A DNA stretch of 64,000 nucleotides, taken from positions 124,001 through 188,000 of IMG/VR virus record IMGVR_UViG_3300045974_000132; one strand, given 5' to 3'. How positions within the stretch are numbered: the first letter of the stretch is position 1; each line of letters begins with the position of its first letter. Of the stretch, positions 1-64,000 are shown piece by piece. The notes below the pieces were generated by a model. That model had not been told where the DNA came from. It worked only from the letters and a program-made list of their open reading frames with translations, and did not search any database. The position numbers and the translations under genes were made by a program.

Positions 1-199
1 AATTTCCCCATCACGCATTAGAAGGGTGAAGTTATCCCCCTGTTCAACCCACTCAGATGCCTCTCTGAGGTTCATTCGATTAACGTTATTAGACTCTTCA
101 TGAGAACGTTGGCGAAAAGCAACCAAGTCTTCAGGTGTCACCTTAGACACAGGCACAATGCTCAAAGAGCCGGCCAAACTTATACTAAATTCCATATGC

Positions 200-460
200 C
201 TACCTCAGTAGGTTGTCGAGTTCGTCAACGTGTTTAACTACATCAGCAAACCCATAAGCAGCAGGCTGTCTGTATGCAGCAACAACAAGGCGTGCCGTTA
301 CTTTCAAGGAAATGTAGTGATTGCGATCAGCACACCCCGCGAGTTCCCATCGACTAAATCCGTGTAGCTTAAACCAGCTGCCAACCTTCTCAGCAGCTTC
401 AATAATGTCAGCGGGCACTTCAGGAATTATTACCGCAATAGGCTCAGACATTTTTGTCAC
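200..460 (-). CDS. hypothetical protein
   Basis: 86 aa ORF co-oriented with and overlapping its neighbour; no recognisable motif. Confidence 0.6.
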   Translation of the reverse strand: MTKMSEPIAVIIPEVPADIIEAAEKVGSWFKLHGFSRWELAGCADRNHYISLKVTARLVVAAYRQPAAYGFADVVKHVDELDNLLR

Positions 461-833
461 CTAGCCCTTCCTCACATTGAAACGCATCCTTGAGAGCTAG
501 TTGATACTCACTAGCAGCAACCTCTCGCATGAAGGTATCTCGTATTTCAGGTTGCACGCCTTCACAATCAGGACTAGTTAGGCGCATTGCTGCCCAGTCG
601 GTCTTGAAATTGACTGTAGTAAGATGCTCTGACAGAGTAGGGTGTTCTGCCCGAGACTTGATAATACGCATCGTCACAACACCGTTAGGCTCAATTTTAG
701 TTGCACCTAAGGATTTCAGTAGCTCTGAGTAGGGCCGATCAACAGGCTTTGTACTAAGGATATACGGAGGATACCTTTTAGAGATATCCTGTAGTTCTTG
801 AAACAGCTTTTCAATATCTTCATTCTCAGACAT
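444..833 (-). CDS. hypothetical protein
   Basis: 129 aa ORF with GAGGTG Shine-Dalgarno. Confidence 0.65.
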   Translation of the reverse strand: MSENEDIEKLFQELQDISKRYPPYILSTKPVDRPYSELLKSLGATKIEPNGVVTMRIIKSRAEHPTLSEHLTTVNFKTDWAAMRLTSPDCEGVQPEIRDTFMREVAASEYQLALKDAFQCEEGLGDKNV

Positions 834-875
834 GAAATCACCTCAACGTTTTGTATTATGTTATCAAACGTAGGT

Positions 876-909
876 AGAGGGTTGGCACCTACTAAGATAC
901 CAACCCTCT
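876..909 (-). terminator. hairpin downstream of the helicase gene (probable terminator)
   Basis: Inverted repeat AGAGGGTTGG/CCAACCCTCT just after the helicase stop. Confidence 0.45.
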
Positions 910-916
910 GTGCCCA

Positions 917-2329
917 TTACTTTTGCCCTGCTTCGTAATCTACTTCAACTTCATCATCGTTTAGGTTTAGATCATGCTCACCTTTACTGCGTGAAGAAGT
1001 ACGCTTGCTACCATTGCTTACGTTAACTTCGCCACCTTCTTTTGATGAACCGTCTACTGCTTCTTCTCCGTCCATGTTCTCGACAGACATAACTTCAAAC
1101 AGCTCCTTCAATTCAAACGGGAACAGTTCTTGGTCACGCGCCTTCAACTGGCGAATCGGAAGTACCTTGCTCTCACGCTGTTCGGGCTTGTAGTAGTTCC
1201 AAGTCCAGGCTGCGTCAGCATGTTCAAGCATACCCTTAGAGTACCGAATGCGATCATCATCACTGTCAAGCTGGGCAAGAAGAATAACAAGACAATTATT
1301 CTCACCACTAAACAACTTGCATTGTCGCACGACAGCAGATAGTGCCTTCCACTGATCCTTTTCATCTATACCGTCCAGTAGTGAAATGTAGTCAATGCCT
1401 ATTACTTTGTAACCATAAGGCTTGACCAGCGTTAGCAACTGCGTAATGTTGACACCGCGCTTCGGGCAGATGAAAGAGTATTGAGCATCATACTTCTCAC
1501 CATACCGATGTAACTTACGCCAAGCGCGTTTAGCTTCTGCCCGTTCTTCGTCTGACAAGGCTTTCTTAACGAATTTCCAATACGGAATCTTCGTCAAGCT
1601 GGACAATAAGCGGCGTGTAATCTTACGCTCATTCATTTCAAGCGAAACATTCGCTACGCTGATCTTGTTGATCCTATACATATTGGTCAACATGTTCATC
1701 AATAGCGTGGACTTACCACCAGAAGTAGTTGCTGCTAACAGCATTACACCCTCTGAAGGAACACCACCATTCTTTTCATCAATGTCTTTGAAGCCGCACT
1801 TGAGTAGGGCTTCATCTTCCATACTTAAAGCATCATCAACTAGGTCTATAGCATTCGCGTCACGACCGATTGAATGCACAAGATTACCTAGTTCATGCCT
1901 AGATCGAGTTGTCGTAAGGACGTTTGTAACCTCGTCTAGTAAGTCATCTACTTCTACCTCCGGCTTTTTAAGTTCATCAATGATGTCCTTGGCCATGTAA
2001 TATAAGGCACGAGTCTTTCGATACTTATCGAGAGCTTCTATTAGACGATGCGCTCTATCAACTGTTCTACAAGCAGGCACTTCGGACTCACGTAGAAGAT
2101 CCCGATACTCTTCATTCAGAGCAGGATCTTCTAGGAGTTCAGTATAGCCCAAAATAACAGACCGCTTCTTAGCAACATTGTGTAGTCGCTGATAAGCTGC
2201 CTTGCAAGGTTCATATTGAAAGAAGGTATCGTCTAGCCCACCCAACAGCAAAGCCTGCACTTCCTCGCGCGAGGAAGCACAGATACTTTTGATTGCTGTC
2301 TGTTCCAGTTTTTGGCTAAACAGTTTAAT
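917..2329 (-). CDS. dnaB: DnaB-like (SF4) replicative DNA helicase
   Basis: Walker A AATTSGGKST, SLEM motif, Walker B IGIDYISL, LAQL and KARD motifs. Frame is open to a probable ATT start at 2329 with GGAG 7 nt upstream (ORF track starts at GTG 2260). Confidence 0.9.
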   Translation of the reverse strand: MKLFSQKLEQTAIKSICASSREEVQALLLGGLDDTFFQYEPCKAAYQRLHNVAKKRSVILGYTELLEDPALNEEYRDLLRESEVPACRTVDRAHRLIEALDKYRKTRALYYMAKDIIDELKKPEVEVDDLLDEVTNVLTTTRSRHELGNLVHSIGRDANAIDLVDDALSMEDEALLKCGFKDIDEKNGGVPSEGVMLLAATTSGGKSTLLMNMLTNMYRINKISVANVSLEMNERKITRRLLSSLTKIPYWKFVKKALSDEERAEAKRAWRKLHRYGEKYDAQYSFICPKRGVNITQLLTLVKPYGYKVIGIDYISLLDGIDEKDQWKALSAVVRQCKLFSGENNCLVILLAQLDSDDDRIRYSKGMLEHADAAWTWNYYKPEQRESKVLPIRQLKARDQELFPFELKELFEVMSVENMDGEEAVDGSSKEGGEVNVSNGSKRTSSRSKGEHDLNLNDDEVEVDYEAGQK

Positions 2330-2343
2330 TTTGGTACTCCCAC

Positions 2344-2748
2344 TTATTTCTTATGCTGATAAATAGGAGGGATGAAGATTTGCAATTCAGGCATCTTCTC
2401 TTCTGTACGTCGCAACCACTCAATGAACTCATTGGGCGGAGGCTCTGTAACAGATACCTGCATGTCTCCGATCGGGCGGCCAGGAGCCTTCCAACGTTTA
2501 ACACATGCGAACATAGACCTTGAAATCAATCCCGCGATAGCTGCATCGAGTGCTGCTTCGGAGAGCATATACTCCCCACACAATAGAGCTTTTACAGAAT
2601 TGACAGTAAGACGTTCGTTCGCCTTGATCGTGTTGTAAACCATATACACAACAATCGAATGCTTAACCGTAGAATCCTCTGACGCAAGACCACAACTGAA
2701 GCGGTGCTTCAATTCGATCTTATCTAAAACAATTGTGTCAGTGGTCAT
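2344..2748 (-). CDS. hypothetical protein
   Basis: 134 aa ORF translationally coupled to the upstream gene. Confidence 0.65.
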   Translation of the reverse strand: MTTDTIVLDKIELKHRFSCGLASEDSTVKHSIVVYMVYNTIKANERLTVNSVKALLCGEYMLSEAALDAAIAGLISRSMFACVKRWKAPGRPIGDMQVSVTEPPPNEFIEWLRRTEEKMPELQIFIPPIYQHKK

Positions 2749-3848
2749 TATGCCTCCATTAACTCACGCAAGCTTCCGAGGAAGGTTTCTACCTTGCCCG
2801 GTGTCACCTTTAGAAACTCTGCTACATACCCATTGAACTCATTTGCAGAGCAACGTGCTTGTACGTCCACGTTGTCTTCACTAGGCTTACACAGTTCTTC
2901 CTGCTTCAGCCAATCGGTGAACTCTGCGTCTTCTTTACCCATGAGCAAGGATATGAAGCGATACTTTTTCTTACGATGCTTAACTGAGTTCAACACCTCA
3001 GAGACACTGAACTCCAACTCAAACTTAGTGTGCGCATCATTGGCAACGTTTAGGATGTCGACAGGGTTGCCGTCTTCATCTACGCCCGTATGAACTTGAT
3101 TCTGTGAAACACACAACAAGCTGAATTGGTTCTCATTGTTTTTATCACTACCTACATTTACCAATCGACCACGCTTTTGTGAAGTGTGACTCTTGATAAT
3201 ATTGATGGCATGATTATGTACAGCCCTCTTAAGGTAGTTGATGATGTGAAGCTCAGTTGCTTGAGCGGGAATCAACGAGTAGAAGGATTGAAGCACCTTC
3301 GTACTAAGGTCACTGTGCATATCCTCAAAAGTAATATTGTCGGATTTAACAATGAACCGAAGCTTCTTGTAACTGATAAACTTGATGTACTTCAGAATCG
3401 AAGGATAGATACGTGTGAATAATGTGTCAATCTCCTTTGGGTCTAATAGAACATTGTTCCTACCTACTTTCCTACCTGCTTGACACAGGGCGCGACGGAA
3501 CCAACCGTTTTCACTGAACAAGGTGTACACCATGAACGTGTCGTTTCGTGTGATCCCAAGAAGCGCGCCTAAGGAGAATGCGTCTTCCTTAGTAGGGCTT
3601 TTCATTCTTGCTAGGCGTAGAGAAAACAGCTTCAGGTCGAGATTCGCATAGCGTTGATCTTGAATCGACAACCTGAATAGCTTTGCACTGTACTCACTAC
3701 AATAAGGCTTGATGTACTCCTGATATTCAAACGCAGAAGAACTACCTACGAGATACAGGATACTCTCTGCATACGTATAAACAAATGCCTCACTGTCTGG
3801 TTCAACGTACAAGCCAGCTTTTACTACCCCATATAAACCTTTTGCCAT
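2748..3848 (-). CDS. putative sigma-factor-like transcription protein
   Basis: Segment FEDMHSDLSTKVLQSF...INYLKRAVHNHAINIIKSHTSQKR resembles sigma70-family region 2; by-eye similarity only. Confidence 0.4.
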   Translation of the reverse strand: MAKGLYGVVKAGLYVEPDSEAFVYTYAESILYLVGSSSAFEYQEYIKPYCSEYSAKLFRLSIQDQRYANLDLKLFSLRLARMKSPTKEDAFSLGALLGITRNDTFMVYTLFSENGWFRRALCQAGRKVGRNNVLLDPKEIDTLFTRIYPSILKYIKFISYKKLRFIVKSDNITFEDMHSDLSTKVLQSFYSLIPAQATELHIINYLKRAVHNHAINIIKSHTSQKRGRLVNVGSDKNNENQFSLLCVSQNQVHTGVDEDGNPVDILNVANDAHTKFELEFSVSEVLNSVKHRKKKYRFISLLMGKEDAEFTDWLKQEELCKPSEDNVDVQARCSANEFNGYVAEFLKVTPGKVETFLGSLRELMEA

Positions 3849-3886
3849 ATTTTACTCCCACTGCTGATGCTGCGCTTGTTAGACAA

Positions 3887-4609
3887 TCAATAATGGAAAG
3901 TAATTTCTGCGCCTTCCTTGACGTCCTTCTTACGCTTTGCAGTGGGTGTTCGACCGATGATACCGCGTGCCATACGTGACACTATAGATACCAAGTCGTC
4001 TTCACTTGACTTCTTCTTTGTTACTTGCTTACGCATGGGTTGTTCGCTGTTGGCTACTTCATCCAACTTAGCAATATGCCCACGAATATATTCTGGCCCG
4101 CCTTCAGGGTCGTCGCGCTTCTTGGAAGCAAGCATCGCTTCACGAATAGGCTTAAACTTTGCGACAGTGAAAAGGGTATTACCTTCCTCGTCATTCAAAA
4201 CAGACAAGAACATCTTGCCAGAATCACCTACGATACGAACATACTCCTTGTCAGCATACAAAACATAACCGATCAAGAAGTTGCTAAGGTAGTTGCGATT
4301 ACTGCTACCTGTGAAACGAACATAAACTTTCTGCATGAAACGCCAGCCTGCTTTGCGCGTGTTACGCTCCGCGTGGAGTACGGCGCCTAGCGTTTGTAAT
4401 TCATTTGCAGACATGCCATGGACGGCTTCAGCCATCTTGTGCATACGATCAATCTTTTGCCCAGAACCAACCAACGTGAACATATCAGGCTTATACGTGT
4501 TGCAAGCCTTATTAGTGGGAATCTTGCCTAGATCAGAGCAGCGGCGTTCAAAACAACGCTCACGATTTAAATACAGGCAGGAACCACAGTTCAGGTTTTG
4601 TTTGCTCAT
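3887..4609 (-). CDS. hypothetical protein with N-terminal Cys cluster
   Basis: 240 aa; CxxC...C...C at the N-terminus. Confidence 0.65.
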   Translation of the reverse strand: MSKQNLNCGSCLYLNRERCFERRCSDLGKIPTNKACNTYKPDMFTLVGSGQKIDRMHKMAEAVHGMSANELQTLGAVLHAERNTRKAGWRFMQKVYVRFTGSSNRNYLSNFLIGYVLYADKEYVRIVGDSGKMFLSVLNDEEGNTLFTVAKFKPIREAMLASKKRDDPEGGPEYIRGHIAKLDEVANSEQPMRKQVTKKKSSEDDLVSIVSRMARGIIGRTPTAKRKKDVKEGAEITFHY

Positions 4610-5051
4610 TTTTGATACCCTTCTTCGCTAGAGTAAATTTGATGCAATACTCTAGAGCCTTATCTTGCGAGGTACCTAAATCTTTTGCCAGGATCTTAAA
4701 TAGGTGCCAATCCTGGTTACTTAATGTTGTACTTACAAGATGCTCCAGAGAGTCGGAGTTAGGAACATCTGTAAGGAAAGCTTGGACAAGCACTTCAACC
4801 CAGCGGGTTGCACGGGCCTCTTCTTCGGGTGTAGACCAGAAGCTTGTGGTACGGCGTATACGTTTTGGGTTGTTGATGCAGGAGACTAAATACATTGCGT
4901 TAGCATGGAGAATATTGTGGCAGCTACTACAAAGTATTATCTGTAAGCTGTCCCTACCGCCTCTAGCTTGTGGGACAGTGTGATGGCTGTGCATAACAGA
5001 TTCGTGAATATCACAAATCACACAGGAGTCATGGGTAATTAAACTCGGCAC
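4560..5051 (-). CDS. HNH endonuclease domain protein
   Basis: CVIC...HHTVPQARGG...LCSSCHN, a zinc-finger HNH signature. Confidence 0.8.
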   Translation of the reverse strand: MPSLITHDSCVICDIHESVMHSHHTVPQARGGRDSLQIILCSSCHNILHANAMYLVSCINNPKRIRRTTSFWSTPEEEARATRWVEVLVQAFLTDVPNSDSLEHLVSTTLSNQDWHLFKILAKDLGTSQDKALEYCIKFTLAKKGIKNEQTKPELWFLPVFKS

Positions 5052-5097
5052 ACTACACCTCTAACTAGGAGACTATACTACAAGGTAGGACAGAGTA

Positions 5098-6120
5098 TCA
5101 GAAGGGAAGCCCCCACTTGACGGTACTGGCGTTACGACCGGAGAGCGCGATACGCATCAATGCACTCATTTTCGGCTTTGGCAAAACCCAATACATCTGG
5201 ATGTCAGCCTTACGCGGATTACCGACTGGTTGATCGGATACAAATTCGTAATCACGACCGCTCTTTTCATTCACAAGACTAACTACACTCTCAGCATAAG
5301 CTAAGGGCGTCAAACCTACGCGCTTGGCTTTTGCTTCAGAGATAGCGACCAACACTTGGTCGAGTAGTACCGCATAGCCCTCAATGAGGACATGCTCAAT
5401 ACCTAAGTCTTTGAACGTTTTGGGGTTGTTCATTTGGTAATTGGAGAAGATGGGTACGATGGGCATACGGATCAATTGAAAATCCGTTTTGAATGTTGTA
5501 GGCAATTTCTCTCGCATTTGGGCGAGGCCATGCAATTGCGTTACAGTAGCCACATCGGTGATCTCACCTGTCGGAGGCCCGGACGTTGCATCCTGGGTCT
5601 TAACGGCTTGCTTAACAACTGTCAGTGCTTCCTTCATGTCAGCGGACTTAGACAGTGCAGCCTTTAGGGACTCTTGTTCAGCAGACAGAACAACAGCTTT
5701 AGCCTTATTGGCTTCCTCTTTTTCAATTTCGACAGAGAGACTAGAACACACGTTCGGATAGAACCGAGTACGCAGAGTGTTCAGAGTGCCACGGAATTCA
5801 CTCCGCGACATATCGCCTGAAGATAAGCCTTCAAGCGTGCCGTCAATAATATTGAAGACGGCTTTTAGATTTTTTCTTACATCAATAAACTTACGTTTTT
5901 CATTGTCCGTAAGGTGCGATAGGGTAGTGCTAACAGACTCCTTCAGGTTTGTCAGTCTCTTGCTAATGACTGAGCGTTTCTTTTCGGAAGAACACGAGGT
6001 CATCGTATCTTCAAGTAAACCGGCAACTTCTTGGATAAGTTGAACGGTAGTTTTTTTGACCATGATGATTCCAACCTTTATTCTTGGTGGCAGTTTAAGT
6101 AGATGTATAAAGCTCCCCAT
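5098..6120 (-). CDS. hypothetical protein
   Basis: 340 aa ORF preceded by the CTAATTTA motif. Confidence 0.7.
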   Translation of the reverse strand: MGSFIHLLKLPPRIKVGIIMVKKTTVQLIQEVAGLLEDTMTSCSSEKKRSVISKRLTNLKESVSTTLSHLTDNEKRKFIDVRKNLKAVFNIIDGTLEGLSSGDMSRSEFRGTLNTLRTRFYPNVCSSLSVEIEKEEANKAKAVVLSAEQESLKAALSKSADMKEALTVVKQAVKTQDATSGPPTGEITDVATVTQLHGLAQMREKLPTTFKTDFQLIRMPIVPIFSNYQMNNPKTFKDLGIEHVLIEGYAVLLDQVLVAISEAKAKRVGLTPLAYAESVVSLVNEKSGRDYEFVSDQPVGNPRKADIQMYWVLPKPKMSALMRIALSGRNASTVKWGLPF

Positions 6121-6216
6121 TACATCTACTGGTTTGTATAAATTAGAATGCCTTCATTTCAGACGAATACGTTACGATGCGCCTCTGCATCTGTACCGCC
6201 TTAGATAAGAGCTAAA

Positions 6217-7638
6217 CTAAAATGCCTTTATATCAAGAGTTTTCAGATCCCGTACTACCCGAACTGGGAGTATCTTCAACTCTTGTTGCAGCTTTTTGAT
6301 GCTAAGTTCGGCCTCCTTAATTGCCGATTTAAGTTTAGATGCCTCAAGTGACTTTAGTTGCCTTACTTTCAGATCGAGGATTTCATTTGCTTCTTCTGGA
6401 GTTATCTTCAACTTCGTTACCAGATAAGCAGTAGAGTCTTCTACCTTCAAAGATGCAATAATCACAGCAAGATTGAGGACCGCAAGCAGAGTTACGTTCA
6501 ACCTACGTAACTTCTTTTCCTCCAATGAGATTAGATAATGAACTACCTTACGTTCCATTTCGATGCGCCAGCTGCACCATTCATGAATCAAGGTAGCTAC
6601 GTCAGAACGTCGGAACGATACGCCTTTAAGTTGTCGATCCGTAACTCCTATATCATAGGATTGTGTTCGTGTTATTTCCTTCTCAACTACTGGAAGTACA
6701 TCTTCCAGCTTTAGGTTTCTCATATAGGTTATTTCAAATCTAAAGCCCTTCTTGTCTGAAACATCTGACACCGATTGGATCATCGGTTTAGCCAAAAGGT
6801 TCTTACTGAGAGTTGCCCAACTAGCCTTTGAAATCAACCCGGGTGCTGCGGATGTTAATGCGATGATGCGCTTTGCTTCATCTACTTCCAGAATCGGTCG
6901 AAATGATATACTGCCCTTGCCGGTTTTAAAGAATGCAAGTTTTGTTTTCCGATCCGATATACACTCGCCGCCGTATGCAAAGTTAAAGTCCAAGTTATCT
7001 AAGCACAGCTTTGGTGTAATCTTGATGCCTTCTAAACACATTACAACTAGGTCCAGAACACCCTTGATACCGAACGATGGGCATTCTGCGCTCATACCGA
7101 AAGCGATTGACACGCTGCCGTTCAACAACAAAACGGGAAGCTTGACAGGTAGCACTAACGGCATTCGATCATCACCGCTGAAGTTAGGCACATAGTCTGT
7201 CACCGCCAGATACGTCGGATCGAGCATGTACTTCGTTGCAAACGTTGACAACCTTGCTTCAGTATAACGGTAAGCAGCAGGAGGGTCGATGTTATCTCCC
7301 CAATTGCCGAAACCTTCTACTAAGGGAATAGGCGTGTTGCGTGTTGCCCAATCCCCTTTCTCATTCTTCGTACCTGCGATACCAACCATCGCGTCATACG
7401 TTGAAGAGTCACCGTGTGGGTGGAACTTACCTAATACCTCACCTACAGTACGAGCAGCTTTCTTGAAAGGCCCTGAGTCTTTCAACCCTAGTCCATACAA
7501 CGCCCATAGAACACAGCGATGGACAGGCTTAAGGCCGTCACGAAAATCAGGAACTGCTCGTTGCATAACAACCTCTTGTCCATAAGACAAAAGATTACGT
7601 GCTGTTATGGAAGATAAAGATTCAGTTTGGTGTGTCAC
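6217..7638 (-). CDS. gyrA: type IIA topoisomerase subunit A (GyrA/ParC-like, lacking C-terminal beta-pinwheel)
   Basis: RAVPDFRDGLKPVHR, GKFHPHGDSS, catalytic AAYRYTEARL; only 473 aa. Confidence 0.93.
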   Translation of the reverse strand: MTHQTESLSSITARNLLSYGQEVVMQRAVPDFRDGLKPVHRCVLWALYGLGLKDSGPFKKAARTVGEVLGKFHPHGDSSTYDAMVGIAGTKNEKGDWATRNTPIPLVEGFGNWGDNIDPPAAYRYTEARLSTFATKYMLDPTYLAVTDYVPNFSGDDRMPLVLPVKLPVLLLNGSVSIAFGMSAECPSFGIKGVLDLVVMCLEGIKITPKLCLDNLDFNFAYGGECISDRKTKLAFFKTGKGSISFRPILEVDEAKRIIALTSAAPGLISKASWATLSKNLLAKPMIQSVSDVSDKKGFRFEITYMRNLKLEDVLPVVEKEITRTQSYDIGVTDRQLKGVSFRRSDVATLIHEWCSWRIEMERKVVHYLISLEEKKLRRLNVTLLAVLNLAVIIASLKVEDSTAYLVTKLKITPEEANEILDLKVRQLKSLEASKLKSAIKEAELSIKKLQQELKILPVRVVRDLKTLDIKAF

Positions 7639-7665
7639 GGTATTTTTCTTATTTCAAGAAACGAC

Positions 7666-7698
7666 AAAAGGCCGAGGCTCAATTACGAGTCTCAGCCG
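7666..7698 (-). terminator. rho-independent terminator candidate
   Basis: GGCTGAGAC/GCCTCGGCC-type stem followed by TTTT on the minus strand, after the 7710 gene. Confidence 0.45.
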
Positions 7699-7709
7699 AC
7701 GAATTTTAC

Positions 7710-8138
7710 TTATCCGGCGCGCTGTGTAACGGCCGCCGTTATATCTGATACCTTTGGAGCAGCTTCTACTTGTGCTTTGGTAGCACAGTCTTCTGCACTT
7801 GTAGGGACTGCCAACAGGACGGGCGCTTCAACGTCCCCTATAAGCTTGATGCAAAGATCAATTTCTGCCAGACGAACCAACTTCGATTTGCCGAAGACGA
7901 TCTTCTCACCCAATGCAGCACCTAGCTCGCCCCGCGCTAGGTTGTAGTCTTGAACGCATAGAGCCGTTGTCTTCCCAACTTTCAGGAAGGTATCCTTTTG
8001 GAATACGAAGGGCGTTCCCACATGCACATACTCGAATCGCACCGACGTTGCCGACAGCTTGCCGTTCAGGAGGAGCAACTTAGGTTCAGGAACTACAACC
8101 TTACGTGCTTTGGAGGATTCCTTTTTGTTCTTTGCCAT
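7710..8138 (-). CDS. hypothetical protein
   Basis: ORF with AGGATG SD, downstream of a consensus sigma70 promoter. Confidence 0.65.
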   Translation of the reverse strand: MAKNKKESSKARKVVVPEPKLLLLNGKLSATSVRFEYVHVGTPFVFQKDTFLKVGKTTALCVQDYNLARGELGAALGEKIVFGKSKLVRLAEIDLCIKLIGDVEAPVLLAVPTSAEDCATKAQVEAAPKVSDITAAVTQRAG

Positions 8139-8267
8139 TTTGTTACATCCTAGGATGTTTTCCATTTACAAAGGAACTTGGCATTTGCGAAACGGAAAAA
8201 ATTCAAATGTCAAGTTTGCAGATCACACGCATGATTTCGCTTCTCTTCGAGACCTGTGCGTGTCGTA

Positions 8268-8296
8268 ATTATACAGTATTCTTTACAGTTTGTCAA
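8268..8296 (-). promoter_or_regulatory. consensus sigma70 promoter
   Basis: TTGACA-N17-TATAAT on the minus strand; the spacer contains the recurrent AACTGTAAA box. Confidence 0.85.
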
Positions 8297-8317
8297 GCCC
8301 GTTGTAAGTCATTGATT

Positions 8318-8788
8318 TTAAAGACTTTTAGAAACTAGCTTTTCGTCATGCGCTATAAGGAGCAAGTCTTTGATGATCGAGCCCACGCTTTCCTTATCGG
8401 TACTGAGAACATGGCATATGAAATCCTTGCCGTATTCCTTAATCCGGGAAGCTGCCAATTCATGTGCCTTCCGATTGCTTAGTTCAACCCGTTTCTTCAA
8501 ATGGGAATACCTGGGATCACGATGGATGGACTTTATGCTAGTGGGTAGAATCTTACTCGCATCCTCATACATTTCCAAAAGGGTTTTCTGAGCATTAGCT
8601 TCGCCCCGGACTTCCTTCATACGCTTTGCATAGTCAATAAAGGCCGGTAGTACATGCTTCAGTTCATCCTCGGCGGTCTTGCTGTCCGTAAGATAGACAC
8701 GGACGAAAGACATGAATACCTGAAACAAAATAGAGGTTGCTTCTGAGGGATGTTCTTTGTCAGACGACGTAGAGATTATGATCTCCAT
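8318..8788 (-). CDS. hypothetical protein
   Basis: 156 aa ORF with AAGGAAG SD between gyrB-C and gyrA. Confidence 0.65.
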   Translation of the reverse strand: MEIIISTSSDKEHPSEATSILFQVFMSFVRVYLTDSKTAEDELKHVLPAFIDYAKRMKEVRGEANAQKTLLEMYEDASKILPTSIKSIHRDPRYSHLKKRVELSNRKAHELAASRIKEYGKDFICHVLSTDKESVGSIIKDLLLIAHDEKLVSKSL

Positions 8789-8797
8789 GATACTTCC

Positions 8798-9523
8798 TTA
8801 TAGGCCAAGTAGCTCCTTACGAGCAATAGTTTCACTACCTACAAGCCGTTCAAAGTATTGTAGTTCTTTTCCTTTTGGCGGTGTTACTTTGATGACTGTC
8901 CGTGTAGCAGGATTGAATGCTACGTGTTCCAACATCTGAGGACTGATTTCACCCCAGCCCTTAGCTCGACCAATTATGTTTGAATTGGCTCCCTTGGGTA
9001 GCTGCTTCTTTACTTCCAAGAAGGTATCCCCGAAGTAGCGTTTGTTCTTGAAGAAGGCTGAATACAGAGGCGCGTCGACAACGTAGATCATGCCCTGTTC
9101 AAACAGTCTGGGCATCAGACGCCAATACAGAGTTAGCAGCAATACGCAAATGTGACGACCGTCTTCGTCAGCATCAGGAAGCAAGAATATCTTACCTACT
9201 CGAAGCTTGCTGTACGCATCTCCTTTGGCTTCCTTACCCACATCAGCTTTGTGAATATCAAAGTTGTAGCCGGTTGCCATTAAGATGTTCTGGACCTTAT
9301 CTGATTCCAGAATCTTGTGGAGCTTCTGCTTTGCAACGTTCATAATCTTACCGTCGAGCTTCATCAACTCTTGGTATTTACTGTCACGCGCATTCTTCCC
9401 AGTGTTGTGGACATACACCCCGTTTCCTAAAGCAAAGTTATGGTACTCAGGTACAGTAGCATCATATACCGGTACAGACTTTTCTAACTTTATTCGACGA
9501 ATAGACTTAACAAAAACACCCAT
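8798..9523 (-). CDS. gyrB: GyrB/ParE C-terminal half fused to split-intein C fragment (IntC, 40 aa, 9404-9523)
   Basis: Intein blocks F/G VYDATVPEYHNF...VHN followed by +1 Thr, then TOPRIM GKIMN, PDADEDGRHI and KGWGE; own SD GAAGGTG. Confidence 0.93.
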   Translation of the reverse strand: MGVFVKSIRRIKLEKSVPVYDATVPEYHNFALGNGVYVHNTGKNARDSKYQELMKLDGKIMNVAKQKLHKILESDKVQNILMATGYNFDIHKADVGKEAKGDAYSKLRVGKIFLLPDADEDGRHICVLLLTLYWRLMPRLFEQGMIYVVDAPLYSAFFKNKRYFGDTFLEVKKQLPKGANSNIIGRAKGWGEISPQMLEHVAFNPATRTVIKVTPPKGKELQYFERLVGSETIARKELLGL

Positions 9524-9575
9524 TAAATCACCTTCTACTAAATACTAATTTAATTGTGTTATAAAGGAGAACATA

Positions 9576-10631
9576 ATGAAATTAGCGGATTTTAAACAAA
9601 ACCTAACTTTAATCAACCGAGAGCAAGTAGCTAATTTTCGTGAGCTATTTCCTTCTAAGTTTACAGAATTACTAAACAAACAAAATGAAGGAAGGGCCAG
9701 GAAAGAGGGTAGATTAAAAGCTCAGATTTTACATGATTTCTTATTCAAAAAACCAAAATGTTCTTGTGGAAAACAAACAAACTGGATGCCTGAAGGCAAA
9801 TATGCAAAGTTTTGTTCGCGTGAATGTGCAGATGGTTCACAAGAAACCGTAGATAAAAGAAGGGCTACTTCTAAGGAAAGATTTGGTGGTGAACCAAATC
9901 TGCATCCTACTATACAAAAGAAAAAGAAGAAGGTATTCCTTGAGAAATACGGTGTAGACAATCCTTCAAAATCAGAAAAGATCAAACGCAAAAAGCGTAA
10001 AACGTCCTTAAGTAATTTTGGAGTAACGCATTGGACTAAAACAGAAGAAGGTCGGCAGTTTATGTCTGAAGAAAATCCGATGTATCTTGCAGCTTCGCTT
10101 GAAACCTTAAAGAAGACGAATCTAAGTAAATACGGTTGCGAGTTTGCTTCTCAGCATAGATCCGTAAAAGCTAAAATGAGAAGGACTAGCTTAAAGCGAT
10201 ACGGTGTTCCTAACGCAGGCGTACTACCGAAATTTCATAGAAAAATATGCTCCGATAGATTTGGTACAACGCATACAGTTCAGGGCTATGAACCCAGAGC
10301 CATTGAATGGCTGTCTAATAGGAAAACCGTTGTAAGCATAAGTTCTTCCAGAAATAGCATACCGGTAATATACTATAAAAGCAATCGTAGCTACTATACT
10401 GACCTAGTCGTTAGTATGAAGTCTGGGTTAAAAAGAATAATAGAAGTAAAGGGCTCCTATCCTCTTAGGTGCTGCTTTGAAACAAACGTTCAGAAATTTA
10501 AAGCTGCTTCAAAGTATGCTAAATCTATAGAGCAGGAGTTTTGGCTGTTCTACTATACAGACAGAGGGCGACTTATAAAGGTTCGGTCGCCCTCAAGAAA
10601 AGACTTAACAAGGCTGCTATCGAGTCTGTAA
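9576..10631 (+). CDS. free-standing putative homing endonuclease (KYG repeats + C-terminal PD-(D/E)xK domain)
   Basis: CxC...CSxxC zinc motif, repeated KYGVxNP-type motifs, C-terminal QGYE...YYTD...IIEVKG; AT-rich; only plus-strand gene; AAGGAG SD and upstream CTAATTTA. Confidence 0.8.
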   Translation: MKLADFKQNLTLINREQVANFRELFPSKFTELLNKQNEGRARKEGRLKAQILHDFLFKKPKCSCGKQTNWMPEGKYAKFCSRECADGSQETVDKRRATSKERFGGEPNLHPTIQKKKKKVFLEKYGVDNPSKSEKIKRKKRKTSLSNFGVTHWTKTEEGRQFMSEENPMYLAASLETLKKTNLSKYGCEFASQHRSVKAKMRRTSLKRYGVPNAGVLPKFHRKICSDRFGTTHTVQGYEPRAIEWLSNRKTVVSISSSRNSIPVIYYKSNRSYYTDLVVSMKSGLKRIIEVKGSYPLRCCFETNVQKFKAASKYAKSIEQEFWLFYYTDRGRLIKVRSPSRKDLTRLLSSL

Positions 10632-12245
10632 CTCTATGCCTTCTTTAAGGTCCTGTGCTTCTGTATAAATACCATCTATCTGCAACCAAGGATGGTCTAT
10701 AGTACATATCCAAGTAGTCCCGTCAGACAGTTCTACTTCAATCAATTCGTCAACCCATTTAGTGAGTCGAGGTTCATCAAAAATGACCTCGACTTCTTTT
10801 TTGGTCTTTAAATTGAAAGCGAAGCCTTTAAACTGTTCTCCAGCTTCCGTACGCTTTGCCATTTCTTCAAAAAGTATAGTAGAGCCGTCAGAAAGAAGAA
10901 CTGGTGTATTTCCAATGAAACAGCCCGCAGCAGAGTCACCTTCAACTAGATACAGCTCACGGGCAGCCACAGGGCATTTCGGAGCAGCAACTAGAGAAGA
11001 AGGAAGCGAAGATTTAGCACGTCCCTTAGCATCAGCAATTGCTGACAACGTTTTCTTGAAAGCTTCCTTTGATACCTTAACAGCCATCGCACGTTTGACA
11101 ATAGCCCGTGCAAGAGGTTTGTTCTTGTCGAAGAATAGTTTCAACTGAGGAAGTAGCAAAGCTTCAACCTGCTTTGACACATTGGAAGTCAGTCGATCCT
11201 TTGTCTGACCGCTGTACTCAGCATGGTGCATCTTCCAGTCAAGAATACCTACAAGTCCCGAGTACGCATCTTTCGGAGCAAACTTCTGGGTCTTCTTCTT
11301 GAAAGGAGCAAGTGCAGCATTCAAAGAATTGCGGAAGCCAAGTTCATGCTCACCGTCATCCCGAGTACGTCCAGAACAGACATAGGTTTCAAGCGCATCA
11401 TCGTCAGAGTAGGTCGACCATTGCAGAGCAACAGACATATCATCATGGATGAAAGAGAACATACGACCTGTTGCAGTTACATCCCGTTCGGCCAACCGTT
11501 GCTTGATAATAGATTCAAGACCGCCCTTATTCAAGAAGGTCTTAGACTTTCCATTAGCACTAAACGTTACTTCCAACCCCGGATTGAGATTAGCAAACGA
11601 CTTCATCCAAGCAGCCGTATAACCAAGATCGAGAGTTGCTTTCGTCTTACCCTTGTCAGTCGATACGATTGTTTGATCTGTTGACCAAAGAACGATTGTC
11701 CCCGATACAGGCTTGTAAGGCATGATCTTAGTAACGCGCACAGGAGGCTTCTCTTTGAGCAACTCTGTTACAGGTTTGCCCTTAGAGAACTTCTGATAGT
11801 GCCAAGCTTTGTCCCGAAACGTCCATACTTCAAAAGAAGAGGATACAGCATTAACACCTGCTGCTCCTACTCCGTGAACACCGCGCGACTTCTTGTAAGC
11901 ACTGTCATTGAACTTACCACCTGTGTGCAGTTCAGTAAAGATCAATGTCAGGGTTGATGCTTTCTTGCTTCTAGGATTCTCGGGATCAACGACCTTTAGG
12001 CCAACAGGGATACCTTGAGCTTTGTCTGCTACAAGATAAACGTTGGCCTTATTGTCAGCATAGACGAAGATGGACTTATTACGACCAGCCATAAATTCGT
12101 CAGCAGAGTTGTCGAAGATTTCCTTGACGCATTGAAATACCATTGAACGACCGCGCTCACCTAGGTACATCCCAGGGTTTTCACGCACATTATCTGGAAA
12201 CTTTAATCTAACAATATTTGCTTCACTGTATGAAGACCTTGCCAT
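10617..12245 (-). CDS. gyrB: GyrB/ParE N-terminal half (GHKL ATPase, transducer) fused to split-intein N fragment (IntN, 101 aa, 10617-10922)
   Basis: VRENPGMYLG, EIFDNSADE, GIP, LHTGGKF, GVHGVG; TOPRIM VEGDSAAG followed by intein block A CFIGNTPV and block B TIDHPW, then a stop. Confidence 0.93.
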   Translation of the reverse strand: MARSSYSEANIVRLKFPDNVRENPGMYLGERGRSMVFQCVKEIFDNSADEFMAGRNKSIFVYADNKANVYLVADKAQGIPVGLKVVDPENPRSKKASTLTLIFTELHTGGKFNDSAYKKSRGVHGVGAAGVNAVSSSFEVWTFRDKAWHYQKFSKGKPVTELLKEKPPVRVTKIMPYKPVSGTIVLWSTDQTIVSTDKGKTKATLDLGYTAAWMKSFANLNPGLEVTFSANGKSKTFLNKGGLESIIKQRLAERDVTATGRMFSFIHDDMSVALQWSTYSDDDALETYVCSGRTRDDGEHELGFRNSLNAALAPFKKKTQKFAPKDAYSGLVGILDWKMHHAEYSGQTKDRLTSNVSKQVEALLLPQLKLFFDKNKPLARAIVKRAMAVKVSKEAFKKTLSAIADAKGRAKSSLPSSLVAAPKCPVAARELYLVEGDSAAGCFIGNTPVLLSDGSTILFEEMAKRTEAGEQFKGFAFNLKTKKEVEVIFDEPRLTKWVDELIEVELSDGTTWICTIDHPWLQIDGIYTEAQDLKEGIELQTR

Positions 12246-13092
12246 GTTTTTTCTCGAAGTGTTTTATTTTCAAAAGGAGTTCTTCTAAAGACAGATGACT
12301 TGTACTATTTTTCTTCATATTAGTTGTACAAGGCATTAGTTTTAGATTCGCGGGATGGCATATAATGTGCAAGGGTACTATGGGTGACCGCTTCACATAT
12401 CTATTCTTTGCTTGTGAATAAATATTCCAACCGTCAAACAAACTTAACTGATGGTCAACATGGTGATCATAAGACCTTAAACTTTTAGTGTCAATAAGGT
12501 CGCCCCACACGACTAAGACGCTCTCAGTAACTTTTCGTACCGCATATTTGTAAGAAGACTGTGTAGTAAAAGTCTTCCTAAAAGCATTGCGTAAACTTTC
12601 TTGATTTCTTTTTACACAATTAGCAGTGCCTAATTCCAAGGAACGCTGAAATGCTAAGTTGACACGCTCTGAGGTAGACCTTAAAGCAATGCCCTCTTCT
12701 TGCAATACATTCTTAACATGTAGAGGGTCCCGTAAAGCCACGCATTCTGTAATTTCCTGAATACTAGCACTATCCTTAACGTACATTCTTATTATTTTTT
12801 GCCTATTTTTCTGTACAATTTGTTTATGATGCTTTATGAGGTCGGCTTTACCTTTAGATACGCCTTCTTCATTAACAATAGCTTGTACAGTAGACATAGA
12901 CAAACCTACTTCCTCTGATATATCTCGGAAGGTCTGATTTTTGTATAAACGTACTACTTTCTTTTTTAAGCGATCTGGGATTATTAAAGCCCACTTACCG
13001 TTTTTGGATTTAGTGTAACTATATCCATTTTTCCATTTAACCGTATCCCCTACGTTTCCGGGATAGGTTCTAGGTATAACATTTTGTAGCAT
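12223..13092 (-). CDS. putative homing endonuclease (HTH + HNH-like)
   Basis: HTH (TFRDISEEVGLSMSTVQAIV) and C-terminal HVDHQ...HPANLKLM...NMKK; AT-rich; overlaps the gyrB start. Confidence 0.7.
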   Translation of the reverse strand: MLQNVIPRTYPGNVGDTVKWKNGYSYTKSKNGKWALIIPDRLKKKVVRLYKNQTFRDISEEVGLSMSTVQAIVNEEGVSKGKADLIKHHKQIVQKNRQKIIRMYVKDSASIQEITECVALRDPLHVKNVLQEEGIALRSTSERVNLAFQRSLELGTANCVKRNQESLRNAFRKTFTTQSSYKYAVRKVTESVLVVWGDLIDTKSLRSYDHHVDHQLSLFDGWNIYSQAKNRYVKRSPIVPLHIICHPANLKLMPCTTNMKKNSTSHLSLEELLLKIKHFEKKHGKVFIQ

Positions 13093-13099
13093 AGTAGAC

Positions 13100-13139
13100 T
13101 CCTAGATACATACACATCTAAATTAGTATGTATCTAGGA
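13100..13139 (-). promoter_or_regulatory. SD-sequestering hairpin containing the CTAATTTA promoter motif
   Basis: 14 bp inverted repeat TCCTAGATACATAC/GTATGTATCTAGGA covering AGGA of the AGGAG SD of the HNH gene; motif at 13119-13126. Confidence 0.75.
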
Positions 13140-13165
13140 CTTCAGTTTATTGTGTATCTTTACAG

Positions 13166-13600
13166 TTATTTGAGAAAGCGCAATTGGTATAAAGTCCCGC
13201 AGATCAGTTCTGAAATCTCAGCAACAATGTTCTGGAGAGCCGGTTGCTCAATACTAGGATATACCGCAGCCGTAAGGGACTTAAGGCTTTCAAAGTAATT
13301 CAGTAGGAAGTCATTGGCCAATTCATTTGACGGTGGGAAGGTAAAATTGAAACTACCGTATTGTAGAATCTCCCCGTAGCAACCTTGTGCGGTTTCAACC
13401 AGACGATCTACTAGATCAACAATACCGTCGTAGTACGCATTCAAAGCCTTGTGCGCTTCATACGCGCCCGGGCCAGTGACACTAAGATGTGCCAGATGTG
13501 CCCAAGTACGACTGTGCATTAGTGACATAACATAGTCACTACCTGCACAGCTAAGAGATTCTTCCTTACGAATAAAGATTTGAGCCATTTGTTTCTCCAA
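13166..13600 (-). CDS. ferritin/Dps-like four-helix protein (phage DUF5856-like)
   Basis: HLAHL...YEAHKALNAYYD...DRLVETAQGCYG...LQNIVAEI...LYQLRFL pattern. Confidence 0.75.
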   Translation of the reverse strand: MEKQMAQIFIRKEESLSCAGSDYVMSLMHSRTWAHLAHLSVTGPGAYEAHKALNAYYDGIVDLVDRLVETAQGCYGEILQYGSFNFTFPPSNELANDFLLNYFESLKSLTAAVYPSIEQPALQNIVAEISELICGTLYQLRFLK

Positions 13601-14908
13601 TTACATAATGATTATGCCCGTTGTTGGGCGAGTCCCGCAGACATACAAGCACCGCAAAGCTTCCAGCTTATCTCGATTGCTCATAATGTCGCCCATGTCA
13701 ATAAACACATTTCTAAATGTGCTACCTTGACCCCGGTGGGCTGTTAAACCATAGCTATGACGTATCTTATGGAAGTTGTTTTTCAACGCCCAGAAGAATT
13801 TCCATTTAGTACGATCTTGCTTTGCAACACCTGCAAGTTCATTCAATTGCTTGGCTAGATCAGAAGCACTACTCTCATGGATTACACTTACTTCCAATTC
13901 GCCTTCATTGTCATCTAGCTGGATCACAATGTTGTAGCACTTTAGGTCTTTGTAGTAGGTGTTATGTGTAACGACAACAGACTTGATACTACCTTCGTCG
14001 TCGATGTTTGCTTTAATACCCTTGTCACCTGTAACAGGTTCTGCAACCATTACACGATCACCTACAATCCAAGGTTCATTGTACGCATGGCGTCCAAACG
14101 TATGGCCTCGAATCGTATCATTCAATTGATTGACAGTTGCATTACGCCAAGCTAATGCTTTAGTGTGGTCAATCTCATTGAATAATCCCTGCTTACTTGC
14201 TTTTTCCAGATAGTGAAGGAAGTCACGTTGTTTAACTCGCCAGACACCTTCTTTGTACTTATGCCTACTACGAATGTCAAGCTGCCAGTCAGGATAGTGG
14301 ATAATCTGCTCCCGTATGTTCGTAGCAAGATTCAGAATCTGGTTGTCGTAACGAACAACTTCTGTCAGTTCAACGCTGGGCATCTTGCGCTTCCAAATAA
14401 GTGATTCATCTTCACCTATAGGATTCAACTGAGCGCGGTCGGCCGAATAAACCCATTTTACTTGTGGGTATAGTTTGGAGATATACTCAATGTACGTCAC
14501 CATATCTACGCACAACATACTACCTTCGTCGATATAAACAATATCCCATCTATTCATATCAACTGGCTTGTGCGGAAACTCAAGCACTAAGCGATCTTCA
14601 TCTGCTACCATCCTAACGCCTAGGACAGAGTAAATGGTCTTACAAGAACCGTTCGGTACCTTCTTAGAAAATACCTTTGTTGCTTTGTTAGTTGGGGCGC
14701 TATTGATCTGAGCTTTGTAGCTGTACTTCTCATTGACACAACCGAGTAAGTACGTCTTGCCAGTTCCAGCATAGCCTGCAAGTCTAAAGAAGCGTTGAGT
14801 AGGATGCTCTAGGAAAGCAGCAATCTTTGTGAAGGCTTCTCTTTGCGGTTGTATTAGTGTATTGAAGTCCAAAGCCGACACCCTAAATAGTAAAAGGTAG
14901 CAATTCAA
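13601..14908 (-). CDS. dda: Dda/RecD-like SF1B DNA helicase
   Basis: GYAGTGKT, APTNKA, IDEGSM, DRAQLNPI, TAHRGQGSTF, LYVCGTR. Confidence 0.9.
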   Translation of the reverse strand: MNCYLLLFRVSALDFNTLIQPQREAFTKIAAFLEHPTQRFFRLAGYAGTGKTYLLGCVNEKYSYKAQINSAPTNKATKVFSKKVPNGSCKTIYSVLGVRMVADEDRLVLEFPHKPVDMNRWDIVYIDEGSMLCVDMVTYIEYISKLYPQVKWVYSADRAQLNPIGEDESLIWKRKMPSVELTEVVRYDNQILNLATNIREQIIHYPDWQLDIRSRHKYKEGVWRVKQRDFLHYLEKASKQGLFNEIDHTKALAWRNATVNQLNDTIRGHTFGRHAYNEPWIVGDRVMVAEPVTGDKGIKANIDDEGSIKSVVVTHNTYYKDLKCYNIVIQLDDNEGELEVSVIHESSASDLAKQLNELAGVAKQDRTKWKFFWALKNNFHKIRHSYGLTAHRGQGSTFRNVFIDMGDIMSNRDKLEALRCLYVCGTRPTTGIIIM

Positions 14909-14930
14909 AAGAAAAGCTACCTTTTATTCA

Positions 14931-15710
14931 TTACTTGTATATTGATACCAAGTTGGAGAACCTATCTTTGTTACTCTTTACAATTTTGTCAAATTCATCA
15001 AAGGGAACTAAGATGTTGGCACACTCAGTTTTATCCAAGTAGCAGTGTATGTATTTTAGAATCTCACCATACATGCCCGGATCACCGTTGATAGCTTCTG
15101 CAAAACTAGAAGGGAGGCCCCATTCCTTCATCAAAGAAACTGATATAAGGGAAGCTATCTCTTCAGAAACCTTAGCATACTCTACAATAGGCGTAGAGGT
15201 TTGCTCGAAGTAATCAATGATCGGAAGGCAACCTATGCTGTGCAAGATACCAATAATCATTGCAACGTTCGGATCATAACGACGATCCTCAAGATGGGCT
15301 GTAAGCAAGTGAGACAGAGCACCTACTTCTACACTATGATGCCATGTCTCTTCGAGCAACACCTTAAGATCAAAGTTCTTAGACCTGAACATATCCCTAA
15401 TTGCGATGCTGATAGCCAAGTTCTTTACCAACACAATACCTAGAATCGACAAAGCTGTATATAGCGATGTGATGGGCTTGATGGGCTTAAGAGCGGGGCT
15501 ATTTACCACCTGAAGTAATCGAGCAGCTAAGGTTTGATGCGATTCAATAGCGGCTGAAATATCTACCAAGCCCTTAGTGTCGTCATTCATCAAAGCATTG
15601 ATCTTCAAAACTACTTCAGGTGAAGCAGGTAGCCTCAAACTCTTTGCAGAAAGGCGCTCAATAATGTCTTGAGATAATACACTTATTCCATCACTGGGCA
15701 GAGGGGACAT
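14931..15710 (-). CDS. HDOD domain protein
   Basis: LPASPEV...LAARLLQVVNSP...ALSILG...WHHSVEV...GILHSIG...WGLP. Confidence 0.88.
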   Translation of the reverse strand: MSPLPSDGISVLSQDIIERLSAKSLRLPASPEVVLKINALMNDDTKGLVDISAAIESHQTLAARLLQVVNSPALKPIKPITSLYTALSILGIVLVKNLAISIAIRDMFRSKNFDLKVLLEETWHHSVEVGALSHLLTAHLEDRRYDPNVAMIIGILHSIGCLPIIDYFEQTSTPIVEYAKVSEEIASLISVSLMKEWGLPSSFAEAINGDPGMYGEILKYIHCYLDKTECANILVPFDEFDKIVKSNKDRFSNLVSIYK

Positions 15711-17178
15711 CGTCAGGTACTCCCAAAAATTCATACAGTTGAGTTAGAGGTAGAGGCTTAGATATGTAGTAGCCTTGAACTAGGTCGCACTTTAAAGCGC
15801 GTAGAGCATCCTCTGTTTTTTGATCTTCTACACCTTCTGCACACACTGTACAACCTACGCTATGTGCCAACTGAATGATAGAACTTATGATATTGTAGTC
15901 CTGCTTATTCTCAAGCATCAAGGCTACGAAGGACTGGTCAATCTTAATTTCCTTAACAGGCAGACTCTTTAGATACACAAGAGAAGACTGACCAATACCA
16001 AAGTCATCAATCGAGATTGACAAGCCTAGCATGTCTAAACAAAGGAGAATCTTGATGAATTCCTCACTACCTTGATTCAGGGAAGTTTCAGTTACTTCCA
16101 ATATCAAGTTTTGTGGATCAATCGTATGTGTAGCAAGCTCTTTTGATATATGGAGTATCAAGTCACCCTGTGCTAAACTATACGGTGAGATATTGACAGA
16201 CACATTGGTAAGTACGCCTAACTCACTCAACTTAACAAAGTCGTCTAGTGCTTGATGCACAACCCAGTTTGTTAAGGTCTTAATCAGGCCAGTATGCTCG
16301 GCAATAGGTATAAACTTACTAGGAGGTATTTCACCTAGTAGAGCATGCGTCCATCTAGCTAAAGCTTCGATACCTACAATCTTACCAGTCGTAAGACTCT
16401 TCTTAGGTTGATAGTGCAGTTTGAGTTCACCTGCTTCAACTGCTTGCCTTAGATCAGCCCGCAGAGTAAGAGACTCGATTGAACTCACGTCCTGGTCCTT
16501 ATCATAGATAAAGAATCCTAGACGGCCATTCTTCGCCGTGTACATTGCAACGTCTGCACACTTAACTAGATCAACGGCTGTAACACCGTGTGCTGGGTAT
16601 AAAGCGATACCCAAGCTTGCACCTACTTCCGAGATACTCTCATTGAGTTTAAACGGAGCATCAAAAGAATGCAGCAATCGGTTGGCAATAGAGGAGAGAT
16701 TTACATCACTCTCAAAATTGGTAAAGATGAAGGCGAATTCATCACCGCCTATACGAGCTAGGTAGTCATGATTACGTAAACCTTTTGACAAACGATGGGC
16801 AACTTGCTTTAGGAGTTCATCTCCTACTAAGTGCCCCATTGTGTCATTCACGATTTTAAACTTATTCAGATCCAACAACATCACAGCTATTGTTTTATTT
16901 TCAGGAGAAGCTAATATCTTTTGTAGGATGTCATTGTATGAAGATCGGTTTAGCAAGCCTGTTAAAGGATCGTGCCTTGCTTTATACTCTAATACCTTAG
17001 TTTTCTTATATAGTTTTTTAAGGTAGAGGCCAAATAATACGGTAACGATTAAACTTGATACAGCTACAGCTATAGCAAGCTGCCTATCACCTACGGCTAA
17101 AGCGGCACTTGAAACTATTACGTTTAGTACCACAGAGCCTATAGGTAGGACTTTTCTGTATATATCTTCGGAAAGCAT
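15691..17178 (-). CDS. membrane-anchored GGDEF-EAL diguanylate cyclase/phosphodiesterase
   Basis: Two N-terminal TM helices, HDPLTGLLNR, DLNKFKIVND, RxxD I-site, GGDEF, EALARW, EVTE, DDFG, KID, EGVE, QGY. Confidence 0.95.
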   Translation of the reverse strand: MLSEDIYRKVLPIGSVVLNVIVSSAALAVGDRQLAIAVAVSSLIVTVLFGLYLKKLYKKTKVLEYKARHDPLTGLLNRSSYNDILQKILASPENKTIAVMLLDLNKFKIVNDTMGHLVGDELLKQVAHRLSKGLRNHDYLARIGGDEFAFIFTNFESDVNLSSIANRLLHSFDAPFKLNESISEVGASLGIALYPAHGVTAVDLVKCADVAMYTAKNGRLGFFIYDKDQDVSSIESLTLRADLRQAVEAGELKLHYQPKKSLTTGKIVGIEALARWTHALLGEIPPSKFIPIAEHTGLIKTLTNWVVHQALDDFVKLSELGVLTNVSVNISPYSLAQGDLILHISKELATHTIDPQNLILEVTETSLNQGSEEFIKILLCLDMLGLSISIDDFGIGQSSLVYLKSLPVKEIKIDQSFVALMLENKQDYNIISSIIQLAHSVGCTVCAEGVEDQKTEDALRALKCDLVQGYYISKPLPLTQLYEFLGVPDDVPSAQ

Positions 17179-17259
17179 TGGATTACCTCAGTCGCTTATC
17201 AAGCGAAACTTGACATGCGTATAAATTAGAAAGTAGCACAATGCAGAAATTCATTTGTG

Positions 17260-17670
17260 TTAATAGTGTATAGGATACGCTAAAGCATTTGCGTATTTAA
17301 GCAACGACTGCTTATACGCATCAGCATACCCCGGATTGTATTTTTGTTCTGCAGGTGAACAGGGCCCATACTGACCTTTTACTACTACGACTTCCCTAGA
17401 ATTAGCTTCATCTTTTAGGATGTGTGCCCACTCATGGGATTGGGTTTCACGACTGTAGTAAGCAAAGCTACAAATAACAATACCTGTGTTAGAAGTATAT
17501 GAATACCTAGTACCAAACAGGGTATCTTCATTTTCATAGTTCAGCATAGTACCGGCAACTAGCCGTGGCCCAGTCGGTAGACCTTTTGCATCACATATAC
17601 AAGCTTCCGTGTAATCTTCAAAAGGAGTTAAACATACGCAGCATTTGAATACGTTTGTAGGAATAGGCAT
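17260..17670 (-). CDS. hypothetical protein
   Basis: 136 aa ORF. Confidence 0.55.
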   Translation of the reverse strand: MPIPTNVFKCCVCLTPFEDYTEACICDAKGLPTGPRLVAGTMLNYENEDTLFGTRYSYTSNTGIVICSFAYYSRETQSHEWAHILKDEANSREVVVVKGQYGPCSPAEQKYNPGYADAYKQSLLKYANALAYPIHY

Positions 17671-17697
17671 TATATTATCTCGTATAGGTAGATTGTA

Positions 17698-18276
17698 TTA
17701 CCAACGGCCGCCTAGGAGTTTTAAGTTCTCAACTAGCACAGCAGGTACTTGAGGCTTAAACGCTTCAAGCTCTAAATCAAAATCCGCTTTTTCAATGTAG
17801 GTAATTTGTTGAATCTTAGAAGTCAACAAAGCAATAGGGTCGACTTGATTAGTCCCTGTCGGAGGGTAGGCATATGTAGCATACGGTTTATTTATAATCA
17901 GCAAACCCACAAAATAAGCTAGGCTTGTTTCTGTTGTGTATATGCTACCGCGCGTGATAAACGGTTGAACTTTTTGAGGGATGTCTTGCCCAAACATTAG
18001 GGAATAGAATATCTCAATACATACCCTATTCAAAGAGTTCTCGACCTTAACAAAACTCGGACTTCGCCAAAAGCCCGGTACATCTTTCAACAGAATCAAG
18101 TTGTCTGTCGGGGAGTTTAGCATATAGTGCTCCAGTTTGATGGGAAGGTATATTGGTAGCCCATTACTACCTAGAGGAGGCCTTAAACGTGCACCGAGCA
18201 GACCTACCCTACTCACGGTTAAGACGGGATAATTATCACCGGTCAGATATACCAGCCATACGGATCTATCCCACAT
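17698..18276 (-). CDS. hypothetical protein (true start may be downstream)
   Basis: ORF; no motif recognised. Confidence 0.5.
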   Translation of the reverse strand: MWDRSVWLVYLTGDNYPVLTVSRVGLLGARLRPPLGSNGLPIYLPIKLEHYMLNSPTDNLILLKDVPGFWRSPSFVKVENSLNRVCIEIFYSLMFGQDIPQKVQPFITRGSIYTTETSLAYFVGLLIINKPYATYAYPPTGTNQVDPIALLTSKIQQITYIEKADFDLELEAFKPQVPAVLVENLKLLGGRW

Positions 18277-18500
18277 GATGTGAAACGTAGGGTATATTCA
18301 GTTCTTTTAAATTACTATGCAGCCTACTTCTTCGACAAACTTAATGTCTTCCAGTCGGTAGACCGTAGGCTCTATAAAACTAGTCCTACGGAACTCTGCG
18401 TTGTGCAGTCTGCCCATGATTATATGTACCGTTTTTTCCGTCTTATCAACTACCTTAACAAGTGTCAAAGCACTTGAGTAAGGAAGTAGCACATAATAAG

Positions 18501-18584
18501 CCTTATTTACGATAGGCTCTAAAGATGCTTGATTATCAGCCACCTTATTTACGATAGGCTCTAAAGATGCTTGATTATCAGCCA
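18501..18584. repeat. perfect 42 bp tandem duplication
   Basis: CCTTATTTACGATAGGCTCTAAAGATGCTTGATTATCAGCCA twice, in frame within ORF 18307-18600. Confidence 0.95.
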
Positions 18585-19099
18585 CCTTTTTCATCCTCAA
18601 TAGGTTGTGCGTTCATCAGCAAGAAGTGAGGTTGATCGTCAATCCAGATGTGCGGTTTAATACCGAACTTCAACAGAAACGGTAGCTTTGCTTCACGCGC
18701 AGTAGGGACAATCCTATGTACAAGTTCGGTAAGTCTGTCACACATGTCATCTGTTTCTTCAAAGGTACGCATAGTTGCGATCAACACTTCATGTCCACGT
18801 GATTGTGCAAGTTTGATTACCTCAAGCCAGAAGTCAGGATCCCGCGTATAGGTGCCATCATAGTCTAGGGCAAGAGTTATGGGAGGTACTTTGGCCTTCG
18901 GTGCCGCCTTAGGCGCCTTAGCAGCTTGCCAAATTTCCCAAGCAAACTGTTTGGAGGACATTTTAGTATAGCGGCCGTTAGGGTACGTAGCACTATCAAA
19001 CAACGTATCGGCCGGATGCCAAGTAGCAATCTGGTCTCTACTATACTGAGTAACGTACCACGCTTCAAACTCCTGACGCAGAAGATCAAGATTCGACAT
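18578..19099 (-). CDS. HAD-superfamily phosphatase domain protein
   Basis: ALDYDGT motif I, IATMR motif II, Lys, WIDDQP motif IV. Confidence 0.75.
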   Translation of the reverse strand: MSNLDLLRQEFEAWYVTQYSRDQIATWHPADTLFDSATYPNGRYTKMSSKQFAWEIWQAAKAPKAAPKAKVPPITLALDYDGTYTRDPDFWLEVIKLAQSRGHEVLIATMRTFEETDDMCDRLTELVHRIVPTAREAKLPFLLKFGIKPHIWIDDQPHFLLMNAQPIEDEKGG

Positions 19100-20982
19100 T
19101 TGCCACCTCTTCATCCATCGGGCAAATAGAGCAGCCCTTATTAATTAACGGACAAACTTCATAGTCACCGACTGGGTTTAGCTCATTGAGCTTTTCAGCA
19201 TCGGACTCAGCATATGCATGATCTTCATACACAGGTAGAATGCCTGCTGTACTACCTGTGTGCGTCCATGAAGCAGAGTTACACTGACATACACCTTGCT
19301 TTGGGTCTTCTTGCCAGTAGTGCGTCCATGAAGGGCCAGCATGTTTTACAATCGCATACTTTAAAGAATCCTCAGCCATTTTCTTTTCCATCCAGGAAGC
19401 CAACTAACATAAATAACTTATTAGCAGCTTGTTGAAATTGAGTTGCAGCGGTACGCAAAGCTTGCATATCTTTTAAGGAAAGTTCAGCAGGCAGTTCATC
19501 CGTGATTTCTTTTCCACTCTTTATACACCTATGCACGTTCTTAATTCTTAGTAACGCGGGTGACATTACTTATCTCCGAATTTTTGCTGAGTCAAAGAAC
19601 CCAAGATTCGATTAGCTTCAGCCGCTGCTTGAGCAGATTGAGTGGCAACCAAAGTTAGTCCATGAATATCATCAGGAGTCAAAGGGCGTTTTGATAAACG
19701 GACGGCTGTTTTCTTTGCTGCAAGTATAGACGTAACAAGCTCTACCATTGCTCGATCATTACGGGTAGCCATTTTAGTGACCCAAGACACGCATACAGTA
19801 AAAGAAAGAATTTGTCTCTCGACACTCGTTCCACATACTTACTTCATACCATATAGCGAGAGCAACTACTAAAGCAGTACCTACAATTGGGAGGACATTT
19901 TTCATTTGCGATTCCTTTGTTTGGATTTCTTAGCTGCTTTACGCTTTGCCTTAGCATCAGACTTCTTTACGTGCTTACGGTTGTTACCGAAGCGAATAGG
20001 TTGGTCATCACCGTTGAAGTCATCGTCTGAAGACTGACAAGGAGCAGTCTCGTCCTCTCCAAAGTAGTCATCTTCAGGTTCTTTATAAGCAGGCTCAGAA
20101 GTGGATTGTTCTGCCTTCTGTGCTTCTTGGTATAGTCTAGCCGACTGCGAATCAAGATTAAACCACGGTTCATTGTTCATTTTCTATTCCTACGCTTTGA
20201 CTGTTTCGCAATCTTTGCCTTACGACGTTTCAACTCAGGATCGTACCACGGCTTGTTGTTACCCCCCTCTACGTGAAGGAGTAGGTCCAAAATTAGGTAC
20301 AATCTTGCTGGGCTCATATATCTTAGTAGCCGGAAAATCATTTTCATTCCAACCACTTAAAGCAGCAGGCATCAATGAAGAAAGAATACCTGGACCCGCA
20401 CCTATAACTAATGGGCCGTTCTCTTTATTTCTTCTGGCGAGTTCTTCATCTTCAGGTAGAACTATCGTTATACCTAAGTCACGTAGATGCGTAATCTCTT
20501 CTTCAGGCATATGGTGAAGTAAATCGTGAGGCAGCATTATCGTGAGCCCTATAGCTTCTTCAATATCTGCGGCCTCTCCATCTATCGTAGCACGAAGGTG
20601 TTTCAGTATATCAAGACTGAGTTTGCTGCCCTCTTTGGGTGCATCAAAAGCAAGTAACGGATCAGAGGAAACGTTAATCATCATAGTAATCCTCAATTGT
20701 AGGAGTGCCTCGCCCTGAGCAAGGTCCAAATTCAGGCCAGCAATGAGTGCGTTTCATTTCTAACCACATTGCAGACATGCACATTTCAATAAACCAGTAT
20801 TCCCAACGGCCCCCGTACCACTTACGATACCACTTGAATCGACTAAGAGGGACACGCACTAAAGACAAACGCATCCAAGTAGGCATCGACATATTCATGC
20901 AATACAGAATCACAGCACAACACAGTTCTAGGATTACAATGGCAGCTACCGCAAGTGCGAGTGTCTTTAGCGTTTCCACGAT

Positions 20983-21378
20983 TTACACTCCGTATTTTTG
21001 CAGGTTCAGCATCACATTACTTACCATATTGGCAATGACCTTGTTGAAAATAGTATGCCCATATTTCTCACAGATTTCCTGAACAGTAGCAGAAGCGACT
21101 TGCTGACCCATACCATCCCACATACTCTGATATTCAGACTTGTTGAGTTCTGCTTTGATAAGTTCTTTAGCACGGGCTGCAATATCAGCAAGGATCAGTT
21201 CTTCCAAATCAGAAGTATAACGTTCTTCTTGGTACTGGCCGCGCTTCTTTTTCGTTGTAAATTGTTGTACTACACCATTAACTAGTTGAGTCCAATTCTC
21301 AACAGGGATTAAGGAGACAAAGTCCTTTTGAATACGGTCACGAACGAGTTCATTGATAGTTGCGGGCATGTCAGCCAT
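20983..21378 (-). CDS. hypothetical protein
   Basis: 131 aa helical ORF with AAGGAG SD. Confidence 0.65.
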   Translation of the reverse strand: MADMPATINELVRDRIQKDFVSLIPVENWTQLVNGVVQQFTTKKKRGQYQEERYTSDLEELILADIAARAKELIKAELNKSEYQSMWDGMGQQVASATVQEICEKYGHTIFNKVIANMVSNVMLNLQKYGV

Positions 21379-21408
21379 TTCATACTCCTTGTATTATTTA
21401 AGATAGAA

Positions 21409-21430
21409 TAGGAGGCCCGAAGACCTCCTA
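21409..21430 (-). terminator. terminator hairpin after porin gene
   Basis: TAGGAGG-TCTTCGGG-CCTCCTA followed by an AT-rich tract. Confidence 0.6.
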
Positions 21431-21439
21431 CGTTTTACT

Positions 21440-22075
21440 TTAGAACTTGTAAGTGTATTCGACGATCAAAGCTGTCGAATGCAACTCGTTGGTACCAAGA
21501 TCAATGAAACTCTTGTTTGCATCCCACGCAGGAACATAGCGCAACTCAAACCCATTATGCTTGTCCAGATCGAAGTTTGGGCCAATGCGAAGTTTGTTCA
21601 CGTTGTGTCCTTCACTTCCATCAATGCTGCGAACAACACGGTAGGCAGTAGTGAAACTCCACTGATCGTTAAACGAGTATTTGATACCCGGTTCCCAATA
21701 CAGATAGTTGAAGTTCTTTTCACTGTTTGCTGAATGCCCGATCAATACACGAAAGTAACCACTGAAGCTATCGCTGATCTTGAAGTCCTTGCGAACTCGA
21801 ACACCGACTTTAGTTTCAGTTGCCGTGCTACCGTGACTGTCTTGGTTGCCCTCAAGATACAGTTCATAGCGGTTGATGAAACACTCTTTGCACTGGATGC
21901 CAGGAATAATAGAGAAGGCGTCATTGACAACAGTGCTACCGTGTGACTTCTCATGTTCATACTCGAAACCAACGCGCGGGGTGTATTCCGCTGCGCCTGC
22001 CGGAGAAGCAAAGCTCCAGAGAAAGGCGATTATGAAGAGGATGGTGAGAAGTAAACCTTGTAAAAATTTAATCAT
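21440..22075 (-). CDS. outer-membrane beta-barrel protein (KdgM-like small porin candidate)
   Basis: Signal peptide, alternating amphipathic strands, C-terminal VEYTYKF Bam signal. Confidence 0.8.
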   Translation of the reverse strand: MIKFLQGLLLTILFIIAFLWSFASPAGAAEYTPRVGFEYEHEKSHGSTVVNDAFSIIPGIQCKECFINRYELYLEGNQDSHGSTATETKVGVRVRKDFKISDSFSGYFRVLIGHSANSEKNFNYLYWEPGIKYSFNDQWSFTTAYRVVRSIDGSEGHNVNKLRIGPNFDLDKHNGFELRYVPAWDANKSFIDLGTNELHSTALIVEYTYKF

Positions 22076-23103
22076 AGTGACACCTTGACGAAAGTAACAC
22101 AGAAAGCTATCAGTGTAATGAACAGTCCCCAGCTAGTTAAAACAGCCATGTAAGTCTTAACAGGAGTACCGAAGTAGCGATTACCGATTGCTACACACTT
22201 ATGAGTAGGACTAATCAAATACCCAGCAAAGTCCACTGCGAAAAACCATAGGAAGTATTCAATGCCAAACACTTGACTGAGCATTACTGCAATGGCTGCA
22301 AACTTACCGCTGCTGCCCATTGCGAATGAAGCCCAGAAGCTCAAGAGTGATACCCATGCGATAGCTTTAAAACTGCTACCGTCTGTTGAAGCAGACCTCA
22401 CCAATGTTTCAACCTCTGCACTATGTGCCTTCACGAAGTTACCGAAGATCATAACGCAAGCAACTACAAGAAGAACTTGGAAGTTTACATAGGTGAAGAG
22501 CTTTGAATGGGCCCACTGCTGTGTCAAGAACATGTAGTACAGAGCTAACGTCCCGAAGCACCATACATGATCTACACCGTATATGTAAGCCCCGATAGCA
22601 GCAACCATTGGGAATACATTACGGATGACATTCGACAAGTTTACCTTCATTGGCGTGATTGCTATCTGCTCATCCTTGATCGTCGTCCAGATATAGACAA
22701 AGATGAAGAAAAAGCTTGCAATCAATAACGGCCAAATAACTCCCAGCCATTGCCAATACGACAACCCAAATGCAGCGATTGGTAGAATGACAGTCTTCTC
22801 AAGCGGCGACCACATGTAGTAGTGGTGAGTCGCAAGATAATCGACAATGCCAAACTTAGCACGATGTTCACCATCTTTGGGAGCAACCGTATCAAGCAAA
22901 CCTGCTGACACAGTTACACGACCTTCGATAGGTAGAACACCACCGATTGCACTGAGTAGAACAACTACAAATTTGTTACTGCGGAATACACTCTTAACAT
23001 AGGCGTAAGCAGGGGCGAAGAGTGCGTACTCTTTTGCTAGTCCGGCAACGATCATAATGAAGAAGATCATCCACAAGTAGGACAAGTCTTTCAGTAAATA
23101 CAT
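22072..23103 (-). CDS. multi-pass inner-membrane permease (DUF401/ion-transporter superfamily-like)
   Basis: About 10 hydrophobic segments, GGVLPIEGR, HHYYMWSPLE and SPTHKC motifs; overlaps the porin start. Confidence 0.75.
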   Translation of the reverse strand: MYLLKDLSYLWMIFFIMIVAGLAKEYALFAPAYAYVKSVFRSNKFVVVLLSAIGGVLPIEGRVTVSAGLLDTVAPKDGEHRAKFGIVDYLATHHYYMWSPLEKTVILPIAAFGLSYWQWLGVIWPLLIASFFFIFVYIWTTIKDEQIAITPMKVNLSNVIRNVFPMVAAIGAYIYGVDHVWCFGTLALYYMFLTQQWAHSKLFTYVNFQVLLVVACVMIFGNFVKAHSAEVETLVRSASTDGSSFKAIAWVSLLSFWASFAMGSSGKFAAIAVMLSQVFGIEYFLWFFAVDFAGYLISPTHKCVAIGNRYFGTPVKTYMAVLTSWGLFITLIAFCVTFVKVSL

Positions 23104-24277
23104 TTTGTTTCCTTGAGAGTTGAAACGGTTATTTGTTCATGCTAGTTTTTCCTTTGAGTCCTTTGGTTGAGTTGAGAATTAGGTAGTCAAGTCTCGGTCT
23201 ATAGCTGCACGGTCGGCGGCGGTAAGCGGACTGACTTTGCAATGATCGTAGTCAACAGACCAACCTTGGTAGTGCTGAACTACTTGCGATAGCAATCGTT
23301 GCCAGTTACCGTCAGTGCAGCCGTACGCTTTCGCTAGTTGCGTAACAGCAGATTGGCTTGAGTAGTTTGGTGCAGAGTCTTTAGCCCACTCGTTGAGTGT
23401 TCCAGTTCTCCACATGCCACGAATTTCATCTTCGTTGTACGAGCAAGCCAAGAAGTCCTGCGATATGTCACCAAGGAGTTCGCACAGGTGAATTTCCTCA
23501 CCAGACTCGGAAATGTAAGGCGTTAGCATACTTCAACTCCAGTTAAGCAGAAACGTATTTAACTACGTCGCCTGAAATGCAATCATGTTCAATGCAGGTA
23601 TTGACCAATGTATATCCGTGACGCTGCAAGAGTTCCTGAATGTCGTAATACGTCGATTCATTTTCCTTAGTTGTGTTGTCATCTGTATCGTAACGGAGAT
23701 ACATTGTACCGTCTAGGATGCACACGTGGCCTTCGAGATAGGTACCTGCAACTCGTTCGCGGATGTCAGCGAAAGACTTTTCCAATGAATCTACAAGAAA
23801 AGCCGCGATGTGTGTTACTTTGCGTTTTTTAATCATCTTTGACCAACATGGAAGTTTGTATTTCAGAAATCGGGAGTAGCAACCAGTAGGCTCGGGATTC
23901 ATATTCATATTGGGCTCTTCCCAATACTTTGCCATCTGACGCGGAGACATGCACAGTTCTTTTTTCTGTTGAATGCAAGCGGCCACATAGTGAAACTGGT
24001 AGCCACGTGCAGCAGAGAAATCACGCTTGCTTCGTTTGTTTCGGTGCATTAAGACTCTCCAAGAAAGACATTGCTTCATGAACTTCGTGAAGGTTGTTTG
24101 GATTTACATCGCGCCAAGCTTCCATACCACAGACTTTCCAGTCTTTATCAAGCCCATGGACTGTAAGCTGCTCTCTACGGATCTGTATAACAGCAAAGGC
24201 TTTAAACAACCAACGTTTCCGAGTGAGGCGTACTTTTACAATAGCCCCTGACTTATAGTAGTTTGGTATTTGAGCCA

Positions 24278-24832
24278 TTATTTCTTTTCTTTCAACAACT
24301 TCAAAGCTTCGTGGATTGAATCATCCGACCAGTCCTTAAGACAGTCGTTCAAAATGACTTCGAGTTTCTTTTCACGTTCTTCTGCTTCAACAAGGCGACG
24401 AGACAGCCAACGAATACGATCTTTGACAGCCGTCATCCAAGCGATTGGCGAAAAAGCTTTACCGTCAATGATTGATTGAATCGGTGGGCGTACATCATAG
24501 TTCATGAAGGCGCCATTAGCTAGTTCATCGTCTGTAAGCTTACCCATGCAGAGCTTGGCACGTTCGCAATCATATGATGAACCATGTGGATCAGGCTCGC
24601 CATTCAAACGCCATTCAGCAGCAGGTGTAGATTCAATACAATTTGCATCGGGTTGTTCAGCGTGTGCTGCTTCCGCTTCCAACCGTTTACGCATGTTGTG
24701 GCTCAGACCGTCAGCGTTTGGTAAAGCACAGTCATCAACGATCTTGCAATACTTGCAGTTCCACGTATCGGAAGCTGGGCAATCTTTAGGTGGCTGGGCA
24801 TGTACATCGACAGCTATTTTAGGTTGTGTCAT
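24278..24832 (-). CDS. hypothetical phage protein
   Basis: 184 aa; GEPDPHG...LTDDELAN...AVKDRIRWLSR. Confidence 0.65.
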   Translation of the reverse strand: MTQPKIAVDVHAQPPKDCPASDTWNCKYCKIVDDCALPNADGLSHNMRKRLEAEAAHAEQPDANCIESTPAAEWRLNGEPDPHGSSYDCERAKLCMGKLTDDELANGAFMNYDVRPPIQSIIDGKAFSPIAWMTAVKDRIRWLSRRLVEAEEREKKLEVILNDCLKDWSDDSIHEALKLLKEKK

Positions 24833-25371
24833 TTTAGGTTGTCAATCATCATTGGGTTGTGGGAGTCGGCATTCACAAAATTTAGTAAGGGGTTCACCGT
24901 CTGGCCAAGTCTTTCCAGAAGATTCAAGTAAGCCACCGTAGTCTAAACAAATATTGCACTTGTATTCTTTTCCTTCTTCACGCGCAATAAAAGGAACATA
25001 TTCAGCTTCAGAGTCAGGCATAGAAAACTCCTTATTGTATAATGTATATTTACATTTTTAAAAAGCAAAAGGGAAAGGGCCACGAGAATAAACCCGCAGC
25101 CCTTGTTTTAGTACAACCCGTCTTCTATCTGTTTCTCAATTGCTATCGCGGCATTCTTATTTACCTGCCGTCGCAAAAACCTGACTTCTTCAATCCAGCC
25201 GTCACTACTGTTATCACGACGATAGTTTTTATACGCGTCTTCCAGTTCGTGATACTTAGCTTTCCAGTAGGTTGCCCGAATCGTATTAACTCCAAACAGG
25301 GCAAGCACTATAAGGAAGACCAAAGAAAGCATGTCAGGTTCTATTACTAGCATTTAAATCTCCAGATAAGG

Positions 25372-26436
25372 TTAGTCAGTGTATTTCCAATAGTACGGCA
25401 GCCAAGAACGATCCCTAGTGTATAGGTTTAAACGAGAACTATCTTCAAGCACCAGCTTTGGATACTTGTAGTCATTCTTGATGTTGGCGACAAAGTCATC
25501 ATCGACTTCTCGTATAAAAGTACCGAGGTGCTGCTCACCTTCTAGGGTATCAAAGCGTACTTCCAACTTACGACCTTCGTCTGGATAACGATCACTACTC
25601 CAATTCCACTCAGGGATGTCTGCTAATGATATGCGGACATACACTTGAGCACCTGGTTGCAACCAAGAAGCTTTCGATGCAGGTGCTGTCTTGCTAATAT
25701 CCATTGAGAAGAAAGCACTCGGCGTTGAATCCGAGAAGCACTTATTCTCACTATCTGGGCGTGAAGAATATACTGCACCCATTTCAACACGAACAGAGCT
25801 ACCGACATCCTTGATAGCATTGATGTTCATCTTGCAACGAAGGGTACCAATGTCCATGCTATCTTTTAGTGAGCCTTTCTCATGGAAGGGCCCAACCATT
25901 CCTTTATCTTTCAGGTCATCTATGATCTTTGTGACAACCTTACTAGTTTCTGCTTCCTGCTCTTGGTCTTTCCTATATTGGCGTTTCGCTTCATCCAAGT
26001 TAGATTCGCAGTTATAGCACCACAGTTTGTTCAGACAGCTTATTACACCTTTAGTGCAGGGCTTACCGCAGTTTGAACATAAAGGGAAAGCTAAAGGTTT
26101 ACTGCTAACGGCGGCCCGGAACTCGTCTAAAGACCATTGCTTTTGCCATTTAAGCAAAAGCTTGGCTACTTGAATACCTAAGTCATATTCGTCTTGAGAC
26201 TCAAGGCTTTCCAATTCAAGGTTTTCATATATAATTCTGGCAGTATGCACATCAGAACTGCCGTAGCCTTTAATAGTACCATGAACAACTTGAATCAAGG
26301 GATTGAAAATAGATTCCATTTTTACTACTCCTATGTCGATTAAAAGGCATAGGCTTTTGTGTTTCAGTGTTACGGCCTTGCAACTGTCGCAAAGTACAAC
26401 AGTTTGAGCGACTTCCTTGCTCAAGAAGTCCGACAA
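25372..26436 (-). CDS. hypothetical protein with Cys motifs
   Basis: Long ORF, probable start near 26319. Confidence 0.6.
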   Translation of the reverse strand: MSDFLSKEVAQTVVLCDSCKAVTLKHKSLCLLIDIGVVKMESIFNPLIQVVHGTIKGYGSSDVHTARIIYENLELESLESQDEYDLGIQVAKLLLKWQKQWSLDEFRAAVSSKPLAFPLCSNCGKPCTKGVISCLNKLWCYNCESNLDEAKRQYRKDQEQEAETSKVVTKIIDDLKDKGMVGPFHEKGSLKDSMDIGTLRCKMNINAIKDVGSSVRVEMGAVYSSRPDSENKCFSDSTPSAFFSMDISKTAPASKASWLQPGAQVYVRISLADIPEWNWSSDRYPDEGRKLEVRFDTLEGEQHLGTFIREVDDDFVANIKNDYKYPKLVLEDSSRLNLYTRDRSWLPYYWKYTD

Positions 26437-26437
26437 A

Positions 26438-26728
26438 CTATTTTATATAGAACAGCTTACCGAAGTTGGCAATGTTCAAAGCTTTAAGAACGTCGCCTTT
26501 AGCATTAATCAACCTGATATTAACTCCAGGGAATCGGTCACGCGCTATTAAGATCATTCCTAAAGCGGAACTATCTAAATAGGTACATTCTGTTAGGTCT
26601 AAGTCTAAGGTAGTGCAACCAATTAATTTTAAAAGATTGGTTCTAAAATCATTATGGCAATTAAAGGTAAATCTACCTTCAGTGTATAAGGTAGCTGATC
26701 TACCCTCAAAACGAGTACGAAATTGCAT
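26438..26728 (-). CDS. STAS domain anti-sigma-factor antagonist
   Basis: LDLTECTYLDSSALGMIL with the phosphorylatable Ser; LNIANFGKLF. Confidence 0.88.
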   Translation of the reverse strand: MQFRTRFEGRSATLYTEGRFTFNCHNDFRTNLLKLIGCTTLDLDLTECTYLDSSALGMILIARDRFPGVNIRLINAKGDVLKALNIANFGKLFYIK

Positions 26729-26793
26729 GATACTTCCCCTTTATTGTTCTTAAGGCTAAATTAGTATCATGCAAATGTCGCGGTCTTGTACGT

Positions 26794-27186
26794 TTAGGAA
26801 GCTACATGGATTACCAGGTAGTTAATCACATCCTGGCAGGTCTTCCAACCCATTGCTGTGTCATCGTCAACTTCAATATCGAAAGTCTCTTCAATGTCCA
26901 TCAGCATTTCAATCTGATCTAAAGAGTCGGCACCTAGTGAATCAAAGGTCGCATCCAGCTTTAAGTCAGTAGTGCCCATCCATTCCTTTGCACAACGTTT
27001 GAGTTCAGTAAAGAGGCGCTCCTTCTTTATTTCAAACTCTTCAATACCTACGGGTGCAACAGAAGGGTCTTCAGCAACTTCGTATTTGGGTTTTTGTTCT
27101 TCTTTCTTGCCCCAAATACGTTCATAGCCCTCGCGGGAGGCATCATTAGCAGCTTTGGAATGTATTGTCATTTCTGGTTGTACCAT
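26794..27186 (-). CDS. acyl carrier protein with N-terminal extension
   Basis: LGADSLDQIEMLMDIEETFDIEVDD; phosphopantetheine Ser in DSL. Confidence 0.85.
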   Translation of the reverse strand: MVQPEMTIHSKAANDASREGYERIWGKKEEQKPKYEVAEDPSVAPVGIEEFEIKKERLFTELKRCAKEWMGTTDLKLDATFDSLGADSLDQIEMLMDIEETFDIEVDDDTAMGWKTCQDVINYLVIHVAS

Positions 27187-27392
27187 TTAGAACGAAGTAA
27201 AACGGCTGCATTGAAATTGCTAAGGCAGTTGGCCATGTAGTCAGCAAGAATGAAGTCAGGAGTATTGCTACCGTTCTCTTTAGAGTAACGGTTTATCAAA
27301 CTTTGAAGTTCCTTTTCAAAGCCGGGTCTTTCATCTTGCGTTACAAGTTGGAGATCAAGATTTTCATCATTTGCGTCAGCAGGTACACTCAT
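27168..27392 (-). CDS. small helical phage protein (ENGSNTPDFILA motif)
   Basis: 74 aa ORF with AGGAG SD. Confidence 0.65.
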   Translation of the reverse strand: MSVPADANDENLDLQLVTQDERPGFEKELQSLINRYSKENGSNTPDFILADYMANCLSNFNAAVLLRSKWYNQK

Positions 27393-28090
27393 GTAATACT
27401 CCTTTATTTCCTACCTATTAAAGTAAGATCCATATCGTCAGAGAGGTATTGGTAGGCACTTTTGTGAGCAACTACTGCAACCCGCTTGCGCTTCTTAGAA
27501 ATCTCTATCTGGGCAATCCGTTCGCGCTCTTCCATTTCAGCAGACATACGCTTTGCTACACGCAGTTCCGTCCTAGTGAAGCCTACGTCCATTGTAATGA
27601 GACTTTTAATCTCACGAGTTTCACGGACATAATGTTTTAGATTCAAAACACACCCGGGAGAGGGCTTTGCGGATTCATTAGATTTAGATGCAGAGACTCT
27701 ACCTGTTACGGTGCCTTCAATTGAGAAGCCACCTACTAAAGACTTCAACCTCAAAGCGTTTGCTTTCAACCGTTCTGCTTCGCGTTCAGCGTATGCTTGG
27801 TTTTCAATTCGTTGTCTATCAGCCCGCAACTGGCGTTTCGATTTGATTTTCGACATCAGAGCAATGTACCTGTAGAATACCATCTGACATAAAAGGAAGT
27901 GAGTCAGCCTTAAACATATATCGGCCGTCTGTTGTTGTATATAGCGCCTCATTATCGTACAGCTTAAATACATCCCCGATATGGATTGCTTCAAACGAAC
28001 AGGGAAACCATTTATCCCCTATTAGCTTTTTAACGCGACGACCACTACTTGTTTTTACGGCTTTCTCACTTGTAAACATGTTGCTGTCCT

Positions 28091-28492
28091 TTAGACTACA
28101 AAACCGTTTTCAAATACAGCCTTCAGCTTTTCGCTGATACACTCTTGACCAGGAAGCAGCTTAAACAGGACTGTATGGCCGTTAACAAAGTATTGTGCTG
28201 CACGAAAACGACCCTCAATCTTGTCAAAGCGTTCATTGTCATGACACCAAGCGATGGACACTTCAAGCATTCGAGCATAGGGCTTCTCCGGCATTTGCCA
28301 GCAGACAACAGCCCCACCGAATTGATACGGTTGCTCCGAGTCTTCATCAAAATTTCGGATGTACGTGAATTCAAGGGCATGATCTGCAACCATTGTCTTC
28401 AGTTCATCATGGCGTTGCTTGCGCTCACGCCGAGCTTGTTCCTTTTTGGCAATCTTTTCAGTCAAAACAGCATTATCCAGCATCAAAGACAT
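28091..28492 (-). CDS. hypothetical protein
   Basis: 133 aa ORF with AAGGAG SD. Confidence 0.65.
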   Translation of the reverse strand: MSLMLDNAVLTEKIAKKEQARRERKQRHDELKTMVADHALEFTYIRNFDEDSEQPYQFGGAVVCWQMPEKPYARMLEVSIAWCHDNERFDKIEGRFRAAQYFVNGHTVLFKLLPGQECISEKLKAVFENGFVV

Positions 28493-29592
28493 GTGATACT
28501 CCTTGGTTGATCGTCGTTTGTGTTATTTAGTTTTTACAGTTTCTTCATCAAGCATCCCCAACCAGCGTAGCGTTTTCAGATGCTGATTCCATAGAGCGGC
28601 CATCGGAGGGTTAACATACGTTCCCCGCATGTGATGCTGTGTCAAGTTACGACCACTCTGCATTTCTTCAAAAGCAATTCGTGCAGTTGCAATTGTTATC
28701 TTCGTAGGAAGAGTACGAAGGGAATTGTCATTGTGACAAACTGGACAACTACCTTGTATAGATGAATAGGTCATCCTCCTCCTCGTCATCATCAATATCA
28801 GGGAGCTCGATCTTGCTGTAAGGGCCGCAGTTGCTCTCGTACATCACCCCATTGATTTCTACCTTCAAACCCATTTCAACAAGCAAGTCCCGCAATAGCG
28901 TATTGATAGTACCGTCGGGCTTACGAAGCTTCTCCATGTAATTAGGATATAGCTCCTGAGCTTGGTCTATTATAATAATATTACCTTGAACTGAAATACG
29001 CATAATCAAAGCTCCTTATAGACTGGCACACTCATTGAGCATTGTATTAAAGCCTAGCTCTGTTATGTGCCATAACTTAGGTCTTACCTTACCTTTAGCA
29101 GGGCCACGTATATGATAGCAGAAACCTTTACATTCAAGTTGCTGCAACATACTACCTATCACATGAGCAGGTGTAAAAACAGAAGCGTGTCTAAACCCAG
29201 ATACAACACCAGGCACAAGCTTGTTAGCTAGGTTTGGGCCCTCTGCTAAATTCGAGAGTAGCTTAATTTGCTTTGGTGTCATTAGGAGGAACCTCACCAC
29301 ATACAACTATACCATCAACGATAACAGTAAGCTTGATTGTGCCGTATTCGCTGGCTAGAAGTTCATCCTTACCATCCCAGCGATTCCAAAGTTCCCAGCC
29401 ACCCATACGAGTGCAAGTAAGCATAAGGCCATAACTAACATCGAACAGTCGATAGCGATTACCGCCAAACTCCACTTCCACATCATGGTAGCTGCGTACT
29501 TGAGGAATAACTTTAGGGACATCCGACATGCTAGTCTCCGAACGTGACAATAGGCGCTTCGGCGCCTACTAAGTTTTAAATACTTCAGTAAT

Positions 29593-29677
29593 TGGTGCCC
29601 AGGAAGGGACTCGAACCCTTACACCTTTCGATACCAGAACCTAAATCTGGCGCTTCTACCAATTTAGCCACCTGGGC
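29593..29677 (-). tRNA. tRNA-Leu(UAG)
   Basis: Cloverleaf GCCCAGG/CCTGGGC, loop TTTAGGT, long variable arm, TTCGAGT, ACCA. Confidence 0.95.
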
Positions 29678-29683
29678 ATTGAT

Positions 29684-29856
29684 GCTGATGTTGGGCGCTA
29701 CTCCAACTCCGGTACTCCACGTCAGTTACAGTGTCCTTCGGGTGTTCGACGCTTCGCCAACACATACGTGCCGCTACTGGTGGTCTACAATGTGCCCTTC
29801 GCTGCTTACTGCTCCGGCCTTGTTCTCTGACAGGTCTGCTTTCCCTGTAGATCAGC
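29684..29856 (-). ncRNA. putative structured ncRNA immediately upstream of tRNA-Leu
   Basis: Intergenic, closed by GCTGAT/ATCAGC, with internal hairpins and a T-arm-like GTTGG-AGTAGCGC-CCAAC. Confidence 0.45.
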
Positions 29857-29865
29857 TAAACTATT

Positions 29866-30120
29866 TTACTTTCCAAACAAACGATCATGCAGCTTTATAG
29901 AGATATACATACCTATAGCAGCACCCGTGCCACAGTAGGGTATCAGTACCCATCCGTCTCGCACAATCAAACCTACTAGCCAAACATCAGCACAAGCCAT
30001 AAAGTAGGATGTAATAACAATAGAAGCCATCTTGTTTGCTATTACGTTTTTGTGCTGAAAGCCTTTGAGGAAGACAGAAGCAAATGTCGCCAATGCTGCC
30101 AGCAAATAACTTGTACTCAT
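29866..30120 (-). CDS. small membrane protein
   Basis: Three hydrophobic segments. Confidence 0.65.
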   Translation of the reverse strand: MSTSYLLAALATFASVFLKGFQHKNVIANKMASIVITSYFMACADVWLVGLIVRDGWVLIPYCGTGAAIGMYISIKLHDRLFGK

Positions 30121-30395
30121 ATTAAACACAGATGATCGTAAGATTGCCGACGATCATACTTTCGGAATTCTAAATTGAAGCCGTCTGTTACAGGAGTAGG
30201 TGTTTTAGGGTACTCGGCATCCGGTGACAAAATCCGTCGCATTAAACCAGGCATGTTCATATGCACCTTCATACACTCTGCAAATATATCAACAGCTGGG
30301 TACTTTTTGTACAGACGATCAACGAAAGCACGATAGCTTTTACTTTTGTACCGTTTCTTGTTCCGGGTCTTGTGCGTTTTCATTATATTCTCATT

Positions 30396-30534
30396 AGTGA
30401 AAGGGATACACGATTCCCCTAAGTCCCTGCTTTCCATCGTGCTACCTCGCAGCGATACCGAGGAGGTTATGCAGGGTGCTTTGCGTTTAGGATTTAACCC
30501 TACTTCCACCGACTTATCTGAGCAGAATTTCACT
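30396..30534 (-). ncRNA. putative structured RNA / leader
   Basis: Nested stems AGTGAAA/TTTCACT, AAGTC/GACTT, CCCTGC/GCAGGG, ACCTC/GAGGT; downstream gene probably starts at 30383. Confidence 0.4.
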
Positions 30535-30593
30535 GCATTGTTTCAGCGTTACGGTGCGATGTGGCGTCTACGGCCCTAAACTTATTGCATTGG

Positions 30594-30974
30594 TCAATCA
30601 ATGATCTGCCAAATCTTACCTTGTGCACGGATTTCAGATACCGTGTCCAGCGAGACTGTACGATATTGAGCCAACTTAATATCGAACACTGTCAAGTACG
30701 GACGTTCGTCTTTCTCAACATTGTTTTGACCGCCCTTTAAGAAAGCCTTGACTCCAAGGCGACCTGTGAGGGTGCGCTTCTCTCCACTAAGCTTGATATA
30801 GTCCACAGAAACGAACAAGCCGTTCTGACGAACAATGAAAGTGCGAAGATTGACACGATTAAGCTGTTTGACCTCTTTCGGCATCTTCTTGGAAGCTTTA
30901 GGCTTGTGGCTGTTAGCGACTGAAGTGGACACCGAAAGATTTTGAGCAGTAGTAAAAGCAGATTGAACTTGCAT
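30594..30974 (-). CDS. SH3/Sm-like beta-barrel protein (DUF2693/WYL-like)
   Basis: VDYIKLSGEKRTLTGRLGV...VFDIKLAQYRTV pattern. Confidence 0.6.
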   Translation of the reverse strand: MQVQSAFTTAQNLSVSTSVANSHKPKASKKMPKEVKQLNRVNLRTFIVRQNGLFVSVDYIKLSGEKRTLTGRLGVKAFLKGGQNNVEKDERPYLTVFDIKLAQYRTVSLDTVSEIRAQGKIWQIID

Positions 30975-31128
30975 GATATTTCTCCGAAAAGTAGTTGCAT
31001 GTGAAAGTAATCGGGACACCCCAACTACTAGCGATCAACCTGCTACAGTTGACCCGCCGTAAGCCTCGTCACACATAACAACCTATCTAGCAAATCTCTA
31101 CTACTGGCTACAAAACTTGTTTACAGTT

Positions 31129-31317
31129 TTACTTAATCATTACATTGCAGGAACAGATTCCTGTATCACCTTTAGGGCCTATTAAACCCTGAGGCCCAGT
31201 AGGACCCGGAGGACCCGGCTGGCTAGGGGGCAGTTTACGAAGTGCTTTCTTCACTGCCTTAGCAACCAATTTCTTGATCTGCTTTTTACTAAAATGAGTG
31301 CATCCGCAGGGAGTCAT
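31129..31317 (-). CDS. small collagen-repeat protein with terminal Cys pairs
   Basis: GPPGPTGPQGLIGPKGDTG; CGC and CSC at the termini. Confidence 0.6.
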   Translation of the reverse strand: MTPCGCTHFSKKQIKKLVAKAVKKALRKLPPSQPGPPGPTGPQGLIGPKGDTGICSCNVMIK

Positions 31318-31319
31318 GC

Positions 31320-31520
31320 TTACACCTTCTCAGTAACGGAAACTACATTTGCACTCTTCCCAGGGACATGCGTAACAGTTGCCTGGGTATAAGACTTACC
31401 TACCGCTTTGAGTGCAGCGTTCTTGATTGTATCTTTGCTTGAGTCTTCCCGAACGGTAATCTTCTTTACGAATACTCCGTCCAGTGTTACATCAAGACTT
31501 GTATGGCCACCGTCATACAT
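31320..31520 (-). CDS. stand-alone LeuRS C-terminal-domain-like protein
   Basis: VTLDGVFVKKITV...IKNAAL...HVPGKSANVV matches the bacterial LeuRS CTD pattern VQVNGKxRxxIxV...YVPGKLxNxV; GGGAG SD. Confidence 0.6.
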   Translation of the reverse strand: MYDGGHTSLDVTLDGVFVKKITVREDSSKDTIKNAALKAVGKSYTQATVTHVPGKSANVVSVTEKV

Positions 31521-31521
31521 G

Positions 31522-32007
31522 TTAGCTGTACTCCCCTGTTGATTGAGCTTCTGAGGTAAGCTGGTCGAGAACTTCTTTCTGATAGACAACCGGATCAAAA
31601 GCAGCAATACGCTCGCCCAAGACTTTGGAGTATTCAGTCATATGGATACGCTGTTTCACCAAACGGGCACGTTCACCGTCTGTGATAAAAGAAGCGTGGA
31701 ACGTAGGATTGTACTCGATAAAGTTATTGATCGCTTCAACCTTCTTATCGAGTTCGGCTTTCTCGTTAACAACCCGTTGTTGGTGCGGTTCAAGCTTTTG
31801 GGCAGATTGTTCCGCAGCACGTTCTTCTTCAAGCCTAGCGAGTTCCATATTGTTTCCTTGAGGGATTGTATAAACAGCATCGCTACCCTTGAAAGAAGCG
31901 GCAGCTTTCTTCAAAGCTTCAGAAGGTTCAGGCGGGCTATCAATAAGGGCCGAAAGATGGGCAGCAGCTTTCTCAGGGAGATTAACCGATTCACTGTCTT
32001 GACTCAT
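31522..32007 (-). CDS. crAss001_48-related domain protein
   Basis: PHQQRVVNEKAELDKK...LVKQRIHMTEYSKVLGERIAAF. Confidence 0.6.
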   Translation of the reverse strand: MSQDSESVNLPEKAAAHLSALIDSPPEPSEALKKAAASFKGSDAVYTIPQGNNMELARLEEERAAEQSAQKLEPHQQRVVNEKAELDKKVEAINNFIEYNPTFHASFITDGERARLVKQRIHMTEYSKVLGERIAAFDPVVYQKEVLDQLTSEAQSTGEYS

Positions 32008-32654
32008 TTTGCTTCCCTTGTGTAAGTAGTTTGTCTTTAGCGTCAAGTTCCTTCATAAGCTTTTCAAGCTGTTGACGCGCTTTAGGATCTTTACTGTGGT
32101 ACAACTCAAAGCATTGACTGCCTGGAGCCAACCAAGAATCTTTGAATTTTACAGCGTTGCGATACATCAGTGAGCTTTCTTAGAAAGGTATTCTTTACAA
32201 ATATGGAGTTTCTTCTTTTTCTTAGACATAAGACGCCAACCCGCTGAAGTATTTACCCAACGCAACTTTTTCTTACCGCAATACTGACATGTTACCTTTT
32301 TTGGTTTGTGAAAGTTTGTAGAGTTTTCACAACCAGGGTAACTTGAATAGAGAGGGCGTTCATCCTGTCCGTCAGCGCTTCTCCCGCACATCAAATCATC
32401 CCAAGCATCTGCTTCATGGTCAAAACAATCACTCACAGAAGTTCTCCTAACCAGACCCCATTGCAAAGCTACCCACTACACGTAGCTCTTTTGTCTCAAC
32501 AAGCTCTGTGCAGGTTGTACGGGATTTATCGTCCCAGATACCCGGATAGTCACTGCTCGGGAATTGAATATCTGCCCAACCGCAGGCACCACTTTCATTA
32601 CCTGCTTCGACTAGCACCATATGAGTACGGTCATACGGCATTTCGTTGAACTCT

Positions 32655-33107
32655 TTATCTGTTATCTGCAACAAGAAGAAAGGCATTTTGATGCTCCGAC
32701 GTTTGGGTAGAGTGGCTCTTAAGCCAAGGTATAAATTGTGCGTCATCTACTAGGATGTGCTTTGTCAGCCAGTCAACAACAAGAGTACGCAACTCTTCTA
32801 GGATGCACGTACTAGCATCAATGAACAAAGGTCGAGAAATCTGCTCGAACAGGTTGTCAAGCTGATACGTCAAGGCACGATGTTGCATTACATGACTAGC
32901 GTATCCTTCCCACCCTTTAATTAGTTCTTCTTCATGTTTAAGATGCGTCCATACGTATTCGTACAACTCTGCGGCAATATCAAAAGAACTTAGCAAAGAA
33001 GTTCCGTTTAAGATAGCTTCCAGCCTATTACTAAGGTAGAACAACTTGATATGTTCTTCGTCAATAACAGGAACACCTAAAAGGTAGCTTTCGACAGAGA
33101 TAGTCAT
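32655..33107 (-). CDS. bacteriohemerythrin
   Basis: IDEEH, HLKHEE, HVMQH, WLTKHILVDD: full di-iron ligand set. Confidence 0.9.
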   Translation of the reverse strand: MTISVESYLLGVPVIDEEHIKLFYLSNRLEAILNGTSLLSSFDIAAELYEYVWTHLKHEEELIKGWEGYASHVMQHRALTYQLDNLFEQISRPLFIDASTCILEELRTLVVDWLTKHILVDDAQFIPWLKSHSTQTSEHQNAFLLVADNR

Positions 33108-33205
33108 TTTATTATGTCCTTAAACACACTTACAGTAGCACACTATCTTAGTTTGAATGTCGGCTCTTATAACAATCTATATAGATAATGTGCTTTCGTA
33201 AGTGT

Positions 33206-33590
33206 GCCGCTCACCTATTTTGGTAATAAGGACTCCGTCATTATCAGGAGAGTGAGCGGCTTAACAAACCAAAGTCTGTTAGTGACCCCATCCGTTTAGG
33301 TGCTGTTAGGCAGCCTTCCGGAAAGACGCATCATTCGCGGCAATTACAAGTTTAGCCCGGTTTAACGAGAGTACAATGCTCGGATCGTTCTTTATCAACT
33401 ACTCATGCCCAATCGAAACCAGGTCAGGCCCATCAGGATCGTTCTATGTATCACCCACCCCGGTGACCTCAGCCTTGCGGTAGGACCTTTCGGCACACAG
33501 AACGATTTTGGTGGACCTGGGGAGAATCGAACTCCCGTCTTGAACACTTTTATTTCAAAAGTCTCATAAGCAAAGTTGTTCCGGTAGCTA
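33206..33590 (-). ncRNA. ssrA: circularly permuted (two-piece) tmRNA
   Basis: T-arm and CAGGTCC-ACCA (33509-33540) lie upstream of the 5' strand GGGCCTG (33431); G3-U70 pair; tag ORF (A)ANDASFRKAA* at 33306-33341; outer boundaries approximate. Confidence 0.9.
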
Positions 33591-33646
33591 ATCGGCTTTA
33601 CTTACATACGATCATATTCCTTAACACGCCAATGATTACGTGTTAG

Positions 33647-34180
33647 TTAAGACCTACGCTTGATTGACATAAAGCCGATCATACCAAGGCCGGCAAACAT
33701 CATAGCGTAGTTCTCAGGTTCGGGCACAGAAGAAATGACGCTTGCTGCGATAGGAGCAACAAGTGACGCATCAATGTGACCGCCCAAAGCTTGGAAGGCA
33801 CCTACTTGATTACCATATAGTGTCAGCACAAACGGTGACTTGGTATTAACAGAGATAACACCAAAGTCAAAGCCCGGACCAGTAAGGATAGGGGCGCCGA
33901 AAGCACCATTCAGATTAGTCTTAGACCAATCAATGTTCAAGCCAGAACCACCGAAAGAGGATACAACATGATACGTACCCAGAACAGCAGTAGTCGGTAG
34001 CGTAAACGTAAATACGTCAGAGCCACCATCAAGAACAGAAGGTCCAAAGTTGGCGAAGTCAGCAACGTAACTCTTGGAAGCTGTGTCAAAAGACAAGCCA
34101 GAAGAACTATCCGATGCCCAAGCGCCTTGCAAACCCATTGACAGAACAAGGGCAACAAGCAGAGTTTTAAACCACTTCAT
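33647..34180 (-). CDS. PEP-CTERM exosortase-target surface protein
   Basis: Signal peptide MKWFKTLLVALVL...AWA; C-terminal VPEPENYAMMFAGLGMIGFMSIKRRS. Confidence 0.9.
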   Translation of the reverse strand: MKWFKTLLVALVLSMGLQGAWASDSSSGLSFDTASKSYVADFANFGPSVLDGGSDVFTFTLPTTAVLGTYHVVSSFGGSGLNIDWSKTNLNGAFGAPILTGPGFDFGVISVNTKSPFVLTLYGNQVGAFQALGGHIDASLVAPIAASVISSVPEPENYAMMFAGLGMIGFMSIKRRS

Positions 34181-34237
34181 TAAGAAATACTCCCTAGGTG
34201 AGTTGAAAAGAAATTTTATTATGTAAGTAAAATTGGG

Positions 34238-34450
34238 GAGAAGTGCTTGCCCTACTACTAAGAGGCTCGAAATGGACGATGAAACCAAAGCGAGATACAG
34301 GCTATTTTGAAAGTCGCCGAGACGACTTGTTAGCAAGCACTTCTCTTACACGGGTGAGAGGTATTGAACGTTTTCCACCGAAAGGAAAACCAACGAGGCA
34401 CAACGTACAGGCTATTTATCGTCGCCGAGACGACTAGTCCAATACCTCTC
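34238..34450 (-). ncRNA. two tandem related structured RNA modules
   Basis: 13 bp and 11 bp perfect closing stems; both contain AGTCGTCTCGGCGAC and AAATAGCCTGTA. Confidence 0.65.
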
Positions 34451-34455
34451 AAAAC

Positions 34456-34530
34456 TGGTTGAGGATGACGGGATCGAACCGACGACCCTCTGCTTGCAAG
34501 CAGAGGCTCTCCCAACTGAGCTAATCCCCA
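34456..34530 (-). tRNA. atypical tRNA-Ala(UGC), possibly pseudo
   Basis: U1-A72, G3-U70, ACCA; palindromic anticodon arm with a 6-nt loop TTGCAA. Confidence 0.75.
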
Positions 34531-34631
34531 AACACTTGCAGTCTACTGCCGGACTTCAGGACTTAGTATAAGTCGTCCTCGGCTCCGCATCTTTTTAACA
34601 CAAGTCCTGCGGTTGCTTGTGAGCAAGTGTT
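34531..34631 (-). ncRNA. putative structured RNA abutting tRNA-Ala
   Basis: Closing stem AACACTTGC/GCAAGTGTT. Confidence 0.45.
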
Positions 34632-35055
34632 TTAAACTTTATTTCGTAGGTAGAGGAGGCAACACAATAGTTATTGCCGCGTAGTGGCCGTGATGTACGG
34701 CGTTATAAGCTTTTTGCAATTCAGGCTCTTTCAGAAGTCTGTCAGTGGCAGAACGCAGCTTCTCAAGCTTTCTGCCTCTAGGCTTCCTACCATAAATTGA
34801 AATGTCGGTAAGATGCGGGTGCAAATCTGTAAACGTAATTGGGCACTTTGCTGGTGAACCTACAAAATCAATATTTACCGAACTAGTTCTACCGTAATCA
34901 CACTTGTTAAATGTTATTACAAGCTCCCGCTGTGCAAGCCCAGGTGATAGGTGGTTGGATACGTCTAAGATACTATCAACAAACTCAGCATGTGCGGTCA
35001 AACTGACGGGACTGCTCTTTTTTGACATTTTAGTTTACCTTTGACTTGAGAAACT

Positions 35056-35097
35056 TGATGGGTTGTGACAAGCTAGTGCCGACTGAGCTAAAACCCG
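35056..35097 (-). pseudogene. internally deleted tRNA remnant
   Basis: CGGGTTTTAGCTCAGTCGG...AGC joined to AACCCATCA; anticodon and T arms missing. Confidence 0.45.
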
Positions 35098-35433
35098 AAA
35101 CTTTATGACGCACCCTTTGCAATCTTCTCAAAGTGACGAGTCAAACTTACAGTGAGCGATTTTTCTATCTGCTGCACAGGCTCAAGTAAAGGATCATTAG
35201 AAGCATAATAAAAAGAACCTCGAAGCCTGTAAGCATGTATAAGGGAAGCGATTAACTTTAGAGCCTCTGCATCACCTTTACAGTACGCACGAATTTCCTT
35301 AATAGCTTTTTTCTCTTTTACTATGTTATCCTTAGACAGTATAGTACCGCGAAAGCGGCAAGCATACATCAAAGTTCGGAGCAGTTCGTACTGCTCCCGC
35401 GTCATCTTATTTCGCTTAGGTATCATAATAGCT

Positions 35434-35748
35434 CTAGCACCACTCTATCTTATTGTTTCGGATGAAGTAATGACTCTTGCAAGGAAACTGCATGTTGCCG
35501 ACAGAAGGGCTAAACGTAACACTGACTGAATCAGTAGCTACCCAAGTATAGTCCCAGCCGAACGTAGTCATTGTGCCGTCTTCTTGCTTGTAGTTTATAG
35601 GCATCACAGTCTTAACACGACACCCACAAGCACACATATGGATTGCACAACTATACTTTTCAGATATGTAGATCACGCCGTCTTTCAGTTCGTCATCAGG
35701 CGGTACAGTATCTACAAACTCAGGTGTTATCGTTGTCAGTCTTGGCAT
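35434..35748 (-). CDS. DUF6527-like protein
   Basis: GVIYISEKY...HMCACGCR...W...TFSPSVGN...CKSHYFIRNNKIEW; start moved to ATG 35748. Confidence 0.75.
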   Translation of the reverse strand: MPRLTTITPEFVDTVPPDDELKDGVIYISEKYSCAIHMCACGCRVKTVMPINYKQEDGTMTTFGWDYTWVATDSVSVTFSPSVGNMQFPCKSHYFIRNNKIEWC

Positions 35749-35755
35749 AGCACAT

Positions 35756-36069
35756 ACCCTTAAATATTTAGAACAACACCCTGACCTCCAGTGTAACTGC
35801 CGGGTGAGAGAAGGGTTTACCGTCTGCTGGTCGGGCACTTGGCGTTGAAGACTAATCAACAACGTTGAGTCCAAGTGTCTCACTCCCGTTAATCGTCGCC
35901 AAGGGCGTTGATCTAAATATTCGTAAGGGTCTTGTACAGGCATTACTCACCATATGTCAGTCAGGCCGTACTCATAGAGTGACGCTGGTCCAACCCATGT
36001 ATGTTGTTTGGTCCCTGCTTCGGAGAATGACTTTTTCGACGGTATGCATTCCGTCCCGAAATACAAGAC
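35756..36069 (-). ncRNA. two adjacent stem-closed structured RNA modules
   Basis: Long imperfect closing stem 35756-35930 and GTCTTGTA/TACAAGAC closing 35929-36069. Confidence 0.55.
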
Positions 36070-36081
36070 TTTAAACTTAAA

Positions 36082-36546
36082 CTACTCCATCAATTCAGCA
36101 GTAGCAATTACTGAACTTACATCAAGGTCGTAATACTCATGAGACTCCTTACCCAGTGGCCCATAACAAGCACTACTTTCAGGATACATCAAGTACAAAC
36201 CGGCTCTACTAGAAGACAAGGTTCGTGTCTTTATAATACCTTCGTCTTCAGGATCCAAAGAATCGTCAGCTTCTAAAACATAATTAAGCTTATGGCCTTC
36301 GGGGAGCCGTTCAAAATACATTTCAGTATCGGCAATGTATTCAGCAATACTTTTATGAAACCAAAACTGCGAAATAGCTCCAGTCACACCTAAGCTGAGA
36401 ATTTCATCCCCTCCTTCAGGTTGTTCAGAGATTTCTCCAGCTTCATCAGTATCAAGCGCAAGCTCATGTAAGTAACTAACAAGATCAAAAGCTTCTGCAA
36501 CAGAAAGAGCAACTTCCGAAAACTTTAAAGGTGTATTTGTGGTCAT
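36082..36546 (-). CDS. acidic hypothetical protein
   Basis: 154 aa ORF with GAGGA SD. Confidence 0.6.
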   Translation of the reverse strand: MTTNTPLKFSEVALSVAEAFDLVSYLHELALDTDEAGEISEQPEGGDEILSLGVTGAISQFWFHKSIAEYIADTEMYFERLPEGHKLNYVLEADDSLDPEDEGIIKTRTLSSSRAGLYLMYPESSACYGPLGKESHEYYDLDVSSVIATAELME

Positions 36547-36562
36547 GTTATATCAGTCCTCG

Positions 36563-37238
36563 AATAGAAATTGTAATAGACGCGATTACCTAGTATTAGT
36601 CTATTTGCACTTCACTTCACTTCATCCTAGTATGGGTAGTGTTACGTTCTCGCTACCAACGCCTGAAGATCACACTCTACAGGTAGTGTTTTATATACAT
36701 CTACTTCTATTGACTTTCAATAAGTGAAGGTTCTACATTCGCTACACCCTAACGCTCTCGTGTCATAGCCTCCGCGCATTCGGGCAGGCCGTCTGGTTGC
36801 AAGAGTAGGTGGTTAAATACAGAACCTTCACGTATTTAAAGTACATGCTACTTATTTACACTTTTGTTTAAGGGTGCCCAGGCTTGATTAGGGCTCAGCA
36901 ACACACTGGCAGTTGCCTCCGGTGAGTCGTGCGTCCACGTTGCTCACACCATTTCCTATCAATGCCTTCGCAGCACAAGCTAGTGTATTTCCCGCAAAGA
37001 TGAATGGTTAGACCAAGCAGAGCTTTTACCCTATAGACCATGTGAAAGCGTGAACGGGGTTAACGGACTTGTGTTTCATGTTTCTGCATCACATCTAGCG
37101 TGTCCATCCACGCCGACCCTTAAACAAAAGAAGTATATATTGCCACACTCACTAACGGCAGCTATGATTTTCTTGCTTACATTGACGCAGCCTAGGCTTT
37201 TGAGGCATCTGCGGGTCATCAGTGAGTGTGGGAATATA
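36563..37238 (-). ncRNA. array of four stem-closed structured RNA modules downstream of tRNA-Thr(AGU)
   Basis: Closing stems at 36563/36711, 36714/36841, 36861/37130 (15 bp perfect) and 37143/37231 (11 bp perfect); no credible ORF. Confidence 0.6.
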
Positions 37239-37242
37239 AACT

Positions 37243-37318
37243 TGGTGCCCTGTGTCTGAATCGAACAGACGACCTCTCGCTTACTAGGCGAGTGCTGCTA
37301 CCTCTGAGCTAACAGGGC
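37243..37318 (-). tRNA. tRNA-Thr(AGU)
   Basis: GCCCTGT/ACAGGGC acceptor, CTCGC-CTAGTAA-GCGAG anticodon arm, ACCA. Confidence 0.92.
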
Positions 37319-38109
37319 TTTTGTTACTTGAAACTTTTTACAGTTTTACTTTCGACCGTAGTATTTTAGCTTACGCTGGGTAAACCGATAGTTGTACCGA
37401 TAAGCAGAAGCTAGATCCTTCAATAAGAAACTAAACCTACGTTGCACTATACGTTGCTGCGTTCGGACTGTACGAAGTTTGCTCCTGATCGAAGTTGTCG
37501 AACGATTGTAGTACAACCTCTTCGACCAAAACTTACGAACATAAGGAGACCAATATTCACCAGCACGAATTACATAGGTGGCCATTATGTTTTCACCCAT
37601 TGGGCTAAGAGAGGGCCGTTCGTTGAGTTGTCCAAATAACGCTGATACTGAAACAGAAGATTATCCAGCCAGCTATTACGACTTCGCAGGTTTATCTTTT
37701 TCATAAGCCTCTGCATGTCATCACTCTCTGGCGCAAGCTCTAAGAGTTTTGCAATTGCGGGTGCATATCGAGTATAGTCCGTACGCAGCGGCATAGGAAA
37801 CTCGGGCATTTCGTATATGCGATCATCTTGCACTGCCGAAAGAAAAACCTTAGCAGTATGGACGAAGCCGTTGTACACGTTTGCAAAGCACGGGAAGGTA
37901 ACTATGTAGCAGTCAGTGTCAAGCATCTTTCCTGTATGCTTTACCCAAACATTAGCATAACGCAAGGCAGATTCTTGATTACGCAAATTGGACTTCAGAT
38001 GAAAGTCTTTGCAGTTGTGAATACCCATGTCCATAGAACGGACTTGGTAGCCACCTGCTCCCGCAACGAAATAAACAAGAATCATTTTAGCCTACCTTGA
38101 TACAAAAGT

Positions 38110-38145
38110 TGGTGCCCCCGGTCGGAATCGAACTGTTAACTGAGC
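38110..38145 (-). pseudogene. 3' remnant of disrupted resident tRNA (Thr-like)
   Basis: AGCTCAGTT...GTTCGATTCCGACCGGGGGCACCA; acceptor strand complementary to GCCCCCG at 38882-38888. Confidence 0.85.
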
Positions 38146-38154
38146 TTGTGTATA

Positions 38155-38239
38155 TGGTGCTGAGGGCGGGACTCGAACCCGCGTGTCCTTTCGGAGCCGG
38201 ATTACAAATCCGGTGCTGTCGCCACTGAGCCACCTCAGC
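38155..38239 (-). tRNA. tRNA-Thr(UGU) with long variable arm
   Basis: GCTGAGG/CCTCAGC, CCGGA-TTTGTAA-TCCGG, variable arm TCC-GAAA-GGA, ACCA. Confidence 0.9.
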
Positions 38240-38242
38240 AAT

Positions 38243-38839
38243 TTAAACTTTCCTACCTCTAAAATAATCGAATGGGTTTATACCATAAGCTATAGCCCAT
38301 TTACGCACTGCGTTATCACTAACGCCGTAATGCTCACCCACCGCTACCCATGATTGCCTACTTAGGCGTTTCATAAGGTTTGCTTTACTTGGTTTTTTCT
38401 GAGTGCTACCCGCAATGAAACATTCTCGGTGAGAACTCTGACATACCGATCCGCAGTAGCTACTGTTGTCCGTAGGCATTTGACAGACTTTACAGCGGGT
38501 ACATTTTGCAAGAACTTTATCAATACAGCCGTTGTGTCGATACGAATAAATGCGGTGCTCAGAAAAGTACCCAATCGAATCAAGCCACCCATGAAGTTTG
38601 GCATGACTAGCACGGCTAAGAACTAGCAGGTTTGAAGGTGCATTATTTACCTTGTTAAGATCAAGATGGTGTACGTGTTCCGTGCGCTTTAGAGGTCGTC
38701 CTAGCGCCCGCTCTGCCACCAAGATATGCTCATAGACATACCCTTCATAAGCACCTGACTTATCGGCCCGGTCGTGAGTCGGCTGCCAAACTAGCAAGTA
38801 GCCCACATTATTTACGATCCGAACACGGTTGCGTATCAC
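38243..38839 (-). CDS. HNH homing endonuclease with C-terminal HTH
   Basis: YVYEHILVAERALGRPL...VHHLDLNKVNN...NLLVL...H; C-terminal SWVAVGEHYGVSDNAVRKW. Confidence 0.9.
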   Translation of the reverse strand: MIRNRVRIVNNVGYLLVWQPTHDRADKSGAYEGYVYEHILVAERALGRPLKRTEHVHHLDLNKVNNAPSNLLVLSRASHAKLHGWLDSIGYFSEHRIYSYRHNGCIDKVLAKCTRCKVCQMPTDNSSYCGSVCQSSHRECFIAGSTQKKPSKANLMKRLSRQSWVAVGEHYGVSDNAVRKWAIAYGINPFDYFRGRKV

Positions 38840-38877
38840 AGCGTTTCCTCTTCAAAATCAACTGCACGAATCTTCAT

Positions 38878-38888
38878 GCTACGGGGGC
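38878..38888 (-). pseudogene. 5' remnant of disrupted resident tRNA (Thr-like)
   Basis: GCCCCCGTAGC, 25 nt downstream of an AACTGTAAA box. Confidence 0.7.
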
Positions 38889-38925
38889 AAATCGTTGACT
38901 ATATGTATTATTTTTACAGTTTGTA

Positions 38926-39231
38926 TCAGCTTGCCTTCGAGGATTTACTATAGTTATTCAAGGAAGTAAGCATATCATGCCACATACCCGAACCACCGCT
39001 TGTCGCCAGCGCCACGACTACAATCAGTACGTACTCGTTAAGCTTCAGGAATGTAAACTCAGGAGGACTAGCATAACAAAGTAATCCGCCTACAATGCCA
39101 GCGATGATCTGATACACAACACCGGGAACTTCGATCTTGGCTAGATGGACGCGCTTTAGAATATCGGTTACGCGCTCGGCTGCTACGCTTGTAACTGCAA
39201 AGTATGTTATAAGCTGAATAAGATGATCCAT
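38926..39231 (-). CDS. holin-like small membrane protein
   Basis: Three hydrophobic helices; AAERVTDILK. Confidence 0.5.
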   Translation of the reverse strand: MDHLIQLITYFAVTSVAAERVTDILKRVHLAKIEVPGVVYQIIAGIVGGLLCYASPPEFTFLKLNEYVLIVVVALATSGGSGMWHDMLTSLNNYSKSSKAS

Positions 39232-40491
39232 AGTTCCACCTTTAGGGCATATCAAAGAAAGTATCTGACAACCCAATTGCTTTTGCTTTAGCTCTTAGTT
39301 CATCACTAATGCCCGGTTCGAGCGTCCAAAAATCTTCAGGAGACTTAACTACTAGATCAGCCTTAGCAAAGCAAGGTTGTCCATAGATAGCAGTAAGCTG
39401 CTTTTCAGAGCTTACATACAAGGGCTTAGAAAAGAACTTCTTGGCACCACGACGGGTCTTAAACAACAATGAGTTAGGAACGCATGTTGCATCTACCTGC
39501 TCACTTGTGTAATATCGGCCTACGAGCTTAATACGAAGTTTAGGTTTGTATCGTGCATCACCCTTAGTGATACGAATGTTGCTTATAGTGCCTATGCTGC
39601 ATGTGAGGAATTTAGTATCGGCACCTGGTATCATAACGCTATGGTCAATTTCACGAACGTAGATTACACTCATTTGAAGCCTGCATCAAAGAAGGTGTTT
39701 AGCAGCCAGCGTTGAAACCAAGACTTGGCCTGAACTAACTTCCACCCTTCTTGCTGGGCACGCCAGGACGGATGAAACACGCCGGTGTTGCACTCAATCA
39801 CAGCAGATCGTATGTCGGCACCCGAGTGATAAACACAACAAGCTTGATTGTGTTCGACAACGATACCTAGGTCGAGAAACTCAGGCTTGCGAGGTTGTAG
39901 ATTGCCGTAAGCTAGTTTTAAATTGTTAGTCATGACAACCTCTGAACGTTGTATAAAGTATGCCCATCATACTTGTAATAGTAAGGACCATAGTCAGGCA
40001 GAAGAGAGGGCACCCAGATTTTAACAACTGTCTCACCGTCATCATCGGAATACCCAAGTAAAGCTAAAGCTGCTGCCGCTGCTAGATAGTAGTTACCTGT
40101 TTTAACTGAGACCTGTTGTTCAGCACCCTCATTAATCCTAACATGAAAGGTGTTGAGTTTTAGTTTGAGTTTTTCTTCGTCATCATCAGAAGCCATCTTG
40201 AGCCTCACGTTCACGTTTATAGTATGTTAGTACCGCATACTCTTTCGATTACCCGGTAGATTCTTTAAGCCTTCACGCAACTGTTTAGCTCTAAGCTTCG
40301 GCTTCTCAGTAGGCTCAATAACTTCAGATTTAGGCAAATAGAAAGTTTGAATTCGATTGTCACGGTGGTGTGGACAATTGTAGCAACTACCTGTGATAGT
40401 TAGACTCTCGCTTTGCTTAAAGCAAGGTCCTGTGTATGCGCACCCAGTAACAGATATAGGAGAAGAACAAAACATACACTACCTCATGTGT

Positions 40492-40581
40492 TGGCGGGAG
40501 CGGTGGGATTCAAACCCACGAATGTGTTTCCACATTGCCGGTTTTCAAGACCGGTGTATTCAATCGCTCTACCACACTCCC
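40492..40581 (-). tRNA. tRNA-Ser(UGA)
   Basis: CCGGT-CTTGAAA-ACCGG, long variable arm, G73-CCA; A19/U56 instead of G19/C56. Confidence 0.92.
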
Positions 40582-40588
40582 TAAAACT

Positions 40589-41713
40589 TTATGCCACTAG
40601 AACATCCCGCAATTTTGTTAGCATTTCAACCTGATGCTTGTAATGAGCTATCTCGAAGTCCAGTTGTTGAACAGCGAGTGTTATCTTGTTGCCTGCGATA
40701 GAACTAGGCGGAAAGTATTCGCTATTTTCAAACATCGTAACGCCAGGACTTTTAAGTACAGGACGTTCAAGAGTAGCATGACCCGCAACACAGCAACCTG
40801 ATGCTTCACCGATGGGACCTAAACTAGAAAGAGTCGTTTGTTGCCACTTAGGATCAGCTGCGATCATTGCATCATCAGCGGCAGTGAAGTCTTTATGTAC
40901 AACGGGCTCAATCTCTACCTTAGGCCGCTTTGAATCATAGTAAGCAGCAACAGTAGGGTACGGAAGCAACTCAGTGTCAGTAGCGAGTGTCTTATCAAAG
41001 GGATACGCAAACTTGTTAGACCACTTGAAGTAGGGCTTACGGAAGTCTGTATCGTTCTTGTCAGCATACCCTTGCTCTACAAGCTTGGTCATAACCGAGT
41101 ACAAAGAAGTCTTTGGACATTGCGTAATGGCAACCATATCGTCAAGTGTAAGAGCAGGCTCAGCACGGAACTTGAACAGAGCAAGAGCAGCAGCCCCCAG
41201 GCTCTTAGAGCGATGCAGATCACCGAATGGGAGACGCTTGTCACCTTGCACAACCTGTGTAGAGGCTTGAACTTGCTGGGTAGACATAGTTGCAATCTCC
41301 TTCAGAACGTCAGTAGGGCTTTCTACAACAAGAGCTACTTTAGTATTTGGGCCACTATCCGCAGGAACTTCATCATGCTTACCCGGAACTACTTTGAAAG
41401 AGGTTTCAGGAAAGGTCTCACGCAAACTCTTCGGTTCAAACTTAGCTTTGGATGCAGCCCAAGGGTCTTCTTTGCTACTAGTAGGAGTGGGCTGAATAGT
41501 GTCAGCATAATCCTTAGAGGTAGTGACAAGGAAGTGTAAGCCACTCTTGTTATACATCCAGCCTTGATGCTTGGCTGCATGAAGACCTAGAGACAGTTCT
41601 TGCTTCTCCCCAAAGGTCTTACACTTGGCCCAAAGAGCTTCGGTACTAATACCGATAGGATGTTGAGCTAAGACACTACGGAGTTCATCTTCTTGATCGG
41701 TAGAAAGTTCCAT
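40589..41713 (-). CDS. hypothetical protein with putative winged-helix domains
   Basis: LTLDDMVAITQCPKTSLYSVMTKLVEQGYA is wHTH-like. Confidence 0.6.
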   Translation of the reverse strand: MELSTDQEDELRSVLAQHPIGISTEALWAKCKTFGEKQELSLGLHAAKHQGWMYNKSGLHFLVTTSKDYADTIQPTPTSSKEDPWAASKAKFEPKSLRETFPETSFKVVPGKHDEVPADSGPNTKVALVVESPTDVLKEIATMSTQQVQASTQVVQGDKRLPFGDLHRSKSLGAAALALFKFRAEPALTLDDMVAITQCPKTSLYSVMTKLVEQGYADKNDTDFRKPYFKWSNKFAYPFDKTLATDTELLPYPTVAAYYDSKRPKVEIEPVVHKDFTAADDAMIAADPKWQQTTLSSLGPIGEASGCCVAGHATLERPVLKSPGVTMFENSEYFPPSSIAGNKITLAVQQLDFEIAHYKHQVEMLTKLRDVLVA

Positions 41714-41964
41714 AACAACCCCTGTTTATTATTTTTTTGAGTATTGACGACGCTGATTAGGGCGCGTTAACACCCGTACAGCTACCTCCAGCGGAACACC
41801 CAAACAGCCACAAACTAAGGCAGCATCTTGAACAAAGCCCATTTCAGCTATTCGGATCGCTTTTTCAACTTCCCGTGCAGTTTCAAAATCAGTACGTTTC
41901 ACTTTAGCAGATTTCATAGTTATACCACATAAATTTTCTATAGAGCCTTAAATTAGAAAGCTTA

Positions 41965-42297
41965 TGTGGTAAGACTCAGAAGTGCTTAACACCGTCTGAG
42001 TCAAACCGGTGTAGCTTGCGTTGTGCCAAGCAGCAATTCTCGATGGGATAGTATTGAGAAAAGCCGCATTGACTGCACCTTGCAAACTACTGATTATTCT
42101 CGCCTAAAGCGCATGGTCATCACCCTTATATAATGTTCTATATGTATGCTTGTATATAGAACCCTACTTAGATTTAAGAACTATATTAGACGTAACATTA
42201 AGTTACCCTCCAAAAGAGTTCGCTATGAGCGTAGCGGGAGCTTCTGTTCACAAGCTTGCCGGCCCGACTCTCACGGGCAGTACCTAGGGCGAAGAGT
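41965..42297 (-). ncRNA. putative structured ncRNA region
   Basis: Non-coding, hairpin-dense (GACTCAGA/TCTGAGTC, TTCTC/GAGAA, GTTCTATAT/ATATAGAAC, CGCTA/TAGCG). Confidence 0.45.
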
Positions 42298-42303
42298 TAA
42301 AGA

Positions 42304-42738
42304 CTACTTCTTCTTTTTGCTACCGAACGTCATCTTCTTGTAGTCAGAAGGAACGACCAGAGCTTCGGGTTTGATACCACGCAACGAAGGCAGAGGCATC
42401 ACGATACCAGCCAGAGGCAAGTAGTTGGACGACTCGTTACCGTAGTCAATAGCAGTGTCAATATGAGCAAGCATACGCTGGGCTTCAGCGATAGAAGCAC
42501 GGGCATTACGAATCGCCACAACTTGCTGAAACTTGACCGTCTCTGCCTGGTCGATGATAGCGATGATCGAATCAGCAGCACGTTCTGCCTTTTCAACGTC
42601 ACGCTGCTCCAGACGCTTCTTCATAACCGCTTGCAAATGCTCAGGAAGCTTCTCGCTGACTTTGGCTTCCTTCGACAAGTCGGTGTCAGCCAGCATTGCC
42701 AAAGCTTCGAGATTGATTTGGTTGGTACAACACGACAT
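42304..42738 (-). CDS. hypothetical coiled-coil protein
   Basis: 144 aa ORF with AAGGAG SD. Confidence 0.65.
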   Translation of the reverse strand: MSCCTNQINLEALAMLADTDLSKEAKVSEKLPEHLQAVMKKRLEQRDVEKAERAADSIIAIIDQAETVKFQQVVAIRNARASIAEAQRMLAHIDTAIDYGNESSNYLPLAGIVMPLPSLRGIKPEALVVPSDYKKMTFGSKKKK

Positions 42739-42757
42739 ACGTTTTCTCCTTGGAAAG

Positions 42758-42973
42758 TTATGTTTGCATTTCAGTTAAGATTACCTTAACGCCTTTAAGA
42801 CGTTCAGCAATCTCAGGATCAGACTTAGCCAATTTCTTAGCATTGTGAGTCTCACCTAGCTGGACTACAACTTCGCAGCCTAGAGACTCTAAATAATGAG
42901 CTATAGCAGCCATTGCATAGCCTTTACCGGACTTATCAGGCCCTTCAATACTCACTCTTAGAGTATCGGGCAT
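42758..42973 (-). CDS. small P-loop protein (thymidylate-kinase-like N-terminus only)
   Basis: VSIEGPDKSGKG; only 71 aa. Confidence 0.55.
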   Translation of the reverse strand: MPDTLRVSIEGPDKSGKGYAMAAIAHYLESLGCEVVVQLGETHNAKKLAKSDPEIAERLKGVKVILTEMQT

Positions 42974-42983
42974 ATTAAACTCC

Positions 42984-43802
42984 TTATGAAGTAGCTGCCA
43001 CTATATGAATAGAAGGAGCAGCAAGTTTTGCATACAACTCAGTCACACCGTTTTCTTTATACAAGTGCGACAAGAAGGAACGAACAAAGCCTGAACGAAC
43101 AATGTCTTCTAACTGAAAGACTGTTATTGGGATGTCAAAGCCATTACGTTGGGCAAAGGCATGCAACCACAAAAGCCCACTTTCTCCCTTTAGATCGTTT
43201 TGGAAGGGATCTCCAAGAAGTACAATACGACCTGACTCATAGCGAGTAATGATTGCGATCATGTCCTCTTCGTCAAGGTTTTGAGCTTCGTCAATGATTA
43301 CAAACTTGTTGATGAATGAACGCCCACGTACATACTCAAAGGGAAGCATTTCAATCTGCCCTTTGTTAAGCATGTAATCTACTTTAGGACCAAGATGGCG
43401 ACGTAAGCTATCAAGAATAGGCATTAGCAAAGGAGTCATCTTATCTTCTTTGCTGCCTGGCAAGAAACCTACTGTTTCACCGCGCAACACATTAGCGCGT
43501 GTTAGAACAAACCCATCAACAAGGTCTGCTAAAAACATCTGAGCAGCAACCCCTGCTGCACAGTATGTCTTACCTACGCCCGCTGGCCCAATTGCCGCAC
43601 ATACTTCACTGTCCTTAAGAGCATTGATAAAATGACGCTGATTAACAGTCTTGGGAAGGAGTTCAACACGCCACGATTCGCGCTCACGAAACTTTTTATG
43701 CTTCTCACTTTCGGCTATACGCTCAAGATCCCGCTGCGTGTCACGGAGTCGACTCTTATTAGAGGACTTAGGGATACTCTTGACCTTATTGCTGCGCGCC
43801 AT
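42984..43802 (-). CDS. phoH: PhoH-like ATPase
   Basis: GPAGVGKT, GFLPG, RGRSF, IIDEAQN, GDPFQND, DIVRS. Confidence 0.95.
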   Translation of the reverse strand: MARSNKVKSIPKSSNKSRLRDTQRDLERIAESEKHKKFRERESWRVELLPKTVNQRHFINALKDSEVCAAIGPAGVGKTYCAAGVAAQMFLADLVDGFVLTRANVLRGETVGFLPGSKEDKMTPLLMPILDSLRRHLGPKVDYMLNKGQIEMLPFEYVRGRSFINKFVIIDEAQNLDEEDMIAIITRYESGRIVLLGDPFQNDLKGESGLLWLHAFAQRNGFDIPITVFQLEDIVRSGFVRSFLSHLYKENGVTELYAKLAAPSIHIVAATS

Positions 43803-43842
43803 ATTGAACCTTTGATGATATGGGAGGAAGAAACTTTAAACT

Positions 43843-44340
43843 CTGTACGACTCTCAGGTGGGGTCTAGCTTGCAAGGCCAAACCACACGAGGCAGTCGTG
43901 CACAACTACTTCTATTCACTAGAGCAAGGTAATAGCTTACCTATTAATCTATGCTAGGTTGCTCTAGCTAACCGTCCGACCTTTGGCTGTCGTCCCCGCT
44001 CAAGCTGGCTTCACTGAGTTTCCTCTCCACTGTCTCGATCTGCTGCTCCGAAGAGCTTCAACAAGGACACGCTTGACCCACTGTGCAATCTAAATACTCA
44101 GCTAGACACCTAAGGGGATAGGTACCGGCTTATGCTAGACCGTTACAAGTATTCGATAAGATTAACAACTTTCCATCGACGTACCCTAGCGCGTATAACG
44201 AAATCACGGCTCCAACATTGTAAGACTTTCCAATCATTGCTTAAACCGCTGTACCCTGGCCGGGGCCTTCAATTCTGCTATACTCGGGCTATTCGGTAAC
44301 TGACTACACAGACTACTCTTGCATTTTTCGGTGGTGGCCT
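43843..44340 (-). ncRNA. large ornate ncRNA candidate (ROOL-like)
   Basis: About 500 nt ORF-free, multi-hairpin region between tRNA-linked genes; family assignment from recalled resemblance only. Confidence 0.5.
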
Positions 44341-44601
44341 TTAATGTGCGCCTCACGGCGTTAAGGTTTCTGCAATTTTTGTATTTCTTCAAATCTACCT
44401 AAAGCTGTGGCCAGTTCAGCGCGAGCTTTACCCACTTGCTTTTCAGCAACACCGTATAGGTGCGCATGAGCAGCATCCCAAGTGTCGAAGCGTAAAATTT
44501 CGCGCATCGCAGGAGGATTAAAGTCAGACGCAACCTCTTCACGACTTATATTAGTTGATATACCTGGGTAGCGTAAAACAAATTGAATTTTAGTATCCAT
44601 G

Positions 44602-45180
44602 TTAACTACCTGCGCGTCGTTTTGCATCGTTAAACTTAGATAACTGATCTTCAGTTAAGAACTGTTCCCAGCCCTCTAAGATTAGATCCGGATGAGAAGA
44701 CAAGATTGAAACAATGTCATTCAAGTCTTTGAACTCGCGCTTCAACGTGTTAGCACCAAACAACTTTAGAACAACCATTGCCTCCTTAGAAGCAACAAGT
44801 ATCCCGTCATGGTTTACTGCGGTGTGTATCACCTTCTTAGCAACGGGTATAGGTAGTTCAATTGAAGCAGGTGTTGTAAGCTCAATATCAACCTGCGTTT
44901 TGTTTTCTTGAAAGGCACCTGGCCTATAACGCTTGAAGCCCTTGACTTCAGTAGGTACTAAAGCTTTACTAAGAAACAGAAGGTCTACGTCTTCAGTGTA
45001 ACGAGGCTTTGCATAGAAAGACATTGCAAGTCCGCCGATTAAAACACCGGGAGCTTCTGTACCTACTTTAGATTTAATCCAAGCAAGTAAAGCATGTTGC
45101 ACTTCAGGAACTAAGGCTACATGCTTTACCTCAGATACTGCCGACGCATACACAGACATGTTACGAAGTATCAGTTCCAT
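44602..45180 (-). CDS. AbiEii/MenT-like nucleotidyltransferase
   Basis: LIGGLAM...PRYTEDVDL and LKL...KDLND motifs of the DNA polymerase beta-like NTase fold. Confidence 0.75.
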   Translation of the reverse strand: MELILRNMSVYASAVSEVKHVALVPEVQHALLAWIKSKVGTEAPGVLIGGLAMSFYAKPRYTEDVDLLFLSKALVPTEVKGFKRYRPGAFQENKTQVDIELTTPASIELPIPVAKKVIHTAVNHDGILVASKEAMVVLKLFGANTLKREFKDLNDIVSILSSHPDLILEGWEQFLTEDQLSKFNDAKRRAGS

Positions 45181-45193
45181 CGTTGCTCCTAAA

Positions 45194-45274
45194 GAAAGAA
45201 GACCGGGCTTCCACCGGCAGCAAGATTAAGCCGAAGCAACCTCTCTGCGTCAGATTTGGTATCCGACGACTTTC
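45194..45274 (-). ncRNA. tRNA-like cloverleaf RNA
   Basis: GAAAG/CTTTC closing stem, CGTCGGA/TCTGACG arm, TTCG-capped arm, GCCGG-TGGAAGC-CCGGT T-arm-like. Confidence 0.45.
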
Positions 45275-45309
45275 TGGTAGGCCCGGTCAGACTTGAACTG
45301 ACGACCAAA
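45275..45309 (-). pseudogene. 3' half of disrupted resident tRNA (Ile2-like)
   Basis: TTTGGTCGTCAGTTCAAGTCTGACCGGGCCTACCA. Confidence 0.9.
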
Positions 45310-45323
45310 TACTTAAACTAACT

Positions 45324-45401
45324 TAGTGGGCCCAACTGGATTTGAACCAGTGACCCTCCGGTTATGAGCCGGGCGCTGCTAACCAACTGAGCTATAGGCC
45401 C
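45324..45401 (-). tRNA. tRNA(CAU), probably Ile2 (or elongator Met); encoded end CTA not CCA
   Basis: GGGCCTA/TGGGCCC, CCCGG-CTCATAA-CCGGA, TTCAAAT. Confidence 0.88.
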
Positions 45402-45402
45402 T

Positions 45403-45993
45403 CTAAGTAAGCTTTCGTCCTCTACCTAGCTTAGGCAATAGAGTACGGCAAATTTTGGTATAGCTGCTTTTAACATGACTATAAGTATCACCGCGCAACA
45501 TTGAGAACAGGGTAAGAGGATGCACATCTAACTCTTCTGCTAGTTCATGATGGGACAATTCATACTCAGAAAAGTATTTCCTAAGGCGTTTAACTTCACT
45601 ATCTAAAAACTTTGAATTAGGTCTAAGCTCACCTCGAGGATCAACGCGCAAACCTGTTGCCAGTGCGTGTTTCACATTACCGGAATTAGTTGTCAATTCA
45701 AGATTTGTTAATCGACAGTTAGCTTTAATCCCATCACGATGGTTTAACTGTAGTTCAGAGTCCTCTGGTATCCCCTTAAAGTGCGCCCATACAAGCCGGT
45801 GCAATTGTATCTGACGAATCTTTTTAGAGTTAGGATCTTGCCAAGATAGCTTTCGATATCCTTTTGAAGAAGGAGTCTTAGCTACTTCCTTACCTGAAAT
45901 CAAATTAAAAGCTTTACCAGACTTCGTAACTTTTAACTTACCTGAGTTTATCAGGCTAAGAAAGAAGCGTTCATTTCTAAGGTTTGCCGCCAT
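45403..45993 (-). CDS. HNH homing endonuclease with C-terminal HTH
   Basis: LHRLVWAHF...NHRDGIKANCRLTNLELTTNSGNVKHA; GELRPNSKF; LSHHELAEELDV. Confidence 0.9.
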   Translation of the reverse strand: MAANLRNERFFLSLINSGKLKVTKSGKAFNLISGKEVAKTPSSKGYRKLSWQDPNSKKIRQIQLHRLVWAHFKGIPEDSELQLNHRDGIKANCRLTNLELTTNSGNVKHALATGLRVDPRGELRPNSKFLDSEVKRLRKYFSEYELSHHELAEELDVHPLTLFSMLRGDTYSHVKSSYTKICRTLLPKLGRGRKLT

Positions 45994-46033
45994 GAGGTTA
46001 GAGCAGAGTAGTGGTATAGCTCATAAATTAGTA

Positions 46034-46065
46034 TCCTCTGCTCTGACCAACTGAGCTACAGGCCT
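46034..46065 (-). pseudogene. 5' half of disrupted resident tRNA (Ile2-like)
   Basis: AGGCCTGTAGCTCAGTTGGTCAGAGCAGAGGA; acceptor pairs with CGGGCCT at 45279-45285. Confidence 0.9.
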
Positions 46066-46074
46066 AAAACTTTA

Positions 46075-46226
46075 TAAGGTTGCTTACATTCTCGATCACC
46101 TACCACCAGTAAGTCAGTGTCGATAGTTGTGATACGCTCAACGTGCAGCCCACAACTCCTATGCACGTTAAAGCTCAACTTCATCTGGACTATACATCGA
46201 CCAGTCTAGGTGTTAAGCAAACCTTA
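46075..46226 (-). ncRNA. putative stem-closed structured RNA
   Basis: TAAGGTT(T)GCTTA(A)CA closing stem; internal AACGTGCA/TGCACGTT. Confidence 0.5.
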
Positions 46227-46496
46227 TTGGGTAGCAGCAGCTTCGTAATAATATTCCTTGAAGTGCTTTAAGAAATCTGACAGCGTAGATTTGATAGTCA
46301 CCTTAGGGCGGAAGCTATCGTCAAGCATCGTATTAAAGGTTTCTTCAACAAGAAGGATTAACTCAAACATGTCCATCGAGTCTAAATCTAAGCCTTCTAA
46401 AGTATCAGACAGACTTGCTTTGCAGGAACGATCATCTGAAAACAGTTTCAGGAATTGCTCTTGCAAAACATCTTCTTTCAGTTTTAAATTAGTCAT
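46224..46496 (-). CDS. second acyl-carrier-protein-like protein
   Basis: LDLDSMDMFELILLVEETF. Confidence 0.75.
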   Translation of the reverse strand: MTNLKLKEDVLQEQFLKLFSDDRSCKASLSDTLEGLDLDSMDMFELILLVEETFNTMLDDSFRPKVTIKSTLSDFLKHFKEYYYEAAATQ

Positions 46497-46507
46497 AGCA
46501 CAAATGA

Positions 46508-46537
46508 AGAAACAGGATGACCGAAGCCACCCTGTTT
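46508..46537 (-). terminator. terminator hairpin
   Basis: AAACAGG...CTTCGG...CCTGTTTCTT after the histone-like gene. Confidence 0.55.
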
Positions 46538-46553
46538 ATCAATACCTCGAAGG

Positions 46554-46928
46554 TTACTGACGGGACTTGCGTGAAGACTTCTTGCCATCCTTGGAACCGC
46601 GCGAAGACTTTTCGGCCTTCTTCGGTTCAGCAGCAGCGGCCGCTTTCTTAGCAGCACGGGTAGAAGTCTTGGCCGGAGCAGCAGCCTTAGCAGGAGCAGC
46701 TTTGGCAGCAGCAGCAGCAGCTTTGGCCGGGGCAGCTTTGGCGGTTGCCGCAGCAGCACGGGTAGAGCGAGCCGGAGTCTTTTCGCCAGCGGTGCCGATT
46801 GCCGAAGATTGAGCAATAGTTTGATTGACAGCTTCGACAGCATCAGCAACAGCCTTCTTGGCAGCGTCGATAGCTTTGTTGGCAGCAACCAGAGAAGAAA
46901 TAGCCTTCTTGAGAGTACGAGAATTCAT
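46554..46928 (-). CDS. histone H1-like Ala/Lys-rich protein
   Basis: AKAAPAKAA repeats. Confidence 0.75.
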   Translation of the reverse strand: MNSRTLKKAISSLVAANKAIDAAKKAVADAVEAVNQTIAQSSAIGTAGEKTPARSTRAAAATAKAAPAKAAAAAAKAAPAKAAAPAKTSTRAAKKAAAAAEPKKAEKSSRGSKDGKKSSRKSRQ

Positions 46929-47016
46929 TGTTGTATTCCTTATATATGTAAAGTTGGGGAGAACATTACGCCCTCCCCTTTAAAACAGACTACTTGGTTA
47001 GTGCAATGAGACGGAA

Positions 47017-48111
47017 TTACTCGTCGTCATCACCCCAATCTTCGTCATCTTCTTCATCATCTTCTTCATCATCTTCTTCGTCGTCGGAGTCTTCATCATC
47101 CTCGTCATCTTCTTCGTCGTCGTCGGAGTCTTCATCATCCTCGTCATCACCTTCTTCGTCATCTTCTTCATCATCTTCTTCGTCGTCGTCGGAGTCTTCA
47201 TCATCCTCGTCATCACCTTCTTCGTCGTCGGCATCTTCATCATCGCCGTCTTCGTCGTCATCACCTTCTTCTTCGTCGTCCTCGTCTTCTTCCTCAGCAG
47301 CCTTACGACCTCGCTTGGCTTTCGGAGCAGCGACTTCAGCAGCAGACGCATCTTCTTGGGAGAAGACTTGAACTTCGACGCCTGCATCATTGTTGGTGTT
47401 GATGATAACGGTTTCGCCATCAGTCGTCGTAACCTGAATCAGGCCGCCTTCCAGTTGCGAAACTTCGCCTTGATACTCGGCCAGCGTGACCGTCTTGTAA
47501 ACGTACAGCGTTGCGTCTTCACCTTCGTTGCCCTTGATAGAGACAACATCCTTCAGCGGGAAGGTAGAGACTTGGACACGCTTGCTGCGTTCCTTAGCAT
47601 GACGGAACACGACATTCTCGGTAGAGAACGAAACGAGTTGACCTTCAAGCTGAACAACCAGGCGGCTGACAAGAGCGATTTGCTGACCTTCGTCAACGCC
47701 CTTGGAAGCCTTGGAACCGCGACGCGGAGCCTTGGTAGCTTTTTCGGTTGCAGCAGCGCCTCGACGCGAAGACTTCGCCGGAGCAGCTTTTGCAGTACGT
47801 GTAGTCTTGGCAGGAGCTGCCTTTGCAGCAGCGGCACCACGACGGCCACGAGCCGGCTTTTCTTCAACTTCTTTTGCAGCACGACGACCACGTGCCGGCT
47901 TTTCAGCGGCAGCAGCCTTGCTTGAGCGAGTAGAGCGTGCCGGCTTTTCAGCAGCGGCAGCAGCGCCACGACGACCACGAGCCGGTTTTTCTTCAACTTC
48001 CTTTGGTGCGCGACGACCGCGAGTAGAGGTCTTTTCAGCGGCAGCAGCGCCACGACGGGTTGAGGTCTTTGCCGGGGCAGCCTTGGAACTACGGGTTGAT
48101 GCACGAGCCAT
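47017..48111 (-). CDS. basic-repeat / acidic-tail nucleoid-like protein
   Basis: N-terminal EKPARGRR repeats, central beta domain, C-terminal Asp/Glu tract of over 80 aa. Confidence 0.8.
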   Translation of the reverse strand: MARASTRSSKAAPAKTSTRRGAAAAEKTSTRGRRAPKEVEEKPARGRRGAAAAAEKPARSTRSSKAAAAEKPARGRRAAKEVEEKPARGRRGAAAAKAAPAKTTRTAKAAPAKSSRRGAAATEKATKAPRRGSKASKGVDEGQQIALVSRLVVQLEGQLVSFSTENVVFRHAKERSKRVQVSTFPLKDVVSIKGNEGEDATLYVYKTVTLAEYQGEVSQLEGGLIQVTTTDGETVIINTNNDAGVEVQVFSQEDASAAEVAAPKAKRGRKAAEEEDEDDEEEGDDDEDGDDEDADDEEGDDEDDEDSDDDEEDDEEDDEEGDDEDDEDSDDDEEDDEDDEDSDDEEDDEEDDEEDDEDWGDDDE

Positions 48112-48219
48112 TTGTTACTCCTTGTTGATAAAGGTTTGTTGTATTACGTTTGTTACAACTGTTATTTACAGTTTTCGGGAAAACCCAAATTGTACTTCGG
48201 GTAGAACTACATCGGACAA

Positions 48220-49290
48220 TTATTCGTTGTCGTCTTCTTCACCGGCAGCTTCTTCTTCCTCGTCCCCTTCGTCTTCATCTGCAAAGACATGAGAGAACAG
48301 AAGAATATCAGTACCGTTGACGAACAAGCTGTCAGCGTCCTTCGGACTGATCCACGGTTCCTTGCCAAGAGACACAGAATTACGTGACACCAGAGCAAAG
48401 CCTTCTTCCGGAGAAAGAAGGATGTCAAGCAATTCACGATTTTCAGGTTCTTGCAAAGAGTCGCTAGAGATAGCAACACCGACGTATGGGTTTAGAACTT
48501 CTTCGCCCATCTTTTCCAGGATACCGCGAACGAACGAGATAGCACGGATGATGAACTTGTGCGGTTCAGGCGAATCGTACAGCGCCGCTGCATTGATGAC
48601 CAAGTTGAGATTGATAACCGAATTGACAACGCTGGTCTCTTCGTCGAGAGCAACAACTGTCCAGGTCTTCAACGTGAACAGGTCTCCGAACTTGAGGTCG
48701 AAGTCAGTGCCGTCCACGACCAGTTCAAGAAGTGTTTCATCTTGAGAAAGCGGGAACTTGCGAAGAATATCACGTACCAGGCCTTCAGCGACTTGCTGCA
48801 CGATAGGTTGCAGATCGACGGGCTTGCCGATATACGAGACTTCACGATTTTGTGCAGCACGAACGATATTGACGATCTTGCCGAAGACACGACGCAGAAC
48901 GCCTTCGCTCAGATTCTTGGCGCCGTTTGCCTTCAAGAACGGATTGTGAAAGTTGAAAGTTTCTTCGGTGCCCGGTGTTACTTCCAGCGTAACAGACTTC
49001 AGTTCTTTCAAACCCTTCATGTACGGAGTACCGTAGCTGAGGGTAACGAACGGAAGAACCGTGATCGTATTGATCGAAGGAGCATTGAGAAACTTCAGCT
49101 CCTGCGCGATTTCTGCGTCGAGCGGATCGACAACAACAACGGGTACGGGAGTAGCAGCACTGATACCGCCGATAGTAGCAATCGGCTTTTCAGGAGCAGC
49201 ATCAGCAGCTTGAGCAGCCAGCTGTGCGTCAACCTTCACGAGACCCGCGTCAAAATTCACGGCACCTTGATGATGTTCAGTTTGAGACAT
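48220..49290 (-). CDS. hypothetical protein with acidic tail
   Basis: 356 aa; strong SD, biased codon usage. Confidence 0.75.
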   Translation of the reverse strand: MSQTEHHQGAVNFDAGLVKVDAQLAAQAADAAPEKPIATIGGISAATPVPVVVVDPLDAEIAQELKFLNAPSINTITVLPFVTLSYGTPYMKGLKELKSVTLEVTPGTEETFNFHNPFLKANGAKNLSEGVLRRVFGKIVNIVRAAQNREVSYIGKPVDLQPIVQQVAEGLVRDILRKFPLSQDETLLELVVDGTDFDLKFGDLFTLKTWTVVALDEETSVVNSVINLNLVINAAALYDSPEPHKFIIRAISFVRGILEKMGEEVLNPYVGVAISSDSLQEPENRELLDILLSPEEGFALVSRNSVSLGKEPWISPKDADSLFVNGTDILLFSHVFADEDEGDEEEEAAGEEDDNE

Positions 49291-49360
49291 TTAAAACTCC
49301 TTGTCGGTAAGGATAAACAAAATGTTACTAGACGATATTTACAGATTTTACTACCTGCCG

Positions 49361-49999
49361 TTATTCAATAAGAAAACGGTAATAATGCCCACTATAGTTT
49401 TCGCCGGTAGTGTAGTATTGACCCATATCAGCGATAGACTTCACAGAGGTTACAGCTAAAACTTTTATTACAAAACCTACTTCGTCGACTTCAATAGCAG
49501 ATACGGTTTTTCCTTTCTGCAAAGCTTCACCTATTCGACGAACCCAAAAGCCACGACCCCGTGTAGATTGCGTGTTGTCGCTAATAATCTTAGAATACTT
49601 CGGATAGAGTCGATTGGTAAACAACCATTCAGGCAGGTTGGTAGTAAGATCGTAAGCTCCGTTTCGCCACACACTAACTTGGCCACACGCTTTGCTATGA
49701 AGCTTCCCTGTAAGATCGTAGTGTCGAACTCGTGCACCGTATTGAATCATGTCGGGGTCGTCACCTATATTAGCATGAACAAAATAGAAATCGGCTCCAC
49801 CATCCTCCACCAGCAACACAGGTACCTTGCCACCTGTTGCAGTATAGGTTGCAACTACTTCGGCACGTTTAAGCAAAGACTTCAACTTTGCTGCGTTCTT
49901 TGCCTTGGACCTAGACCATTCTGGCTTGTACGTTCCTTCAAGCAAGTACGGCATAGAAAGAGATATGTGAGGAGTAGCAACAGTGAGAGATAGTTCCAT
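49361..49999 (-). CDS. hypothetical protein, possible GNAT-like fold
   Basis: ISDNTQSTRGRGFW motif. Confidence 0.55.
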   Translation of the reverse strand: MELSLTVATPHISLSMPYLLEGTYKPEWSRSKAKNAAKLKSLLKRAEVVATYTATGGKVPVLLVEDGGADFYFVHANIGDDPDMIQYGARVRHYDLTGKLHSKACGQVSVWRNGAYDLTTNLPEWLFTNRLYPKYSKIISDNTQSTRGRGFWVRRIGEALQKGKTVSAIEVDEVGFVIKVLAVTSVKSIADMGQYYTTGENYSGHYYRFLIE

Positions 50000-50018
50000 A
50001 TTGCATCCTTTAAATAAG

Positions 50019-50030
50019 TGGTGCCCGTAG
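50019..50030 (-). pseudogene. 3' remnant of disrupted resident tRNA (Leu-like)
   Basis: CTACGGGCACCA; CGGGC pairs with GCCCG at 50625-50629. Confidence 0.6.
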
Positions 50031-50038
50031 CACTTTAT

Positions 50039-50123
50039 TGGTGGGCGGAAAGGGACTCGAACCCTTACACCTTGCGGCTGCGGGTTTTAAGCCCGCTGCG
50101 TCTACCGATTTCGCCACCCGCCC
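50039..50123 (-). tRNA. tRNA-Leu(UAA)
   Basis: GGGCGGG/TCCGCCC, GCGGG-CTTAAAA-CCCGC, variable arm, ACCA. Confidence 0.95.
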
Positions 50124-50595
50124 TTAACATCTATAGCCAGTTAGAGCATTACCGTACTGGTTTGCTTTGAAGTACCTAGAGCGGCATGAGTGGGAGCAGA
50201 ATGCAACCTTAACACGCTTCTTAGAATAAACTTCTCGAACAAACCCAGAACACTTTGCACAATAAAGCTTTACTGGTTTTCCGTAAAGCTGGACTTGCTG
50301 CTTTTTACGATTCTTAGTTCCAGATAGCAACTGAAGATTACGAAACTTATCATTTCTAAAGTTGCCGTCTTTGTGATCTACTTCTTCAGCGGAAGTTAAA
50401 AACCGACCAAGCTTTATTTCCAACTCTAGCATATTGCCTAGCTGTCCGTTTCACGCTATCGTACAGGATAACGATCTTTCGTCCATCTTTTCTTTTATAC
50501 GGGCCGTACACCTTAAACGCATTTCCGTACAAAGCAACAAAGTCAGTGTAAAAAGTTGAGTACGGCTTACACTTTGTTTTAGACTTTGCTGGCAT
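50124..50595 (-). pseudogene. frameshifted HNH homing endonuclease
   Basis: N part GPYKRKDGRK...QYAR (50595) and C part LEIKLGRFL...VDHKDGNFRND...NLQLL are in different frames, shifting near 50425. Confidence 0.8.
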
Positions 50596-50608
50596 TTTGG
50601 TCCTTTGT

Positions 50609-50629
50609 TACCAATTTCCCCACCCGGGC
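50609..50629 (-). pseudogene. 5' remnant of disrupted resident tRNA-Leu
   Basis: GCCCGGGTGGGGAAATTGGTA, a Leu-type acceptor and D-arm start. Confidence 0.75.
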
Positions 50630-50733
50630 AGTCAAGGAAGCTCTAACTCTTTTCATCTAAATCAGATGTAACGAATTAGTATTTACAAGTTGAAAGAAAC
50701 TACCTTGTATTTCATTCCCTTTGTTTACAGTTT

Positions 50734-51789
50734 TTAAACGCGGGGACGACGAACCGTTTGAGCAGCAGCCCGTACCTTAGTAGCGTCCATGCGGTCTTCA
50801 ACTTGAACGCGACGGACGGTAGTTTTGGCAGGACCTACAACCTTACGAATCTTGGCAATAGCCCCTTCTACTTTATGTCCCTTATTTACAGTTTTTCCGG
50901 GAACACCGGGGCGGTTGGATTTGGCCTTTGCGGTCGGCTTTTCGTCATCCTCGAAGTCCATTTCTGCCGGGACGGCCTTGATACGCGGTTTGACGACAGT
51001 GGAGGCCCCGGTACGACCGCGGCGGGTCGGCTTCGATTCAACCAGCTTACGACTGCCGCGACGGGTTGGCTTTTCGTCGGCTTCGTCTGCATCTTCGACA
51101 ACGGGTTGGGCACCGCGGCGGCCACGGGTAGAGGGCTTTGCATCAGCTTCAGTAGCACGACGGCCACGGGCAGGCTTTTCTTCGTCGTCTTCACGGCGGC
51201 CGCGTTTGGCTTTTTCCGCAGCTTCAAGACGCCGCTGGGCACGTGCGCTCAAAGGCTTGTCTGCGCTACGACGGGTTGGGGCAGCTGTAGAAGCAGCGGA
51301 AGCACGGCGCGAAGTGCGCGTAGGCTTTTCTTCAATGTCAGCCCCGAATTCTTTCACGAACTTTGCCGGAGCATCTTCACGTTCAGACAAGTCCTTCAGA
51401 GTACGGGCAGACAAGCTTTCGCTGTACGCAACGATCATCGTCCAAAGACGATTGGAGATTTCAGTGTAGTTGATTGCCCGTTTGACCAACAGATGAATGT
51501 CATCTTCATCCTTGAGCTTGATGATTGCATCTTGGGCAGCGACAACGGGATCGACAAGAACAGAGGCCGACTTTTCATCGAGCTTGGCGTACGCTGCAAT
51601 AAGGCCAGCATGACGGGCTTGGTTGCCGTTTGCTTTCATCCAGGTACGAACCTGACGTTCAAGCTTGCTGGGAAACTCTTCGTTGTCCCAATGATCGACA
51701 GCAAGTTGCACGTTGGCCGAAGTGAGGGTTGCTTTTGCAGTAAGAGCATGAAGCTTGGTGAGGGTAGAATTTTGACGCGAGATTGCCAT
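50734..51789 (-). CDS. basic low-complexity protein (EKPTRRG repeats)
   Basis: Helical N-terminus plus a long Arg/Lys/Ala-rich disordered region. Confidence 0.75.
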   Translation of the reverse strand: MAISRQNSTLTKLHALTAKATLTSANVQLAVDHWDNEEFPSKLERQVRTWMKANGNQARHAGLIAAYAKLDEKSASVLVDPVVAAQDAIIKLKDEDDIHLLVKRAINYTEISNRLWTMIVAYSESLSARTLKDLSEREDAPAKFVKEFGADIEEKPTRTSRRASAASTAAPTRRSADKPLSARAQRRLEAAEKAKRGRREDDEEKPARGRRATEADAKPSTRGRRGAQPVVEDADEADEKPTRRGSRKLVESKPTRRGRTGASTVVKPRIKAVPAEMDFEDDEKPTAKAKSNRPGVPGKTVNKGHKVEGAIAKIRKVVGPAKTTVRRVQVEDRMDATKVRAAAQTVRRPRV

Positions 51790-51855
51790 GACGTTTCTCC
51801 GAGAGAAAGAATTTGGATACTGAAGATTGAAAGTTTCAAACTTTGAGAAGGCTTG

Positions 51856-52278
51856 TTAGCCGCCGACAGCGGGCACCGGAATGCGCTTCGGGTGTAACGA
51901 ATAGACCTGGTTTTCTGTATGAAACTCGATTTCAGCCCAGTCTGTCATATCGCGCTGAATACCGTAAGTCATCAAAGCTGACTCAAAGGAATCGAGCTTG
52001 TCTGAGGTGAAAGTAGTAGTGCTTTCTTCACCAACGACATGATCGCCAGCTTTGACAATGAAGTACGAGGCAGGACGTACATCGCTGCCGCGCAGTTCAT
52101 TGAATCGACGGAGAGCTTCTGCTTTGGGAGCAAATGCCATTGTCAGAAGTTTTTGTACGGGCTTGGGTACGTTACGGCCTGCTTCATAGCGAGAGCCGCC
52201 GCTTTGAGTAACACCAAGACGCGACCAGAAAGCCACTTGATTGAGGCCGAGTTTTTTGCGGAGTTCAGTTGCGTTCAT
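51856..52278 (-). CDS. XRE-family HTH transcriptional regulator
   Basis: LRKKLGLNQVAFWSRLGVTQSGGSRYEAGR. Confidence 0.85.
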   Translation of the reverse strand: MNATELRKKLGLNQVAFWSRLGVTQSGGSRYEAGRNVPKPVQKLLTMAFAPKAEALRRFNELRGSDVRPASYFIVKAGDHVVGEESTTTFTSDKLDSFESALMTYGIQRDMTDWAEIEFHTENQVYSLHPKRIPVPAVGG

Positions 52279-52293
52279 TTTGAAAGTGTCCTT

Positions 52294-52782
52294 TTACAGA
52301 GAGGTTTGCTTGACCCAAACAGCATCATTGAAGGTTGCGACACGGCGTTTCTTGACATTCTTGCTGAAGACGTAGAACTTATCGACCAGTTCATAGTCCC
52401 CAAGGAAGGCAAAGATAACATCACCTTCAGCCTTCTTGCGGTACTTCTTGGCTTCCACGTAGCTTTCAAAGATGCGGTATTCTGCAATCTTCAATTCACG
52501 ATTCAGCGGGCGATCAGCTTTGTCAGCCGGCAGCAGAACGTAGAGCTTGGGCGTGTTCATGTCGTCACGCACTTTGCCGAAGACTTCAAGCTGCTTTAGC
52601 ATTGCCGCAGCAACAGCTTCAACCTGATCGACGGGCACCATAATGCCCTTCGGCGTCGGCTTGAACTCTTCGCCGGCCAGATAGAAGTTGCGAACGTCGA
52701 TGTAGTCCACGTTTTTGAAACGAGTACCCACGACTTGAATGCAAGCTTTGCCACCGGGCTTTTTCAGAACGAGTGGTTTCAT
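52294..52782 (-). CDS. PC4/YdbC-like ssDNA-binding protein
   Basis: YIDVRNFY...FKPTPKGIMV. Confidence 0.8.
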   Translation of the reverse strand: MKPLVLKKPGGKACIQVVGTRFKNVDYIDVRNFYLAGEEFKPTPKGIMVPVDQVEAVAAAMLKQLEVFGKVRDDMNTPKLYVLLPADKADRPLNRELKIAEYRIFESYVEAKKYRKKAEGDVIFAFLGDYELVDKFYVFSKNVKKRRVATFNDAVWVKQTSL

Positions 52783-53975
52783 GTTGTGAATCTCCTTAAG
52801 GCCGTATGCCTGCGTTGCTGTGGAATTTCTCCACTGCGTCAAGAACGATCTTTTCAAGAACGTCCTTGTGTAAAACAGGTTGCAGGATACAGTCGATTAT
52901 CTGAGCGTAAAGATGCTCAAGTGTATGCTTGATTGTCGGATACGAATACATGAAGGTGCTCTCTGTCACCAAAGGTTTGTACTCGGGCTTACCGATAACG
53001 TTGGTCATCCAATTACCCAAGCAAGAGTGGTACTCGCCGAAGTAATTCCTGTGCAGAGTTTTTAACAACCAGTCCTTCTTGATGCGCTTGTTTCCCTTGA
53101 TAAGGGAGAATTGATAAACACGCGCAAGAGGAGCAAGAACACCGTTGTTTAGCCAGTGATGACTATCAACACAGGGAGGCAGTCCGAGCAGTAGGCATAT
53201 ATGCTCCTGAATAACAGGAGTGAGGGCTTCGATTTTGTTTTCAGCATCTTTCTTGGGAAGAGACATGCCCAAAGAAATCAGAACATGCTTTACCATTATT
53301 TAAACCTTTCACACAGGGCCGCAATATCAAAGAACGGTTTGCGGCGAATTTCTTCAGAATCAGGTAGTGCTGCGCGGAAGTCCTTCCACATCAAGATAAG
53401 CTGACGCTCACGAAATTCGTGCTGGTCAATAGACGCAGTGGACATGTTGTGCTTACCGAGAATGGGCAGAAACAGGTTTTCGTAATACTTCTTCTCAAAA
53501 ACCTGATTCATAACTTCTGCCGACTTTGATTTTATATCAAGCGGCATGGTCGTCTACCCCAATGAAGCAAACATCGTACGGAGCAGCGTCACAGCACTGT
53601 TGGCCGCAGCAAACGCTTCAATACGAGAGGCAGGCAGAGCGATGGCAAACAGTTCAAGTGCTTGCCCTTCAACCTGCATGTTGAGAAACAGACGGCTTTC
53701 AACCTTCTGCGTTTCATCGACGATCAGAACATTGACGTCCTTGATTTCGCAGCCTTCTGTGACCATGTCGTAGTCAGCAACAACCCCGTCGGCCAATTTC
53801 TTGGACGAGAAGAAGGTTGCTTCTTCCAACTTCTCGACGAAGCCTATGCTGTTTGGGTATTGAACAACGAAACCCTGATTCGGGATGAAGATAGAGTGAA
53901 ACAGTTTCAGCTTGGGCATGATGTGCCTCCAACGTTTATTTAAGGTGTAGAGCTTAGAGCCTTTGAGCAAGACTC

Positions 53976-54494
53976 TTAATGAGCAAACTTGGCTTGAAGG
54001 GCAACAAGCTTGTTATCAGAAACAGTCCTGCTGTGTAAGCGGTTTAAGGATTCCGAAAGAAACTCACGAAAACCTTCGCTTGCTTGAACGGCGCGATTGA
54101 TGACACACGGAACACGATGCCCTCTAATCGTTTGATACTGAACCTTCAGAACACGCGTGGCTTTCAGAATAGCGGGATTCAAAAAGCCTTCCTCAAAGGC
54201 AAACAGCTTCGGCTCGACCTGTTCGATCTTGCGAAGAGCCATGTTCTTTATACGGACAGCAAGGAAGTTGACCGTGGACAACAGATCACTACCCTTGCTC
54301 GACAATTCGCCATAAATGCGATACCAGCCAAAGCCGCTAGGATAGACAGTCATACCTCGAACACGGAAAGCACCGGACTTCTTCCCACCGCGAAGATGGG
54401 TAGCGATTGCCTTGTTGATTTGCAGGACTGCATACGAAACGGTTTTGTGAACGTGCATAAAATAGCGCATTTTGTTTTCCTCACGAATTGTCAT
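53976..54494 (-). CDS. hypothetical early protein
   Basis: First gene after the consensus sigma70 promoter. Confidence 0.65.
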   Translation of the reverse strand: MTIREENKMRYFMHVHKTVSYAVLQINKAIATHLRGGKKSGAFRVRGMTVYPSGFGWYRIYGELSSKGSDLLSTVNFLAVRIKNMALRKIEQVEPKLFAFEEGFLNPAILKATRVLKVQYQTIRGHRVPCVINRAVQASEGFREFLSESLNRLHSRTVSDNKLVALQAKFAH

Positions 54495-54538
54495 TAATCA
54501 AGTTGTCGATCATAGAGGTGTGACTTCTACGTGTACGT

Positions 54539-54567
54539 ATTATAGCACAAAAATCAAAACTTGTCAA
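54539..54567 (-). promoter_or_regulatory. consensus sigma70 promoter
   Basis: TTGACA-N17-TATAAT with extended -10 TG. Confidence 0.9.
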
Positions 54568-54785
54568 GCCTGCTCTAGGTCTTCAGATTAGGCCGCTTTT
54601 CGTAAAAATGTTGAAACACGAGTTTTCGAGGATTGCAGAAACGCCCTGCTTTTGAAGACTTTTCTGATATGACAGGTATGTGCAAAAACTTGATCCCTTC
54701 TATATGCACAACACGTATAGAATCGTCATAAGGGGCGTGCCCTCTAACACGCCACCCTTCTTTCTTATCAAACGTTACGAGCAGG

Positions 54786-55559
54786 CTAGTAAAGGCCATT
54801 TTCGATTATCACTGGTTTCACAGTGAGCACCCAAATGTCAGGGTTTTCTTCATCCGCATCAGACACACCCCATTTGTAAGCATCAATGACAACAGCCCGG
54901 AATGACTTTGAAGAAATCAGTTTTTCGGTTTGAACGACAAGCGGAACACGAAACCCTTTCTTGAAACTTTCGACAATCGAGTTCAGTTCATCGACAAGCC
55001 CTTTCGGTACGGCACCGAGGTCGTCAACAGGCCATTCAAATTTGGCTTTCTCAGGGCTTTGCTGCCAAACGAACTTGCGATTCTCAGATTCCGGCGCTGC
55101 TTGAGCTACCGAGTAGCGAGTGACATTCAGTAGCCCGTGCATTGCAGTCAGCCACTCATTCAGGGAAGTAGCGGACTTGCACTTAGCTTGAAGCTCCTTC
55201 CATTCTGCACGAATACGTTTGCTGCCGACTTGAATCTTGCGTGTGTTGGTCGTATCATCGACGGGCACTTCAAGAGTAGTGACTTTCGGAGGAAGCGGTA
55301 CTACTTTGCAGTTATGGGTATGCGGAAGATCAGCCATGCCTTCATGCGTAAAGAAAGCATAGCTAGAAGGTAGTTGAATGTCGTCAGACCCAAGAAGTAC
55401 ATTGATGCCTTCAAGGGCAGTAGAAGCAGTAATGCCCCCGCGATCAATGAAAGGTAGGCTGTATTTCAAGCACAATTGCGTGACAGTATATTCTGCATCA
55501 GCAGACCAGCGATCACCTACAACGCGAATTTTCAGAGAGCTTTCAGTTGTTGTGTTCAT
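54786..55559 (-). CDS. hypothetical protein (paralog of 58795-59388)
   Basis: Shares GxxRxRxEWKxL...LxxxHxL...Y. Confidence 0.7.
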   Translation of the reverse strand: MNTTTESSLKIRVVGDRWSADAEYTVTQLCLKYSLPFIDRGGITASTALEGINVLLGSDDIQLPSSYAFFTHEGMADLPHTHNCKVVPLPPKVTTLEVPVDDTTNTRKIQVGSKRIRAEWKELQAKCKSATSLNEWLTAMHGLLNVTRYSVAQAAPESENRKFVWQQSPEKAKFEWPVDDLGAVPKGLVDELNSIVESFKKGFRVPLVVQTEKLISSKSFRAVVIDAYKWGVSDADEENPDIWVLTVKPVIIENGLY

Positions 55560-58500
55560 GTTTGTTTTCGATAGGTAGTTTGGAGGACTTGATAAGAGGG
55601 AAGGCTATCTTGTTTGCTTTGTGTTCAAGAGCTTTAAGAACAGCTTCTTCAAGGATGCGATCCCAGTTTGCTTCAACGATCTTGCTGATTTTGGTAACGG
55701 CAGCATCGGAGCAGATCAATGCGGTTACCGTTTCTTCAACGGCCCCATAAGCAATGCCCTTAGTACCGCTGTACTTACCGTCATTGAATTGCGAGTTGAT
55801 TATTTGGATAGCTGTCGTCCGAGCTTCTTGCTCAATCTTTGCCTGAAGGTCTTTCTCGTTGATAGAGATAGCGATTGGGATCTTAACTTCCATTTTCGTC
55901 ATCCTTGTTATAAGGGCCGGCATTACGCAAGCAGCTATTAATTTTGAAACCGATTACCCTAGTGTCTTCTTGAGCGAAGAGGTCTTCACGCAAAGATACA
56001 ATGTTATTGGTAATCTTCAGCAGGTTCTTGATCCAGCGAGACATGATAGCTGTATGGCTTGAAGACACCATTGCATCTTCTGGGAAACCAAGCAGCGGCT
56101 CAGAATGACGATTGGTAAAAGCTTCTTGCGTCCATTCTGTCTCAGCGCAGATTTCACCCAGGCGCTTACTACAGTCATGGGCCTTGTACATCAAGCAAGC
56201 AAGTTCTTCGGCTGACACAGATACCGTCATGTTCTTGATCTTACGGATTTCTTGCAGCTTGGCAGCACTGTCTTCAAAGTGTTCATCTGCAAGACTGAGG
56301 ACTCCAATGTACTCGCCTGGATTATCAGACCAGTCAGAGCAGTCATCGACAAGAACGCGCATGTCGTAACCAGTGTCACGATCAAAATCTTTTGTGATCC
56401 AAACGTCACCCATGCGAGAAGCGCCGGTCATGCGAAAACGTTTACCTTCATACGTGCAAAACAACTTGTGTTTTTTAATCCACTCAGGCCAATCCATTTG
56501 AAAGACAGCGGCCAGCCTGTATAAGAACAGACAGAAACGAGCATACTTTTGTCCAACAGATTGTTTGCCCGTATCAAAAGCATCCACCCAGTCATCTACA
56601 TGAGTAGGATCTTTCTTTTCTGCACTACTTTTGTTCTTTGTCATTTTGTTCTTTCAAGTTCACGTTTGAAGTAAAGTTAGGTTTGAGCTTTTCCAGAAGT
56701 TCTGGTGTAAACTCAATAATTTCAACAGGCTTACGTATGCAAGTACGAAAAATCCGTGACTGAGATTGAAACTCCTCGAGCGAAGAACCGTAGCCTGTTT
56801 TATAAAACTTTTCGCCAGGTGCAGTTTTTAGTATCTGCTCAATAGACTTTGAAAGGTCTACCTTCGCACGACTATTAACAATGCCTAGACCGTAACGCTT
56901 GTTCCACTTTTTTTGAATACGCTTGTGGTACGTTTCAGACATCCAGCGTTTCTTTTTGTGTTGCCTGCCGTACATTGAATAGTACGCATTCTTCATTGAC
57001 TGGTCACGTATAGAATGACCGTGCAACCGCTTTACAACTGAAGCTTTCCCAGCTTGATTGGGAATATGGAATACTGCTTTTCCTCCCATTGCACGAAGAT
57101 CAGCAAGCATCTTTTCTTGATAAGGATGAAGAGGGAATGAAGTACCTATGTCAGCAATCATCTTCGTCATCGTCATCATCCTCGATTTCAATCTCTTCAT
57201 CGTTTTCATCTTCTTCGGATTGAAGCATGTCTGTTACGAACTGAAGAGTTTCAGGTGTTGCACGACTAACTAGTTCAAGGTGTTCTGGATCATACCAAGA
57301 ACAACCGTTAACGGCATACTGCAAGCAACCGCCGTCAAGGGAAGCATCTGACACAACAAAAAAGTCACCACTAGGTGTAAACTTCCTGTCAGTAGTTGAT
57401 TGCTCAGTGAAGTTGACAACGTCACCGATTGCAAGAGATACACAAACTTCAGGCATTTTAATTACTCCCAATATAGGAATTCAGAAGAGTACGTGCATGT
57501 AAAACAGATGTATTCCACTCACCTGCAATGGATACATACAGTAAGTCTTTAGCACACTCACGGAGGCGCGTTTCAGACAGATCATACGCCAGACACCAAT
57601 ACAAACGAGCAGGTGTCTTTGTCCAGTATTCGCCAAATTGATGTTCAAGTGTTACAGCATTCCACTTTGCAAGAAACTCTTCAGGCGTCTTTACTTCACC
57701 GGCCATACTAGTCTCCTGTGATGAAAGCGATTTCGTGAATGATAGGATGAACGATACGCACAGGCCATACGTCAGAGTCACCGTCGATGTATCGAATAGC
57801 ATCTTCCACCGTATTGAAATCACCTACGTGATTCTCGTAATAGCCTTCGCCGTCAGGTTGTGAGAAGATAGCGATAGGTGAGCGACAAGCACCTTCGCTT
57901 ACGCCTATCGTACTCATTGAAACTTGATACCCTTTGTAAGCAAACTGGGCACACGCATCAATGGGATTGTTCTTGTCGAGAATGACAAAGTCCTGAACAG
58001 GTCGATAACGTGCAAGCCAACGATCTTGCAATTCATTGTAGTTATATCGTTCATTCAAAAATTTGAAGTGAGGAGTGTCATCATCAGCCCAAGTATAAGT
58101 AGCAAAGGGCTCCTTGGAGTAATGAATCGTTACACCGTCACCTGCAAACATAACGGTTTCAACAATATGAAGAGGGATGCCGATTTTGCTGAGTTGATAC
58201 AAAAGCTTGCCTGCACAGCGACCAGCACTGCGATATTCACCATAAGCCATTTTGTTTTCTTCCAAAATTGTTTTGTTGACCTTTGAGGCGCCGGGCGTCA
58301 GATTCGAGTTTGAGGATACGCTTTTCCAACGCTTCTTTATCTTCCTTGAAACTCGCTTCTGCTTTATCGACAGATGAACCTGTCCCGCAGTCTTGTTGCC
58401 ATCCATACTGCTTTGCAGATTCTTCAAAAGAGTCAACAAGCTTTTGTGAAGTCTTACTGAGTTTGATTTTCGCAGCCATTTTGTTTCTCCTCTTAGTAGT

Positions 58501-58794
58501 CGATGCTTTCGCCAAGGCCAGAAAGAGCGCAGGCCAAGGTCATGTAGTTGCTACCAAGCTTTGATATAGCTGCCGACAGCTTGATTGCAGAGTGAGCAAT
58601 GTCACTACCTGAAAGAGGCACCTGAAACCCTTCATGGCCTGCAAGAGCTTTACTCATGGTATTCAAGTAGATTGACGTAGTTTGGTGTGCGCAGGCTGCT
58701 TCACCCTGTGCTTCCTTGATTGCAGTAACGATTGCTTGCACTGTTGTATCCTTATCGTGCCAACTAGCAATTGTAAGGAGTTCAGCTTGAGTGG

Positions 58795-59388
58795 TCATAA
58801 GAAAGCATTCCCAGGAAGAGTTTCAAGAATAAGAATTACGGGAGTGATAACAACAGCCGTCGCATACGATATTGAATCGTTGTGCCCACCACCCGTCGAT
58901 ACTTCCTTGAAAGAGACAGTCAAGCATCTGGGCACTTCTACTGTACCCTTAGTCATATAAAGAGAAGCTTGAACAATCCCCATTTCATAGTCTTCAAGGA
59001 AGTCGCGCATCCGCTCTTTGAATAATTCAGGGAACTTAATTTCAGAAGTTTGCCCATCGACAAAAGCAAATGTACCCATGCCTGCTTTGTCACGTACCCA
59101 CTTAACTTCAGTAGGCTTACCGGAAGCTGGATCGAAAGCAGAAGCTTTTGCAGTTGCGTACTTGGGAGTTTCAATAAGATCGTGCAACAGCGCAAGAACT
59201 TCATCGAAGTTGGAAGACTTCTTAATCTGGTCAGCAAGAGCTTTCCACTCCTTGCGAACCCTCCTCGTACCGATAGTGGGAAGAAGAGTCTTCACTTCTT
59301 CAACAGACGGTTTGATCTTTGGAGCGGGCACAGCTTTCAGAATTTTAAAAGCGTCAACCAGAACATTGGGTTTCTTAGTAACAGGCAT
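58795..59388 (-). CDS. hypothetical protein (paralog of 54786-55559)
   Basis: GTRRVRKEWKAL...LLHDLIETPKY. Confidence 0.7.
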   Translation of the reverse strand: MPVTKKPNVLVDAFKILKAVPAPKIKPSVEEVKTLLPTIGTRRVRKEWKALADQIKKSSNFDEVLALLHDLIETPKYATAKASAFDPASGKPTEVKWVRDKAGMGTFAFVDGQTSEIKFPELFKERMRDFLEDYEMGIVQASLYMTKGTVEVPRCLTVSFKEVSTGGGHNDSISYATAVVITPVILILETLPGNAFL

Positions 59389-59406
59389 GGTAAATCTCCA
59401 GACGTT

Positions 59407-60276
59407 TTATTGTTGCAGTTTGCGACGCAGATAAGGATACTCAAGGGCTAAGATTTCGCGCAACTCGCGGTCATCATTCAGCCTAAACCAATTCGCTTGT
59501 TTCAAAATCATTTCTTCAGAGCCGCTCTTGATAAACATCGCAACAGCAAGCACCTGATCTAACATAGGCGTGTCTTTCATATACACGCACAGGTTTGCTA
59601 CATGCACATCAGACTTAGTGTGCAGAGACAAAGCATAGGGTGTGCTATGCCCAGGCCGCTCTGTTCTGTCCATTACGCTATGATACGCTTTCTTGATTAC
59701 AAACTTGAACAGACTTTCAGGGTGTGCAACTTCTACAGTGTCACCCTTCAAGAATATTCTTGCTTCTTCCTCAAAGCCTACGTTCAGCATAAGCTTCAAG
59801 GCACGCTTGATCGAACTCTTTGTTCTACGCTCTCTCGCAAGTGCAACCTTCTTTGCAATCTGGAAGCCAGCCCTGTTAATCGGCGGACTAACTCCTGCAT
59901 TGTATATGAAATAGTTTGTACCATTGATTGCAATACTACCTTGAACAATTGCAGTGCTGCTAGTAGTGGTGGGTACGAATATCCCACTACCACCTGAAAC
60001 ATAAAAGCCGTTAGTCGTAGCAGCAGTTGAAGTAGTGCTTACAAGGATGTTAGTCGAAGTGGCTGTCTGATAAAAGCGAATGTCAGTACCGTTTGAGGGA
60101 ACTAGCATATAGCCATTTACAACCAAGTTGCTGCCTGGAGTAGTTACACAAGCTGCTTCTATCTCAGGTGGAATCCTACTCGATACTATCTGAAGTGAAT
60201 TCGCTTCAATAGCAGCATTAAACAACCCAGCAGCTACTGGCGGATTTTGATAGGTTGTTTGTGCTTGAACAGGCAT
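59407..60276 (-). CDS. hypothetical protein with C-terminal LCV...PxxDxxLA...AN domain
   Basis: Thr/Ser-rich N-terminus; starts 1 nt after the stop of the GG-ending gene. Confidence 0.7.
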   Translation of the reverse strand: MPVQAQTTYQNPPVAAGLFNAAIEANSLQIVSSRIPPEIEAACVTTPGSNLVVNGYMLVPSNGTDIRFYQTATSTNILVSTTSTAATTNGFYVSGGSGIFVPTTTSSTAIVQGSIAINGTNYFIYNAGVSPPINRAGFQIAKKVALARERRTKSSIKRALKLMLNVGFEEEARIFLKGDTVEVAHPESLFKFVIKKAYHSVMDRTERPGHSTPYALSLHTKSDVHVANLCVYMKDTPMLDQVLAVAMFIKSGSEEMILKQANWFRLNDDRELREILALEYPYLRRKLQQ

Positions 60277-60277
60277 A

Positions 60278-60787
60278 CTAGCCTCCTGCGAGTGGCCTTA
60301 CTGCAAGGCTTTGCTCTTCCATAACATCTTCTGCTTTGCTGAGGCGCTTGATAGCGTCCATCGTGCGATTCTTGGACTGACGTTTGCTCAAATGCGCGTG
60401 GCCGTCACGAACGGCAGACGCAACATCAACGTCGTCCATTGCTTTGGTGAAGCGTTCAAAATCTTCGTCGGAGATGATAAGCGATTCGAGCTTATCCAGA
60501 TTCTTCTCAGTGACCTTGACTTCACGGTACATACGAAGAAGCGGAATCTTTCTCGTAGTGAAGAACGTAAAACCCTCAGCCATTTTCTTGCGAACCATTT
60601 CGAGAATCTTTTCACGGTTCTGTTCGTCCCAGGTGAGCGTAATGTCACCGGACATATTCATAAACGTGATACACGGAATGTCCTTCAGATGCTCTTGAGC
60701 AACCTGCTCGGCATCACAATCAGGGCAGACAACATTGTTAGTACGACCATGCTTTTCACAAGACATTTGGAACTCCTTCAAGGACAA
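60278..60787 (-). CDS. putative ubiquitin-like protein with C-terminal diglycine
   Basis: Ends SLAVRPLAGG, a MoaD/ThiS-like tail. Confidence 0.5.
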   Translation of the reverse strand: MSLKEFQMSCEKHGRTNNVVCPDCDAEQVAQEHLKDIPCITFMNMSGDITLTWDEQNREKILEMVRKKMAEGFTFFTTRKIPLLRMYREVKVTEKNLDKLESLIISDEDFERFTKAMDDVDVASAVRDGHAHLSKRQSKNRTMDAIKRLSKAEDVMEEQSLAVRPLAGG

Positions 60788-60794
60788 TGAATAA

Positions 60795-60824
60795 TGCCCA
60801 GCTAAAATGAACTCTAGCTGGGCA
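60795..60824 (-). terminator. hairpin (terminator or processing site)
   Basis: TGCCCAGCTA/TAGCTGGGCA inverted repeat. Confidence 0.5.
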
Positions 60825-61800
60825 ATTTTACTACACTATCTATTTACAGTATTAGCGGTCTTCCGCTGCAATCAAGTCCTTGTGGATTTCAATTGACAGC
60901 TTACCCGTCACACTGAGCTTGCAGGTTGCAATCAGAAAGCCGAAATTGGAATTGCTGAACTCCACAACGTCCCCCGGCTGGCCTTCCAGAATTGCCAGTC
61001 CTACTGCGCGAGGGATTGCTGTGGAGATTTTCACGTAGTAACGTGACCAGACAAGTTCTTTACCGCGATGCAGTTGTGCCAAAATGGGACGCTTGTGATG
61101 CTTAACAGCAGGCATTTTATTCTTCCTTGACGTTGTGGGAGTGAAAGTGAAAGTTTCAACAAAATGATGTAGGATACTCGATACTGACTTGAATACCCTA
61201 CCGCGTTTGTCAACTACCTGATCGACTCAACGTTACGTGATACGGTTCTTTGGGATGATTCTCAAAGCAGGTAGCACAGAATAACACGCGCCATTCAAGC
61301 TGCACTTCAATAACAGCAGCAGACTCCGCACTGACCAGCCACGCAAGGAGCAACTTGCTATCAAGACTGCTTCCATCTGTATAGAAAGCGGGATCAAAAG
61401 CCCCATTCATTTCCAGATACAGTGCAGTTTGCTCCTTCAGCTTGGTTTGAAATGCTGCAAGCTTAGGTGAGCGTAAGATCGCTTTGTCTGCAATTTTTCT
61501 AGCACCTGCTACAATCTCATCCCAATTCATCGGGGGCTTTTCCATTTCAAAACTCCTTTTTAGGGTTACGATACACCACTTGTTCCAGAAGCGGTGCAAT
61601 GTCTGCATCAAGAGCAACTTCGCGCATTTCAAGTTCGTCGCGCTTGGCCAACAACGGCGCAATTTGCTCAACCATGATTATTCGGATTTGAAGATCAACT
61701 GCTCTACGTGCAGCAGCAACCCTTTGACGCTCAGAATCCAGGATTGCAATCTTCAGCCCTTCTGCACTAACTTTTGATTCCTGGATAACATAATTCACAG

Positions 61801-62256
61801 TTAGTCCTTCCACTTATTGTTAACAGCATCCACCTGACGTTCACCCCACTGCAATTCAATGGCACCTTCTTTCACAGCAGGGAGTTCAGACATAGGCACA
61901 ACATAAACGGGATACATAGTAATACCCATTTTGTAAAACTTCACCATACGATGATGGCCGTCTATTGGGCACATACCACCACCGCGTTCTTCTGATAAGG
62001 GTGTAACAAACCCAGGTAGCTTATAATGATCTATGTTAAGCTGCTCAACCCGAGCTTCGTCGATTTCACGCTTCTCATACAAGAAGTCAATTACCTCTTT
62101 AGACAAGAAGATATTTGTTTGTGTCCACTTATCAGGGTTTGCACTCACAGCTTCCCGCAAACTGCTAACATCAACGACAAAGGGAATGTCAGAGGATGTG
62201 AATGTCTCTCTTGCCAGCCCAGCTTCGATCAAAGCCATTGCTTCACTTTTAGTCAT
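61801..62256 (-). CDS. ParB/Srx-like domain protein
   Basis: PIDGHHRM...GITMYPVYVV. Confidence 0.65.
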   Translation of the reverse strand: MTKSEAMALIEAGLARETFTSSDIPFVVDVSSLREAVSANPDKWTQTNIFLSKEVIDFLYEKREIDEARVEQLNIDHYKLPGFVTPLSEERGGGMCPIDGHHRMVKFYKMGITMYPVYVVPMSELPAVKEGAIELQWGERQVDAVNNKWKD

Positions 62257-62970
62257 TATGCCACCTCTTAGAAAGACTTAATCAAGTAGCCTGTTTCCAA
62301 GCTACTCTGTTAAATAGTTCTACGGCTTTTGGTCAGATCGGAGTACTACCATTTGTTCTGACATACCATAGTTATGAAGAATAACACGGCATTGCGATTG
62401 AGCATAGTGAGATTGTAAAAACTCACATGTAACATCCCGCGTATCGAGCCATCTTGGGCCTTCTTTACTAAACCACTTCTTGCGCGAACTGGAATAGATA
62501 GCGTAGGTGAAGGGCTGTTCAGCGGCTTCATAAAGATCGTCAGCAGGGCCACCTTCTGCATCAGTTTCATTCAATGCGAGTTCGGCTGCACAGTCTTCAG
62601 CAACCTCACGACCGAATTCTTCGCAATACAGAATACCGACGCGCTCATACGAGTCAGGCAGGCCTTCTGCTTCTTTCACAACAAGGCAGCCTTTGTGGTC
62701 GGGCGTATCGTAGTGAATCTCGAAAGCGCCGTCTGTTTCAAACAACTCGACGCGCAAAGCTTGCCCAGGCTTCAGAGTAACGACAACAGGTTCAAGTTTC
62801 ATTTACTTCCCCTTATTAAGTAATGGACTTATGTCCAATGTACCGCCTGCTTCAACTACGGCACGCATTAAAGTCAACCAACTAGGAACTACCCAGCCTT
62901 CGGGTGTAAATTTTGCAAACACACATTCGAGTCTGTCTACCTGCTCTATGGTACAGTGCAATGTAATCAT

Positions 62971-62999
62971 AGTATATCATATTTCGTCAGAAATGTCAA
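62971..62999 (-). promoter_or_regulatory. sigma70 promoter
   Basis: TTGACA-N17-TATACT. Confidence 0.75.
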
Positions 63000-63442
63000 G
63001 CCCTTCAATATCGCACTCATAGACGACGTAATGCCCAGCATTCTTGTAGTCAATAGACATGAAGACCACAACATGGTTGAAGTTGTAGAACAGCATATCG
63101 CAGGGAATCAGGTCTGTAAAGACAACCTGAAAAGGAAGCTTAGGAATTACTTCCTTTATCTTTGCCAGAAATTCTTTACGCCCTTGATGCGGATCACTAT
63201 GAACGAGTTGCTCAACCAACTCCGAAAGTTCGCGTGCTTTTACTTCAATCCAAGAGGCTGCCATGATAAAGTCCTCAGAAAACCAACGTTGCAAGCAAAG
63301 CAATACCGGGCAAAGGTTTGCCGGCAACAATAAGGTATATAGCAATTATAAGTTGTACTACGACACGAAGTGTCATTTTGTTTCTCCTAGAAAACTTAAT
63401 CAGGTGCTCGATAAAGAACACCCTGTTAAGCCTACTAGAACT

Positions 63443-63847
63443 CTAGTCAAACAGCTTGCCCAAAGAAGGGAAGTCTTCATTGCTGCGAAGCATGCGGTGC
63501 ATCAAACGCTGATGGTGCAGAGCAATACGCAGGCCGTTAAGCATCTTGAGTTCTTCGACAGAGACTTTACCGTCCTTGCCGTCAGCAGAATAACTGTAGA
63601 TGTAGAACGTCCCCTTCGTTTGCCCGATCTTGAGTTTGGCACAAGAAGTCAGGCAGTATTCAAAGAACGATTCTTTACCAGAGCGGTAAGCACGGAACTG
63701 CTGTTCCAGACGTTCTGCTTCCCACTTCGGAAAGCGATGGGTGACGCTCAGAATTTCGGCCATCATCTTGTCAGTGCAGTCGATCTTGATAGCACCAAAC
63801 TGCTCGACACGCTGGCCCTTCTTGTAATGAATTTTCATTTTATCCAA
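63443..63847 (-). CDS. hypothetical protein
   Basis: 134 aa ORF in the early-gene block. Confidence 0.6.
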   Translation of the reverse strand: MDKMKIHYKKGQRVEQFGAIKIDCTDKMMAEILSVTHRFPKWEAERLEQQFRAYRSGKESFFEYCLTSCAKLKIGQTKGTFYIYSYSADGKDGKVSVEELKMLNGLRIALHHQRLMHRMLRSNEDFPSLGKLFD

Positions 63848-64000
63848 AATCCTTGAGGAGTTAAGTGGTCGTCATTCAGAAAGTGATCGCTACCTGCGAC
63901 TAACGGAAAAGAACCGATCACGTATTGCTTACGGCGAGCAGGCCCATAGCGTGCTTGTTCATGGCAGTTATGAATCGTCACAACATTCGTCCAACGATTG

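What the first reader, a model, noticed from the sequence alone, without database searches (positions are those of the whole stretch)
29684..46226. Dispersed array of more than ten stem-closed non-coding modules interleaved with tRNAs
Seen: repeated 80-270 nt ORF-free units, each closed by a terminal helix of 6-25 bp: 29684-29856, 33125-33206, 34238-34345, 34356-34450, 34531-34631, 35756-35930, 35929-36069, 36563-36711, 36714-36841, 36861-37130, 37143-37231, 45194-45274 and 46075-46226. They are packed end to end with tRNAs and often bordered by the same AAGTTT-type AU-rich linker that precedes the tRNAs. Inference: a battery of stable small RNAs cut from tRNA-operon transcripts, possibly decoys for anticodon nucleases or other RNA-sensing defences, protein sponges or antitoxin mimics.
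Basis: partly seen in the sequence, partly recalled or inferred. Interest (0 to 1): 0.72.

Follow-up and report, generated by a model that had tools for sequence, protein, structure and literature searches.

The report
Phage island of conserved structured RNAs

Summary
Nine of the 13 listed units are real. Four are not supported: 29684-29856, 36563-36711 and 45194-45274 fold no better than shuffles and have no relatives, and 37143-37231 rests on folding energy alone.

The window is part of a 286-kb jumbo-phage genome from a pond metagenome. All genes in the region lie on the minus strand.

Three syntenic relatives were found, at about 45% protein identity. They carry homologues of most modules. 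These are as conserved as, or more conserved than, the neighbouring protein genes, and they show many compensatory base-pair changes. The 270-nt unit has 24 of 73 pairs compensatory, and the 175-nt unit has 26 of 49.

None of the listed units matches any Rfam family.

Its orthologue in a relative passes Rfam's threshold.

Two tRNA genes are split by cassettes that carry an HNH endonuclease gene plus a replacement tRNA.

Best reading: an RNA island of independent stable RNA genes. They are probably co-transcribed with tRNAs from a phage promoter motif and cut apart at AAGUUU linkers, at tRNA ends and at ribozyme sites. T4's species 1 and 2 RNAs are the closest analogue.

No RNA data exist. Nothing supports the decoy or sponge ideas.

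The parts
36861..37130 (-). 270-nt multi-helix RNA closed by a 15-bp helix. It is the best-conserved module and matches no Rfam family.
   Evidence: Homologues lie at L007 10784-11059 (86% identity), L014 12695-12990 (72%) and, in part, L008 5860-6125. RNAalifold on three sequences gives 73 pairs, 24 of them compensatory, against 0-3 when partners are slid. The closing helix is fully rewritten in L014 yet stays complementary. There is no Rfam match at E<=10.
35756..35930 (-). 175-nt structured RNA with a long closing helix.
   Evidence: z = -4.7. Homologues lie at L007 15490-15650 and L008 9493-9662. Of 49 pairs, 26 are compensatory, against 2-5 when slid. It sits next to a different gene in each phage. 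In L008 it is directly preceded by the AAACTGTAAA motif.
36714..36841 (-). 128-nt structured RNA closed by an 11-bp helix.
   Evidence: z = -4.7. The homologue lies at L007 11058-11200. Five pairs are compensatory, against 0-1 when slid.
35929..36069 (-). 141-nt structured RNA with a highly conserved 5' core.
   Evidence: It is 97% identical to L007 over 75 nt and 76% identical to L008 over 155 nt. The closing helix covaries in L008, with 4 compensatory pairs against 0 when slid.
34356..34450 (-). Member 1 of a four-member RNA family with invariant AGUCGUCUCGGCGAC and AAAUAGCCUGUA.
   Evidence: z = -5.1. The paralogue is 34238-34345 and orthologues lie at L007 12504-12602 and L008 6805-6900. 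The Rfam Pistol hit is weak and rejected.
34238..34345 (-). Member 2 of the same family (paralogue).
   Evidence: z = -4.7. It has a 13-bp closing helix whose inner part differs from that of its paralogue while pairing is kept.
34531..34631 (-). 101-nt RNA closed by a 10-bp helix. Its 3' end abuts the 5' end of tRNA-Ala.
   Evidence: Together with the adjoining tRNA it is 92% identical to L007 12165-12356. It is too similar for covariation. z = -2.4.
33125..33206 (-). 82-nt long bipartite hairpin directly 3' of the tmRNA.
   Evidence: z = -6.8. The L008 homologue at 7592-7680 gives 8 compensatory pairs of 22. The element is absent in L007.
46075..46226 (-). About 150-nt structured RNA between the ACP-like gene and the split tRNA.
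Evidence: The L007 homologue at 2668-2845 gives 10 compensatory pairs of 38, against 0-1 when slid.
37143..37231 (-). 89-nt unit closed by a 19-bp helix, with no relative found.
   Evidence: z = -4.4 on the minus strand and -2.4 on the plus strand. In L007 an HNH gene occupies this place.
42215..42295 (-). Twister-sister-type ribozyme, three-stem form, directly after the stop codon of the upstream ORF.
   Evidence: RF02681 scores 30.0 bits here (gathering score 34). Orthologues score 37.9 in L007 5219-5299, 32.7 in L015 2907-2988 and 29.5 in L008 2020-2101. P1 and the distal hairpin covary, with 8 compensatory pairs in 5 sequences.
33215..33604 (-). Permuted (two-piece) tmRNA gene.
   Evidence: RF04321 scores 89.3 bits and ARAGORN reports the tag AANDASFRKAA*.
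37243..37318 (-). tRNA-Thr(AGU). It heads the four-module cluster and is followed by CCA-AGUUU.
   Evidence: The AAACTGTAAA motif lies at 37337-37345, just upstream.
34456..34530 (-). tRNA-Ala(UGC) with a 6-nt anticodon loop, flanked on both sides by modules.
45275..46065 (-). tRNA gene split by a cassette: 5' piece 46027-46065, HNH ORF 45403-45993, intact tRNA-Met 45326-45401, 3' piece 45275-45309.
   Evidence: L007 has the same layout, with compensatory acceptor-stem and T-stem changes.
38110..38888 (-). tRNA-Thr(UGU) gene split by a cassette: old 5' piece 38855-38888, HNH ORF 38243-38839, new tRNA-Thr(UGU) 38155-38239, old 3' piece 38110-38135.
   Evidence: L007, L008 and L014 have the old-type gene intact at this place.
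43803..44360 (-). 558-nt ORF-free stretch upstream of phoH, of unknown nature.
   Evidence: Only its first 65 nt are shared with L008 and L015. Their own sequence there gives sub-threshold group I intron hits. The window gives none.
29684..29856 (-). Listed unit that is not supported.
   Evidence: z = -0.1, the end pairing is only about 6 bp, and no homologue was found in relatives.
36563..36711 (-). Listed unit that is not supported.
   Evidence: z = +0.5. L007 has an unrelated 224-nt stem-closed stretch at the same place.
45194..45274 (-). Listed unit that is not supported. It is the leader of the AbiEii-like ORF.
   Evidence: z = -1.0 and it is absent from L007.

Best explanation
The region is an RNA island of a jumbo phage. 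It is a minus-strand block that holds tRNA genes, a two-piece tmRNA, a twister-sister ribozyme and at least eight independent genes for structured RNAs of unknown families, mixed with small accessory ORFs and homing-endonuclease cassettes.

Shown:
- The modules are conserved units under selection for RNA secondary structure on the sense strand.
- Each has its 5' and 3' ends paired in a terminal helix.
- They keep their identity while their neighbours change.

Inferred:
- They are co-transcribed with the tRNAs from a phage-specific promoter (the AAACTGTAAA motif).
- They are then released as discrete stable RNAs by cuts at the AU-rich AAGUUU linkers (which fit the RNase E preference), by RNase P at adjoining tRNA 5' ends, and by ribozyme self-cleavage.
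- The terminal helix insulates each fold from its neighbours and protects the ends.

What the released RNAs do is not known. The closest precedent is the pair of small stable RNAs, species 1 and 2 (rnaC and rnaD), in the T4 tRNA cluster.
For: Closing helices are enriched about 15-fold over the genome-wide rate, and six units have z below -4.

Syntenic relatives L007, L008 and L014 were found through a 374-aa neighbouring gene and a conserved RNA core.

Module identity to L007 is 82-97%, against 60-79% for the flanking protein genes.

Compensatory pairs, with the count for slid controls in brackets:
- 270-nt unit: 24 of 73 (0-3).
- 175-nt unit: 26 of 49 (2-5).
- Five others: 5, 4, 8, 10 and 8 (0-2).

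Consensus folding energy is lower on the sense strand for six of the seven sets tested, and the consensus structures include G-U pairs.

The 175-nt module sits beside a different gene in each of three phages.

The AAACTGTAAA motif has 18 copies, all on the coding strand. It lies upstream of tRNAs and of one module in relatives.

AAGTTT occurs 11 times against 2.1 expected in the non-coding DNA.

The twister-sister orthologue in L007 scores above Rfam's threshold.

Analogous stem-closed spacers occur around the tmRNA of Xanthomonas phage Xoo-sp13 and in unrelated viral tRNA arrays, which show compensatory changes between L002 and L004.

In T4, rnaC and rnaD lie in the same kind of place, next to a homing endonuclease.
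Against: There is no RNA evidence at all. The only public runs that hold the sequence are DNA pond metagenomes, so expression, ends and stability are unshown.

The covariation rests on only 2-5 sequences per module, and the structures were predicted from those same sequences.

The promoter and the RNase E site are motif-level inferences. The sigma-70 promoter and terminator scans show no enrichment.

Four of the 13 listed units lack support.

No partner protein was found. The genome has no Ro60, RtcB, RNase III or reverse transcriptase.
Confidence: 0.62

Rival explanations
1. Several of the unknown modules are themselves self-cleaving ribozymes, either new classes or strongly divergent variants. 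Together with the twister-sister unit they would punctuate the polycistronic RNA, freeing tRNAs and separating mRNAs without host nucleases.
For: A twister-sister ribozyme lies in the same island and is conserved in four relatives. Published work reports that self-cleaving ribozymes cluster near each other and near phage genes (PMC4604425, PMC10085705). HDV-like theta ribozymes sit next to phage tRNAs (PMC10879173). The four-member family shares the P1 hairpin and AUAAAUA linker of pistol ribozymes.
Against: No module other than twister-sister reaches even a weak Rfam ribozyme score. The pistol-like family lacks the pseudoknot partner and the P2/P3 junction. The CUGAUGA in 37143-37231 is not followed by a workable hammerhead stem II, GAA and stem III. 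Long closing helices are not specific to ribozymes.
Confidence: 0.2
2. The modules are cis-acting leaders (riboswitches, thermosensors or translational operators) of the ORFs that follow them.
For: Several units end just before a start codon: 33125-33206 before the hemerythrin gene, 35756-35930 before the DUF6527 gene with a possible Shine-Dalgarno AAGGG inside the closing helix, and 45194-45274 before the AbiEii-like ORF.
Against: The 175-nt module precedes three unrelated genes in three phages. Most units are followed by another module or a tRNA, not by an ORF. No riboswitch family matches.
Confidence: 0.1
3. The units are DNA-level elements: palindromic insertions, miniature transposons, or debris of tRNA genes and introns left by homing-endonuclease traffic. 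On this reading they have no RNA function.
For: The island is a hotspot of HNH cassettes and holds tRNA fragments and a tRNA-like remnant. Some listed units (29684-29856, 36563-36711, 45194-45274) show no conservation or structure.
Against: There are no repeated sequence families apart from one paralogous pair. Internal helices covary, not only the terminal repeats. G-U pairs and lower energies mark the sense strand. Conservation equals or exceeds that of the neighbouring protein genes.
Confidence: 0.08

Closest known systems
T4 species 1 and species 2 RNAs (rnaC, rnaD) in the T4 tRNA gene cluster
   Same: They are small RNAs of about 120-140 nt of unknown function. They lie head to tail with tRNAs in a phage tRNA cluster that also holds a homing endonuclease, segB (PMC2330249). 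rnaC folds well above shuffles, with z = -4.6.
   Different: No sequence similarity was seen. T4 has two such RNAs, whereas this island has at least eight, one of them a 270-nt multi-domain RNA. rnaC carries a tRNA-like T arm, which these modules lack. rnaD does not fold better than shuffles.
Twister-sister self-cleaving ribozyme (Rfam RF02681)
   Same: The unit at 42215-42295 and its four orthologues match the model end to end, including P1, the GCUCAU loop strand, P2, and P4 with a GUGAGAGUC loop. The helices covary.
   Different: The window copy scores 30.0 bits, below the gathering score of 34. It lacks one hairpin of the four-stem form. It reads CCCUAGG where the relatives read CCCAAGG.
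Pistol self-cleaving ribozyme (Rfam RF02679)
   Same: The family at 34238-34450 shares the P1 hairpin sequence UCGUCU.GGCGA and the AUAAAUA linker.
   Different: It scores 22.9 bits against a gathering score of 34.5. No segment is complementary to the P1 loop in all four members. There is no P2/P3 pair with a two-nucleotide junction. The helix that closes the unit has its 5' strand upstream of P1, which is a different topology (defining features from PMC4604425).
Ribozymes and large structured RNAs found beside phage tRNAs (theta ribozymes; GOLLD and ROOL)
   Same: They are structured RNAs placed next to tRNA genes in phage genomes (PMC10879173, PMC12286853).
   Different: No Rfam hit to HDV-like, GOLLD or ROOL models was found. 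The sizes and architectures differ.

Membership tests
Twister-sister ribozyme (RF02681) | Covariance-model score at or above the gathering score (34 bits) | tested here: inconclusive
   The window copy scores 30.0 bits. The orthologue in L007 scores 37.9 and passes. L015 scores 32.7 and L008 scores 29.5.
Twister-sister ribozyme (RF02681) | P1 and P2 separated by the conserved internal loop, a multi-stem junction, and a P4 hairpin with a conserved loop, all supported by covariation | tested here: met
   The alignment of five orthologues keeps the loop strands. P1 and the distal hairpin change by compensatory substitutions (8 pairs).
Twister-sister ribozyme (RF02681) | Site-specific self-cleavage | not testable with these tools
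   This needs in-vitro transcription. The window copy has U where the relatives have A in CCCAAGG.
Pistol ribozyme (RF02679) | Pseudoknot between the P1 loop and the P2-P3 junction | tested here: not met
   No complement of the P1 loop UCUCGG is present in all four family members. The feature is taken from PMC4604425.
Pistol ribozyme (RF02679) | P2 and P3 joined on the right by a strictly two-nucleotide (GU) junction | tested here: not met
   In 34356-34450 the GU is part of the closing helix. In 34238-34345 the hairpin abuts the closing helix with no junction.
Pistol ribozyme (RF02679) | Gathering score of 34.5 bits | tested here: not met
   The score is 22.9 bits.
T4-type small stable RNAs of tRNA clusters (rnaC/rnaD) | Encoded within a phage tRNA gene cluster, on the same strand, next to tRNAs | tested here: met
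T4-type small stable RNAs of tRNA clusters (rnaC/rnaD) | Accumulate as discrete stable RNAs processed from the tRNA precursor | not testable with these tools
   No RNA run holds the sequence.
T4-type small stable RNAs of tRNA clusters (rnaC/rnaD) | Sequence or structure homology to rnaC or rnaD | tested here: not met
   A distant blastn of 33100-37400 against 50,697 phage records hit only tRNAs.
Bacterial Y RNA with Ro60 (Rsr) | A Ro60 (TROVE-domain) protein encoded in the same genome | tested here: not met
   PF05731 gives no match in the 286-kb genome. RtcB is also absent.
Retron msr-msd RNA | An adjacent reverse transcriptase | tested here: not met
   PF00078 gives no match in the genome.
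Miniature inverted-repeat elements | Several copies that share internal and terminal sequence | tested here: not met
   Only one pair of modules shares sequence. No other copies occur in the genome.
Group I intron (RF00028), for 43803-44360 | Match to the catalytic core model | tested here: inconclusive
   The window gives no hit at E<=5. Relatives give sub-threshold hits at the syntenic place: L015 35.5 bits, L014 27 and L008 20.8, against a gathering score of 50. Only the first 65 nt are shared with the window.

The most novel reading that the evidence does not exclude
The island may be a largely RNA-run processing system. On this reading several of the unassigned modules, such as the 270-nt multi-domain RNA, the 175-nt RNA or the four-member pistol-like family, are new classes of ribozyme or new large 'ornate' RNAs. 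They would act on the phage's own tRNA/tmRNA transcripts or on host translation RNAs, and they sit beside a known ribozyme as earlier ribozyme discoveries did.
Probability: 0.2. Interest if true: 0.85.

Novelty: new variant of a known kind. Interest (0 to 1): 0.66.

Why it matters
Small stable RNAs in phage tRNA clusters have been known since T4, yet their function is still unexplained.

This island offers a much richer case. A small clade of uncultivated jumbo phages shares at least eight covarying RNA families, absent from Rfam, next to a bona fide self-cleaving ribozyme and a tmRNA.

The finding gives concrete alignments for building new RNA families. It provides candidates for ribozyme assays. 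It is also a natural system for asking why large phages invest about a fifth of a 17-kb block in non-coding RNA.

Similar stem-closed spacers in Xanthomonas phage Xoo-sp13, an isolated phage with a known host, suggest that the question can be taken to the bench.

Tried and rejected
- **Pistol ribozyme for 34238-34450.** Rejected. It lacks the pseudoknot and the P2/P3 junction and scores below threshold.
- **Hammerhead for 37143-37231** (it contains CUGAUGA). By eye, no acceptable stem II, GAA and stem III follow, and Rfam gives no hit.
- **Y RNA/Ro60, retron, RtcB-linked repair and a phage RNase III.** The proteins are absent from the genome.
- **RNase P, SRP, 6S, riboswitch and GOLLD/ROOL identities for the 270-nt RNA.** Rfam gives no match, and comparison with E. 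coli M1 RNA from memory showed only a short AAGUCCG resemblance.
- **Group I intron splicing of the split tRNA at 45275-46065.** The anticodon arm cannot be rebuilt in either the window or L007, so this is not a clean intron.
- **Searches that found nothing more:**
  - The ORF 36085-36546 has no relatives.
  - PhoH has no close relatives in IMG/VR.
  - DNA patterns from three modules found no further viral contigs.
  - The core of the 270-nt RNA found one further viral contig, which is the same record in the metagenome set.
  - In 185,579 prokaryote genomes the same core gave only two chance hits inside coding DNA.
  - L020 is identical to L007 across the aligned 3.2 kb that includes the modules.
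- **Read laying.** It showed only identical DNA in three pond metagenomes, with no variants and no RNA.
- **PHROGs.** It gave no function for the island's proteins.

Full report
**Setting.** The window is bases 124001-188000 of a 286,393-bp virus record with direct terminal repeats, that is, a jumbo phage. The only public runs that hold it are DNA runs of pond metagenomes. Every gene between 29 and 47 kb lies on the minus strand. ARAGORN and Rfam find seven tRNAs (29593-29677, 34456-34530, 37243-37318, 38155-38239, 40492-40581, 45326-45401 and 50039-50123) and a permuted tmRNA at 33215-33604. With curated ORF starts, 3,681 of the 16,801 bases between 29500 and 46300 are neither coding nor tRNA/tmRNA. 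A crude gene call puts about 9% of the whole genome in that class.

- Six units have z-scores between -4.4 and -6.8 on the minus strand and are closed by 10-19-bp helices.
- 36861-37130 has a perfect 15-bp closing helix.
- Five units are weak, with z between -1.8 and +0.5.

A genome-wide scan for perfect inverted repeats that enclose 40-300 nt found 36 of 11 bp or more in 286 kb. Five of them lie in the 3.1 kb between 34238 and 37231, where about 0.3 are expected. Their arms coincide with the borders of the ORF-free gaps. The hexamer AAGTTT on the minus strand touches the non-coding DNA of the region 11 times against 2.1 expected (P = 1.5e-5). It sits after stop codons, after tRNA CCA ends, and before tRNAs and modules.

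**Relatives.** GenBank phages share only tRNAs with this stretch, and the ORF between the modules is an orphan. The 374-aa protein next to tRNA-Ser has homologues at 41-45% identity. Its contigs L007 (16.4 kb) and L008 (10.2 kb) are syntenic with the whole island. The shared order is ACP-like gene, HNH, tRNA-Met, PhoH, the 374-aa gene, tRNA-Ser, tRNA-Thr, tRNA-Ala, tmRNA, hemerythrin and sequestin. A conserved core of the 270-nt unit then found a more distant relative, the viral contig G001, read here as L014.

blastn of the window against L007 shows that the modules are among the best-conserved DNA:

| Stretch | Identity to L007 |
|---|---|
| 37134-36717 (modules) | 86% |
| 34638-34451 (module plus tRNA-Ala) | 92% |
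| 35922-35777 (module) | 82% |
| 36078-36004 (module) | 97% |
| Flanking protein genes | 60-79% |

**Covariation.** Helices were predicted with RNAalifold, and compensatory pairs were compared with the same count after sliding the 3' partners by 1-3 columns.

| Unit | Sequences | Compensatory pairs | Slid controls |
|---|---|---|---|
| 270-nt RNA (36861-37130) | 3 | 24 of 73 | 0-3 |
| 175-nt RNA (35756-35930) | 3 | 26 of 49 | 2-5 |
| 36714-36841 | 2 | 5 | 0-1 |
| 35929-36069 | 3 | 4 | 0 |
| 33125-33206 | 2 | 8 | 0-1 |
| 46075-46226 | 2 | 10 | 0-1 |

For the 270-nt RNA, 98.6% of cells are paired. Its closing helix reads CUUUUGUUUAAGGGU/ACCCUUAAACAAAAG in the window and UUUAUUAGUUCGGCGU/ACGCCGAACUAAUAAA in L014. 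Consensus energies are lower on the sense strand for these six modules, for example -86 against -72 and -27 against -18 kcal/mol; the twister-sister set, the seventh tested, is the exception (-24.0 against -28.3). G-U pairs are kept. This points to RNA rather than DNA structure.

There are caveats. Each set has few sequences, and the structures were derived from those same sequences.

Units 34238-34345 and 34356-34450 are paralogues. With one orthologue each in L007 and L008 they form a four-member family. The family has an invariant hairpin AGUCGUCUCGGCGAC and an invariant AAAUAGCCUGUA, and its closing helices differ inside a shared GAGRRG...CYYCUC frame.

**Independence of the units.** The 175-nt RNA precedes a DUF6527 gene in the window, a sequestin gene in L007 and a 59-aa ORF in L008. 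HNH genes and orphan ORFs come and go between modules. This argues against gene-specific leaders and for free-standing RNA genes.

**Known families.** Rfam gives nothing for the 13 units, even at E<=10, apart from a weak Pistol hit (22.9 bits) on the paralogous family. That family fails the defining pseudoknot and the P2/P3 junction (PMC4604425).

It lies at 42215-42295 and scores 30.0 bits. Orthologues at the same place, right after the upstream stop codon, score 37.9 in L007 (above the gathering score of 34), 32.7 in L015 and 29.5 in L008. P1 and the distal hairpin covary. The window copy reads CCCUAGG where the others read CCCAAGG.

Published work states that self-cleaving ribozymes tend to lie near each other and near phage genes (PMC4604425, PMC10085705). 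It also states that HDV-like theta ribozymes flank phage tRNAs (PMC10879173). This keeps open the idea that some unknown modules are ribozymes.

**Transcription and processing (inferred).** The motif AAACTGTAAA occurs 18 times in the genome, always on the coding strand and mostly between genes. Three copies lie in the island, at 38921, 37345 and 31128. The copy at 37345 sits just upstream of tRNA-Thr(AGU), which heads the run of four modules. In relatives the motif lies upstream of tRNAs and, in L008, directly in front of the 175-nt RNA. Sigma-70-type promoters and intrinsic terminators are not enriched.

The AAGUUU linker fits the AU-rich single-stranded sites that RNase E prefers (general knowledge). 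It is conserved at the 5' border of 35929-36069 in L007 and L008. Module 34531-34631 ends exactly where RNase P would cut tRNA-Ala.

The genome encodes no RNase III, RtcB, Ro60 or reverse transcriptase.

**Generality.** Xanthomonas phage Xoo-sp13 has a comparable tRNA/tmRNA region. Four units closed by 12-17-bp helices lie in the 1.9-kb unannotated gap around its tmRNA. Two unrelated viral contigs with tRNA arrays, L002 and L004, have spacers closed by 12-21-bp helices that start at the tRNA CCA end and differ by compensatory changes. None of these matches Rfam.

T4's rnaC and rnaD lie in the same kind of place, beside the homing endonuclease segB (PMC2330249). rnaC folds well above shuffles and rnaD does not.

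**tRNA debris.** Two tRNA genes are split by cassettes made of an HNH gene plus a complete tRNA. At 38 kb, the relatives still have the uninterrupted old-type tRNA-Thr(UGU). At 45-46 kb, the same split exists in L007, and the two distant halves show compensatory acceptor-stem changes.

**Verdict.** This is a real and conserved battery of structured RNA genes, interleaved with tRNAs, a tmRNA, a ribozyme and mobile endonuclease cassettes. The kind, small stable RNAs of phage tRNA clusters, is old. The number, size and conservation of the members, and their absence from Rfam, are new. Function remains unknown, and nothing here supports the decoy or sponge ideas.

Noticed in passing
window 38110-38888 (-): The resident tRNA-Thr(UGU) gene is split in its anticodon loop by an HNH endonuclease ORF plus a different, 85-nt tRNA-Thr(UGU). 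Relatives L007, L008 and L014 keep the old gene intact. It looks like a homing cassette that brings its own replacement tRNA.
   Followed up: partly
window 45275-46065 (-); L007 2850-3610: A second split tRNA has the layout 5' piece, HNH ORF, intact tRNA-Met, 3' piece. The two halves lie 750 nt apart. Between the window and L007 they differ by compensatory changes in the acceptor stem (A1-U72 to G-C, G3-C70 to A-U) and in the T stem, but the anticodon stem cannot be rebuilt.
   Followed up: partly
window 34456-34530 (-): tRNA-Ala(UGC) has a 6-nt anticodon loop, one U fewer than its orthologues in L007 and L008. ARAGORN reports it as tRNA-??? with a four-base anticodon.
   Followed up: partly
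window 35050-35100 (-): A 42-nt tRNA-like remnant (acceptor 5' strand, D arm, acceptor 3' strand, ending AUCA) lies between two ORFs, with AAGTTT on both sides.
   Followed up: no
window 37337-37345, 38913-38921, 31120-31128 (-) and 15 other places in the genome: The motif AAACTGTAAA lies always on the coding strand and mostly between genes. It is conserved upstream of tRNAs in relatives. It is a candidate phage-specific promoter.
   Followed up: partly
window 43803-44360 (-): This is a 558-nt ORF-free stretch upstream of phoH. Only its first 65 nt are shared with relatives. Their sequence at that place gives sub-threshold group I intron hits (up to 35.5 bits).
   Followed up: partly
window 41918-42214 (-): More conserved hairpins follow the twister-sister unit. 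One example is ACCACAUAAGC...UUUAUGUGGU just before the next ORF, shared with L008, L015 and L016.
   Followed up: no
window 33650-34180, 32658-33107, 46227-46496, 44605-45180 (-): The island's accessory genes include a PEP-CTERM-tailed secreted protein, a hemerythrin, an acyl-carrier-like protein and a weak AbiEii-type nucleotidyltransferase match. The PEP-CTERM tail and the beta-type tmRNA hint at a betaproteobacterial host.
   Followed up: no
L001 (Xanthomonas phage Xoo-sp13) 8208-10109; L002 4760-4975; L004 2206-2743: Stem-closed spacers of 90-210 nt with 12-21-bp closing helices also surround the tmRNA or tRNAs of other phages. None is in Rfam. L002 and L004 differ by compensatory changes.
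   Followed up: partly

Follow-up and report, generated by a model that had tools for sequence, protein, structure and literature searches.

Genomic context of the tmRNA gene

A circularly permuted gene for a two-piece tmRNA is located on the minus strand of the 64-kb window analyzed here, i.e., the whole stretch of DNA from positions 124001 to 188000 of a 286,393-bp viral record with direct terminal repeats that was rated 100% complete. The RNA type in question frees stalled ribosomes. The window also encodes a DnaB-like helicase, both topoisomerase II subunits, and a Dda-like helicase, and ARAGORN placed seven tRNA genes in it on the same strand as the tmRNA gene. The phage is a lytic-looking jumbo phage with the tmRNA gene among its tRNA genes.

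Searches of the complete phage genome gave no match to PF01668 for SmpB, no SspB, no RF-1/ArfB domain, and no bona fide integrase above the cut-off. Since SmpB, SspB, and an RF-1/ArfB protein are missing from the genome, the RNA must work with the SmpB, AlaRS, EF-Tu, and RNase P of the host. There is no sign that the gene is a remnant of integration into a host ssrA gene. The best cultured matches of topoisomerase II, at 38 to 42% identity, were from Phage NCTB, Dickeya phage JA29, Achromobacter phage Motura, and Pseudomonas phages Lu11 and PaBG; the four closest cultured phages by this protein (NCTB, Motura, Lu11, and JA29) have no permuted tmRNA.

The source of the phage is a pond metagenome, and the phage was present only in two pond DNA runs, the second one at low depth, with an identical sequence and no variants. 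In RNA runs, 5% of the words were found, all from the conserved tRNA-like part, and none of these runs holds the tmRNA sequence.

The upstream ORF (33647-34336, minus strand) ends in a C-terminal PEP-CTERM sorting motif (21.4 bits; cut-off, 20.7), which may be a weak hint at a host with exosortase, and the downstream ORF (32655-33107, minus strand) contains a hemerythrin HHE domain. The tRNA at 34456-34530 (minus strand) has an 8-nt anticodon loop and was reported as 'tRNA-???' (tgca) by ARAGORN, with an Rfam tRNA score of 49.7 bits; its depth in the pond runs was about 60 to 100 times that of the flanks, which points to near-identical tRNAs in abundant organisms there. In tRNA-Thr(UGU) at 38155-38239 (minus strand), 11 nt are inserted into the variable region. 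Directly downstream of this tRNA (~38105-38150) and of tRNA-Met at 45326-45401 (~45275-45310), on the same strand, lie orphan stretches that resemble a T-loop and end in ACCA; no tool calls them as tRNA, an example being GUCAG-UUCAAGU-CUGAC-CGGGCCU-ACCA.

Identification of a permuted two-piece tmRNA

A permuted 'tmRNA*' with the tag AANDASFRKAA* was called by ARAGORN at 33215-33601 on the minus strand. The Rfam model RF04321 (tmRNA_permuted) matched the same strand at 33306-33571 with 89.3 bits against a gathering score of 47 and an E value of 7.7e-16 for the whole 64-kb window, all model positions from 1 to 213 being covered. Among the three older lineage-specific Rfam models of permuted tmRNA, the best fit was obtained with RF01850 (beta_tmRNA), now merged into RF04321, which aligned at 33261-33604 (66.1 bits, E value of 8.6e-20), below its gathering score of 84 bits; the outer P2 helices of this model have no match in the phage gene. 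Judged by these scores, the phage RNA appears closest to the betaproteobacterial two-piece type, yet divergent from it.

In the gene, the T-arm, the 3' strand of the acceptor stem, and CCA lie upstream of the 5' strand of the acceptor stem, the D-loop analogue, and the tag frame. The gene as a whole spans 33206-33601, where the 5' limit of 33601 is from ARAGORN (at least 33571 by Rfam) and the 3' limit was set where the last stem of the pseudoknot ends. The fold of the whole precursor has a z score of -3.4, and the T-arm, the acceptor stem, and the stem closing the intervening segment are retained in the minimum-energy structure.

The reading as a circularly permuted two-piece tmRNA carried by a phage, given in the initial annotation from the sequence alone, is supported by two independent detectors, by the piece-by-piece anatomy, and by the phage genome context. 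The check proposed there with ARAGORN and the Rfam permuted models gave both the permuted call and the RF04321 match, and the order it described, with the acceptor piece before the coding piece, was found as ACCA at 33512-33509, GGGCCUG at 33431-33425, and the tag at 33341-33306. A sigma-70 consensus scan upstream of the gene returned no site. Long-range pairing of the far 5' region (UUAGC, CCGG, and CAACU) with the stretch preceding the resume codon was considered and rejected, as it appeared only in cofolding with an assumed 5' end and was without comparative support.

Acceptor piece and tRNA-like domain

The acceptor piece (33509-33601, with a tentative 5' end), which forms the 3' half of the tRNA-like domain and ends in an encoded ACCA, was located by ARAGORN, Rfam, and direct reading. 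It contains the P2a 5' strand GUGUUCAA (33540-33547), the T-arm GGGAG-UUCGAUU-CUCCC (33520-33536), which was also present in the minimum-energy fold, the acceptor-stem 3' strand CAGGUCC (33513-33519), and the discriminator A with the encoded CCA (33512-33509). The acceptor-stem 5' strand GGGCCUG (33425-33431) is the 5' end of the coding piece, and together the strands make a tRNA-Ala-like stem of 7 bp in which the U of CAGGUCC faces G3. The predicted G3.U70 pair could therefore be read directly from GGGCCUG/CAGGUCC.

The D-loop analogue GGUUUCGA (33413-33420) falls in an invariant block at columns 10 to 19 of the alignment, in which CUGGUUUCGA is invariant across the 31 sequences. Both elements for SmpB binding, the T-arm with a GUUCGAUUC-type loop and the D-loop analogue GGUUUCGA, are present in the phage RNA.

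The two pieces are linked by the helix P2a, formed by GUGUUCAA and the 3' strand UUGGGCAU (33405-33412), with 8 bp, three of them G.U. The pairing across the pieces noticed at the outset agrees with this helix of the Rfam model. In related phages the sequence of P2a differs and its complementarity is kept, e.g., UAUGCUG/CAGCGUA in one of the relatives (G003).

Intervening segment

Between the pieces lies a 77-nt segment (33432-33508), presumed to be removed from the precursor, which folds with -30.3 kcal/mol (z score of -3.1). It is closed by a perfect 12-bp stem with one G.U pair, formed by AUCGUUCUGUGU (33506-33495) and ACAUAGAACGAU (33449-33438), with a duplex energy of -17.8 kcal/mol (z score of -4.6). 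The stem is followed by the leader CCUGAU immediately before G1. The length given for this segment in the initial annotation was exact, and so was its closing stem; the GNRA-capped hairpins also described there did not hold, since GAAA and GCAA are present as internal-loop strands in the minimum-energy fold and capping mini-hairpins with GNRA loops costs 2.7 kcal/mol (-27.6 versus -30.3 kcal/mol).

Both the closing stem and the segment are ordinary for the permuted tmRNA family. The length of 77 nt compares with 30 to 194 nt in the collected permuted tmRNAs, and a stem of 10 to 13 bp running from just after CCA to just before the YUGAU leader was found in 30 of 40 family members at z scores below -2. 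The sequences of this stem in related phages are different yet complementary. A 10-nt direct repeat, AGAACGAUCC, was observed on the minus strand at 33436-33445, in the 3' arm of the intervening stem, and at 33382-33391, before the hairpin at the PK1 position; owing to this repeat, AUCGUUCU after CCA could pair with either copy in the precursor.

Coding piece and tag frame

The coding piece starts with G1 at 33431, the presumed RNase P cleavage site. At the PK1 position, the hairpin CGAG-CAUUGUACU-CUCG (33366-33382) corresponds to the <<<<>>>> element of Rfam, and its CGAG/CUCG stem aligns with CGAC/GUCG in the nearest subgroup (L096/L088), a compensatory change. No convincing second PK1 stem was found in the phage gene by direct reading and cofolding, and the same was true of the L096/L088 subgroup; both PK1 stems are present in G003 by direct reading of the alignment.

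The resume context GUAAUU (33347-33342) contains the UAA..GC pattern that is invariant or nearly so in the alignment. It is followed by the tag frame GCC GCG AAU GAU GCG UCU UUC CGG AAG GCU GCC UAA (33341-33306), which ARAGORN, Rfam, and direct reading gave alike and which comprises 11 codons for AANDASFRKAA*. By the conserved UAAnn-GCN spacing, the predicted resume codon is GCC, and this codon lies 90 nt from G1, compared to 82 to 110 nt in the collected family. The tag frame and sequence proposed earlier as (A)ANDASFRKAA stood, except that 11 codons are encoded; including the tmRNA-borne alanine, tagged products would receive (A)AANDASFRKAA, which exceeds the usual length by one Ala. The extra Ala codon is missing from most relatives and is found likewise in L079.

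3' pseudoknot and downstream hairpin

The coding piece ends in a pseudoknot (33206-33292) recognized by the family motif, by the covarying stem S2, and by direct reading. Its S1, conserved in the family, pairs GAUGGGG (33292-33286) with CCUUAUU (33231-33225), and S2, fully covarying across members and here in the phage's own sequence, pairs GCCGCUCAC (33260-33252) with GUGAGCGGC (33214-33206). The motif GAUGGGG...CCUUAUUACCAAAA was seen in other members, in which S1 GAUGGGG likewise pairs with CCUUAUU, followed by ACCAAA. The closing stem, the YUGAU leader, and the 3' pseudoknot with the CCUUAUUACC motif are all present in the phage gene. The low coordinate of 33206 in the initial annotation coincides with the end of the last pseudoknot stem and is a better 3' limit than the 33215 of ARAGORN.

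Two hairpins are inserted in the pseudoknot, hairpin A at 33262-33281, identified by direct reading, and hairpin B at 33233-33250, common to related phages, with the loop UGAUAAUGAC. The loop GAUAAUGA was also considered as a genome-wide promoter motif and occurred only 16 times in the genome, near chance.

Directly 3' of the gene, folding revealed a long hairpin (33123-33208) of two 12-bp stems with a small internal loop, whose membership in the gene is uncertain. With -34.1 kcal/mol and a z score of -6.6 it is unique in the genome, and 16 nt separate it from the next ORF. In G003, the equivalent place is occupied by a hairpin whose arms (GUGUGCU/AGCAC) are similar. The element is possibly a terminator or a processing signal.

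Permuted tmRNAs in related phages and in bacteria

A sequence pattern describing where the coding piece begins retrieved about 50 permuted tmRNAs from IMG/VR contigs, and in our own scan beta-like permuted tmRNAs were found within at least nine viral contigs of 126 to 282 kb. The complete 281.6-kb contig G001 (IMGVR_UViG_3300049182_000044, L019) was matched by 158 ORFs of the phage in syntenic blocks with a mean identity of 42%, and G003 by 56 ORFs. A third relative, G006, was compared by its topoisomerase II homologue alone, shared at 33% identity. Listed together with L019 as distant relatives are IMGVR_UViG_3300043423_000073 (L040) and IMGVR_UViG_3300010965_000002 (L050), all of them having a permuted tmRNA with an odd tag end and the 3'-domain hairpin described below. 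The conservation of the gene in distant phages at about 36 to 42% protein identity argues for selection.

The permuted tmRNAs of G001, G003, and G006 scored 83 to 98 bits with RF04321. The beta model was again the best of the older models for the related phages, with 68.9 to 81.6 bits, below the cut-off of 84. The tags differ at their ends, being AANDASFRKAA in this phage, ANESSFRMAA in G003, ANDSHFLQAANA in G001, and ANDAQFLQAANA in G006, with the odd ends QAANA and FRMAA among the relatives. A small hairpin with the loop YGAUAAUGA is present in the 3' domain of all four phages. In the phylogenetic tree, G001, G003, G006, and Xoo-sp13 formed a group with support of 83/93, and the RNA under study stood apart on a long branch of 1.13 changes per column, which fits with evolution that is fast or relaxed. 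On whether the tmRNA of this phage group arose once, the tree gave evidence neither way, the branch being too long for this sequence to be placed.

The permuted tmRNA of the Xanthomonas jumbo phage Xoo-sp13 (L002:1480-1823, plus strand, corresponding to MN047793.1 39030-39373; RF04321, 65.7 bits) lies unannotated in the gap between CDS 87 and 88 and was missed by ARAGORN; its tag, read from the alignment, is approximately (A)DNVDSFDFAMAA. As a relative of the phage itself, Xoo-sp13 was rejected, with only 10 shared ORFs.

Queries with neighbor genes and the topoisomerase II proteins found no close relatives in IMG/VR. A degenerate pattern for the identical tag peptide had no matches in IMG/VR and JGI metagenomes, and a 25-nt pattern had none in bacterial genomes. 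An exact 28-nt pattern of the T-arm and acceptor stretch was discarded as a probe for relatives, since in IMG/VR it matched nothing but tRNA-Ala genes of phages and a single standard tmRNA. A looser 19-nt pattern matched mostly unrelated standard tmRNAs and Cupriavidus permuted copies in bacterial genomes and gave no host clue. Strong permuted tmRNAs were found in only 4 of 151 genomes of the order containing Cupriavidus. In two Cupriavidus genomes (G014 and G017; L277, L278, and L280), two to four permuted copies above the cut-off scored 79 to 157 bits, some on very short contigs, and the extra copies may be on mobile elements. Among the contigs listed as viral, the 15-kb IMGVR_UViG_3300009012_000046 carries 31 tRNA genes and a bacterial RNase P RNA of class A (L004:7997-8439, 162 bits).

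Tag end and proteolysis

The collected set contained 92 distinct tags, 76 of which end in AA. Position -3 is occupied by L, M, V, or I in 73 of the 92 and by K in three, and position -4 by A in 66 and by R in eight. The RKAA end is unusual, not unique, and one 187-kb viral contig has a tag ending in VDKAA. A standard one-piece tmRNA at L093:4335-4701 (IMGVR_UViG_3300028920_000002, 187 kb) encodes the tag ANDNATPALAVDKAA, which also ends in KAA.

In a screen of C-terminal 5-mers in Escherichia coli, the terminal Ala-Ala was critical for the ClpXP degron, the consensus was [LFYW][LAR]LAA, Arg at position 2 was unexpectedly favorable, and mildly positive tags were enriched (PMC10862746). FRKAA fits four of the five positions of this consensus, which is derived from E. 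coli, not the host of the phage, and keeps the terminal Ala-Ala, the aromatic residue at position 1, and Arg at position 2. The suggestion that RK in place of LA alters the choice of protease is speculation and is not favored by this fit to the degron consensus. Most likely, FRKAA would still work as a ClpXP-type degron, perhaps a weaker one, and the evidence leans against a drastic change of protease.

The first part of the tag (AANDxxF) looks like the SspB-binding part of ssrA tags. In a structure model with SspB of E. coli, tag residues 1 to 8 were placed in the peptide groove with a score of 0.87, compared to 0.03 for the best control, the partner pLDDT was at least 82, and the runs agreed in at least 97% of contacts. 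In calibration, 51 of 78 solved complexes passed the mark, as did 2 of 108 mismatched pairs, counts that apply only roughly here because proteins shorter than 30 residues were not part of the calibration set. The model may recall the solved SspB-ssrA complex and would indicate likeness, not binding, E. coli not being the host. A weakened or SspB-dependent degron is possible.

Proposed function and alternative explanations

Taken as a whole, the locus is in all likelihood an intact gene for a beta-type two-piece tmRNA, probably functional, in a lytic-looking 286-kb jumbo phage; each conserved element is intact and at family-typical spacing. The gene would be transcribed as one precursor in which CAGGUCC and GGGCCUG are predicted from sequence and fold to form the acceptor stem, topped by the 77-nt stem-loop in the manner of the paired trailer and leader of a tRNA. 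By analogy with the maturation of the two-piece RNA of Caulobacter, the host RNase P would cut before G1 (33431) and 3' trimming would stop at CCA (33509), so that the acceptor and coding pieces would be released and remain joined through the acceptor stem and the 8-bp P2a. According to the identity rules of tRNA-Ala, G3.U70 and the discriminator A would make the RNA a substrate of the host AlaRS. With host SmpB and EF-Tu, it would enter ribosomes stalled on broken or stop-less mRNAs, translation would resume at GCC (33341), adding (A)AANDASFRKAA and ending at UAA, and the ribosome would be freed. The presumed benefit to the phage is that ribosomes are kept available during infection.

A tRNA-Ala-like gene or a chance structure mistaken for tmRNA might be suspected from the 28-nt T-arm and acceptor stretch, which is identical in tRNA-Ala genes of other phages. 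The halves of this gene are in permuted order, however, an anticodon arm is absent, the full 213-position model was matched (E value of 8e-16), and the tag frame is at the family-typical distance; together with ARAGORN and the alignment of invariant blocks, these observations ruled out such a false positive, the chance of which is negligible. The gene might also be an inactive passenger, i.e., a host or prophage ssrA copy that was picked up and is now decaying. tmRNA genes are common integration sites of prophages and fragments of them occur in phages (PMC9004378), and the long branch, the score below the beta cut-off, and a PK1 that is not evident fit with decay. Against it, nothing in the gene is broken: the acceptor stem, G3.U70, the T-arm, CCA, the D-loop analogue, P2a, the resume context, the open tag frame with its stop, the closing stem, and the 3' pseudoknot are all intact, and an integrase is absent, which leaves decay quite improbable.

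A further explanation concerns the fate of the tagged protein. The RNA might rescue ribosomes with a tag that is uncoupled from proteolysis or retuned for it, so that degradation would be slow, would occur only with SspB, or would involve another protease, or the RNA might compete with the host tmRNA. The degron end drifts in this jumbo-phage group (KAA, MAA, and ANA), all four related phages have non-canonical ends (AANDASFRKAA, ANESSFRMAA, ANDSHFLQAANA, and ANDAQFLQAANA), K at position -3 is as rare as three tags against the 73 of 92 distinct tags with L, M, V, or I, the N-terminal AANDxxF that docks on SspB in the model is kept, and a tmRNA-like RNA of phage DS6A that inhibits host tmRNA is on record as cited in PMC11915505. 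The terminal Ala-Ala, a critical determinant for ClpX, is nevertheless kept in this phage and in G003, and Arg at position 2 and the aromatic residue at position 1 favor ClpXP degradation in E. coli. We consider this variant unlikely; it is compatible with a functional two-piece tmRNA and not exclusive of it. More speculatively, the jumbo lineage of this phage, G001, G003, and G006 might have kept a two-piece tmRNA vertically, with the degron end drifting (KAA, MAA, and ANA) and the hairpin with the YGAUAAUGA loop added to the 3' pseudoknot, the RNA serving rescue with a retuned or adaptor-dependent fate of the tag and the hairpin binding a phage or host factor; this combined scenario is doubtful.

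The intact and probably functional two-piece tmRNA is a complete and well-documented addition to the large phages that bring their own ribosome-rescue RNA, and it indicates that beta-like two-piece tmRNAs whose tags end unusually are found in an uncultured group of freshwater jumbo phages. Should these variants turn out to affect degradation, nature would have provided tests of the tuning of ClpXP/SspB recognition, and the variants would help to tell whether rescue, tagging, or both are needed by phages. The analysis is also of value for annotation, as a like gene in Xoo-sp13 was overlooked by ARAGORN and the depositors.

Comparison with known tmRNAs

Permuted two-piece tmRNAs occur in three bacterial lineages (PMC11915505), and the alphaproteobacterial, betaproteobacterial, and cyanobacterial lineages named in the initial annotation agree with PMC11915505 and PMC9004378. 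In the count of Buchholz et al., 53 unique forms out of 133 phage tmRNAs were two-piece (PMC9004378), and published examples are from the OM43 phage Melnitz, the Xanthomonas jumbo phage XacN1, the Stenotrophomonas phages Moby and Mendera, and the Caulobacter phage Ccr29 (PMC9004378, Table S1). Phage-borne two-piece tmRNAs are thus already known, and the gene described here appears from its sequence to be another, rather divergent example. It shares with the published ones the permuted ssrA in a virulent phage, which in many cases is of large size and has tRNA genes, and differs in belonging to a different phage lineage. Melnitz contains a riboswitch, whereas no such Rfam match was found here. 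tmRNA together with SmpB was described in huge phages (PMC7162821); unlike some of these, which encode SmpB, this phage is without it.

Compared to the beta two-piece tmRNA (RF01850), the phage gene has the same order of acceptor piece, intervening stem-loop, and coding piece, the same start of the coding piece GGGnnUGnnCUGGUUUCGA, YUGAU leader, UAAnn-GCN resume context, and AND... tag start, and the same 3' pseudoknot with the CCUUAUUACCAAAA motif. It differs in its score of 66.1 bits, under the cut-off of 84, compared to 127 to 157 bits for the bacterial examples from Cupriavidus, in the unmatched outer P2 helices, in two extra hairpins in the 3' pseudoknot, in a tag that is one Ala longer and ends in RKAA, not ALAA, and in being phage-borne. 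The RNAs of G001, G003, G006, and Xoo-sp13 are likewise beta-like permuted tmRNAs with non-canonical tag ends and the YGAUAAUGA-loop hairpin in the 3' domain, yet they are almost unalignable with it outside the tRNA-like domain. With the one-piece SsrA of E. coli (AANDENYALAA), the phage RNA has in common the tRNA-Ala-like domain with G3.U70, the AAND..aromatic start of the tag, and the terminal Ala-Ala. In contrast to SsrA, it is made of two pieces, has a single 3' pseudoknot in place of PK2 to PK4, shows a PK1 apparently reduced to a hairpin, and carries Lys for Leu at position -3 of the tag.

What the first reader, a model, noticed from the sequence alone, without database searches (positions are those of the whole stretch)
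34238..34450. Twin RNA modules with a shared core but unrelated closing stems
Seen: both units contain the hairpin GTCG-TCTCGG-CGAC followed by AAATAGCCTGTA and later TTGGTTT, while their perfect closing helices differ almost entirely in sequence. This is natural covariation within one genome. They lie between tRNA-Ala and the PEP-CTERM gene. Inference: a functional motif, either a paired sRNA/aptamer or a tandem cis-regulator of the surface-protein gene.
Basis: seen in the sequence. Interest (0 to 1): 0.65.

Follow-up and report, generated by a model that had tools for sequence, protein, structure and literature searches.

The report
Twin phage RNAs with pistol-like core
The two repeats are tandem copies of an uncatalogued family of structured phage RNAs that shares one hairpin-plus-linker module with pistol ribozymes and has tRNA-like ends, so it is a real and probably new RNA element whose job is still unknown.

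Summary
Two units (34450-34356 and 34345-34238, minus strand) share a hairpin, AAATAGCCTGTA and TTGGTTT, and each is closed by a perfect helix. The helices are less different than claimed: they align, with 2 compensatory pair changes and 2 extra pairs.

Pattern scans of viral, metagenome and genome collections found 37 further distinct relatives, nearly all on phage contigs. They define a family of 67-108 nt:
- a covarying closing helix that starts with G;
- a 3' tail, usually A-C-C;
- in about 30 members, a GAA/AGUA (sarcin-ricin-like) internal loop;
- an invariant hairpin AGUCG-NCUCGG-CGACU;
- an invariant strand AAAUAGCCUGUA;
- a variable arm.

The hairpin and linker match the P1 and linker of pistol ribozymes, the only Rfam family hit. 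Scores are 17-23 bits against a threshold of 34.5. The pistol pseudoknot partner, the P3/GU arrangement and the catalytic junction bases are absent, so these are not canonical pistols.

The ends (pyrimidine at -1, G at +1, stem, then A-C-C) copy those of tRNAs and of E. coli 4.5S RNA, a hairpin substrate of RNase P. My best guess (confidence 0.4) is a structured RNA cut from polycistronic transcripts by RNase P. Here it would be cut together with tRNA-Ala, as T4 matures its species 1 and 2 RNAs. A new ribozyme or a riboswitch remains possible.

The parts
34456..34530 (-). tRNA with alanine identity (G3:U70) and an encoded A-CCA end, 5 nt upstream of unit 2. Its anticodon arm is abnormal.
   Evidence: ARAGORN; Rfam tRNA 49.7 bits with alignment; 3' end read.
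34356..34450 (-). Unit 2 (nearer the tRNA), 95 nt. It scores 37.8 bits against the family model R1.
   Evidence: Pistol (RF02679) sub-threshold hit of 22.9 bits over 34435-34389.
34440..34450 (-). Unit 2 closing helix, 5' strand GAGAGGUAUUG. It starts with G and is preceded by U.
   Evidence: Direct reading; MFE fold; termini statistics.
34421..34434 (-). Unit 2 P1 hairpin: GUCG-UCUCGG-CGAC.
   Evidence: aligned to pistol P1.
34406..34417 (-). Unit 2 invariant strand AAAUAGCCUGUA: the pistol-like A-rich linker plus CC-UGUA.
   Evidence: invariant or nearly so in 38 sequences.
34387..34393 (-). Unit 2 UUGGUUU. Its GGUU can pair with AGCC of the core. This feature is specific to a subtype.
   Evidence: It is shared with L024, L040 and L048. 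The pairing never varies, so it is untested.
34370..34390 (-). Unit 2 variable arm: a 7-bp hairpin GUUUUCC/GGAAAAC with a 7-nt loop.
   Evidence: MFE and centroid folds.
34356..34366 (-). Unit 2 closing helix, 3' strand CAAUACCUCUC.
34352..34355 (-). Unit 2 single-stranded 3' tail A-CCC.
34238..34345 (-). Unit 1 (nearer the gene), 108 nt. It scores 32.9 bits against the family model R1.
   Evidence: Pistol sub-threshold hit of 17.0 bits.
34333..34345 (-). Unit 1 closing helix, 5' strand GAGAAGUGCUUGC.
34313..34326 (-). Unit 1 P1 hairpin: GUCG-UCUCGG-CGAC, extendable by A-U pairs.
34296..34307 (-). Unit 1 invariant strand AAAUAGCCUGUA.
34282..34288 (-). Unit 1 UUGGUUU.
34238..34250 (-). Unit 1 closing helix, 3' strand GCAAGCACUUCUC.
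34234..34237 (-). Unit 1 3' tail C-CCA, the same N-CCA form as six of the window's seven tRNA genes.
33647..34180 (-). Downstream ORF, 177 aa, with a signal peptide and a PEP-CTERM tail. Its GGGAG ribosome-binding site is complementary to CUCCC at the end of unit 1.
   Evidence: Translation; PF07589 at 21.6 bits against a cut-off of 20.7. The complementarity was read.
33306..33571 (-). Permuted tmRNA further downstream on the same strand. No promoter-like or terminator-like site lies in the non-coding stretch between the tRNA and the ORF start; one terminator-like site lies inside the ORF.
   Evidence: Rfam RF04321 at 89.3 bits; ARAGORN; promoter/terminator scan.

Best explanation
The two units are diverged tandem copies of an uncatalogued phage RNA family.

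Architecture. Each unit folds into a closing helix whose first base is G and whose 3' strand is followed by an unpaired A/G-C-C tail. The helix encloses a junction with three parts: (i) a sequence-invariant hairpin, AGUCG-NCUCGG-CGACU; (ii) an invariant single strand, AAAUAGCCUGUA; (iii) a variable arm. Parts (i) and (ii) are homologous to P1 and the A-rich linker of pistol ribozymes. The rest of the pistol fold is missing.

Proposed mechanism. The module is transcribed as part of a longer RNA and cut out like a tRNA or the 4.5S RNA precursor. RNase P would cleave between the -1 pyrimidine and G+1, guided by the stem and the RCC tail, and the 3' side would be trimmed back to the tail. In the window this would release two stable RNAs of about 100 nt from a tRNA-Ala / unit 2 / unit 1 / PEP-CTERM mRNA precursor that may also include the tmRNA. 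T4 matures its species 2 and species 1 RNAs behind tRNA-Arg in the same way. In the other phages the same cut would separate two cistrons.

The invariant core would then bind a fixed partner that is still unidentified: a protein, a ligand or a conserved RNA.

Shown: the family, its helices, the invariant core, the similarity to the pistol module, the signature at the ends, and the genomic contexts.
Inferred: cleavage by RNase P, stability of the product, and existence of a partner.
For: Family and structure
- 39 distinct members, counting the two window units, come.
- Model R1 scores them at 33-89 bits.
- 98.2% of helix cells are paired, and 7 of 13 pairs change on both sides.
- The covariation score is 0.371 against 0.114 in shuffles (0 of 500 reach it) and at most 0.087 in slid controls (for the 29-sequence seed).

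Ends
- The first base is G in 37 of 38.
- Position -1 is a pyrimidine in 35 of 38.
- After the stem, +1 is A in 32 of 38 (a purine in 36), +2 is C in 35, +3 is C in 37, and +4 is never G.

Comparators
- E. coli 4.5S RNA reads GGGGG...CCCCC-ACCC with U at -1.
- It is a hairpin-like RNase P substrate with a 3'-CCC end. Phage phi80 M3 RNA, P4 CI RNA and P1/P7 C4 RNA are described as structurally related substrates (PMC5499578).

Window context
- Unit 2 starts 5 nt after the tRNA's encoded ACCA.
- Unit 1 starts 6 nt after the tail of unit 2 and is itself followed by C-CCA.
- Six of the window's seven tRNA genes encode N-CCA.
- No promoter-like or terminator-like site lies in the non-coding stretch between the tRNA and the ORF start.
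- The phage is T4-like: topoisomerase II, Dda-like and DnaB-like helicases.
- T4 has the same order, tRNA-Arg, rnaD, rnaC, with 1-nt and 6-nt spacers, and rnaD ends in ACCA.
Against: - There are no expression or cleavage data.
- None of 36 other member loci checked holds a tRNA, so co-maturation with tRNAs is not the family's general setting.
- The tail is usually CCC or CCU rather than CCA.
- In the DUF927 group the tail also forms a hairpin with the downstream ribosome-binding site (CCCACC with GGGUGG). That offers a different reason for conserving the tail.
- There is no T-loop. About 30 members carry a GAA/AGUA internal loop in the closing stem that tRNAs lack.
- RNase P processing explains the ends but not why the core is invariant.
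- A pyrimidine at -1 followed by G+1 would also fit a ribozyme that cleaves at its own 5' edge.
Confidence: 0.4

Rival explanations
1. A new self-cleaving ribozyme variant derived from, or ancestral to, pistol. It would keep P1 and the linker, build its active site from the three-way junction, and cut the polycistronic RNA between genes.
For: - Pistol is the only non-tRNA Rfam family, among 4227, that stays below E = 2 on all four members tested (E 0.049 to 1.1; the other matches have E 2.4-9.5): 22.9, 17.0, 20.1 and 20.6 bits.
- The family consensus AGUCG-GCUCGG-CGACU-NUAAAUAG is identical, apart from the first three loop bases, to two canonical pistols in L085 that score 68.4 and 67.3 bits.
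- Those pistols and seven type II hammerheads lie in intergenic gaps; the two pistols read lie just upstream of a ribosome-binding site. That is the same kind of place the family occupies.
- The conserved pyrimidine at -1 and G at +1 would also suit cleavage at the 5' edge.
Against: - All scores are below the gathering score of 34.5.
- No partner for the P1 loop exists in any conserved position within 200 nt either side, and CCGAGC occurs only at chance frequency in the loci.
- Canonical loops covary with their partner (UCCCGG with CCGGGA; ACUCGG with CCGAGU). The family loop is fixed, even when the search pattern left it free.
- There is no P3 followed by a strictly 2-nt junction and then P2.
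- The AAG and GCG catalytic junction bases are replaced by UGUA (pistol numbering recalled from the literature; the general features are from PMC4604425).
- No other ribozyme family scores, even at E up to 10.
Confidence: 0.2
2. A riboswitch-like or other cis-acting translational regulator of the ORF immediately downstream. The junction would bind a ligand or a protein, stabilise the closing helix, and so free or hide the ribosome-binding site. The window would then carry a tandem pair.
For: - Where a downstream ORF could be called (32 of 38 units), it starts 10-61 nt after the element on the same strand in all but one case; for unit 2 the called ORF is spurious and what follows is unit 1.
- The pattern of an invariant junction with covarying stems is aptamer-like.
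- In the DUF927 group the last bases of the closing helix plus the tail (CCCACC) pair with the ribosome-binding site GGGUGG. This pairing and the closing helix are mutually exclusive (read).
- In the window, CUCCC at the end of unit 1 is complementary to the GGGAG site of the PEP-CTERM gene.
- Tandem aptamers are known for some riboswitch classes (general knowledge).
Against: - The downstream genes share no common function: a helicase, a DUF927 protein, an 88-aa unknown, a PEP-CTERM protein and others.
- The anti-ribosome-binding-site hairpin is seen only in one gene group, yet the tail is conserved in all groups.
- Unit 2 is followed by unit 1, not by a gene.
- The elements lie a few to about 25 nt (in most members read) after the stop codon of an upstream ORF.
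- No terminator-type expression platform is present.
Confidence: 0.2
3. A trans- or cis-acting antisense RNA of the P1 C4 / P4 CI kind. RNase P would process it, and its loops would then pair with targets in the same operon.
For: The ends resemble hairpin-type RNase P substrates, which include C4 and CI. The gene lies directly upstream of ORFs in the same transcript.
Against: - The complement of the P1 loop is not enriched in the loci and has no conserved position.
- The variable region pairs no better with its own flanks, 100 nt either side, than with the flanks of unrelated members: mean z is +0.43 downstream and +0.16 upstream.
- The Rfam C4 family does not score.
Confidence: 0.05
4. A recent tandem duplication without function, or a chance resemblance.
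For: The two units are clearly duplicates of one another (and direct reading).
Against: - The pattern is expected 0 times by chance.
- 37 further distinct relatives occur, nearly all on unrelated phage contigs, with an invariant core and compensatory helix changes.
- Within the window, the interiors of the two units have diverged while the core stayed identical.
Confidence: 0.02

Closest known systems
Pistol self-cleaving ribozyme (Rfam RF02679)
   Same: Both have a 5-bp P1 hairpin with a 6-nt loop ending in GG, followed by the A-rich linker (A/U)UAAAUAG. Apart from the first three loop bases, this is identical to two canonical pistols found in a phage contig (L085). Both occur in phages, in intergenic gaps just upstream of genes.
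   Different: The family has no pseudoknot partner for the P1 loop, no P2/P3 internal-loop arrangement, no 2-nt GU junction and no AAG/GCG junction bases. Instead it has a closing helix (often with a GAA/AGUA loop), a three-way junction and an RCC tail. Scores are 17-23 bits against a threshold of 34.5.
Hairpin-type RNase P substrates: E. coli 4.5S RNA precursor, phage phi80 M3 RNA, P4 CI RNA, P1/P7 C4 RNA
   Same: Both have a terminal stem that starts with G, a pyrimidine at -1 and an unpaired A-C-C(C/A) tail. The commonest family ends, GGGGG...CCCCC-ACCC, are letter for letter those of E. coli 4.5S RNA. Both lack a T-loop. Several of these substrates are phage-encoded (PMC5499578).
   Different: The interiors show no sequence or structural homology (no Rfam SRP or C4 hit). 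No antisense targets were found. Cleavage by RNase P is untested.
Phage T4 species 2 and species 1 RNAs (rnaD, rnaC)
   Same: Two small stable RNAs of 119 and 139 nt lie in tandem directly behind a tRNA gene in a T4-type phage. They are separated by a few bases, and rnaD ends in ACCA. Their function is unknown.
   Different: No detectable homology: model R1 finds nothing in the T4 locus at E up to 1. rnaC has a tRNA-like T arm that the window units lack.
Small H-type pseudoknot aptamers such as preQ1-I (comparison recalled from the literature, not tested)
   Same: A 5-bp hairpin is followed by a 7-8 nt A-rich strand and then CC, which could pair with the GG at the 3' end of the loop. The single variant of that CC (CU, in L065) would keep a G-U pair.
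   Different: Only 2-3 pairs are possible, and essentially no covariation is available to test them. The family is about three times larger and has extra helices.

Membership tests
Pistol ribozyme (RF02679) | Score at or above the Rfam gathering score (34.5 bits) | tested here: not met
   Window units score 22.9 and 17.0 bits, L024 20.1 and L088 20.6. Canonical pistols in L085 score 68.4 and 67.3.
Pistol ribozyme (RF02679) | P1 hairpin followed by the conserved A-rich linker | tested here: met
   The cmscan alignments match nearly every upper-case consensus position of P1 and AUAAAUA. The same letters occur in the L085 pistols.
Pistol ribozyme (RF02679) | [quoted passage not shown] | tested here: not met
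   No complement of the loop (wobble allowed) lies at any conserved position within the units or 200 nt either side, in 38 members. The L085 pistols have perfect 6-bp partners that covary.
Pistol ribozyme (RF02679) | P3 hairpin followed by a strictly 2-nt junction (usually GU, the cleavage site) and the 3' strand of P2 | tested here: not met
   The cmscan alignments skip the 22 model positions of P3 and the GU. Between AGCC and GGUU there are only 11-18 nt without a hairpin.
Pistol ribozyme (RF02679) | Self-cleavage by internal phosphoester transfer | not testable with these tools
   Needs an in vitro transcription and cleavage assay.
Hairpin-type RNase P substrate (4.5S precursor, C4, CI, M3) | Terminal helix beginning with G+1, unpaired leader, pyrimidine favoured at -1 | tested here: met
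   G+1 in 37 of 38 and a pyrimidine at -1 in 35 of 38. The helix is supported by covariation.
Hairpin-type RNase P substrate (4.5S precursor, C4, CI, M3) | Single-stranded R-C-C-(A/C) directly after the helix | tested here: met
   A or G at +1 in 36 of 38, C at +2 in 35, C at +3 in 37. The 4.5S RNA comparator was read. Its 3'-CCC end is noted in PMC5499578.
Hairpin-type RNase P substrate (4.5S precursor, C4, CI, M3) | Cleavage by RNase P at -1/+1 | not testable with these tools
   Needs an enzyme assay or 5'-end mapping in an RNase P-depleted host.
C4 / CI antisense immunity RNAs | Loops complementary to target sites in the same operon | tested here: not met
   Loop complement occurs at chance frequency. 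Duplex test of each member against its own and unrelated flanks shows no signal.
T4 species 1 / species 2 RNAs | Tandem small RNA genes directly after a tRNA gene in a T4-type phage | tested here: met
T4 species 1 / species 2 RNAs | Sequence or structure homology to rnaC or rnaD | tested here: not met
   Model R1 finds nothing in the T4 locus L015 at E up to 1. Rfam hits differ.
tRNA | Cloverleaf recognised by ARAGORN or the Rfam tRNA model | tested here: not met
   Neither tool calls the units. Only the acceptor-like end is shared.
Riboswitch (generic) | Conserved aptamer whose closing helix competes with an expression platform | tested here: inconclusive
   The conservation pattern is aptamer-like. 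A competing hairpin with the ribosome-binding site occurs only in the DUF927 gene group. Ligand binding cannot be tested here.

The most novel reading that the evidence does not exclude
The family is a new functional class of phage RNA built on the pistol P1-linker module. It would be either a new self-cleaving ribozyme class with a different active site, or a ligand- or protein-sensing element. It would also record how pistol ribozymes arose from, or decayed into, a non-pistol fold.
Probability: 0.3. Interest if true: 0.85.

Novelty: new variant of a known kind. Interest (0 to 1): 0.62.

Why it matters
Small ribozymes and structured RNAs in phages are common, but their functions are largely unknown.

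- This family has at least 39 distinct sequences, counting the two window units. It is far commoner in the viral collection than canonical pistols with the same P1, which occur on a single contig.
- It shows that the pistol P1-linker module exists in nature outside the pistol fold, in at least three architectures: the canonical pistol, this family, and the L093 variant.
- This gives a testable handle on what the module does by itself and how a ribozyme class evolves.
- The tRNA/4.5S-like ends suggest that phages reuse the host's RNase P to cut structured RNAs out of mRNAs.
- In a T4-like jumbo phage this offers a parallel to the T4 species 1 and 2 RNAs, whose function is, as far as I recall, still unexplained after some 50 years.

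If the RNA cleaves itself or binds a ligand, it would be a new ribozyme or riboswitch class.

Tried and rejected
- **Close DNA relatives.** A blastn search of 3 kb around the site against 50,697 deposited phage genomes matched only the tRNA.
- **Neighbouring proteins.** Searching for relatives of the two flanking proteins returned only the source contig.
- **Patterns with the window's own loop.** TCTCGG...AAATAGCCTGTA and GTCGTCTCGGCGAC...AAATA gave only the source contig and chance hits in coding DNA.
- **Canonical pistol fold.** Threading by hand and by cmscan found no pseudoknot partner, no P3 and no GU.
- **HDV-like, hammerhead, twister, twister-sister and hatchet.** I considered the HDV-like, hammerhead and twister cores by reading the sequence. 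No Rfam model for any of the five scored, even at E up to 10.
- **Homology with T4 rnaC and rnaD.** None.
- **Extra diverged copies.** Searching the window and 60 loci with model R1 found none; only the window has two.
- **Antisense targets.** None for the P1 loop or the variable arm.
- **Promoter or terminator next to the units.** None. The bases upstream of the 5' G (often UUAC or UUUU) are too short and too variable to be a phage-polymerase promoter.
- **A conserved partner for UCC-UU / UUCACAU in the 3' junction.** I looked by eye and found none.
- **Literature.** Searches for pistol variants, pistol permutations, new ribozyme classes and RAGATH motifs found no description of this RNA.
- **Loop left free.** It gave one new member (L168) and showed the same loop in all true members seen.

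Full report
**Observation**

All ORFs and all eight tRNA/tmRNA genes of the window lie on the minus strand, so I read the finding on that strand. The order is:
- a tRNA (34530-34456);
- a 5-nt spacer;
- unit 2 (34450-34356) with tail ACCC;
- a 6-nt spacer;
- unit 1 (34345-34238) with tail CCCA;
- 53 nt of A/U-rich spacer after the tail (57 nt after the helix);
- an ORF starting at 34180;
- a permuted tmRNA (33571-33306).

Both units contain GUCG-UCUCGG-CGAC, AAAUAGCCUGUA and UUGGUUU. Each is closed by a perfect helix, of 11 and 13 bp. The joint pattern occurs twice in the window and never in 100 shuffles. Mismatch-tolerant searches found no third copy. Both units fold much better than shuffled versions (z = -5.2 and -4.3).

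They align base for base, with two compensatory pair changes and two additional pairs.

**What the window is**

The window is part of a 286-kb viral contig, IMGVR_UViG_3300045974_000132. It carries topoisomerase II subunits, a Dda-like helicase and a DnaB-like helicase, so it is a T4-type jumbo phage. The downstream ORF is a signal-peptide protein with a PEP-CTERM tail.

**Relatives**

Neither a blastn search against deposited phage genomes nor the neighbouring proteins led to relatives. Patterns that fixed the window's own loop did not either.

Patterns built on the other conserved pieces did:
- L024 from the viral collection;
- L038, L040 and L048 from metagenomes;
- about 30 further distinct sequences from the viral collection, and one from a betaproteobacterial MAG;
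- one more, L168.

This gives 39 distinct sequences of 67-108 nt, counting the two window units.

**Family anatomy**

Most members (about 30; 29 form the seed alignment) have this order:
1. an outer stem, GGGG(G)/CCCC(C);
2. an internal loop with GAA(A/C) facing (N)AGUA;
3. an inner stem of 2-9 bp;
4. a 0-6 nt joiner;
5. the hairpin AGUCG-GCUCGG-CGACU;
6. the strand (N)UAAAUAGCCUGUA;
7. a variable hairpin;
8. a semi-conserved strand, often UCC-UU or C-UUCACAU;
9. the 3' strands of both stems.

[quoted passage not shown] That it pairs with GAA is recalled from the literature.

Nine members, including both window units, have an uninterrupted closing helix of 8-15 bp instead.

On the 29-sequence seed (A3), 98.9% of helix cells pair, and all four inner-stem pairs show changes on both sides. 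On the 39 sequences aligned to model R1 (A4):
- 98.2% of cells pair;
- 7 of 13 pairs change on both sides;
- the covariation score is 0.371 against 0.114 in shuffles, reached by 0 of 500 shuffles;
- slid controls reach at most 0.087.

That alignment was fitted to the model, which favours the structure. The seed result does not depend on that fit.

The hairpin never varies. This is partly because some patterns demanded it. However, scans that left the loop free returned the same stem and loop in every true member, except for the first loop base: U in the window, G elsewhere.

The window units are the lowest-scoring true members (37.8 and 32.9 bits). They form a divergent subtype together with L024, L040 and L048, which share UUGGUU.

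**Relation to pistol ribozymes**

Pistol (RF02679) is the only non-tRNA Rfam family that stays below E = 2 in all four members tested; the few other matches have E of 2.4 to 9.5:
- 22.9 and 17.0 bits for the window units;
- 20.1 bits for L024;
- 20.6 bits for L088.

All are below the gathering score of 34.5. The alignments cover P1, the AUAAAUA linker and a few bases of P2, and they skip P3.

One pattern hit, L085, carries two canonical pistols (68.4 and 67.3 bits) and seven type II hammerheads within 6 kb. Their P1 and linker, AGUCG-NNNCGG-CGACU-CUAAAUAG, match the family letter for letter. Their loops, however, pair perfectly with a downstream partner and covary with it: UCCCGG with CCGGGA, and ACUCGG with CCGAGU.

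In the family no such partner exists at any conserved position within 200 nt either side. The complement CCGAGC occurs only at chance frequency across the loci. The features that define pistols are three stems, the pseudoknot, and a strictly 2-nt junction holding the cleavage site (PMC4604425). Of these, only P1 and the linker are met.

The units are therefore not canonical pistols. They share a module with pistols, most simply by common descent. L093 uses the same module in a third arrangement, again without a pseudoknot partner.

**Ends**

Across 38 sequences:

| Position | Result |
|---|---|
| First paired base | G in 37 |
| -1 | pyrimidine in 35 |
| +1 after the helix | A in 32 (purine in 36) |
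| +2 | C in 35 |
| +3 | C in 37 |
| +4 | C 20, U 12, A 6, never G |
| Beyond +4 | A/U-rich |

This is the signature of a tRNA acceptor end.

The commonest form, GGGGG...CCCCC-ACCC, is identical to the two ends of E. coli 4.5S RNA, which also has U at -1. 4.5S RNA is a hairpin-like substrate of bacterial RNase P with a 3'-CCC end. Phage phi80 M3 RNA, P4 CI RNA and P1/P7 C4 RNA are described as structurally related substrates (PMC5499578).

In the window, six of the seven tRNA genes encode N-CCA, and unit 1 is followed by C-CCA. The spacers between tRNA, unit 2 and unit 1 are 5 and 6 nt. No promoter-like or terminator-like site lies in the non-coding stretch between the tRNA and the ORF start.

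T4 has the same layout: tRNA-Arg, rnaD, rnaC, with spacers of 1 and 6 nt, and rnaD ends in ACCA. No homology with those RNAs is detectable.

**Context in other phages**

Where a downstream ORF could be called (32 of 38 units), it starts 10-61 nt after the element on the same strand in all but one case; for unit 2 the called ORF is spurious, because what follows is unit 1. The stop codon of an upstream ORF lies a few to about 25 nt before the element in most members read.

Downstream genes include:
- a ResIII/DEAD helicase of about 495 aa;
- a DUF927 primase-helicase-like protein of about 955 aa;
- an 88-aa unknown, and others.

Each locus has one copy, and 36 other member loci checked hold no tRNA.

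Hosts are probably Betaproteobacteria. One member lies in a betaproteobacterial MAG. Five loci carry the Betaproteobacteria-1 RNA about 1.3 kb upstream.

In the DUF927 group, the last bases of the closing helix plus the tail pair with the ribosome-binding site just downstream. This is not seen in the other groups.

**Mechanism**

I commit, at confidence 0.4, to a transcript-embedded structured RNA that RNase P cuts at its 5' G and that is trimmed at the RCC tail. In the window this would yield two RNAs of about 100 nt from the tRNA-containing precursor. In the other phages it would separate two cistrons. The invariant core would bind a fixed, still unknown partner.

This explains the ends, the spacers, the strand, the lack of own promoters or terminators, and the T4 parallel. 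It does not explain the core.

Two rivals each keep about 0.2:
- **A new self-cleaving ribozyme.** It is favoured by the pistol homology and by the ribozyme-like genomic position. It is disfavoured by the missing pseudoknot and catalytic bases.
- **A riboswitch-like translational regulator.** It is favoured by the position upstream of ORFs and by the competing hairpin in one gene group. It is disfavoured by the unrelated downstream genes, and by unit 2 having no gene of its own.

An antisense RNA of the C4/CI kind is unlikely. Chance is excluded.

**Novelty**

No Rfam 15 family other than Pistol comes close (its hits have E of 0.05 to 1.1; the other matches have E of 2.4 or more). Literature searches for pistol variants, permutations, new ribozyme classes and RAGATH motifs found no description of this RNA.

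I rate it a new variant of a known kind, because it is a pistol-related phage RNA with RNase P-substrate-like ends. There is about a 0.3 chance that it is a functionally new class.

Noticed in passing
window 34456-34530 (-): The tRNA upstream of the units has the alanine identity pair G3:U70 and an encoded ACCA, but an abnormal anticodon arm. Infernal aligns a 5-bp stem with a 6-nt loop UUGCAA, one base short. ARAGORN instead reports a 4-base anticodon 'tgca'. It could be a defective or an unusual-decoding tRNA.
   Followed up: partly
window 33306-33571 (-) (ARAGORN: 33215-33601): A permuted (two-piece) tmRNA lies in a T4-like jumbo phage: Rfam RF04321 at 89.3 bits, tag peptide AANDASFRKAA.
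   Followed up: no
window 33647-34180 (-): A phage-encoded secreted protein has a PEP-CTERM sorting tail (PF07589 at 21.6 bits, cut-off 20.7). This signal normally needs a host exosortase.
   Followed up: partly
L085 3742-9597 (IMGVR_UViG_2744054895_000001): An array of 2 canonical pistol and 7 type II hammerhead ribozymes lies within 6 kb, spaced roughly every 650 nt, presumably between small genes (gene layout not checked). The two pistol loops and their pseudoknot partners covary.
   Followed up: partly
L058 2909-3032, L063 3640-3760, L065 2198-2323, L068 3348-3468, L071 9897-10017: Betaproteobacteria-1 RNA (RF02932, 86-91 bits) lies about 1.3 kb upstream of the new motif in the phages where the motif precedes a helicase gene.
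   Followed up: no
L093 36-64 (-): A third architecture uses the same hairpin (loop GCUCGG) and linker. They are followed by GCCG, UUUUAA, a CGCCC/GGGCG hairpin and CGGC. This resembles pistol P2/P3 but has no pseudoknot partner and no GU junction.
   Followed up: partly
window 29593-50123 (-): Seven tRNA genes are scattered singly among small ORFs over 20 kb rather than clustered, and six of the seven encode CCA.
   Followed up: partly
L040 2076-2100, L051, L061, L073, L086-L088 (just 3' of the motif): In members upstream of the DUF927 gene, the motif's tail (CCCACC) and the ribosome-binding site (GGGUGG) form a short hairpin that would compete with the motif's outer stem.
   Followed up: partly

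Follow-up and report, generated by a model that had tools for sequence, protein, structure and literature searches.

Nested HNH endonuclease and tRNA cassettes within broken tRNA genes of a giant phage: candidate intron-less homing elements that carry a replacement tRNA

Results

Organisation of the three units

The window, a stretch of 64,000 nucleotides from a giant phage genome, contains three units on the minus strand (hereafter referred to as c1, c2 and c3) that share one layout, namely a 5' piece of a tRNA gene, an HNH ORF, an intact tRNA and a 3' tRNA piece ending in CCA, and all three were found where the initial annotation had placed them. The stop codon of the HNH ORF is separated from the carried tRNA by 3 nt in c1, 1 nt in c2 and 0 nt in c3. 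Each cassette is minimal, consisting of a ribosome-binding site, the HNH gene and the tRNA (about 650-780 bp), has no promoter of its own and lies downstream of the 5' part of the resident tRNA. The HNH genes of the three units differ from one another. In the sequence of every unit a destroyed resident tRNA gene encloses an intact carried tRNA, called by ARAGORN/Rfam as Thr(UGU), CAU and Leu(UAA) in c1, c2 and c3, respectively, as originally proposed. The acceptor strands of the flanking pieces, at first described as complementary throughout, pair at 7/7 positions in c1, by six Watson-Crick pairs and one G-U pair in c2 and at merely 5/7 positions in c3; of the three HNH genes annotated, those of c1 and c2 are single ORFs and that of c3 is frameshifted. 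Random placements in the window give a chance acceptor match of 3% for 7 bp and 10% for 5 bp, and the joint chance for the three units is about 1e-4, with the D-arm and T-arm motifs not yet counted.

The 5' resident piece of c1 (38851..38888, minus strand) runs from the acceptor GCCCCCG through a D arm and the 5' side of the anticodon stem into the beginning of the loop. Its acceptor is fully complementary to positions 38114-38120, the ribosome-binding site of HNH1 lies directly 3' of it, and counterparts are present in the related metagenomic loci L036, L039 and L041; the c1 piece itself matches no known phage tRNA. HNH1 (38243..38839, minus strand; 198 aa, GTG start) is a predicted free-standing HNH endonuclease matching Pfam PF13392 (HNH_3) at 5e-9 and PHROG 15471 at 2e-27; it is 36% identical to phiKZ gp296 (36-39% over gp296 and the Psa21 HNH) and 53-56% identical to the homologs of L036, L039 and L041. 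The carried tRNA-Thr(UGU) (38155..38239, minus strand; 85 nt; ARAGORN; Rfam 62.4 bits) bears an extra 3-bp variable arm with a GAAA loop, which is abnormal for Thr. The family alignment of such extra-arm carried tRNAs (A3) has compensatory changes at 16 of 23 pairs and no broken pair, and by these sequences they are a conserved, covarying family. The 3' resident piece (38110..38139, minus strand) retains the T loop, the 3' strand of the T stem (CCGAC), the acceptor CGGGGGC and ACCA, and TTAAC within it may represent the 3' side of the anticodon stem; the variable loop and the 5' side of the T stem are absent. The resident loop reads TTTTG, with an extra T also seen in L036, and at face value would give a UUG (Gln) anticodon and not UGU, the reading of the resident anticodon being uncertain; Thr-type acceptor identity was found in c1 and its three relatives.

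In c2, the 5' resident piece (46034..46065, minus strand) corresponds to tRNA nt 1-31, has orthologous pieces in L027 and L033 and finds its best full-length phage matches in CAU tRNAs (90-93%); CAU tRNAs also give the best full-length matches to the 3' piece. The left cassette end is a spacer (45994..46033, minus strand) shared in conserved form by the window, L027 and L033 (alignment A2); base-pairing is possible between it and the D-stem 3' strand (GAGCAGAG/CTCTGCTC). HNH2 (45403..45993, minus strand; 196 aa), also a predicted free-standing HNH endonuclease, matches PF13392 (HNH_3) at 7e-11 and PHROG 59 at 2e-29; it belongs to a family other than that of HNH1 and HNH3, shows no significant similarity to HNH1, and has homologs at 85% and 83% identity in the identical architecture. 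The carried tRNA(CAU), of Met or Ile2 type (45326..45401, minus strand; 59.4 bits; CCA not encoded), is identical at 75/76 nt in L027. The 3' resident piece (45275..45308, minus strand) includes the variable loop, the T arm GTCAG/CTGAC, the acceptor CGGGCCT and ACCA, the two halves together missing the loop of the anticodon arm and the 3' side of its stem.

The third unit has only 24 + 12 nt of the resident tRNA left. Its 5' piece (50606..50629, minus strand), of Leu type, consists of the acceptor GCCCGGG and a type-II D arm; the relative L044 retains 16 nt of this piece, and L049 has a 32-nt Leu 5' half. The HNH3 gene (50124..50595, minus strand) is frameshifted near 50422-50429 into pieces at 50595..50386 and 50432..50124, which align to consecutive parts of intact homologs and are 81% and 85% identical to the intact 158-aa ortholog of L044; the C-terminal piece matches PF13392 at 2.7e-4, below the cut-off. 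The carried tRNA-Leu(UAA) (50039..50123, minus strand; ARAGORN; 59.5 bits) is followed by the 3' resident remnant CTACGGGCACCA (50019..50030, minus strand), of which 5/7 positions are complementary to the 5' acceptor, the L044 counterpart being CCCGGGCACCA with 7/7 complementarity.

A promoter-like motif, AAACTGTAAA, occurs on the minus strand 25 nt upstream of the c1 5' tRNA piece (38913..38922) and again upstream of c3 (50724..50733), so that both cassettes stand behind a motif shared with an intact tRNA-Thr(AGU) gene, which has it 19 nt upstream. The window contains eight occurrences, all on the minus strand, against 0.38 expected.

Relatives and empty sites

A search for HNH-abutting tRNAs between complementary tRNA halves, as suggested in the initial annotation, revealed that the arrangement recurs in unrelated phages; the 11 further loci examined are a hand-picked sample and not a census. 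The relatives of c1 (L036, L039/L040 and L041) run from a 5' half through HNH and an extra-arm tRNA-Thr(TGT) to a 3' half, their acceptor pairs varying by locus with complementarity kept. Those of c2 (L027-L032 and L033) show the same nesting as c2, only the anticodon loop being replaced in L033, and the relatives of c3 are L044, L045, L047 and L049. The resident halves of the closer relatives have diverged, yet remain complementary. HNH identity between window and relatives is 81-85%, as against 34-56% for the flanking proteins (77% for one of them); by these sequences, conservation is higher in the cassettes than in the flanks.

Uninterrupted alleles of the three window sites were not found in GenBank phages, IMG/VR or JGI metagenomes, since the window phage is a singleton among GenBank phages, IMG/VR and JGI contigs, and at these sites the relatives recovered were all filled. 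The presence or absence of the insert is nevertheless polymorphic for homologous cassettes, and the expectation that empty sites exist was borne out in two cases. In phiKZ, the anticodon loop of a tRNA-Asn(GUU) gene is broken by gp296 and an 87-nt tRNA-Asn(GUU); the near-identical phages LC and KEN51 have this gene unbroken. The insert measures 775 bp and lies between tRNA-Asn positions 36-38; the flanks are >99% identical to those of LC/KEN51 (8 differences in about 1440 nt), and when joined they are called as tRNA-Asn(GTT) by ARAGORN. A phiKZ-type left junction is also present in Churi, in the other tRNA-Asn paralog. In the second case, Kuravirus O18-011 carries an HNH3 homolog and a tRNA-Arg(UCU) inside a tRNA-Arg(UCU) gene of which SGF2 has an unbroken copy, with very similar resident and carried anticodon arms.

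Introns, integrases and endonuclease class

The endonucleases contain a His-Me (HNH) nuclease domain, as supported by PF13392 and PHROG HNH families down to 2e-29. HNH_3 alone was found in the window endonucleases, and a GIY-YIG enzyme of SegB type was rejected. An integrase-borne island was likewise rejected, the cassettes comprising HNH and tRNA alone with no integrase, and so was an integrase-type direct repeat of the tRNA 3' end, since the flanking pieces are complementary halves of one gene and not duplicates.

Group I/II intron cores were absent from the window cassettes, phiKZ, O18-011, L027, L033, L036, L039, L041 and L044, and in the three window cassettes no Rfam intron model matched, with E-value limits from 1 to 10. 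Neither the window nor the cassette relatives matched RF00028. The same search detected group I introns in the positive controls L034 (59 bits) and L050 (72 bits). In L050, a tRNA(CAU) whose exons join to a complete tRNA is interrupted at position 36/37 by a group I intron encoding an HNH of the HNH1 clade, which indicates that the habitat of the HNH1 clade is the tRNA anticodon loop. For the window units, joining of the halves at all junctions gave no clean tRNA for c1 and c3, the calls for c2 varying according to the junction chosen; with no ribozyme core and exons not joinable to a complete tRNA, a group I intron identity was discarded. From their sequence context, the window HNHs are free-standing and not part of a self-splicing intron or intein.

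Discussion

Proposed mechanism

Each unit is quite probably an intron-less homing element, a coupled HNH gene and tRNA that has entered a resident tRNA gene around its anticodon loop. Resident and carried tRNA would share their anticodon, and the latter is best read as a same-anticodon rescue. Most of the checks suggested at the outset were run in silico, and their results favour the original suggestion of a selfish element that cuts a tRNA gene and offsets the damage with a resistant copy. By analogy with free-standing homing endonucleases, intron-less homing and T4 SegF, SegG and SegB, the HNH would cleave the intact resident gene while sparing the carried tRNA. During co-infection, a phage without the cassette would have its intact tRNA gene nicked or cut by the HNH at or close to the anticodon loop. 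Recombinational repair from the cassette-bearing genome would then copy the cassette in, the homology being provided by the tRNA halves and the flanks. The split target is proposed to make the occupied allele immune, and the carried tRNA would be protected by its different stems and, in the HNH1 clade, by the extra variable arm as well. As the carried tRNA would restore the lost decoding, the insertion may be of low cost without splicing. Expression of the HNH is probably limited by an RNase P cut at the tRNA 5' end, 0-3 nt past the stop codon, as proposed earlier for segB. Once fixed, the element would decay, as suggested by the frameshifted HNH and shrunken halves of c3 and the internal deletion in the 3' half of c1.

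Rescue by the carried tRNA is not universal. L034 carries a tRNA CAU, and the isotype of its 5' piece is perhaps different, its acceptor being Lys-like by comparison with E. coli tRNA-Lys; the carried tRNAs of L042 and L052 are weak or chimeric (32 bits).

Alternative explanations

It is conceivable, if unlikely, that the tRNA is hitch-hiking cargo of an ordinary tRNA-array homing endonuclease, co-converted by proximity or for its own benefit to the phage, be it codon supply or protection from host defences that cleave tRNAs. Matching anticodons would then result from recombination through common anticodon-arm sequence and not from compensation. SegB moves flanking tRNA genes without nesting, segB is found with tRNAs of many isotypes (PMC2330249, PMC13096335), and counter-defence by phage tRNAs is documented (PMC13096335); the similar anticodon arms in O18-011/SGF2 and the possibly unlike isotypes of L034 point the same way. 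However, more than 10 independent loci have tightly delimited cassettes, with the ribosome-binding site abutting the 5' piece and the 3' piece within about 10-50 nt of the carried tRNA. Moreover, the anticodons agree in every doubly readable case (Asn, Arg, Leu twice and CAU), so that the claim that the broken pieces share the isotype of the carried tRNA held wherever it could be read (Asn/Asn, Arg/Arg, Leu/Leu and, in c2, CAU/CAU). Homologous recombination between tRNAs would also be expected to yield chimeric full-length tRNAs and not a complete tRNA between halves.

A second explanation, that the interrupted tRNA is still made through an unrecognised ribozyme, protein cutting and ligation, or joining in trans, and that the units are unusual tRNA introns, appears very improbable. 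The halves of phiKZ and L033 are complete, with the break in the anticodon loop, the usual intron site; the L050 clade member is truly intron-encoded; and a weak tRNA-like match covers the L027 3' piece. Furthermore, the T stem and pair 1:72 of c2-type resident tRNAs covary among the window, L027 and L033, and these compensatory changes could reflect halves that are still functional instead of independent invasions. Against these observations stand the absence of group I/II cores from the cassettes in a search with positive controls, and the c1, c2 and c3 halves, which miss essential parts and join to no clean tRNA. In addition, processing of the complete tRNA within the insert would cut the precursor, and no tRNA-splicing endonuclease is known from bacteria. 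Coincidental debris, with HNH genes lying by chance between fragments left by decaying tRNA arrays, can practically be dismissed: tRNA pseudogenes are common in phage arrays (e.g. Izhevsk, pW2) and complementary acceptors are by themselves no rarity (3-10% per site), but the joint chance before D-arm and T-arm features is small, the nesting recurs in relatives with different, still complementary acceptors, and the exact empty sites for phiKZ and O18-011 already contradict it.

Comparison with known systems

Returning to homing with rescue as the preferred reading, free-standing endonucleases are known from phage tRNA clusters, including T4 SegB (GIY-YIG) and T5 F-TflI/II/IV (HNH); there is precedent for tRNA-targeting endonuclease genes with a stop codon abutting a tRNA, and SegB cuts tRNA genes, its homing bringing neighbouring tRNA genes into the recipient (PMC2330249, PMC13096335). 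T4 SegB is the closest precedent of the window cassettes, sharing with them a gene in a tRNA cluster and an ORF ending at a tRNA 5' end. It differs in being a GIY-YIG enzyme that recognises a motif in the T loop of many tRNAs and whose gene has intact neighbours on both sides; neither a nested split tRNA nor a same-anticodon substitute has been described for the SegB/T5 systems, whereas the window elements lie inside one destroyed tRNA gene.

For T4 SegF/SegG, the sensitive allele of a related phage is reportedly cut and its repair is said to co-convert the endonuclease gene with a resistant target allele (Belle, Landthaler and Shub 2002). In that case an orthologous gene, swapped by homologous exchange, serves as the resistant allele, whereas the resistant copy of the window units would be a non-orthologous tRNA, partly of another scaffold, lying within the remains of the target. 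Group I intron endonucleases such as I-Ssp6803I, which is encoded in the anticodon loop of a cyanobacterial tRNA-fMet, likewise target the anticodon-loop DNA of tRNA genes; their damage is undone by RNA self-splicing, whereas the window cassettes have no ribozyme core and bring a second tRNA. In Aeh1 nrdA/mobE, a free-standing endonuclease gene lies inside a host gene without an intron and the products assemble. Function is similarly kept in fractured genes with split inteins, through trans-splicing (PMC2677866). Unlike in both these cases, the window halves appear to have been given up in favour of a replacement gene. Synthetic home-and-rescue (HomeR) and cleave-and-rescue drives, in which a nuclease kills an important gene and the drive brings a cleavage-resistant functional copy (PMC7968924), follow the same logic with engineered Cas9 in insects, whereas the window system would be natural, protein-guided and of phage origin, with a tRNA as the rescued gene.

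What would be new here is a natural, nested, tRNA-replacing form of free-standing endonuclease homing. More tentatively, and with slightly less than even confidence, these elements may represent a widespread, undescribed natural 'home-and-rescue' class, in which one HNH clade acts on tRNA anticodon-loop DNA and the damage is offset interchangeably by a group I intron or by a redesigned, cleavage-immune tRNA of the same anticodon, often with an extra arm. If so, phage tRNA genes, those of the model phage phiKZ among them, would have their turnover and their diversity of scaffolds driven by such elements. The extra-arm scaffold was seen for Thr and Asn, and possibly for Lys and Val.

Organisation of the cassettes in the window

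The window, with a G+C content of about 45% and almost every gene on the minus strand, comes from a viral contig of 286 kb; seven tRNAs and a permuted tmRNA were predicted in it with ARAGORN and Rfam. The minus-strand architecture described in the initial annotation was recovered in all three cassettes (c1, c2 and c3), each consisting of a 5' piece of a broken tRNA gene (hereafter the resident tRNA), an HNH endonuclease gene (HNH1, HNH2 and HNH3, respectively), an intact carried tRNA and a 3' piece of the resident tRNA. ARAGORN and Rfam identified the carried tRNAs, as originally proposed, as tRNA-Thr(UGU) (38239..38155), a tRNA with the anticodon CAU (45401..45326) and tRNA-Leu(UAA) (50123..50039), all on the minus strand and lying 3, 1 and 0 nt, respectively, past the stop codon of the HNH ORF.

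An HNH_3 domain is present in all three ORFs, which also match PHROG HNH families. HNH1 and HNH3 have only a 43-residue catalytic core in common and HNH2 is unrelated to either except for the motif; the three cassettes are therefore three different elements. The reading frame of HNH3 appears to shift near 50422-50429, and both of its pieces match consecutive segments of intact homologs.

The ribosome-binding site of each HNH gene is immediately preceded by a 5' tRNA part of 24 to 38 nt, which comprises the acceptor strand and the D arm and, in c1 and c2, also the 5' side of the anticodon stem. The 3' part follows the carried tRNA after a gap of a few to about 45 nt and closes with the acceptor strand, A as the discriminator base and CCA. 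The acceptor strands of the two parts are complementary, as had been noted earlier, at 7/7 positions in c1, by six Watson-Crick pairs and one G-U pair in c2 and at 5/7 positions in c3. The pieces were not scored by Rfam even at permissive thresholds; internal half-matches fall outside what covariance models report, and the pieces were therefore judged by direct reading, BLAST and comparison with relatives.

Filled and empty homologous sites

The closest GenBank relatives of HNH1 are gp296 of phiKZ and its Psa21 homolog (36-39% identity). In phiKZ, an insert of 775 bp interrupts the anticodon loop of a tRNA-Asn(GUU) gene within positions 36-38; it contains an 87-nt tRNA-Asn(GUU) with an extra arm, a hairpin and gp296. 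The 76-nt tRNA-Asn gene is uninterrupted in LC and KEN51, the flanks of which differ from those of phiKZ at 8 of about 1440 positions, and joining of the phiKZ flanks by script yielded a tRNA-Asn(GTT) in ARAGORN. Sites of the phiKZ type in GenBank genomes are filled in about nine cases and empty in more than 20. In Churi, the other tRNA-Asn paralog has the phiKZ-type left junction and the extra-arm tRNA without the HNH gene; since this paralog is also occupied, the target of the cassette is probably the tRNA sequence and not its genomic neighbourhood. The Churi paralog (L009, about 300-440) has the 5' half and lacks the 3' half, and the join seems to lie at a terminator-like hairpin that cassette and resident locus have in common.

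Homologs of HNH3 (31-42% identical) likewise lie directly 5' of a tRNA. In Kuravirus O18-011, positions 28-65 of the tRNA-Arg(UCU) gene are replaced by an HNH gene and a tRNA-Arg(UCU); Shigella phage SGF2, in which the flanking genes are as in O18-011, has the uninterrupted gene. The search for uninterrupted alleles suggested in the initial annotation thus succeeded at homologous sites (LC, KEN51 and SGF2) and found none for the window's own three sites.

Recurrence of the nested design in relatives

No close relatives of the window phage were found by megablast of the whole region or tblastn of one flanking protein, and scans of IMG/VR (HNH1, HNH2 and PhoH) and of JGI metagenomes (PhoH) returned nothing but its own contig or distant PhoH genes. 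Relatives of the cassettes were reached solely through a large protein collection, and among these HNH ORFs abutting tRNAs between complementary halves, as anticipated, recur for c1, c2 and c3 alike.

The GenBank-phage relatives of HNH2 are about 30% identical and occur in varied, uninformative contexts. The c2 nesting is repeated with HNH2 homologs of 85% identity in Logan contigs L027-L032 and of 83% in L033, where resident positions 1-31 and 39-76 survive, so that the anticodon loop alone has been replaced. Between the window and L027 the carried tRNA is identical at 75/76 nt and the HNH proteins are 85% identical, with 34%, 55% and 75% for the flanking proteins. In the window, the c2 3' piece is followed immediately by an AbiEii-like nucleotidyltransferase gene (Pfam 7e-7; 44602-45180); this gene is absent from L027, where the next gene comes straight after the 3' piece.

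The c1 design (5' half, HNH, extra-arm tRNA-Thr(UGU), 3' half) is present in L036, L039/L040 and L041 (HNH 53-56% identical), with the acceptors GCTGGCA/TGCCAGC, GCCAGTT/AACCGGC and GCTGGCT/AGCCAGC, respectively. G1:C72, C2:G71 and A73, which we take to be the ThrRS identity set, occur in all three loci, and the right junction keeps TAA (positions 36-38) in two of them. L041 has a further HNH gene (2427-3026; 38% identity to HNH1), which begins about 170 nt past the 3' half of the first cassette; elements of this type may occur in tandem. A relative of c3 has an intact 158-aa HNH, a tRNA-Leu(UAA) and a 3' remnant complementary at 7/7 positions to the 5' piece, and L049, a c3-type locus, retains a 32-nt Leu 5' half. 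Between c3 and its relative, identity is 43% and 56% for the immediate flanking proteins, 77% for the next protein and 81-85% for the HNH.

Across three phages the c2 resident T stem reads GTCAG/CTGAC, CAGGG/CCCTG or GTGGG/CCCAC and its pair 1:72 is A:T or G:C, both being compensatory changes. Covarying halves of this kind could still have a function; the simplest account of the sequences is repeated invasion of functional, diverged alleles of one tRNA gene by a horizontally spreading cassette.

Isotypes of the resident and carried tRNAs

The anticodons of the resident and carried tRNAs agree for Asn/Asn, Arg/Arg and Leu/Leu, and the CAU/CAU agreement in c2 rests on the best matches of the halves. 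A BLAST search with the c1 5' piece gave no tRNA match, and the c1 resident loop is TTTTG, with an extra T common to L036 and a literal anticodon of UUG; the Thr assignment therefore rests on acceptor identity and relatives. The earlier suggestion that the broken pieces belong to the isotypes of the carried tRNAs thus stands for Leu, by best matches for CAU and through acceptor and relatives for Thr, with the literal c1 loop against it. The left remnant of the resident loop seemingly has one extra base (TTTTG against the expected TTTG at 38853-38857 and in L036 at about 1439-1444; TTTAAC in L042 at about 1352-1357), which might have been left behind by the insertion or repair event, or have arisen through a slip in a pseudogene. 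The 5' piece of L034 is presumably Lys-like, judging from E. coli tRNA-Lys, and may be paired with a CAU tRNA.

The HNH1 clade and its extra-arm tRNAs

All the sampled contexts of the HNH1 clade, a sample and not a census, lie in tRNA clusters (phiKZ, Psa21, pW2, Izhevsk, L036, L039, L041, L042, L052 and L050). Three architectures were observed: 5' half, HNH, tRNA and 3' half; 5' half, tRNA, HNH and 3' half (phiKZ and L042, and decayed in L052); and HNH within a group I intron at position 36/37 of a tRNA(CAU) (L050), the joined exons of which give tRNA-Met(CAT). A tree of 17 HNH proteins is poorly resolved, with good support only for the c3-type clade and two small pairs, and no claim is therefore made on the frequency of architecture change.

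The extra-arm tRNAs accompanying this clade make up a conserved family, which shows compensatory change in 16 of 23 pairs, including all three extra-arm pairs, and no broken pair. An extra variable arm is the normal shape for Leu, Ser and Tyr tRNAs only. These tRNAs are 85-88 nt long, have Thr(UGU) or Asn(GUU) anticodons and carry a 3-bp variable arm with a tetraloop cap (window 38155-38239; L006 2321-2407; L007 2345-2432; L036 2085-2171; L039 2081-2167; L041 2092-2177). The acceptor of the phiKZ member has U1:A72, G2:C71, G3:C70 and G73.

Alternative explanations

An intron would also place an endonuclease gene within a tRNA gene. No group I or II intron core was found with Rfam at permissive thresholds in or around the window cassettes, nor in any homologous cassette examined; this result has weight, since the same searches detected the group I introns of L034 (59 bits) and L050 (72 bits). 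When the window halves were joined at every junction and submitted to ARAGORN, neither a unique reconstruction nor a clean tRNA was obtained; the halves are incomplete, being wrecks rather than exons, and the intron reading was set aside on both counts. In L034, a 226-kb JGI contig, the intron (3607-3880) lies in the tRNA(CAU) after the HNH2 homolog, and a second group I intron (4268-4477) is located about 400 nt downstream.

An integrase island was set aside because the cassettes consist of HNH and tRNA only and the pieces are complementary halves and not duplicates. Chance was dismissed: random placements in the window give comparable acceptor complementarity at 3-10% each, hence about 1/10,000 for all three matches jointly with the canonical D-arm and T-arm sequences not yet counted, and the nesting recurs in relatives and empty sites exist.

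Proposed mechanism and expression

At the level of sequence, the anatomy of the cassettes, the loss of the resident gene beside an intact carried tRNA and the presence or absence of the insert at homologous sites are directly evident, and the boundaries are tight and recurrent. By analogy with the established behaviour of free-standing homing endonucleases, the HNH enzyme would cleave the intact tRNA gene during co-infection, the filled genome would serve as repair template so that the cassette is copied, and the filled allele and the carried tRNA would be immune to cleavage. The carried tRNA would compensate for the lost resident tRNA, as the agreement of anticodons suggests.

The 10-nt motif AAACTGTAAA occurs eight times in the window against 0.38 expected, always on the minus (coding) strand (8282, 28533, 31120, 37337, 38913, 48165, 50724 and 50885). 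It lies ahead of tRNA genes and ORFs, often with an A/T-rich stretch after it, and is found 25 nt upstream of the c1 5' piece, 95 nt upstream of the c3 5' piece and 19 nt upstream of an intact tRNA-Thr(AGU) gene. The motif is probably a promoter element specific to the phage and, since it precedes c1, c3 and tRNA-Thr(AGU), the cassette is probably expressed from the promoter of the resident tRNA. With the carried tRNA set against the stop codon, the HNH message may be trimmed through RNase P processing, as proposed earlier for segB (PMC2330249). In the c2 5' piece, the 3' strand of the D stem together with the 5' anticodon-stem strand is able to pair with a conserved stretch, which contains GCTCT and immediately precedes the HNH start (GAGCAGAG/CTCTGCTC, window version; window 45994-46041, L027 2945-2990 and also L033), and this pairing may control HNH translation or transcript processing.

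Relation to known systems

In the usual view, a homing endonuclease enters a functional gene only by means of an intron or intein and is otherwise placed between genes. The cassettes suggest a third route, in which a spare copy of the gene is brought along. The closest precedents are the free-standing endonucleases of phage tRNA clusters, T4 SegB and T5 F-Tfl (PMC2330249, PMC13096335), followed by intron-less homing and the intron-encoded endonucleases of tRNA anticodon loops, and the logic resembles that of engineered home-and-rescue drives (PMC7968924), the design principle of which has apparently evolved in phages. No description of a broken tRNA gene that houses both an endonuclease gene and a same-anticodon substitute was found in the open-access literature; the nested same-anticodon design is recurrent and present in the model phage phiKZ. 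Home-and-rescue would account for the pieces of tRNA genes and the unusual tRNA scaffolds seen in phage genomes, the frequent HNH genes in phage tRNA arrays and the exchange of phage tRNA sets, and phiKZ makes the question directly testable, as cultured phages with filled and empty alleles exist. Split halves and 85-87-nt 'tRNA-Asn' or 'tRNA-Thr' genes, which are at present unannotated or look like errors, would also be of relevance to annotation.

Other RNA features of the window

A phage-encoded permuted (two-piece) tmRNA is located at 33215-33604 (Rfam tmRNA_permuted, 89 bits), with the tag peptide AANDASFRKAA predicted by ARAGORN, and one is also present in the relative L039. A tRNA with a four-base anticodon (tgca) in an 8-nt loop was predicted by ARAGORN at 34456-34530 (Rfam 49.7 bits), and a match to the twister-sister ribozyme that falls short of the gathering score (30 bits, with 34 required; E = 0.007) was observed at 42215-42295.
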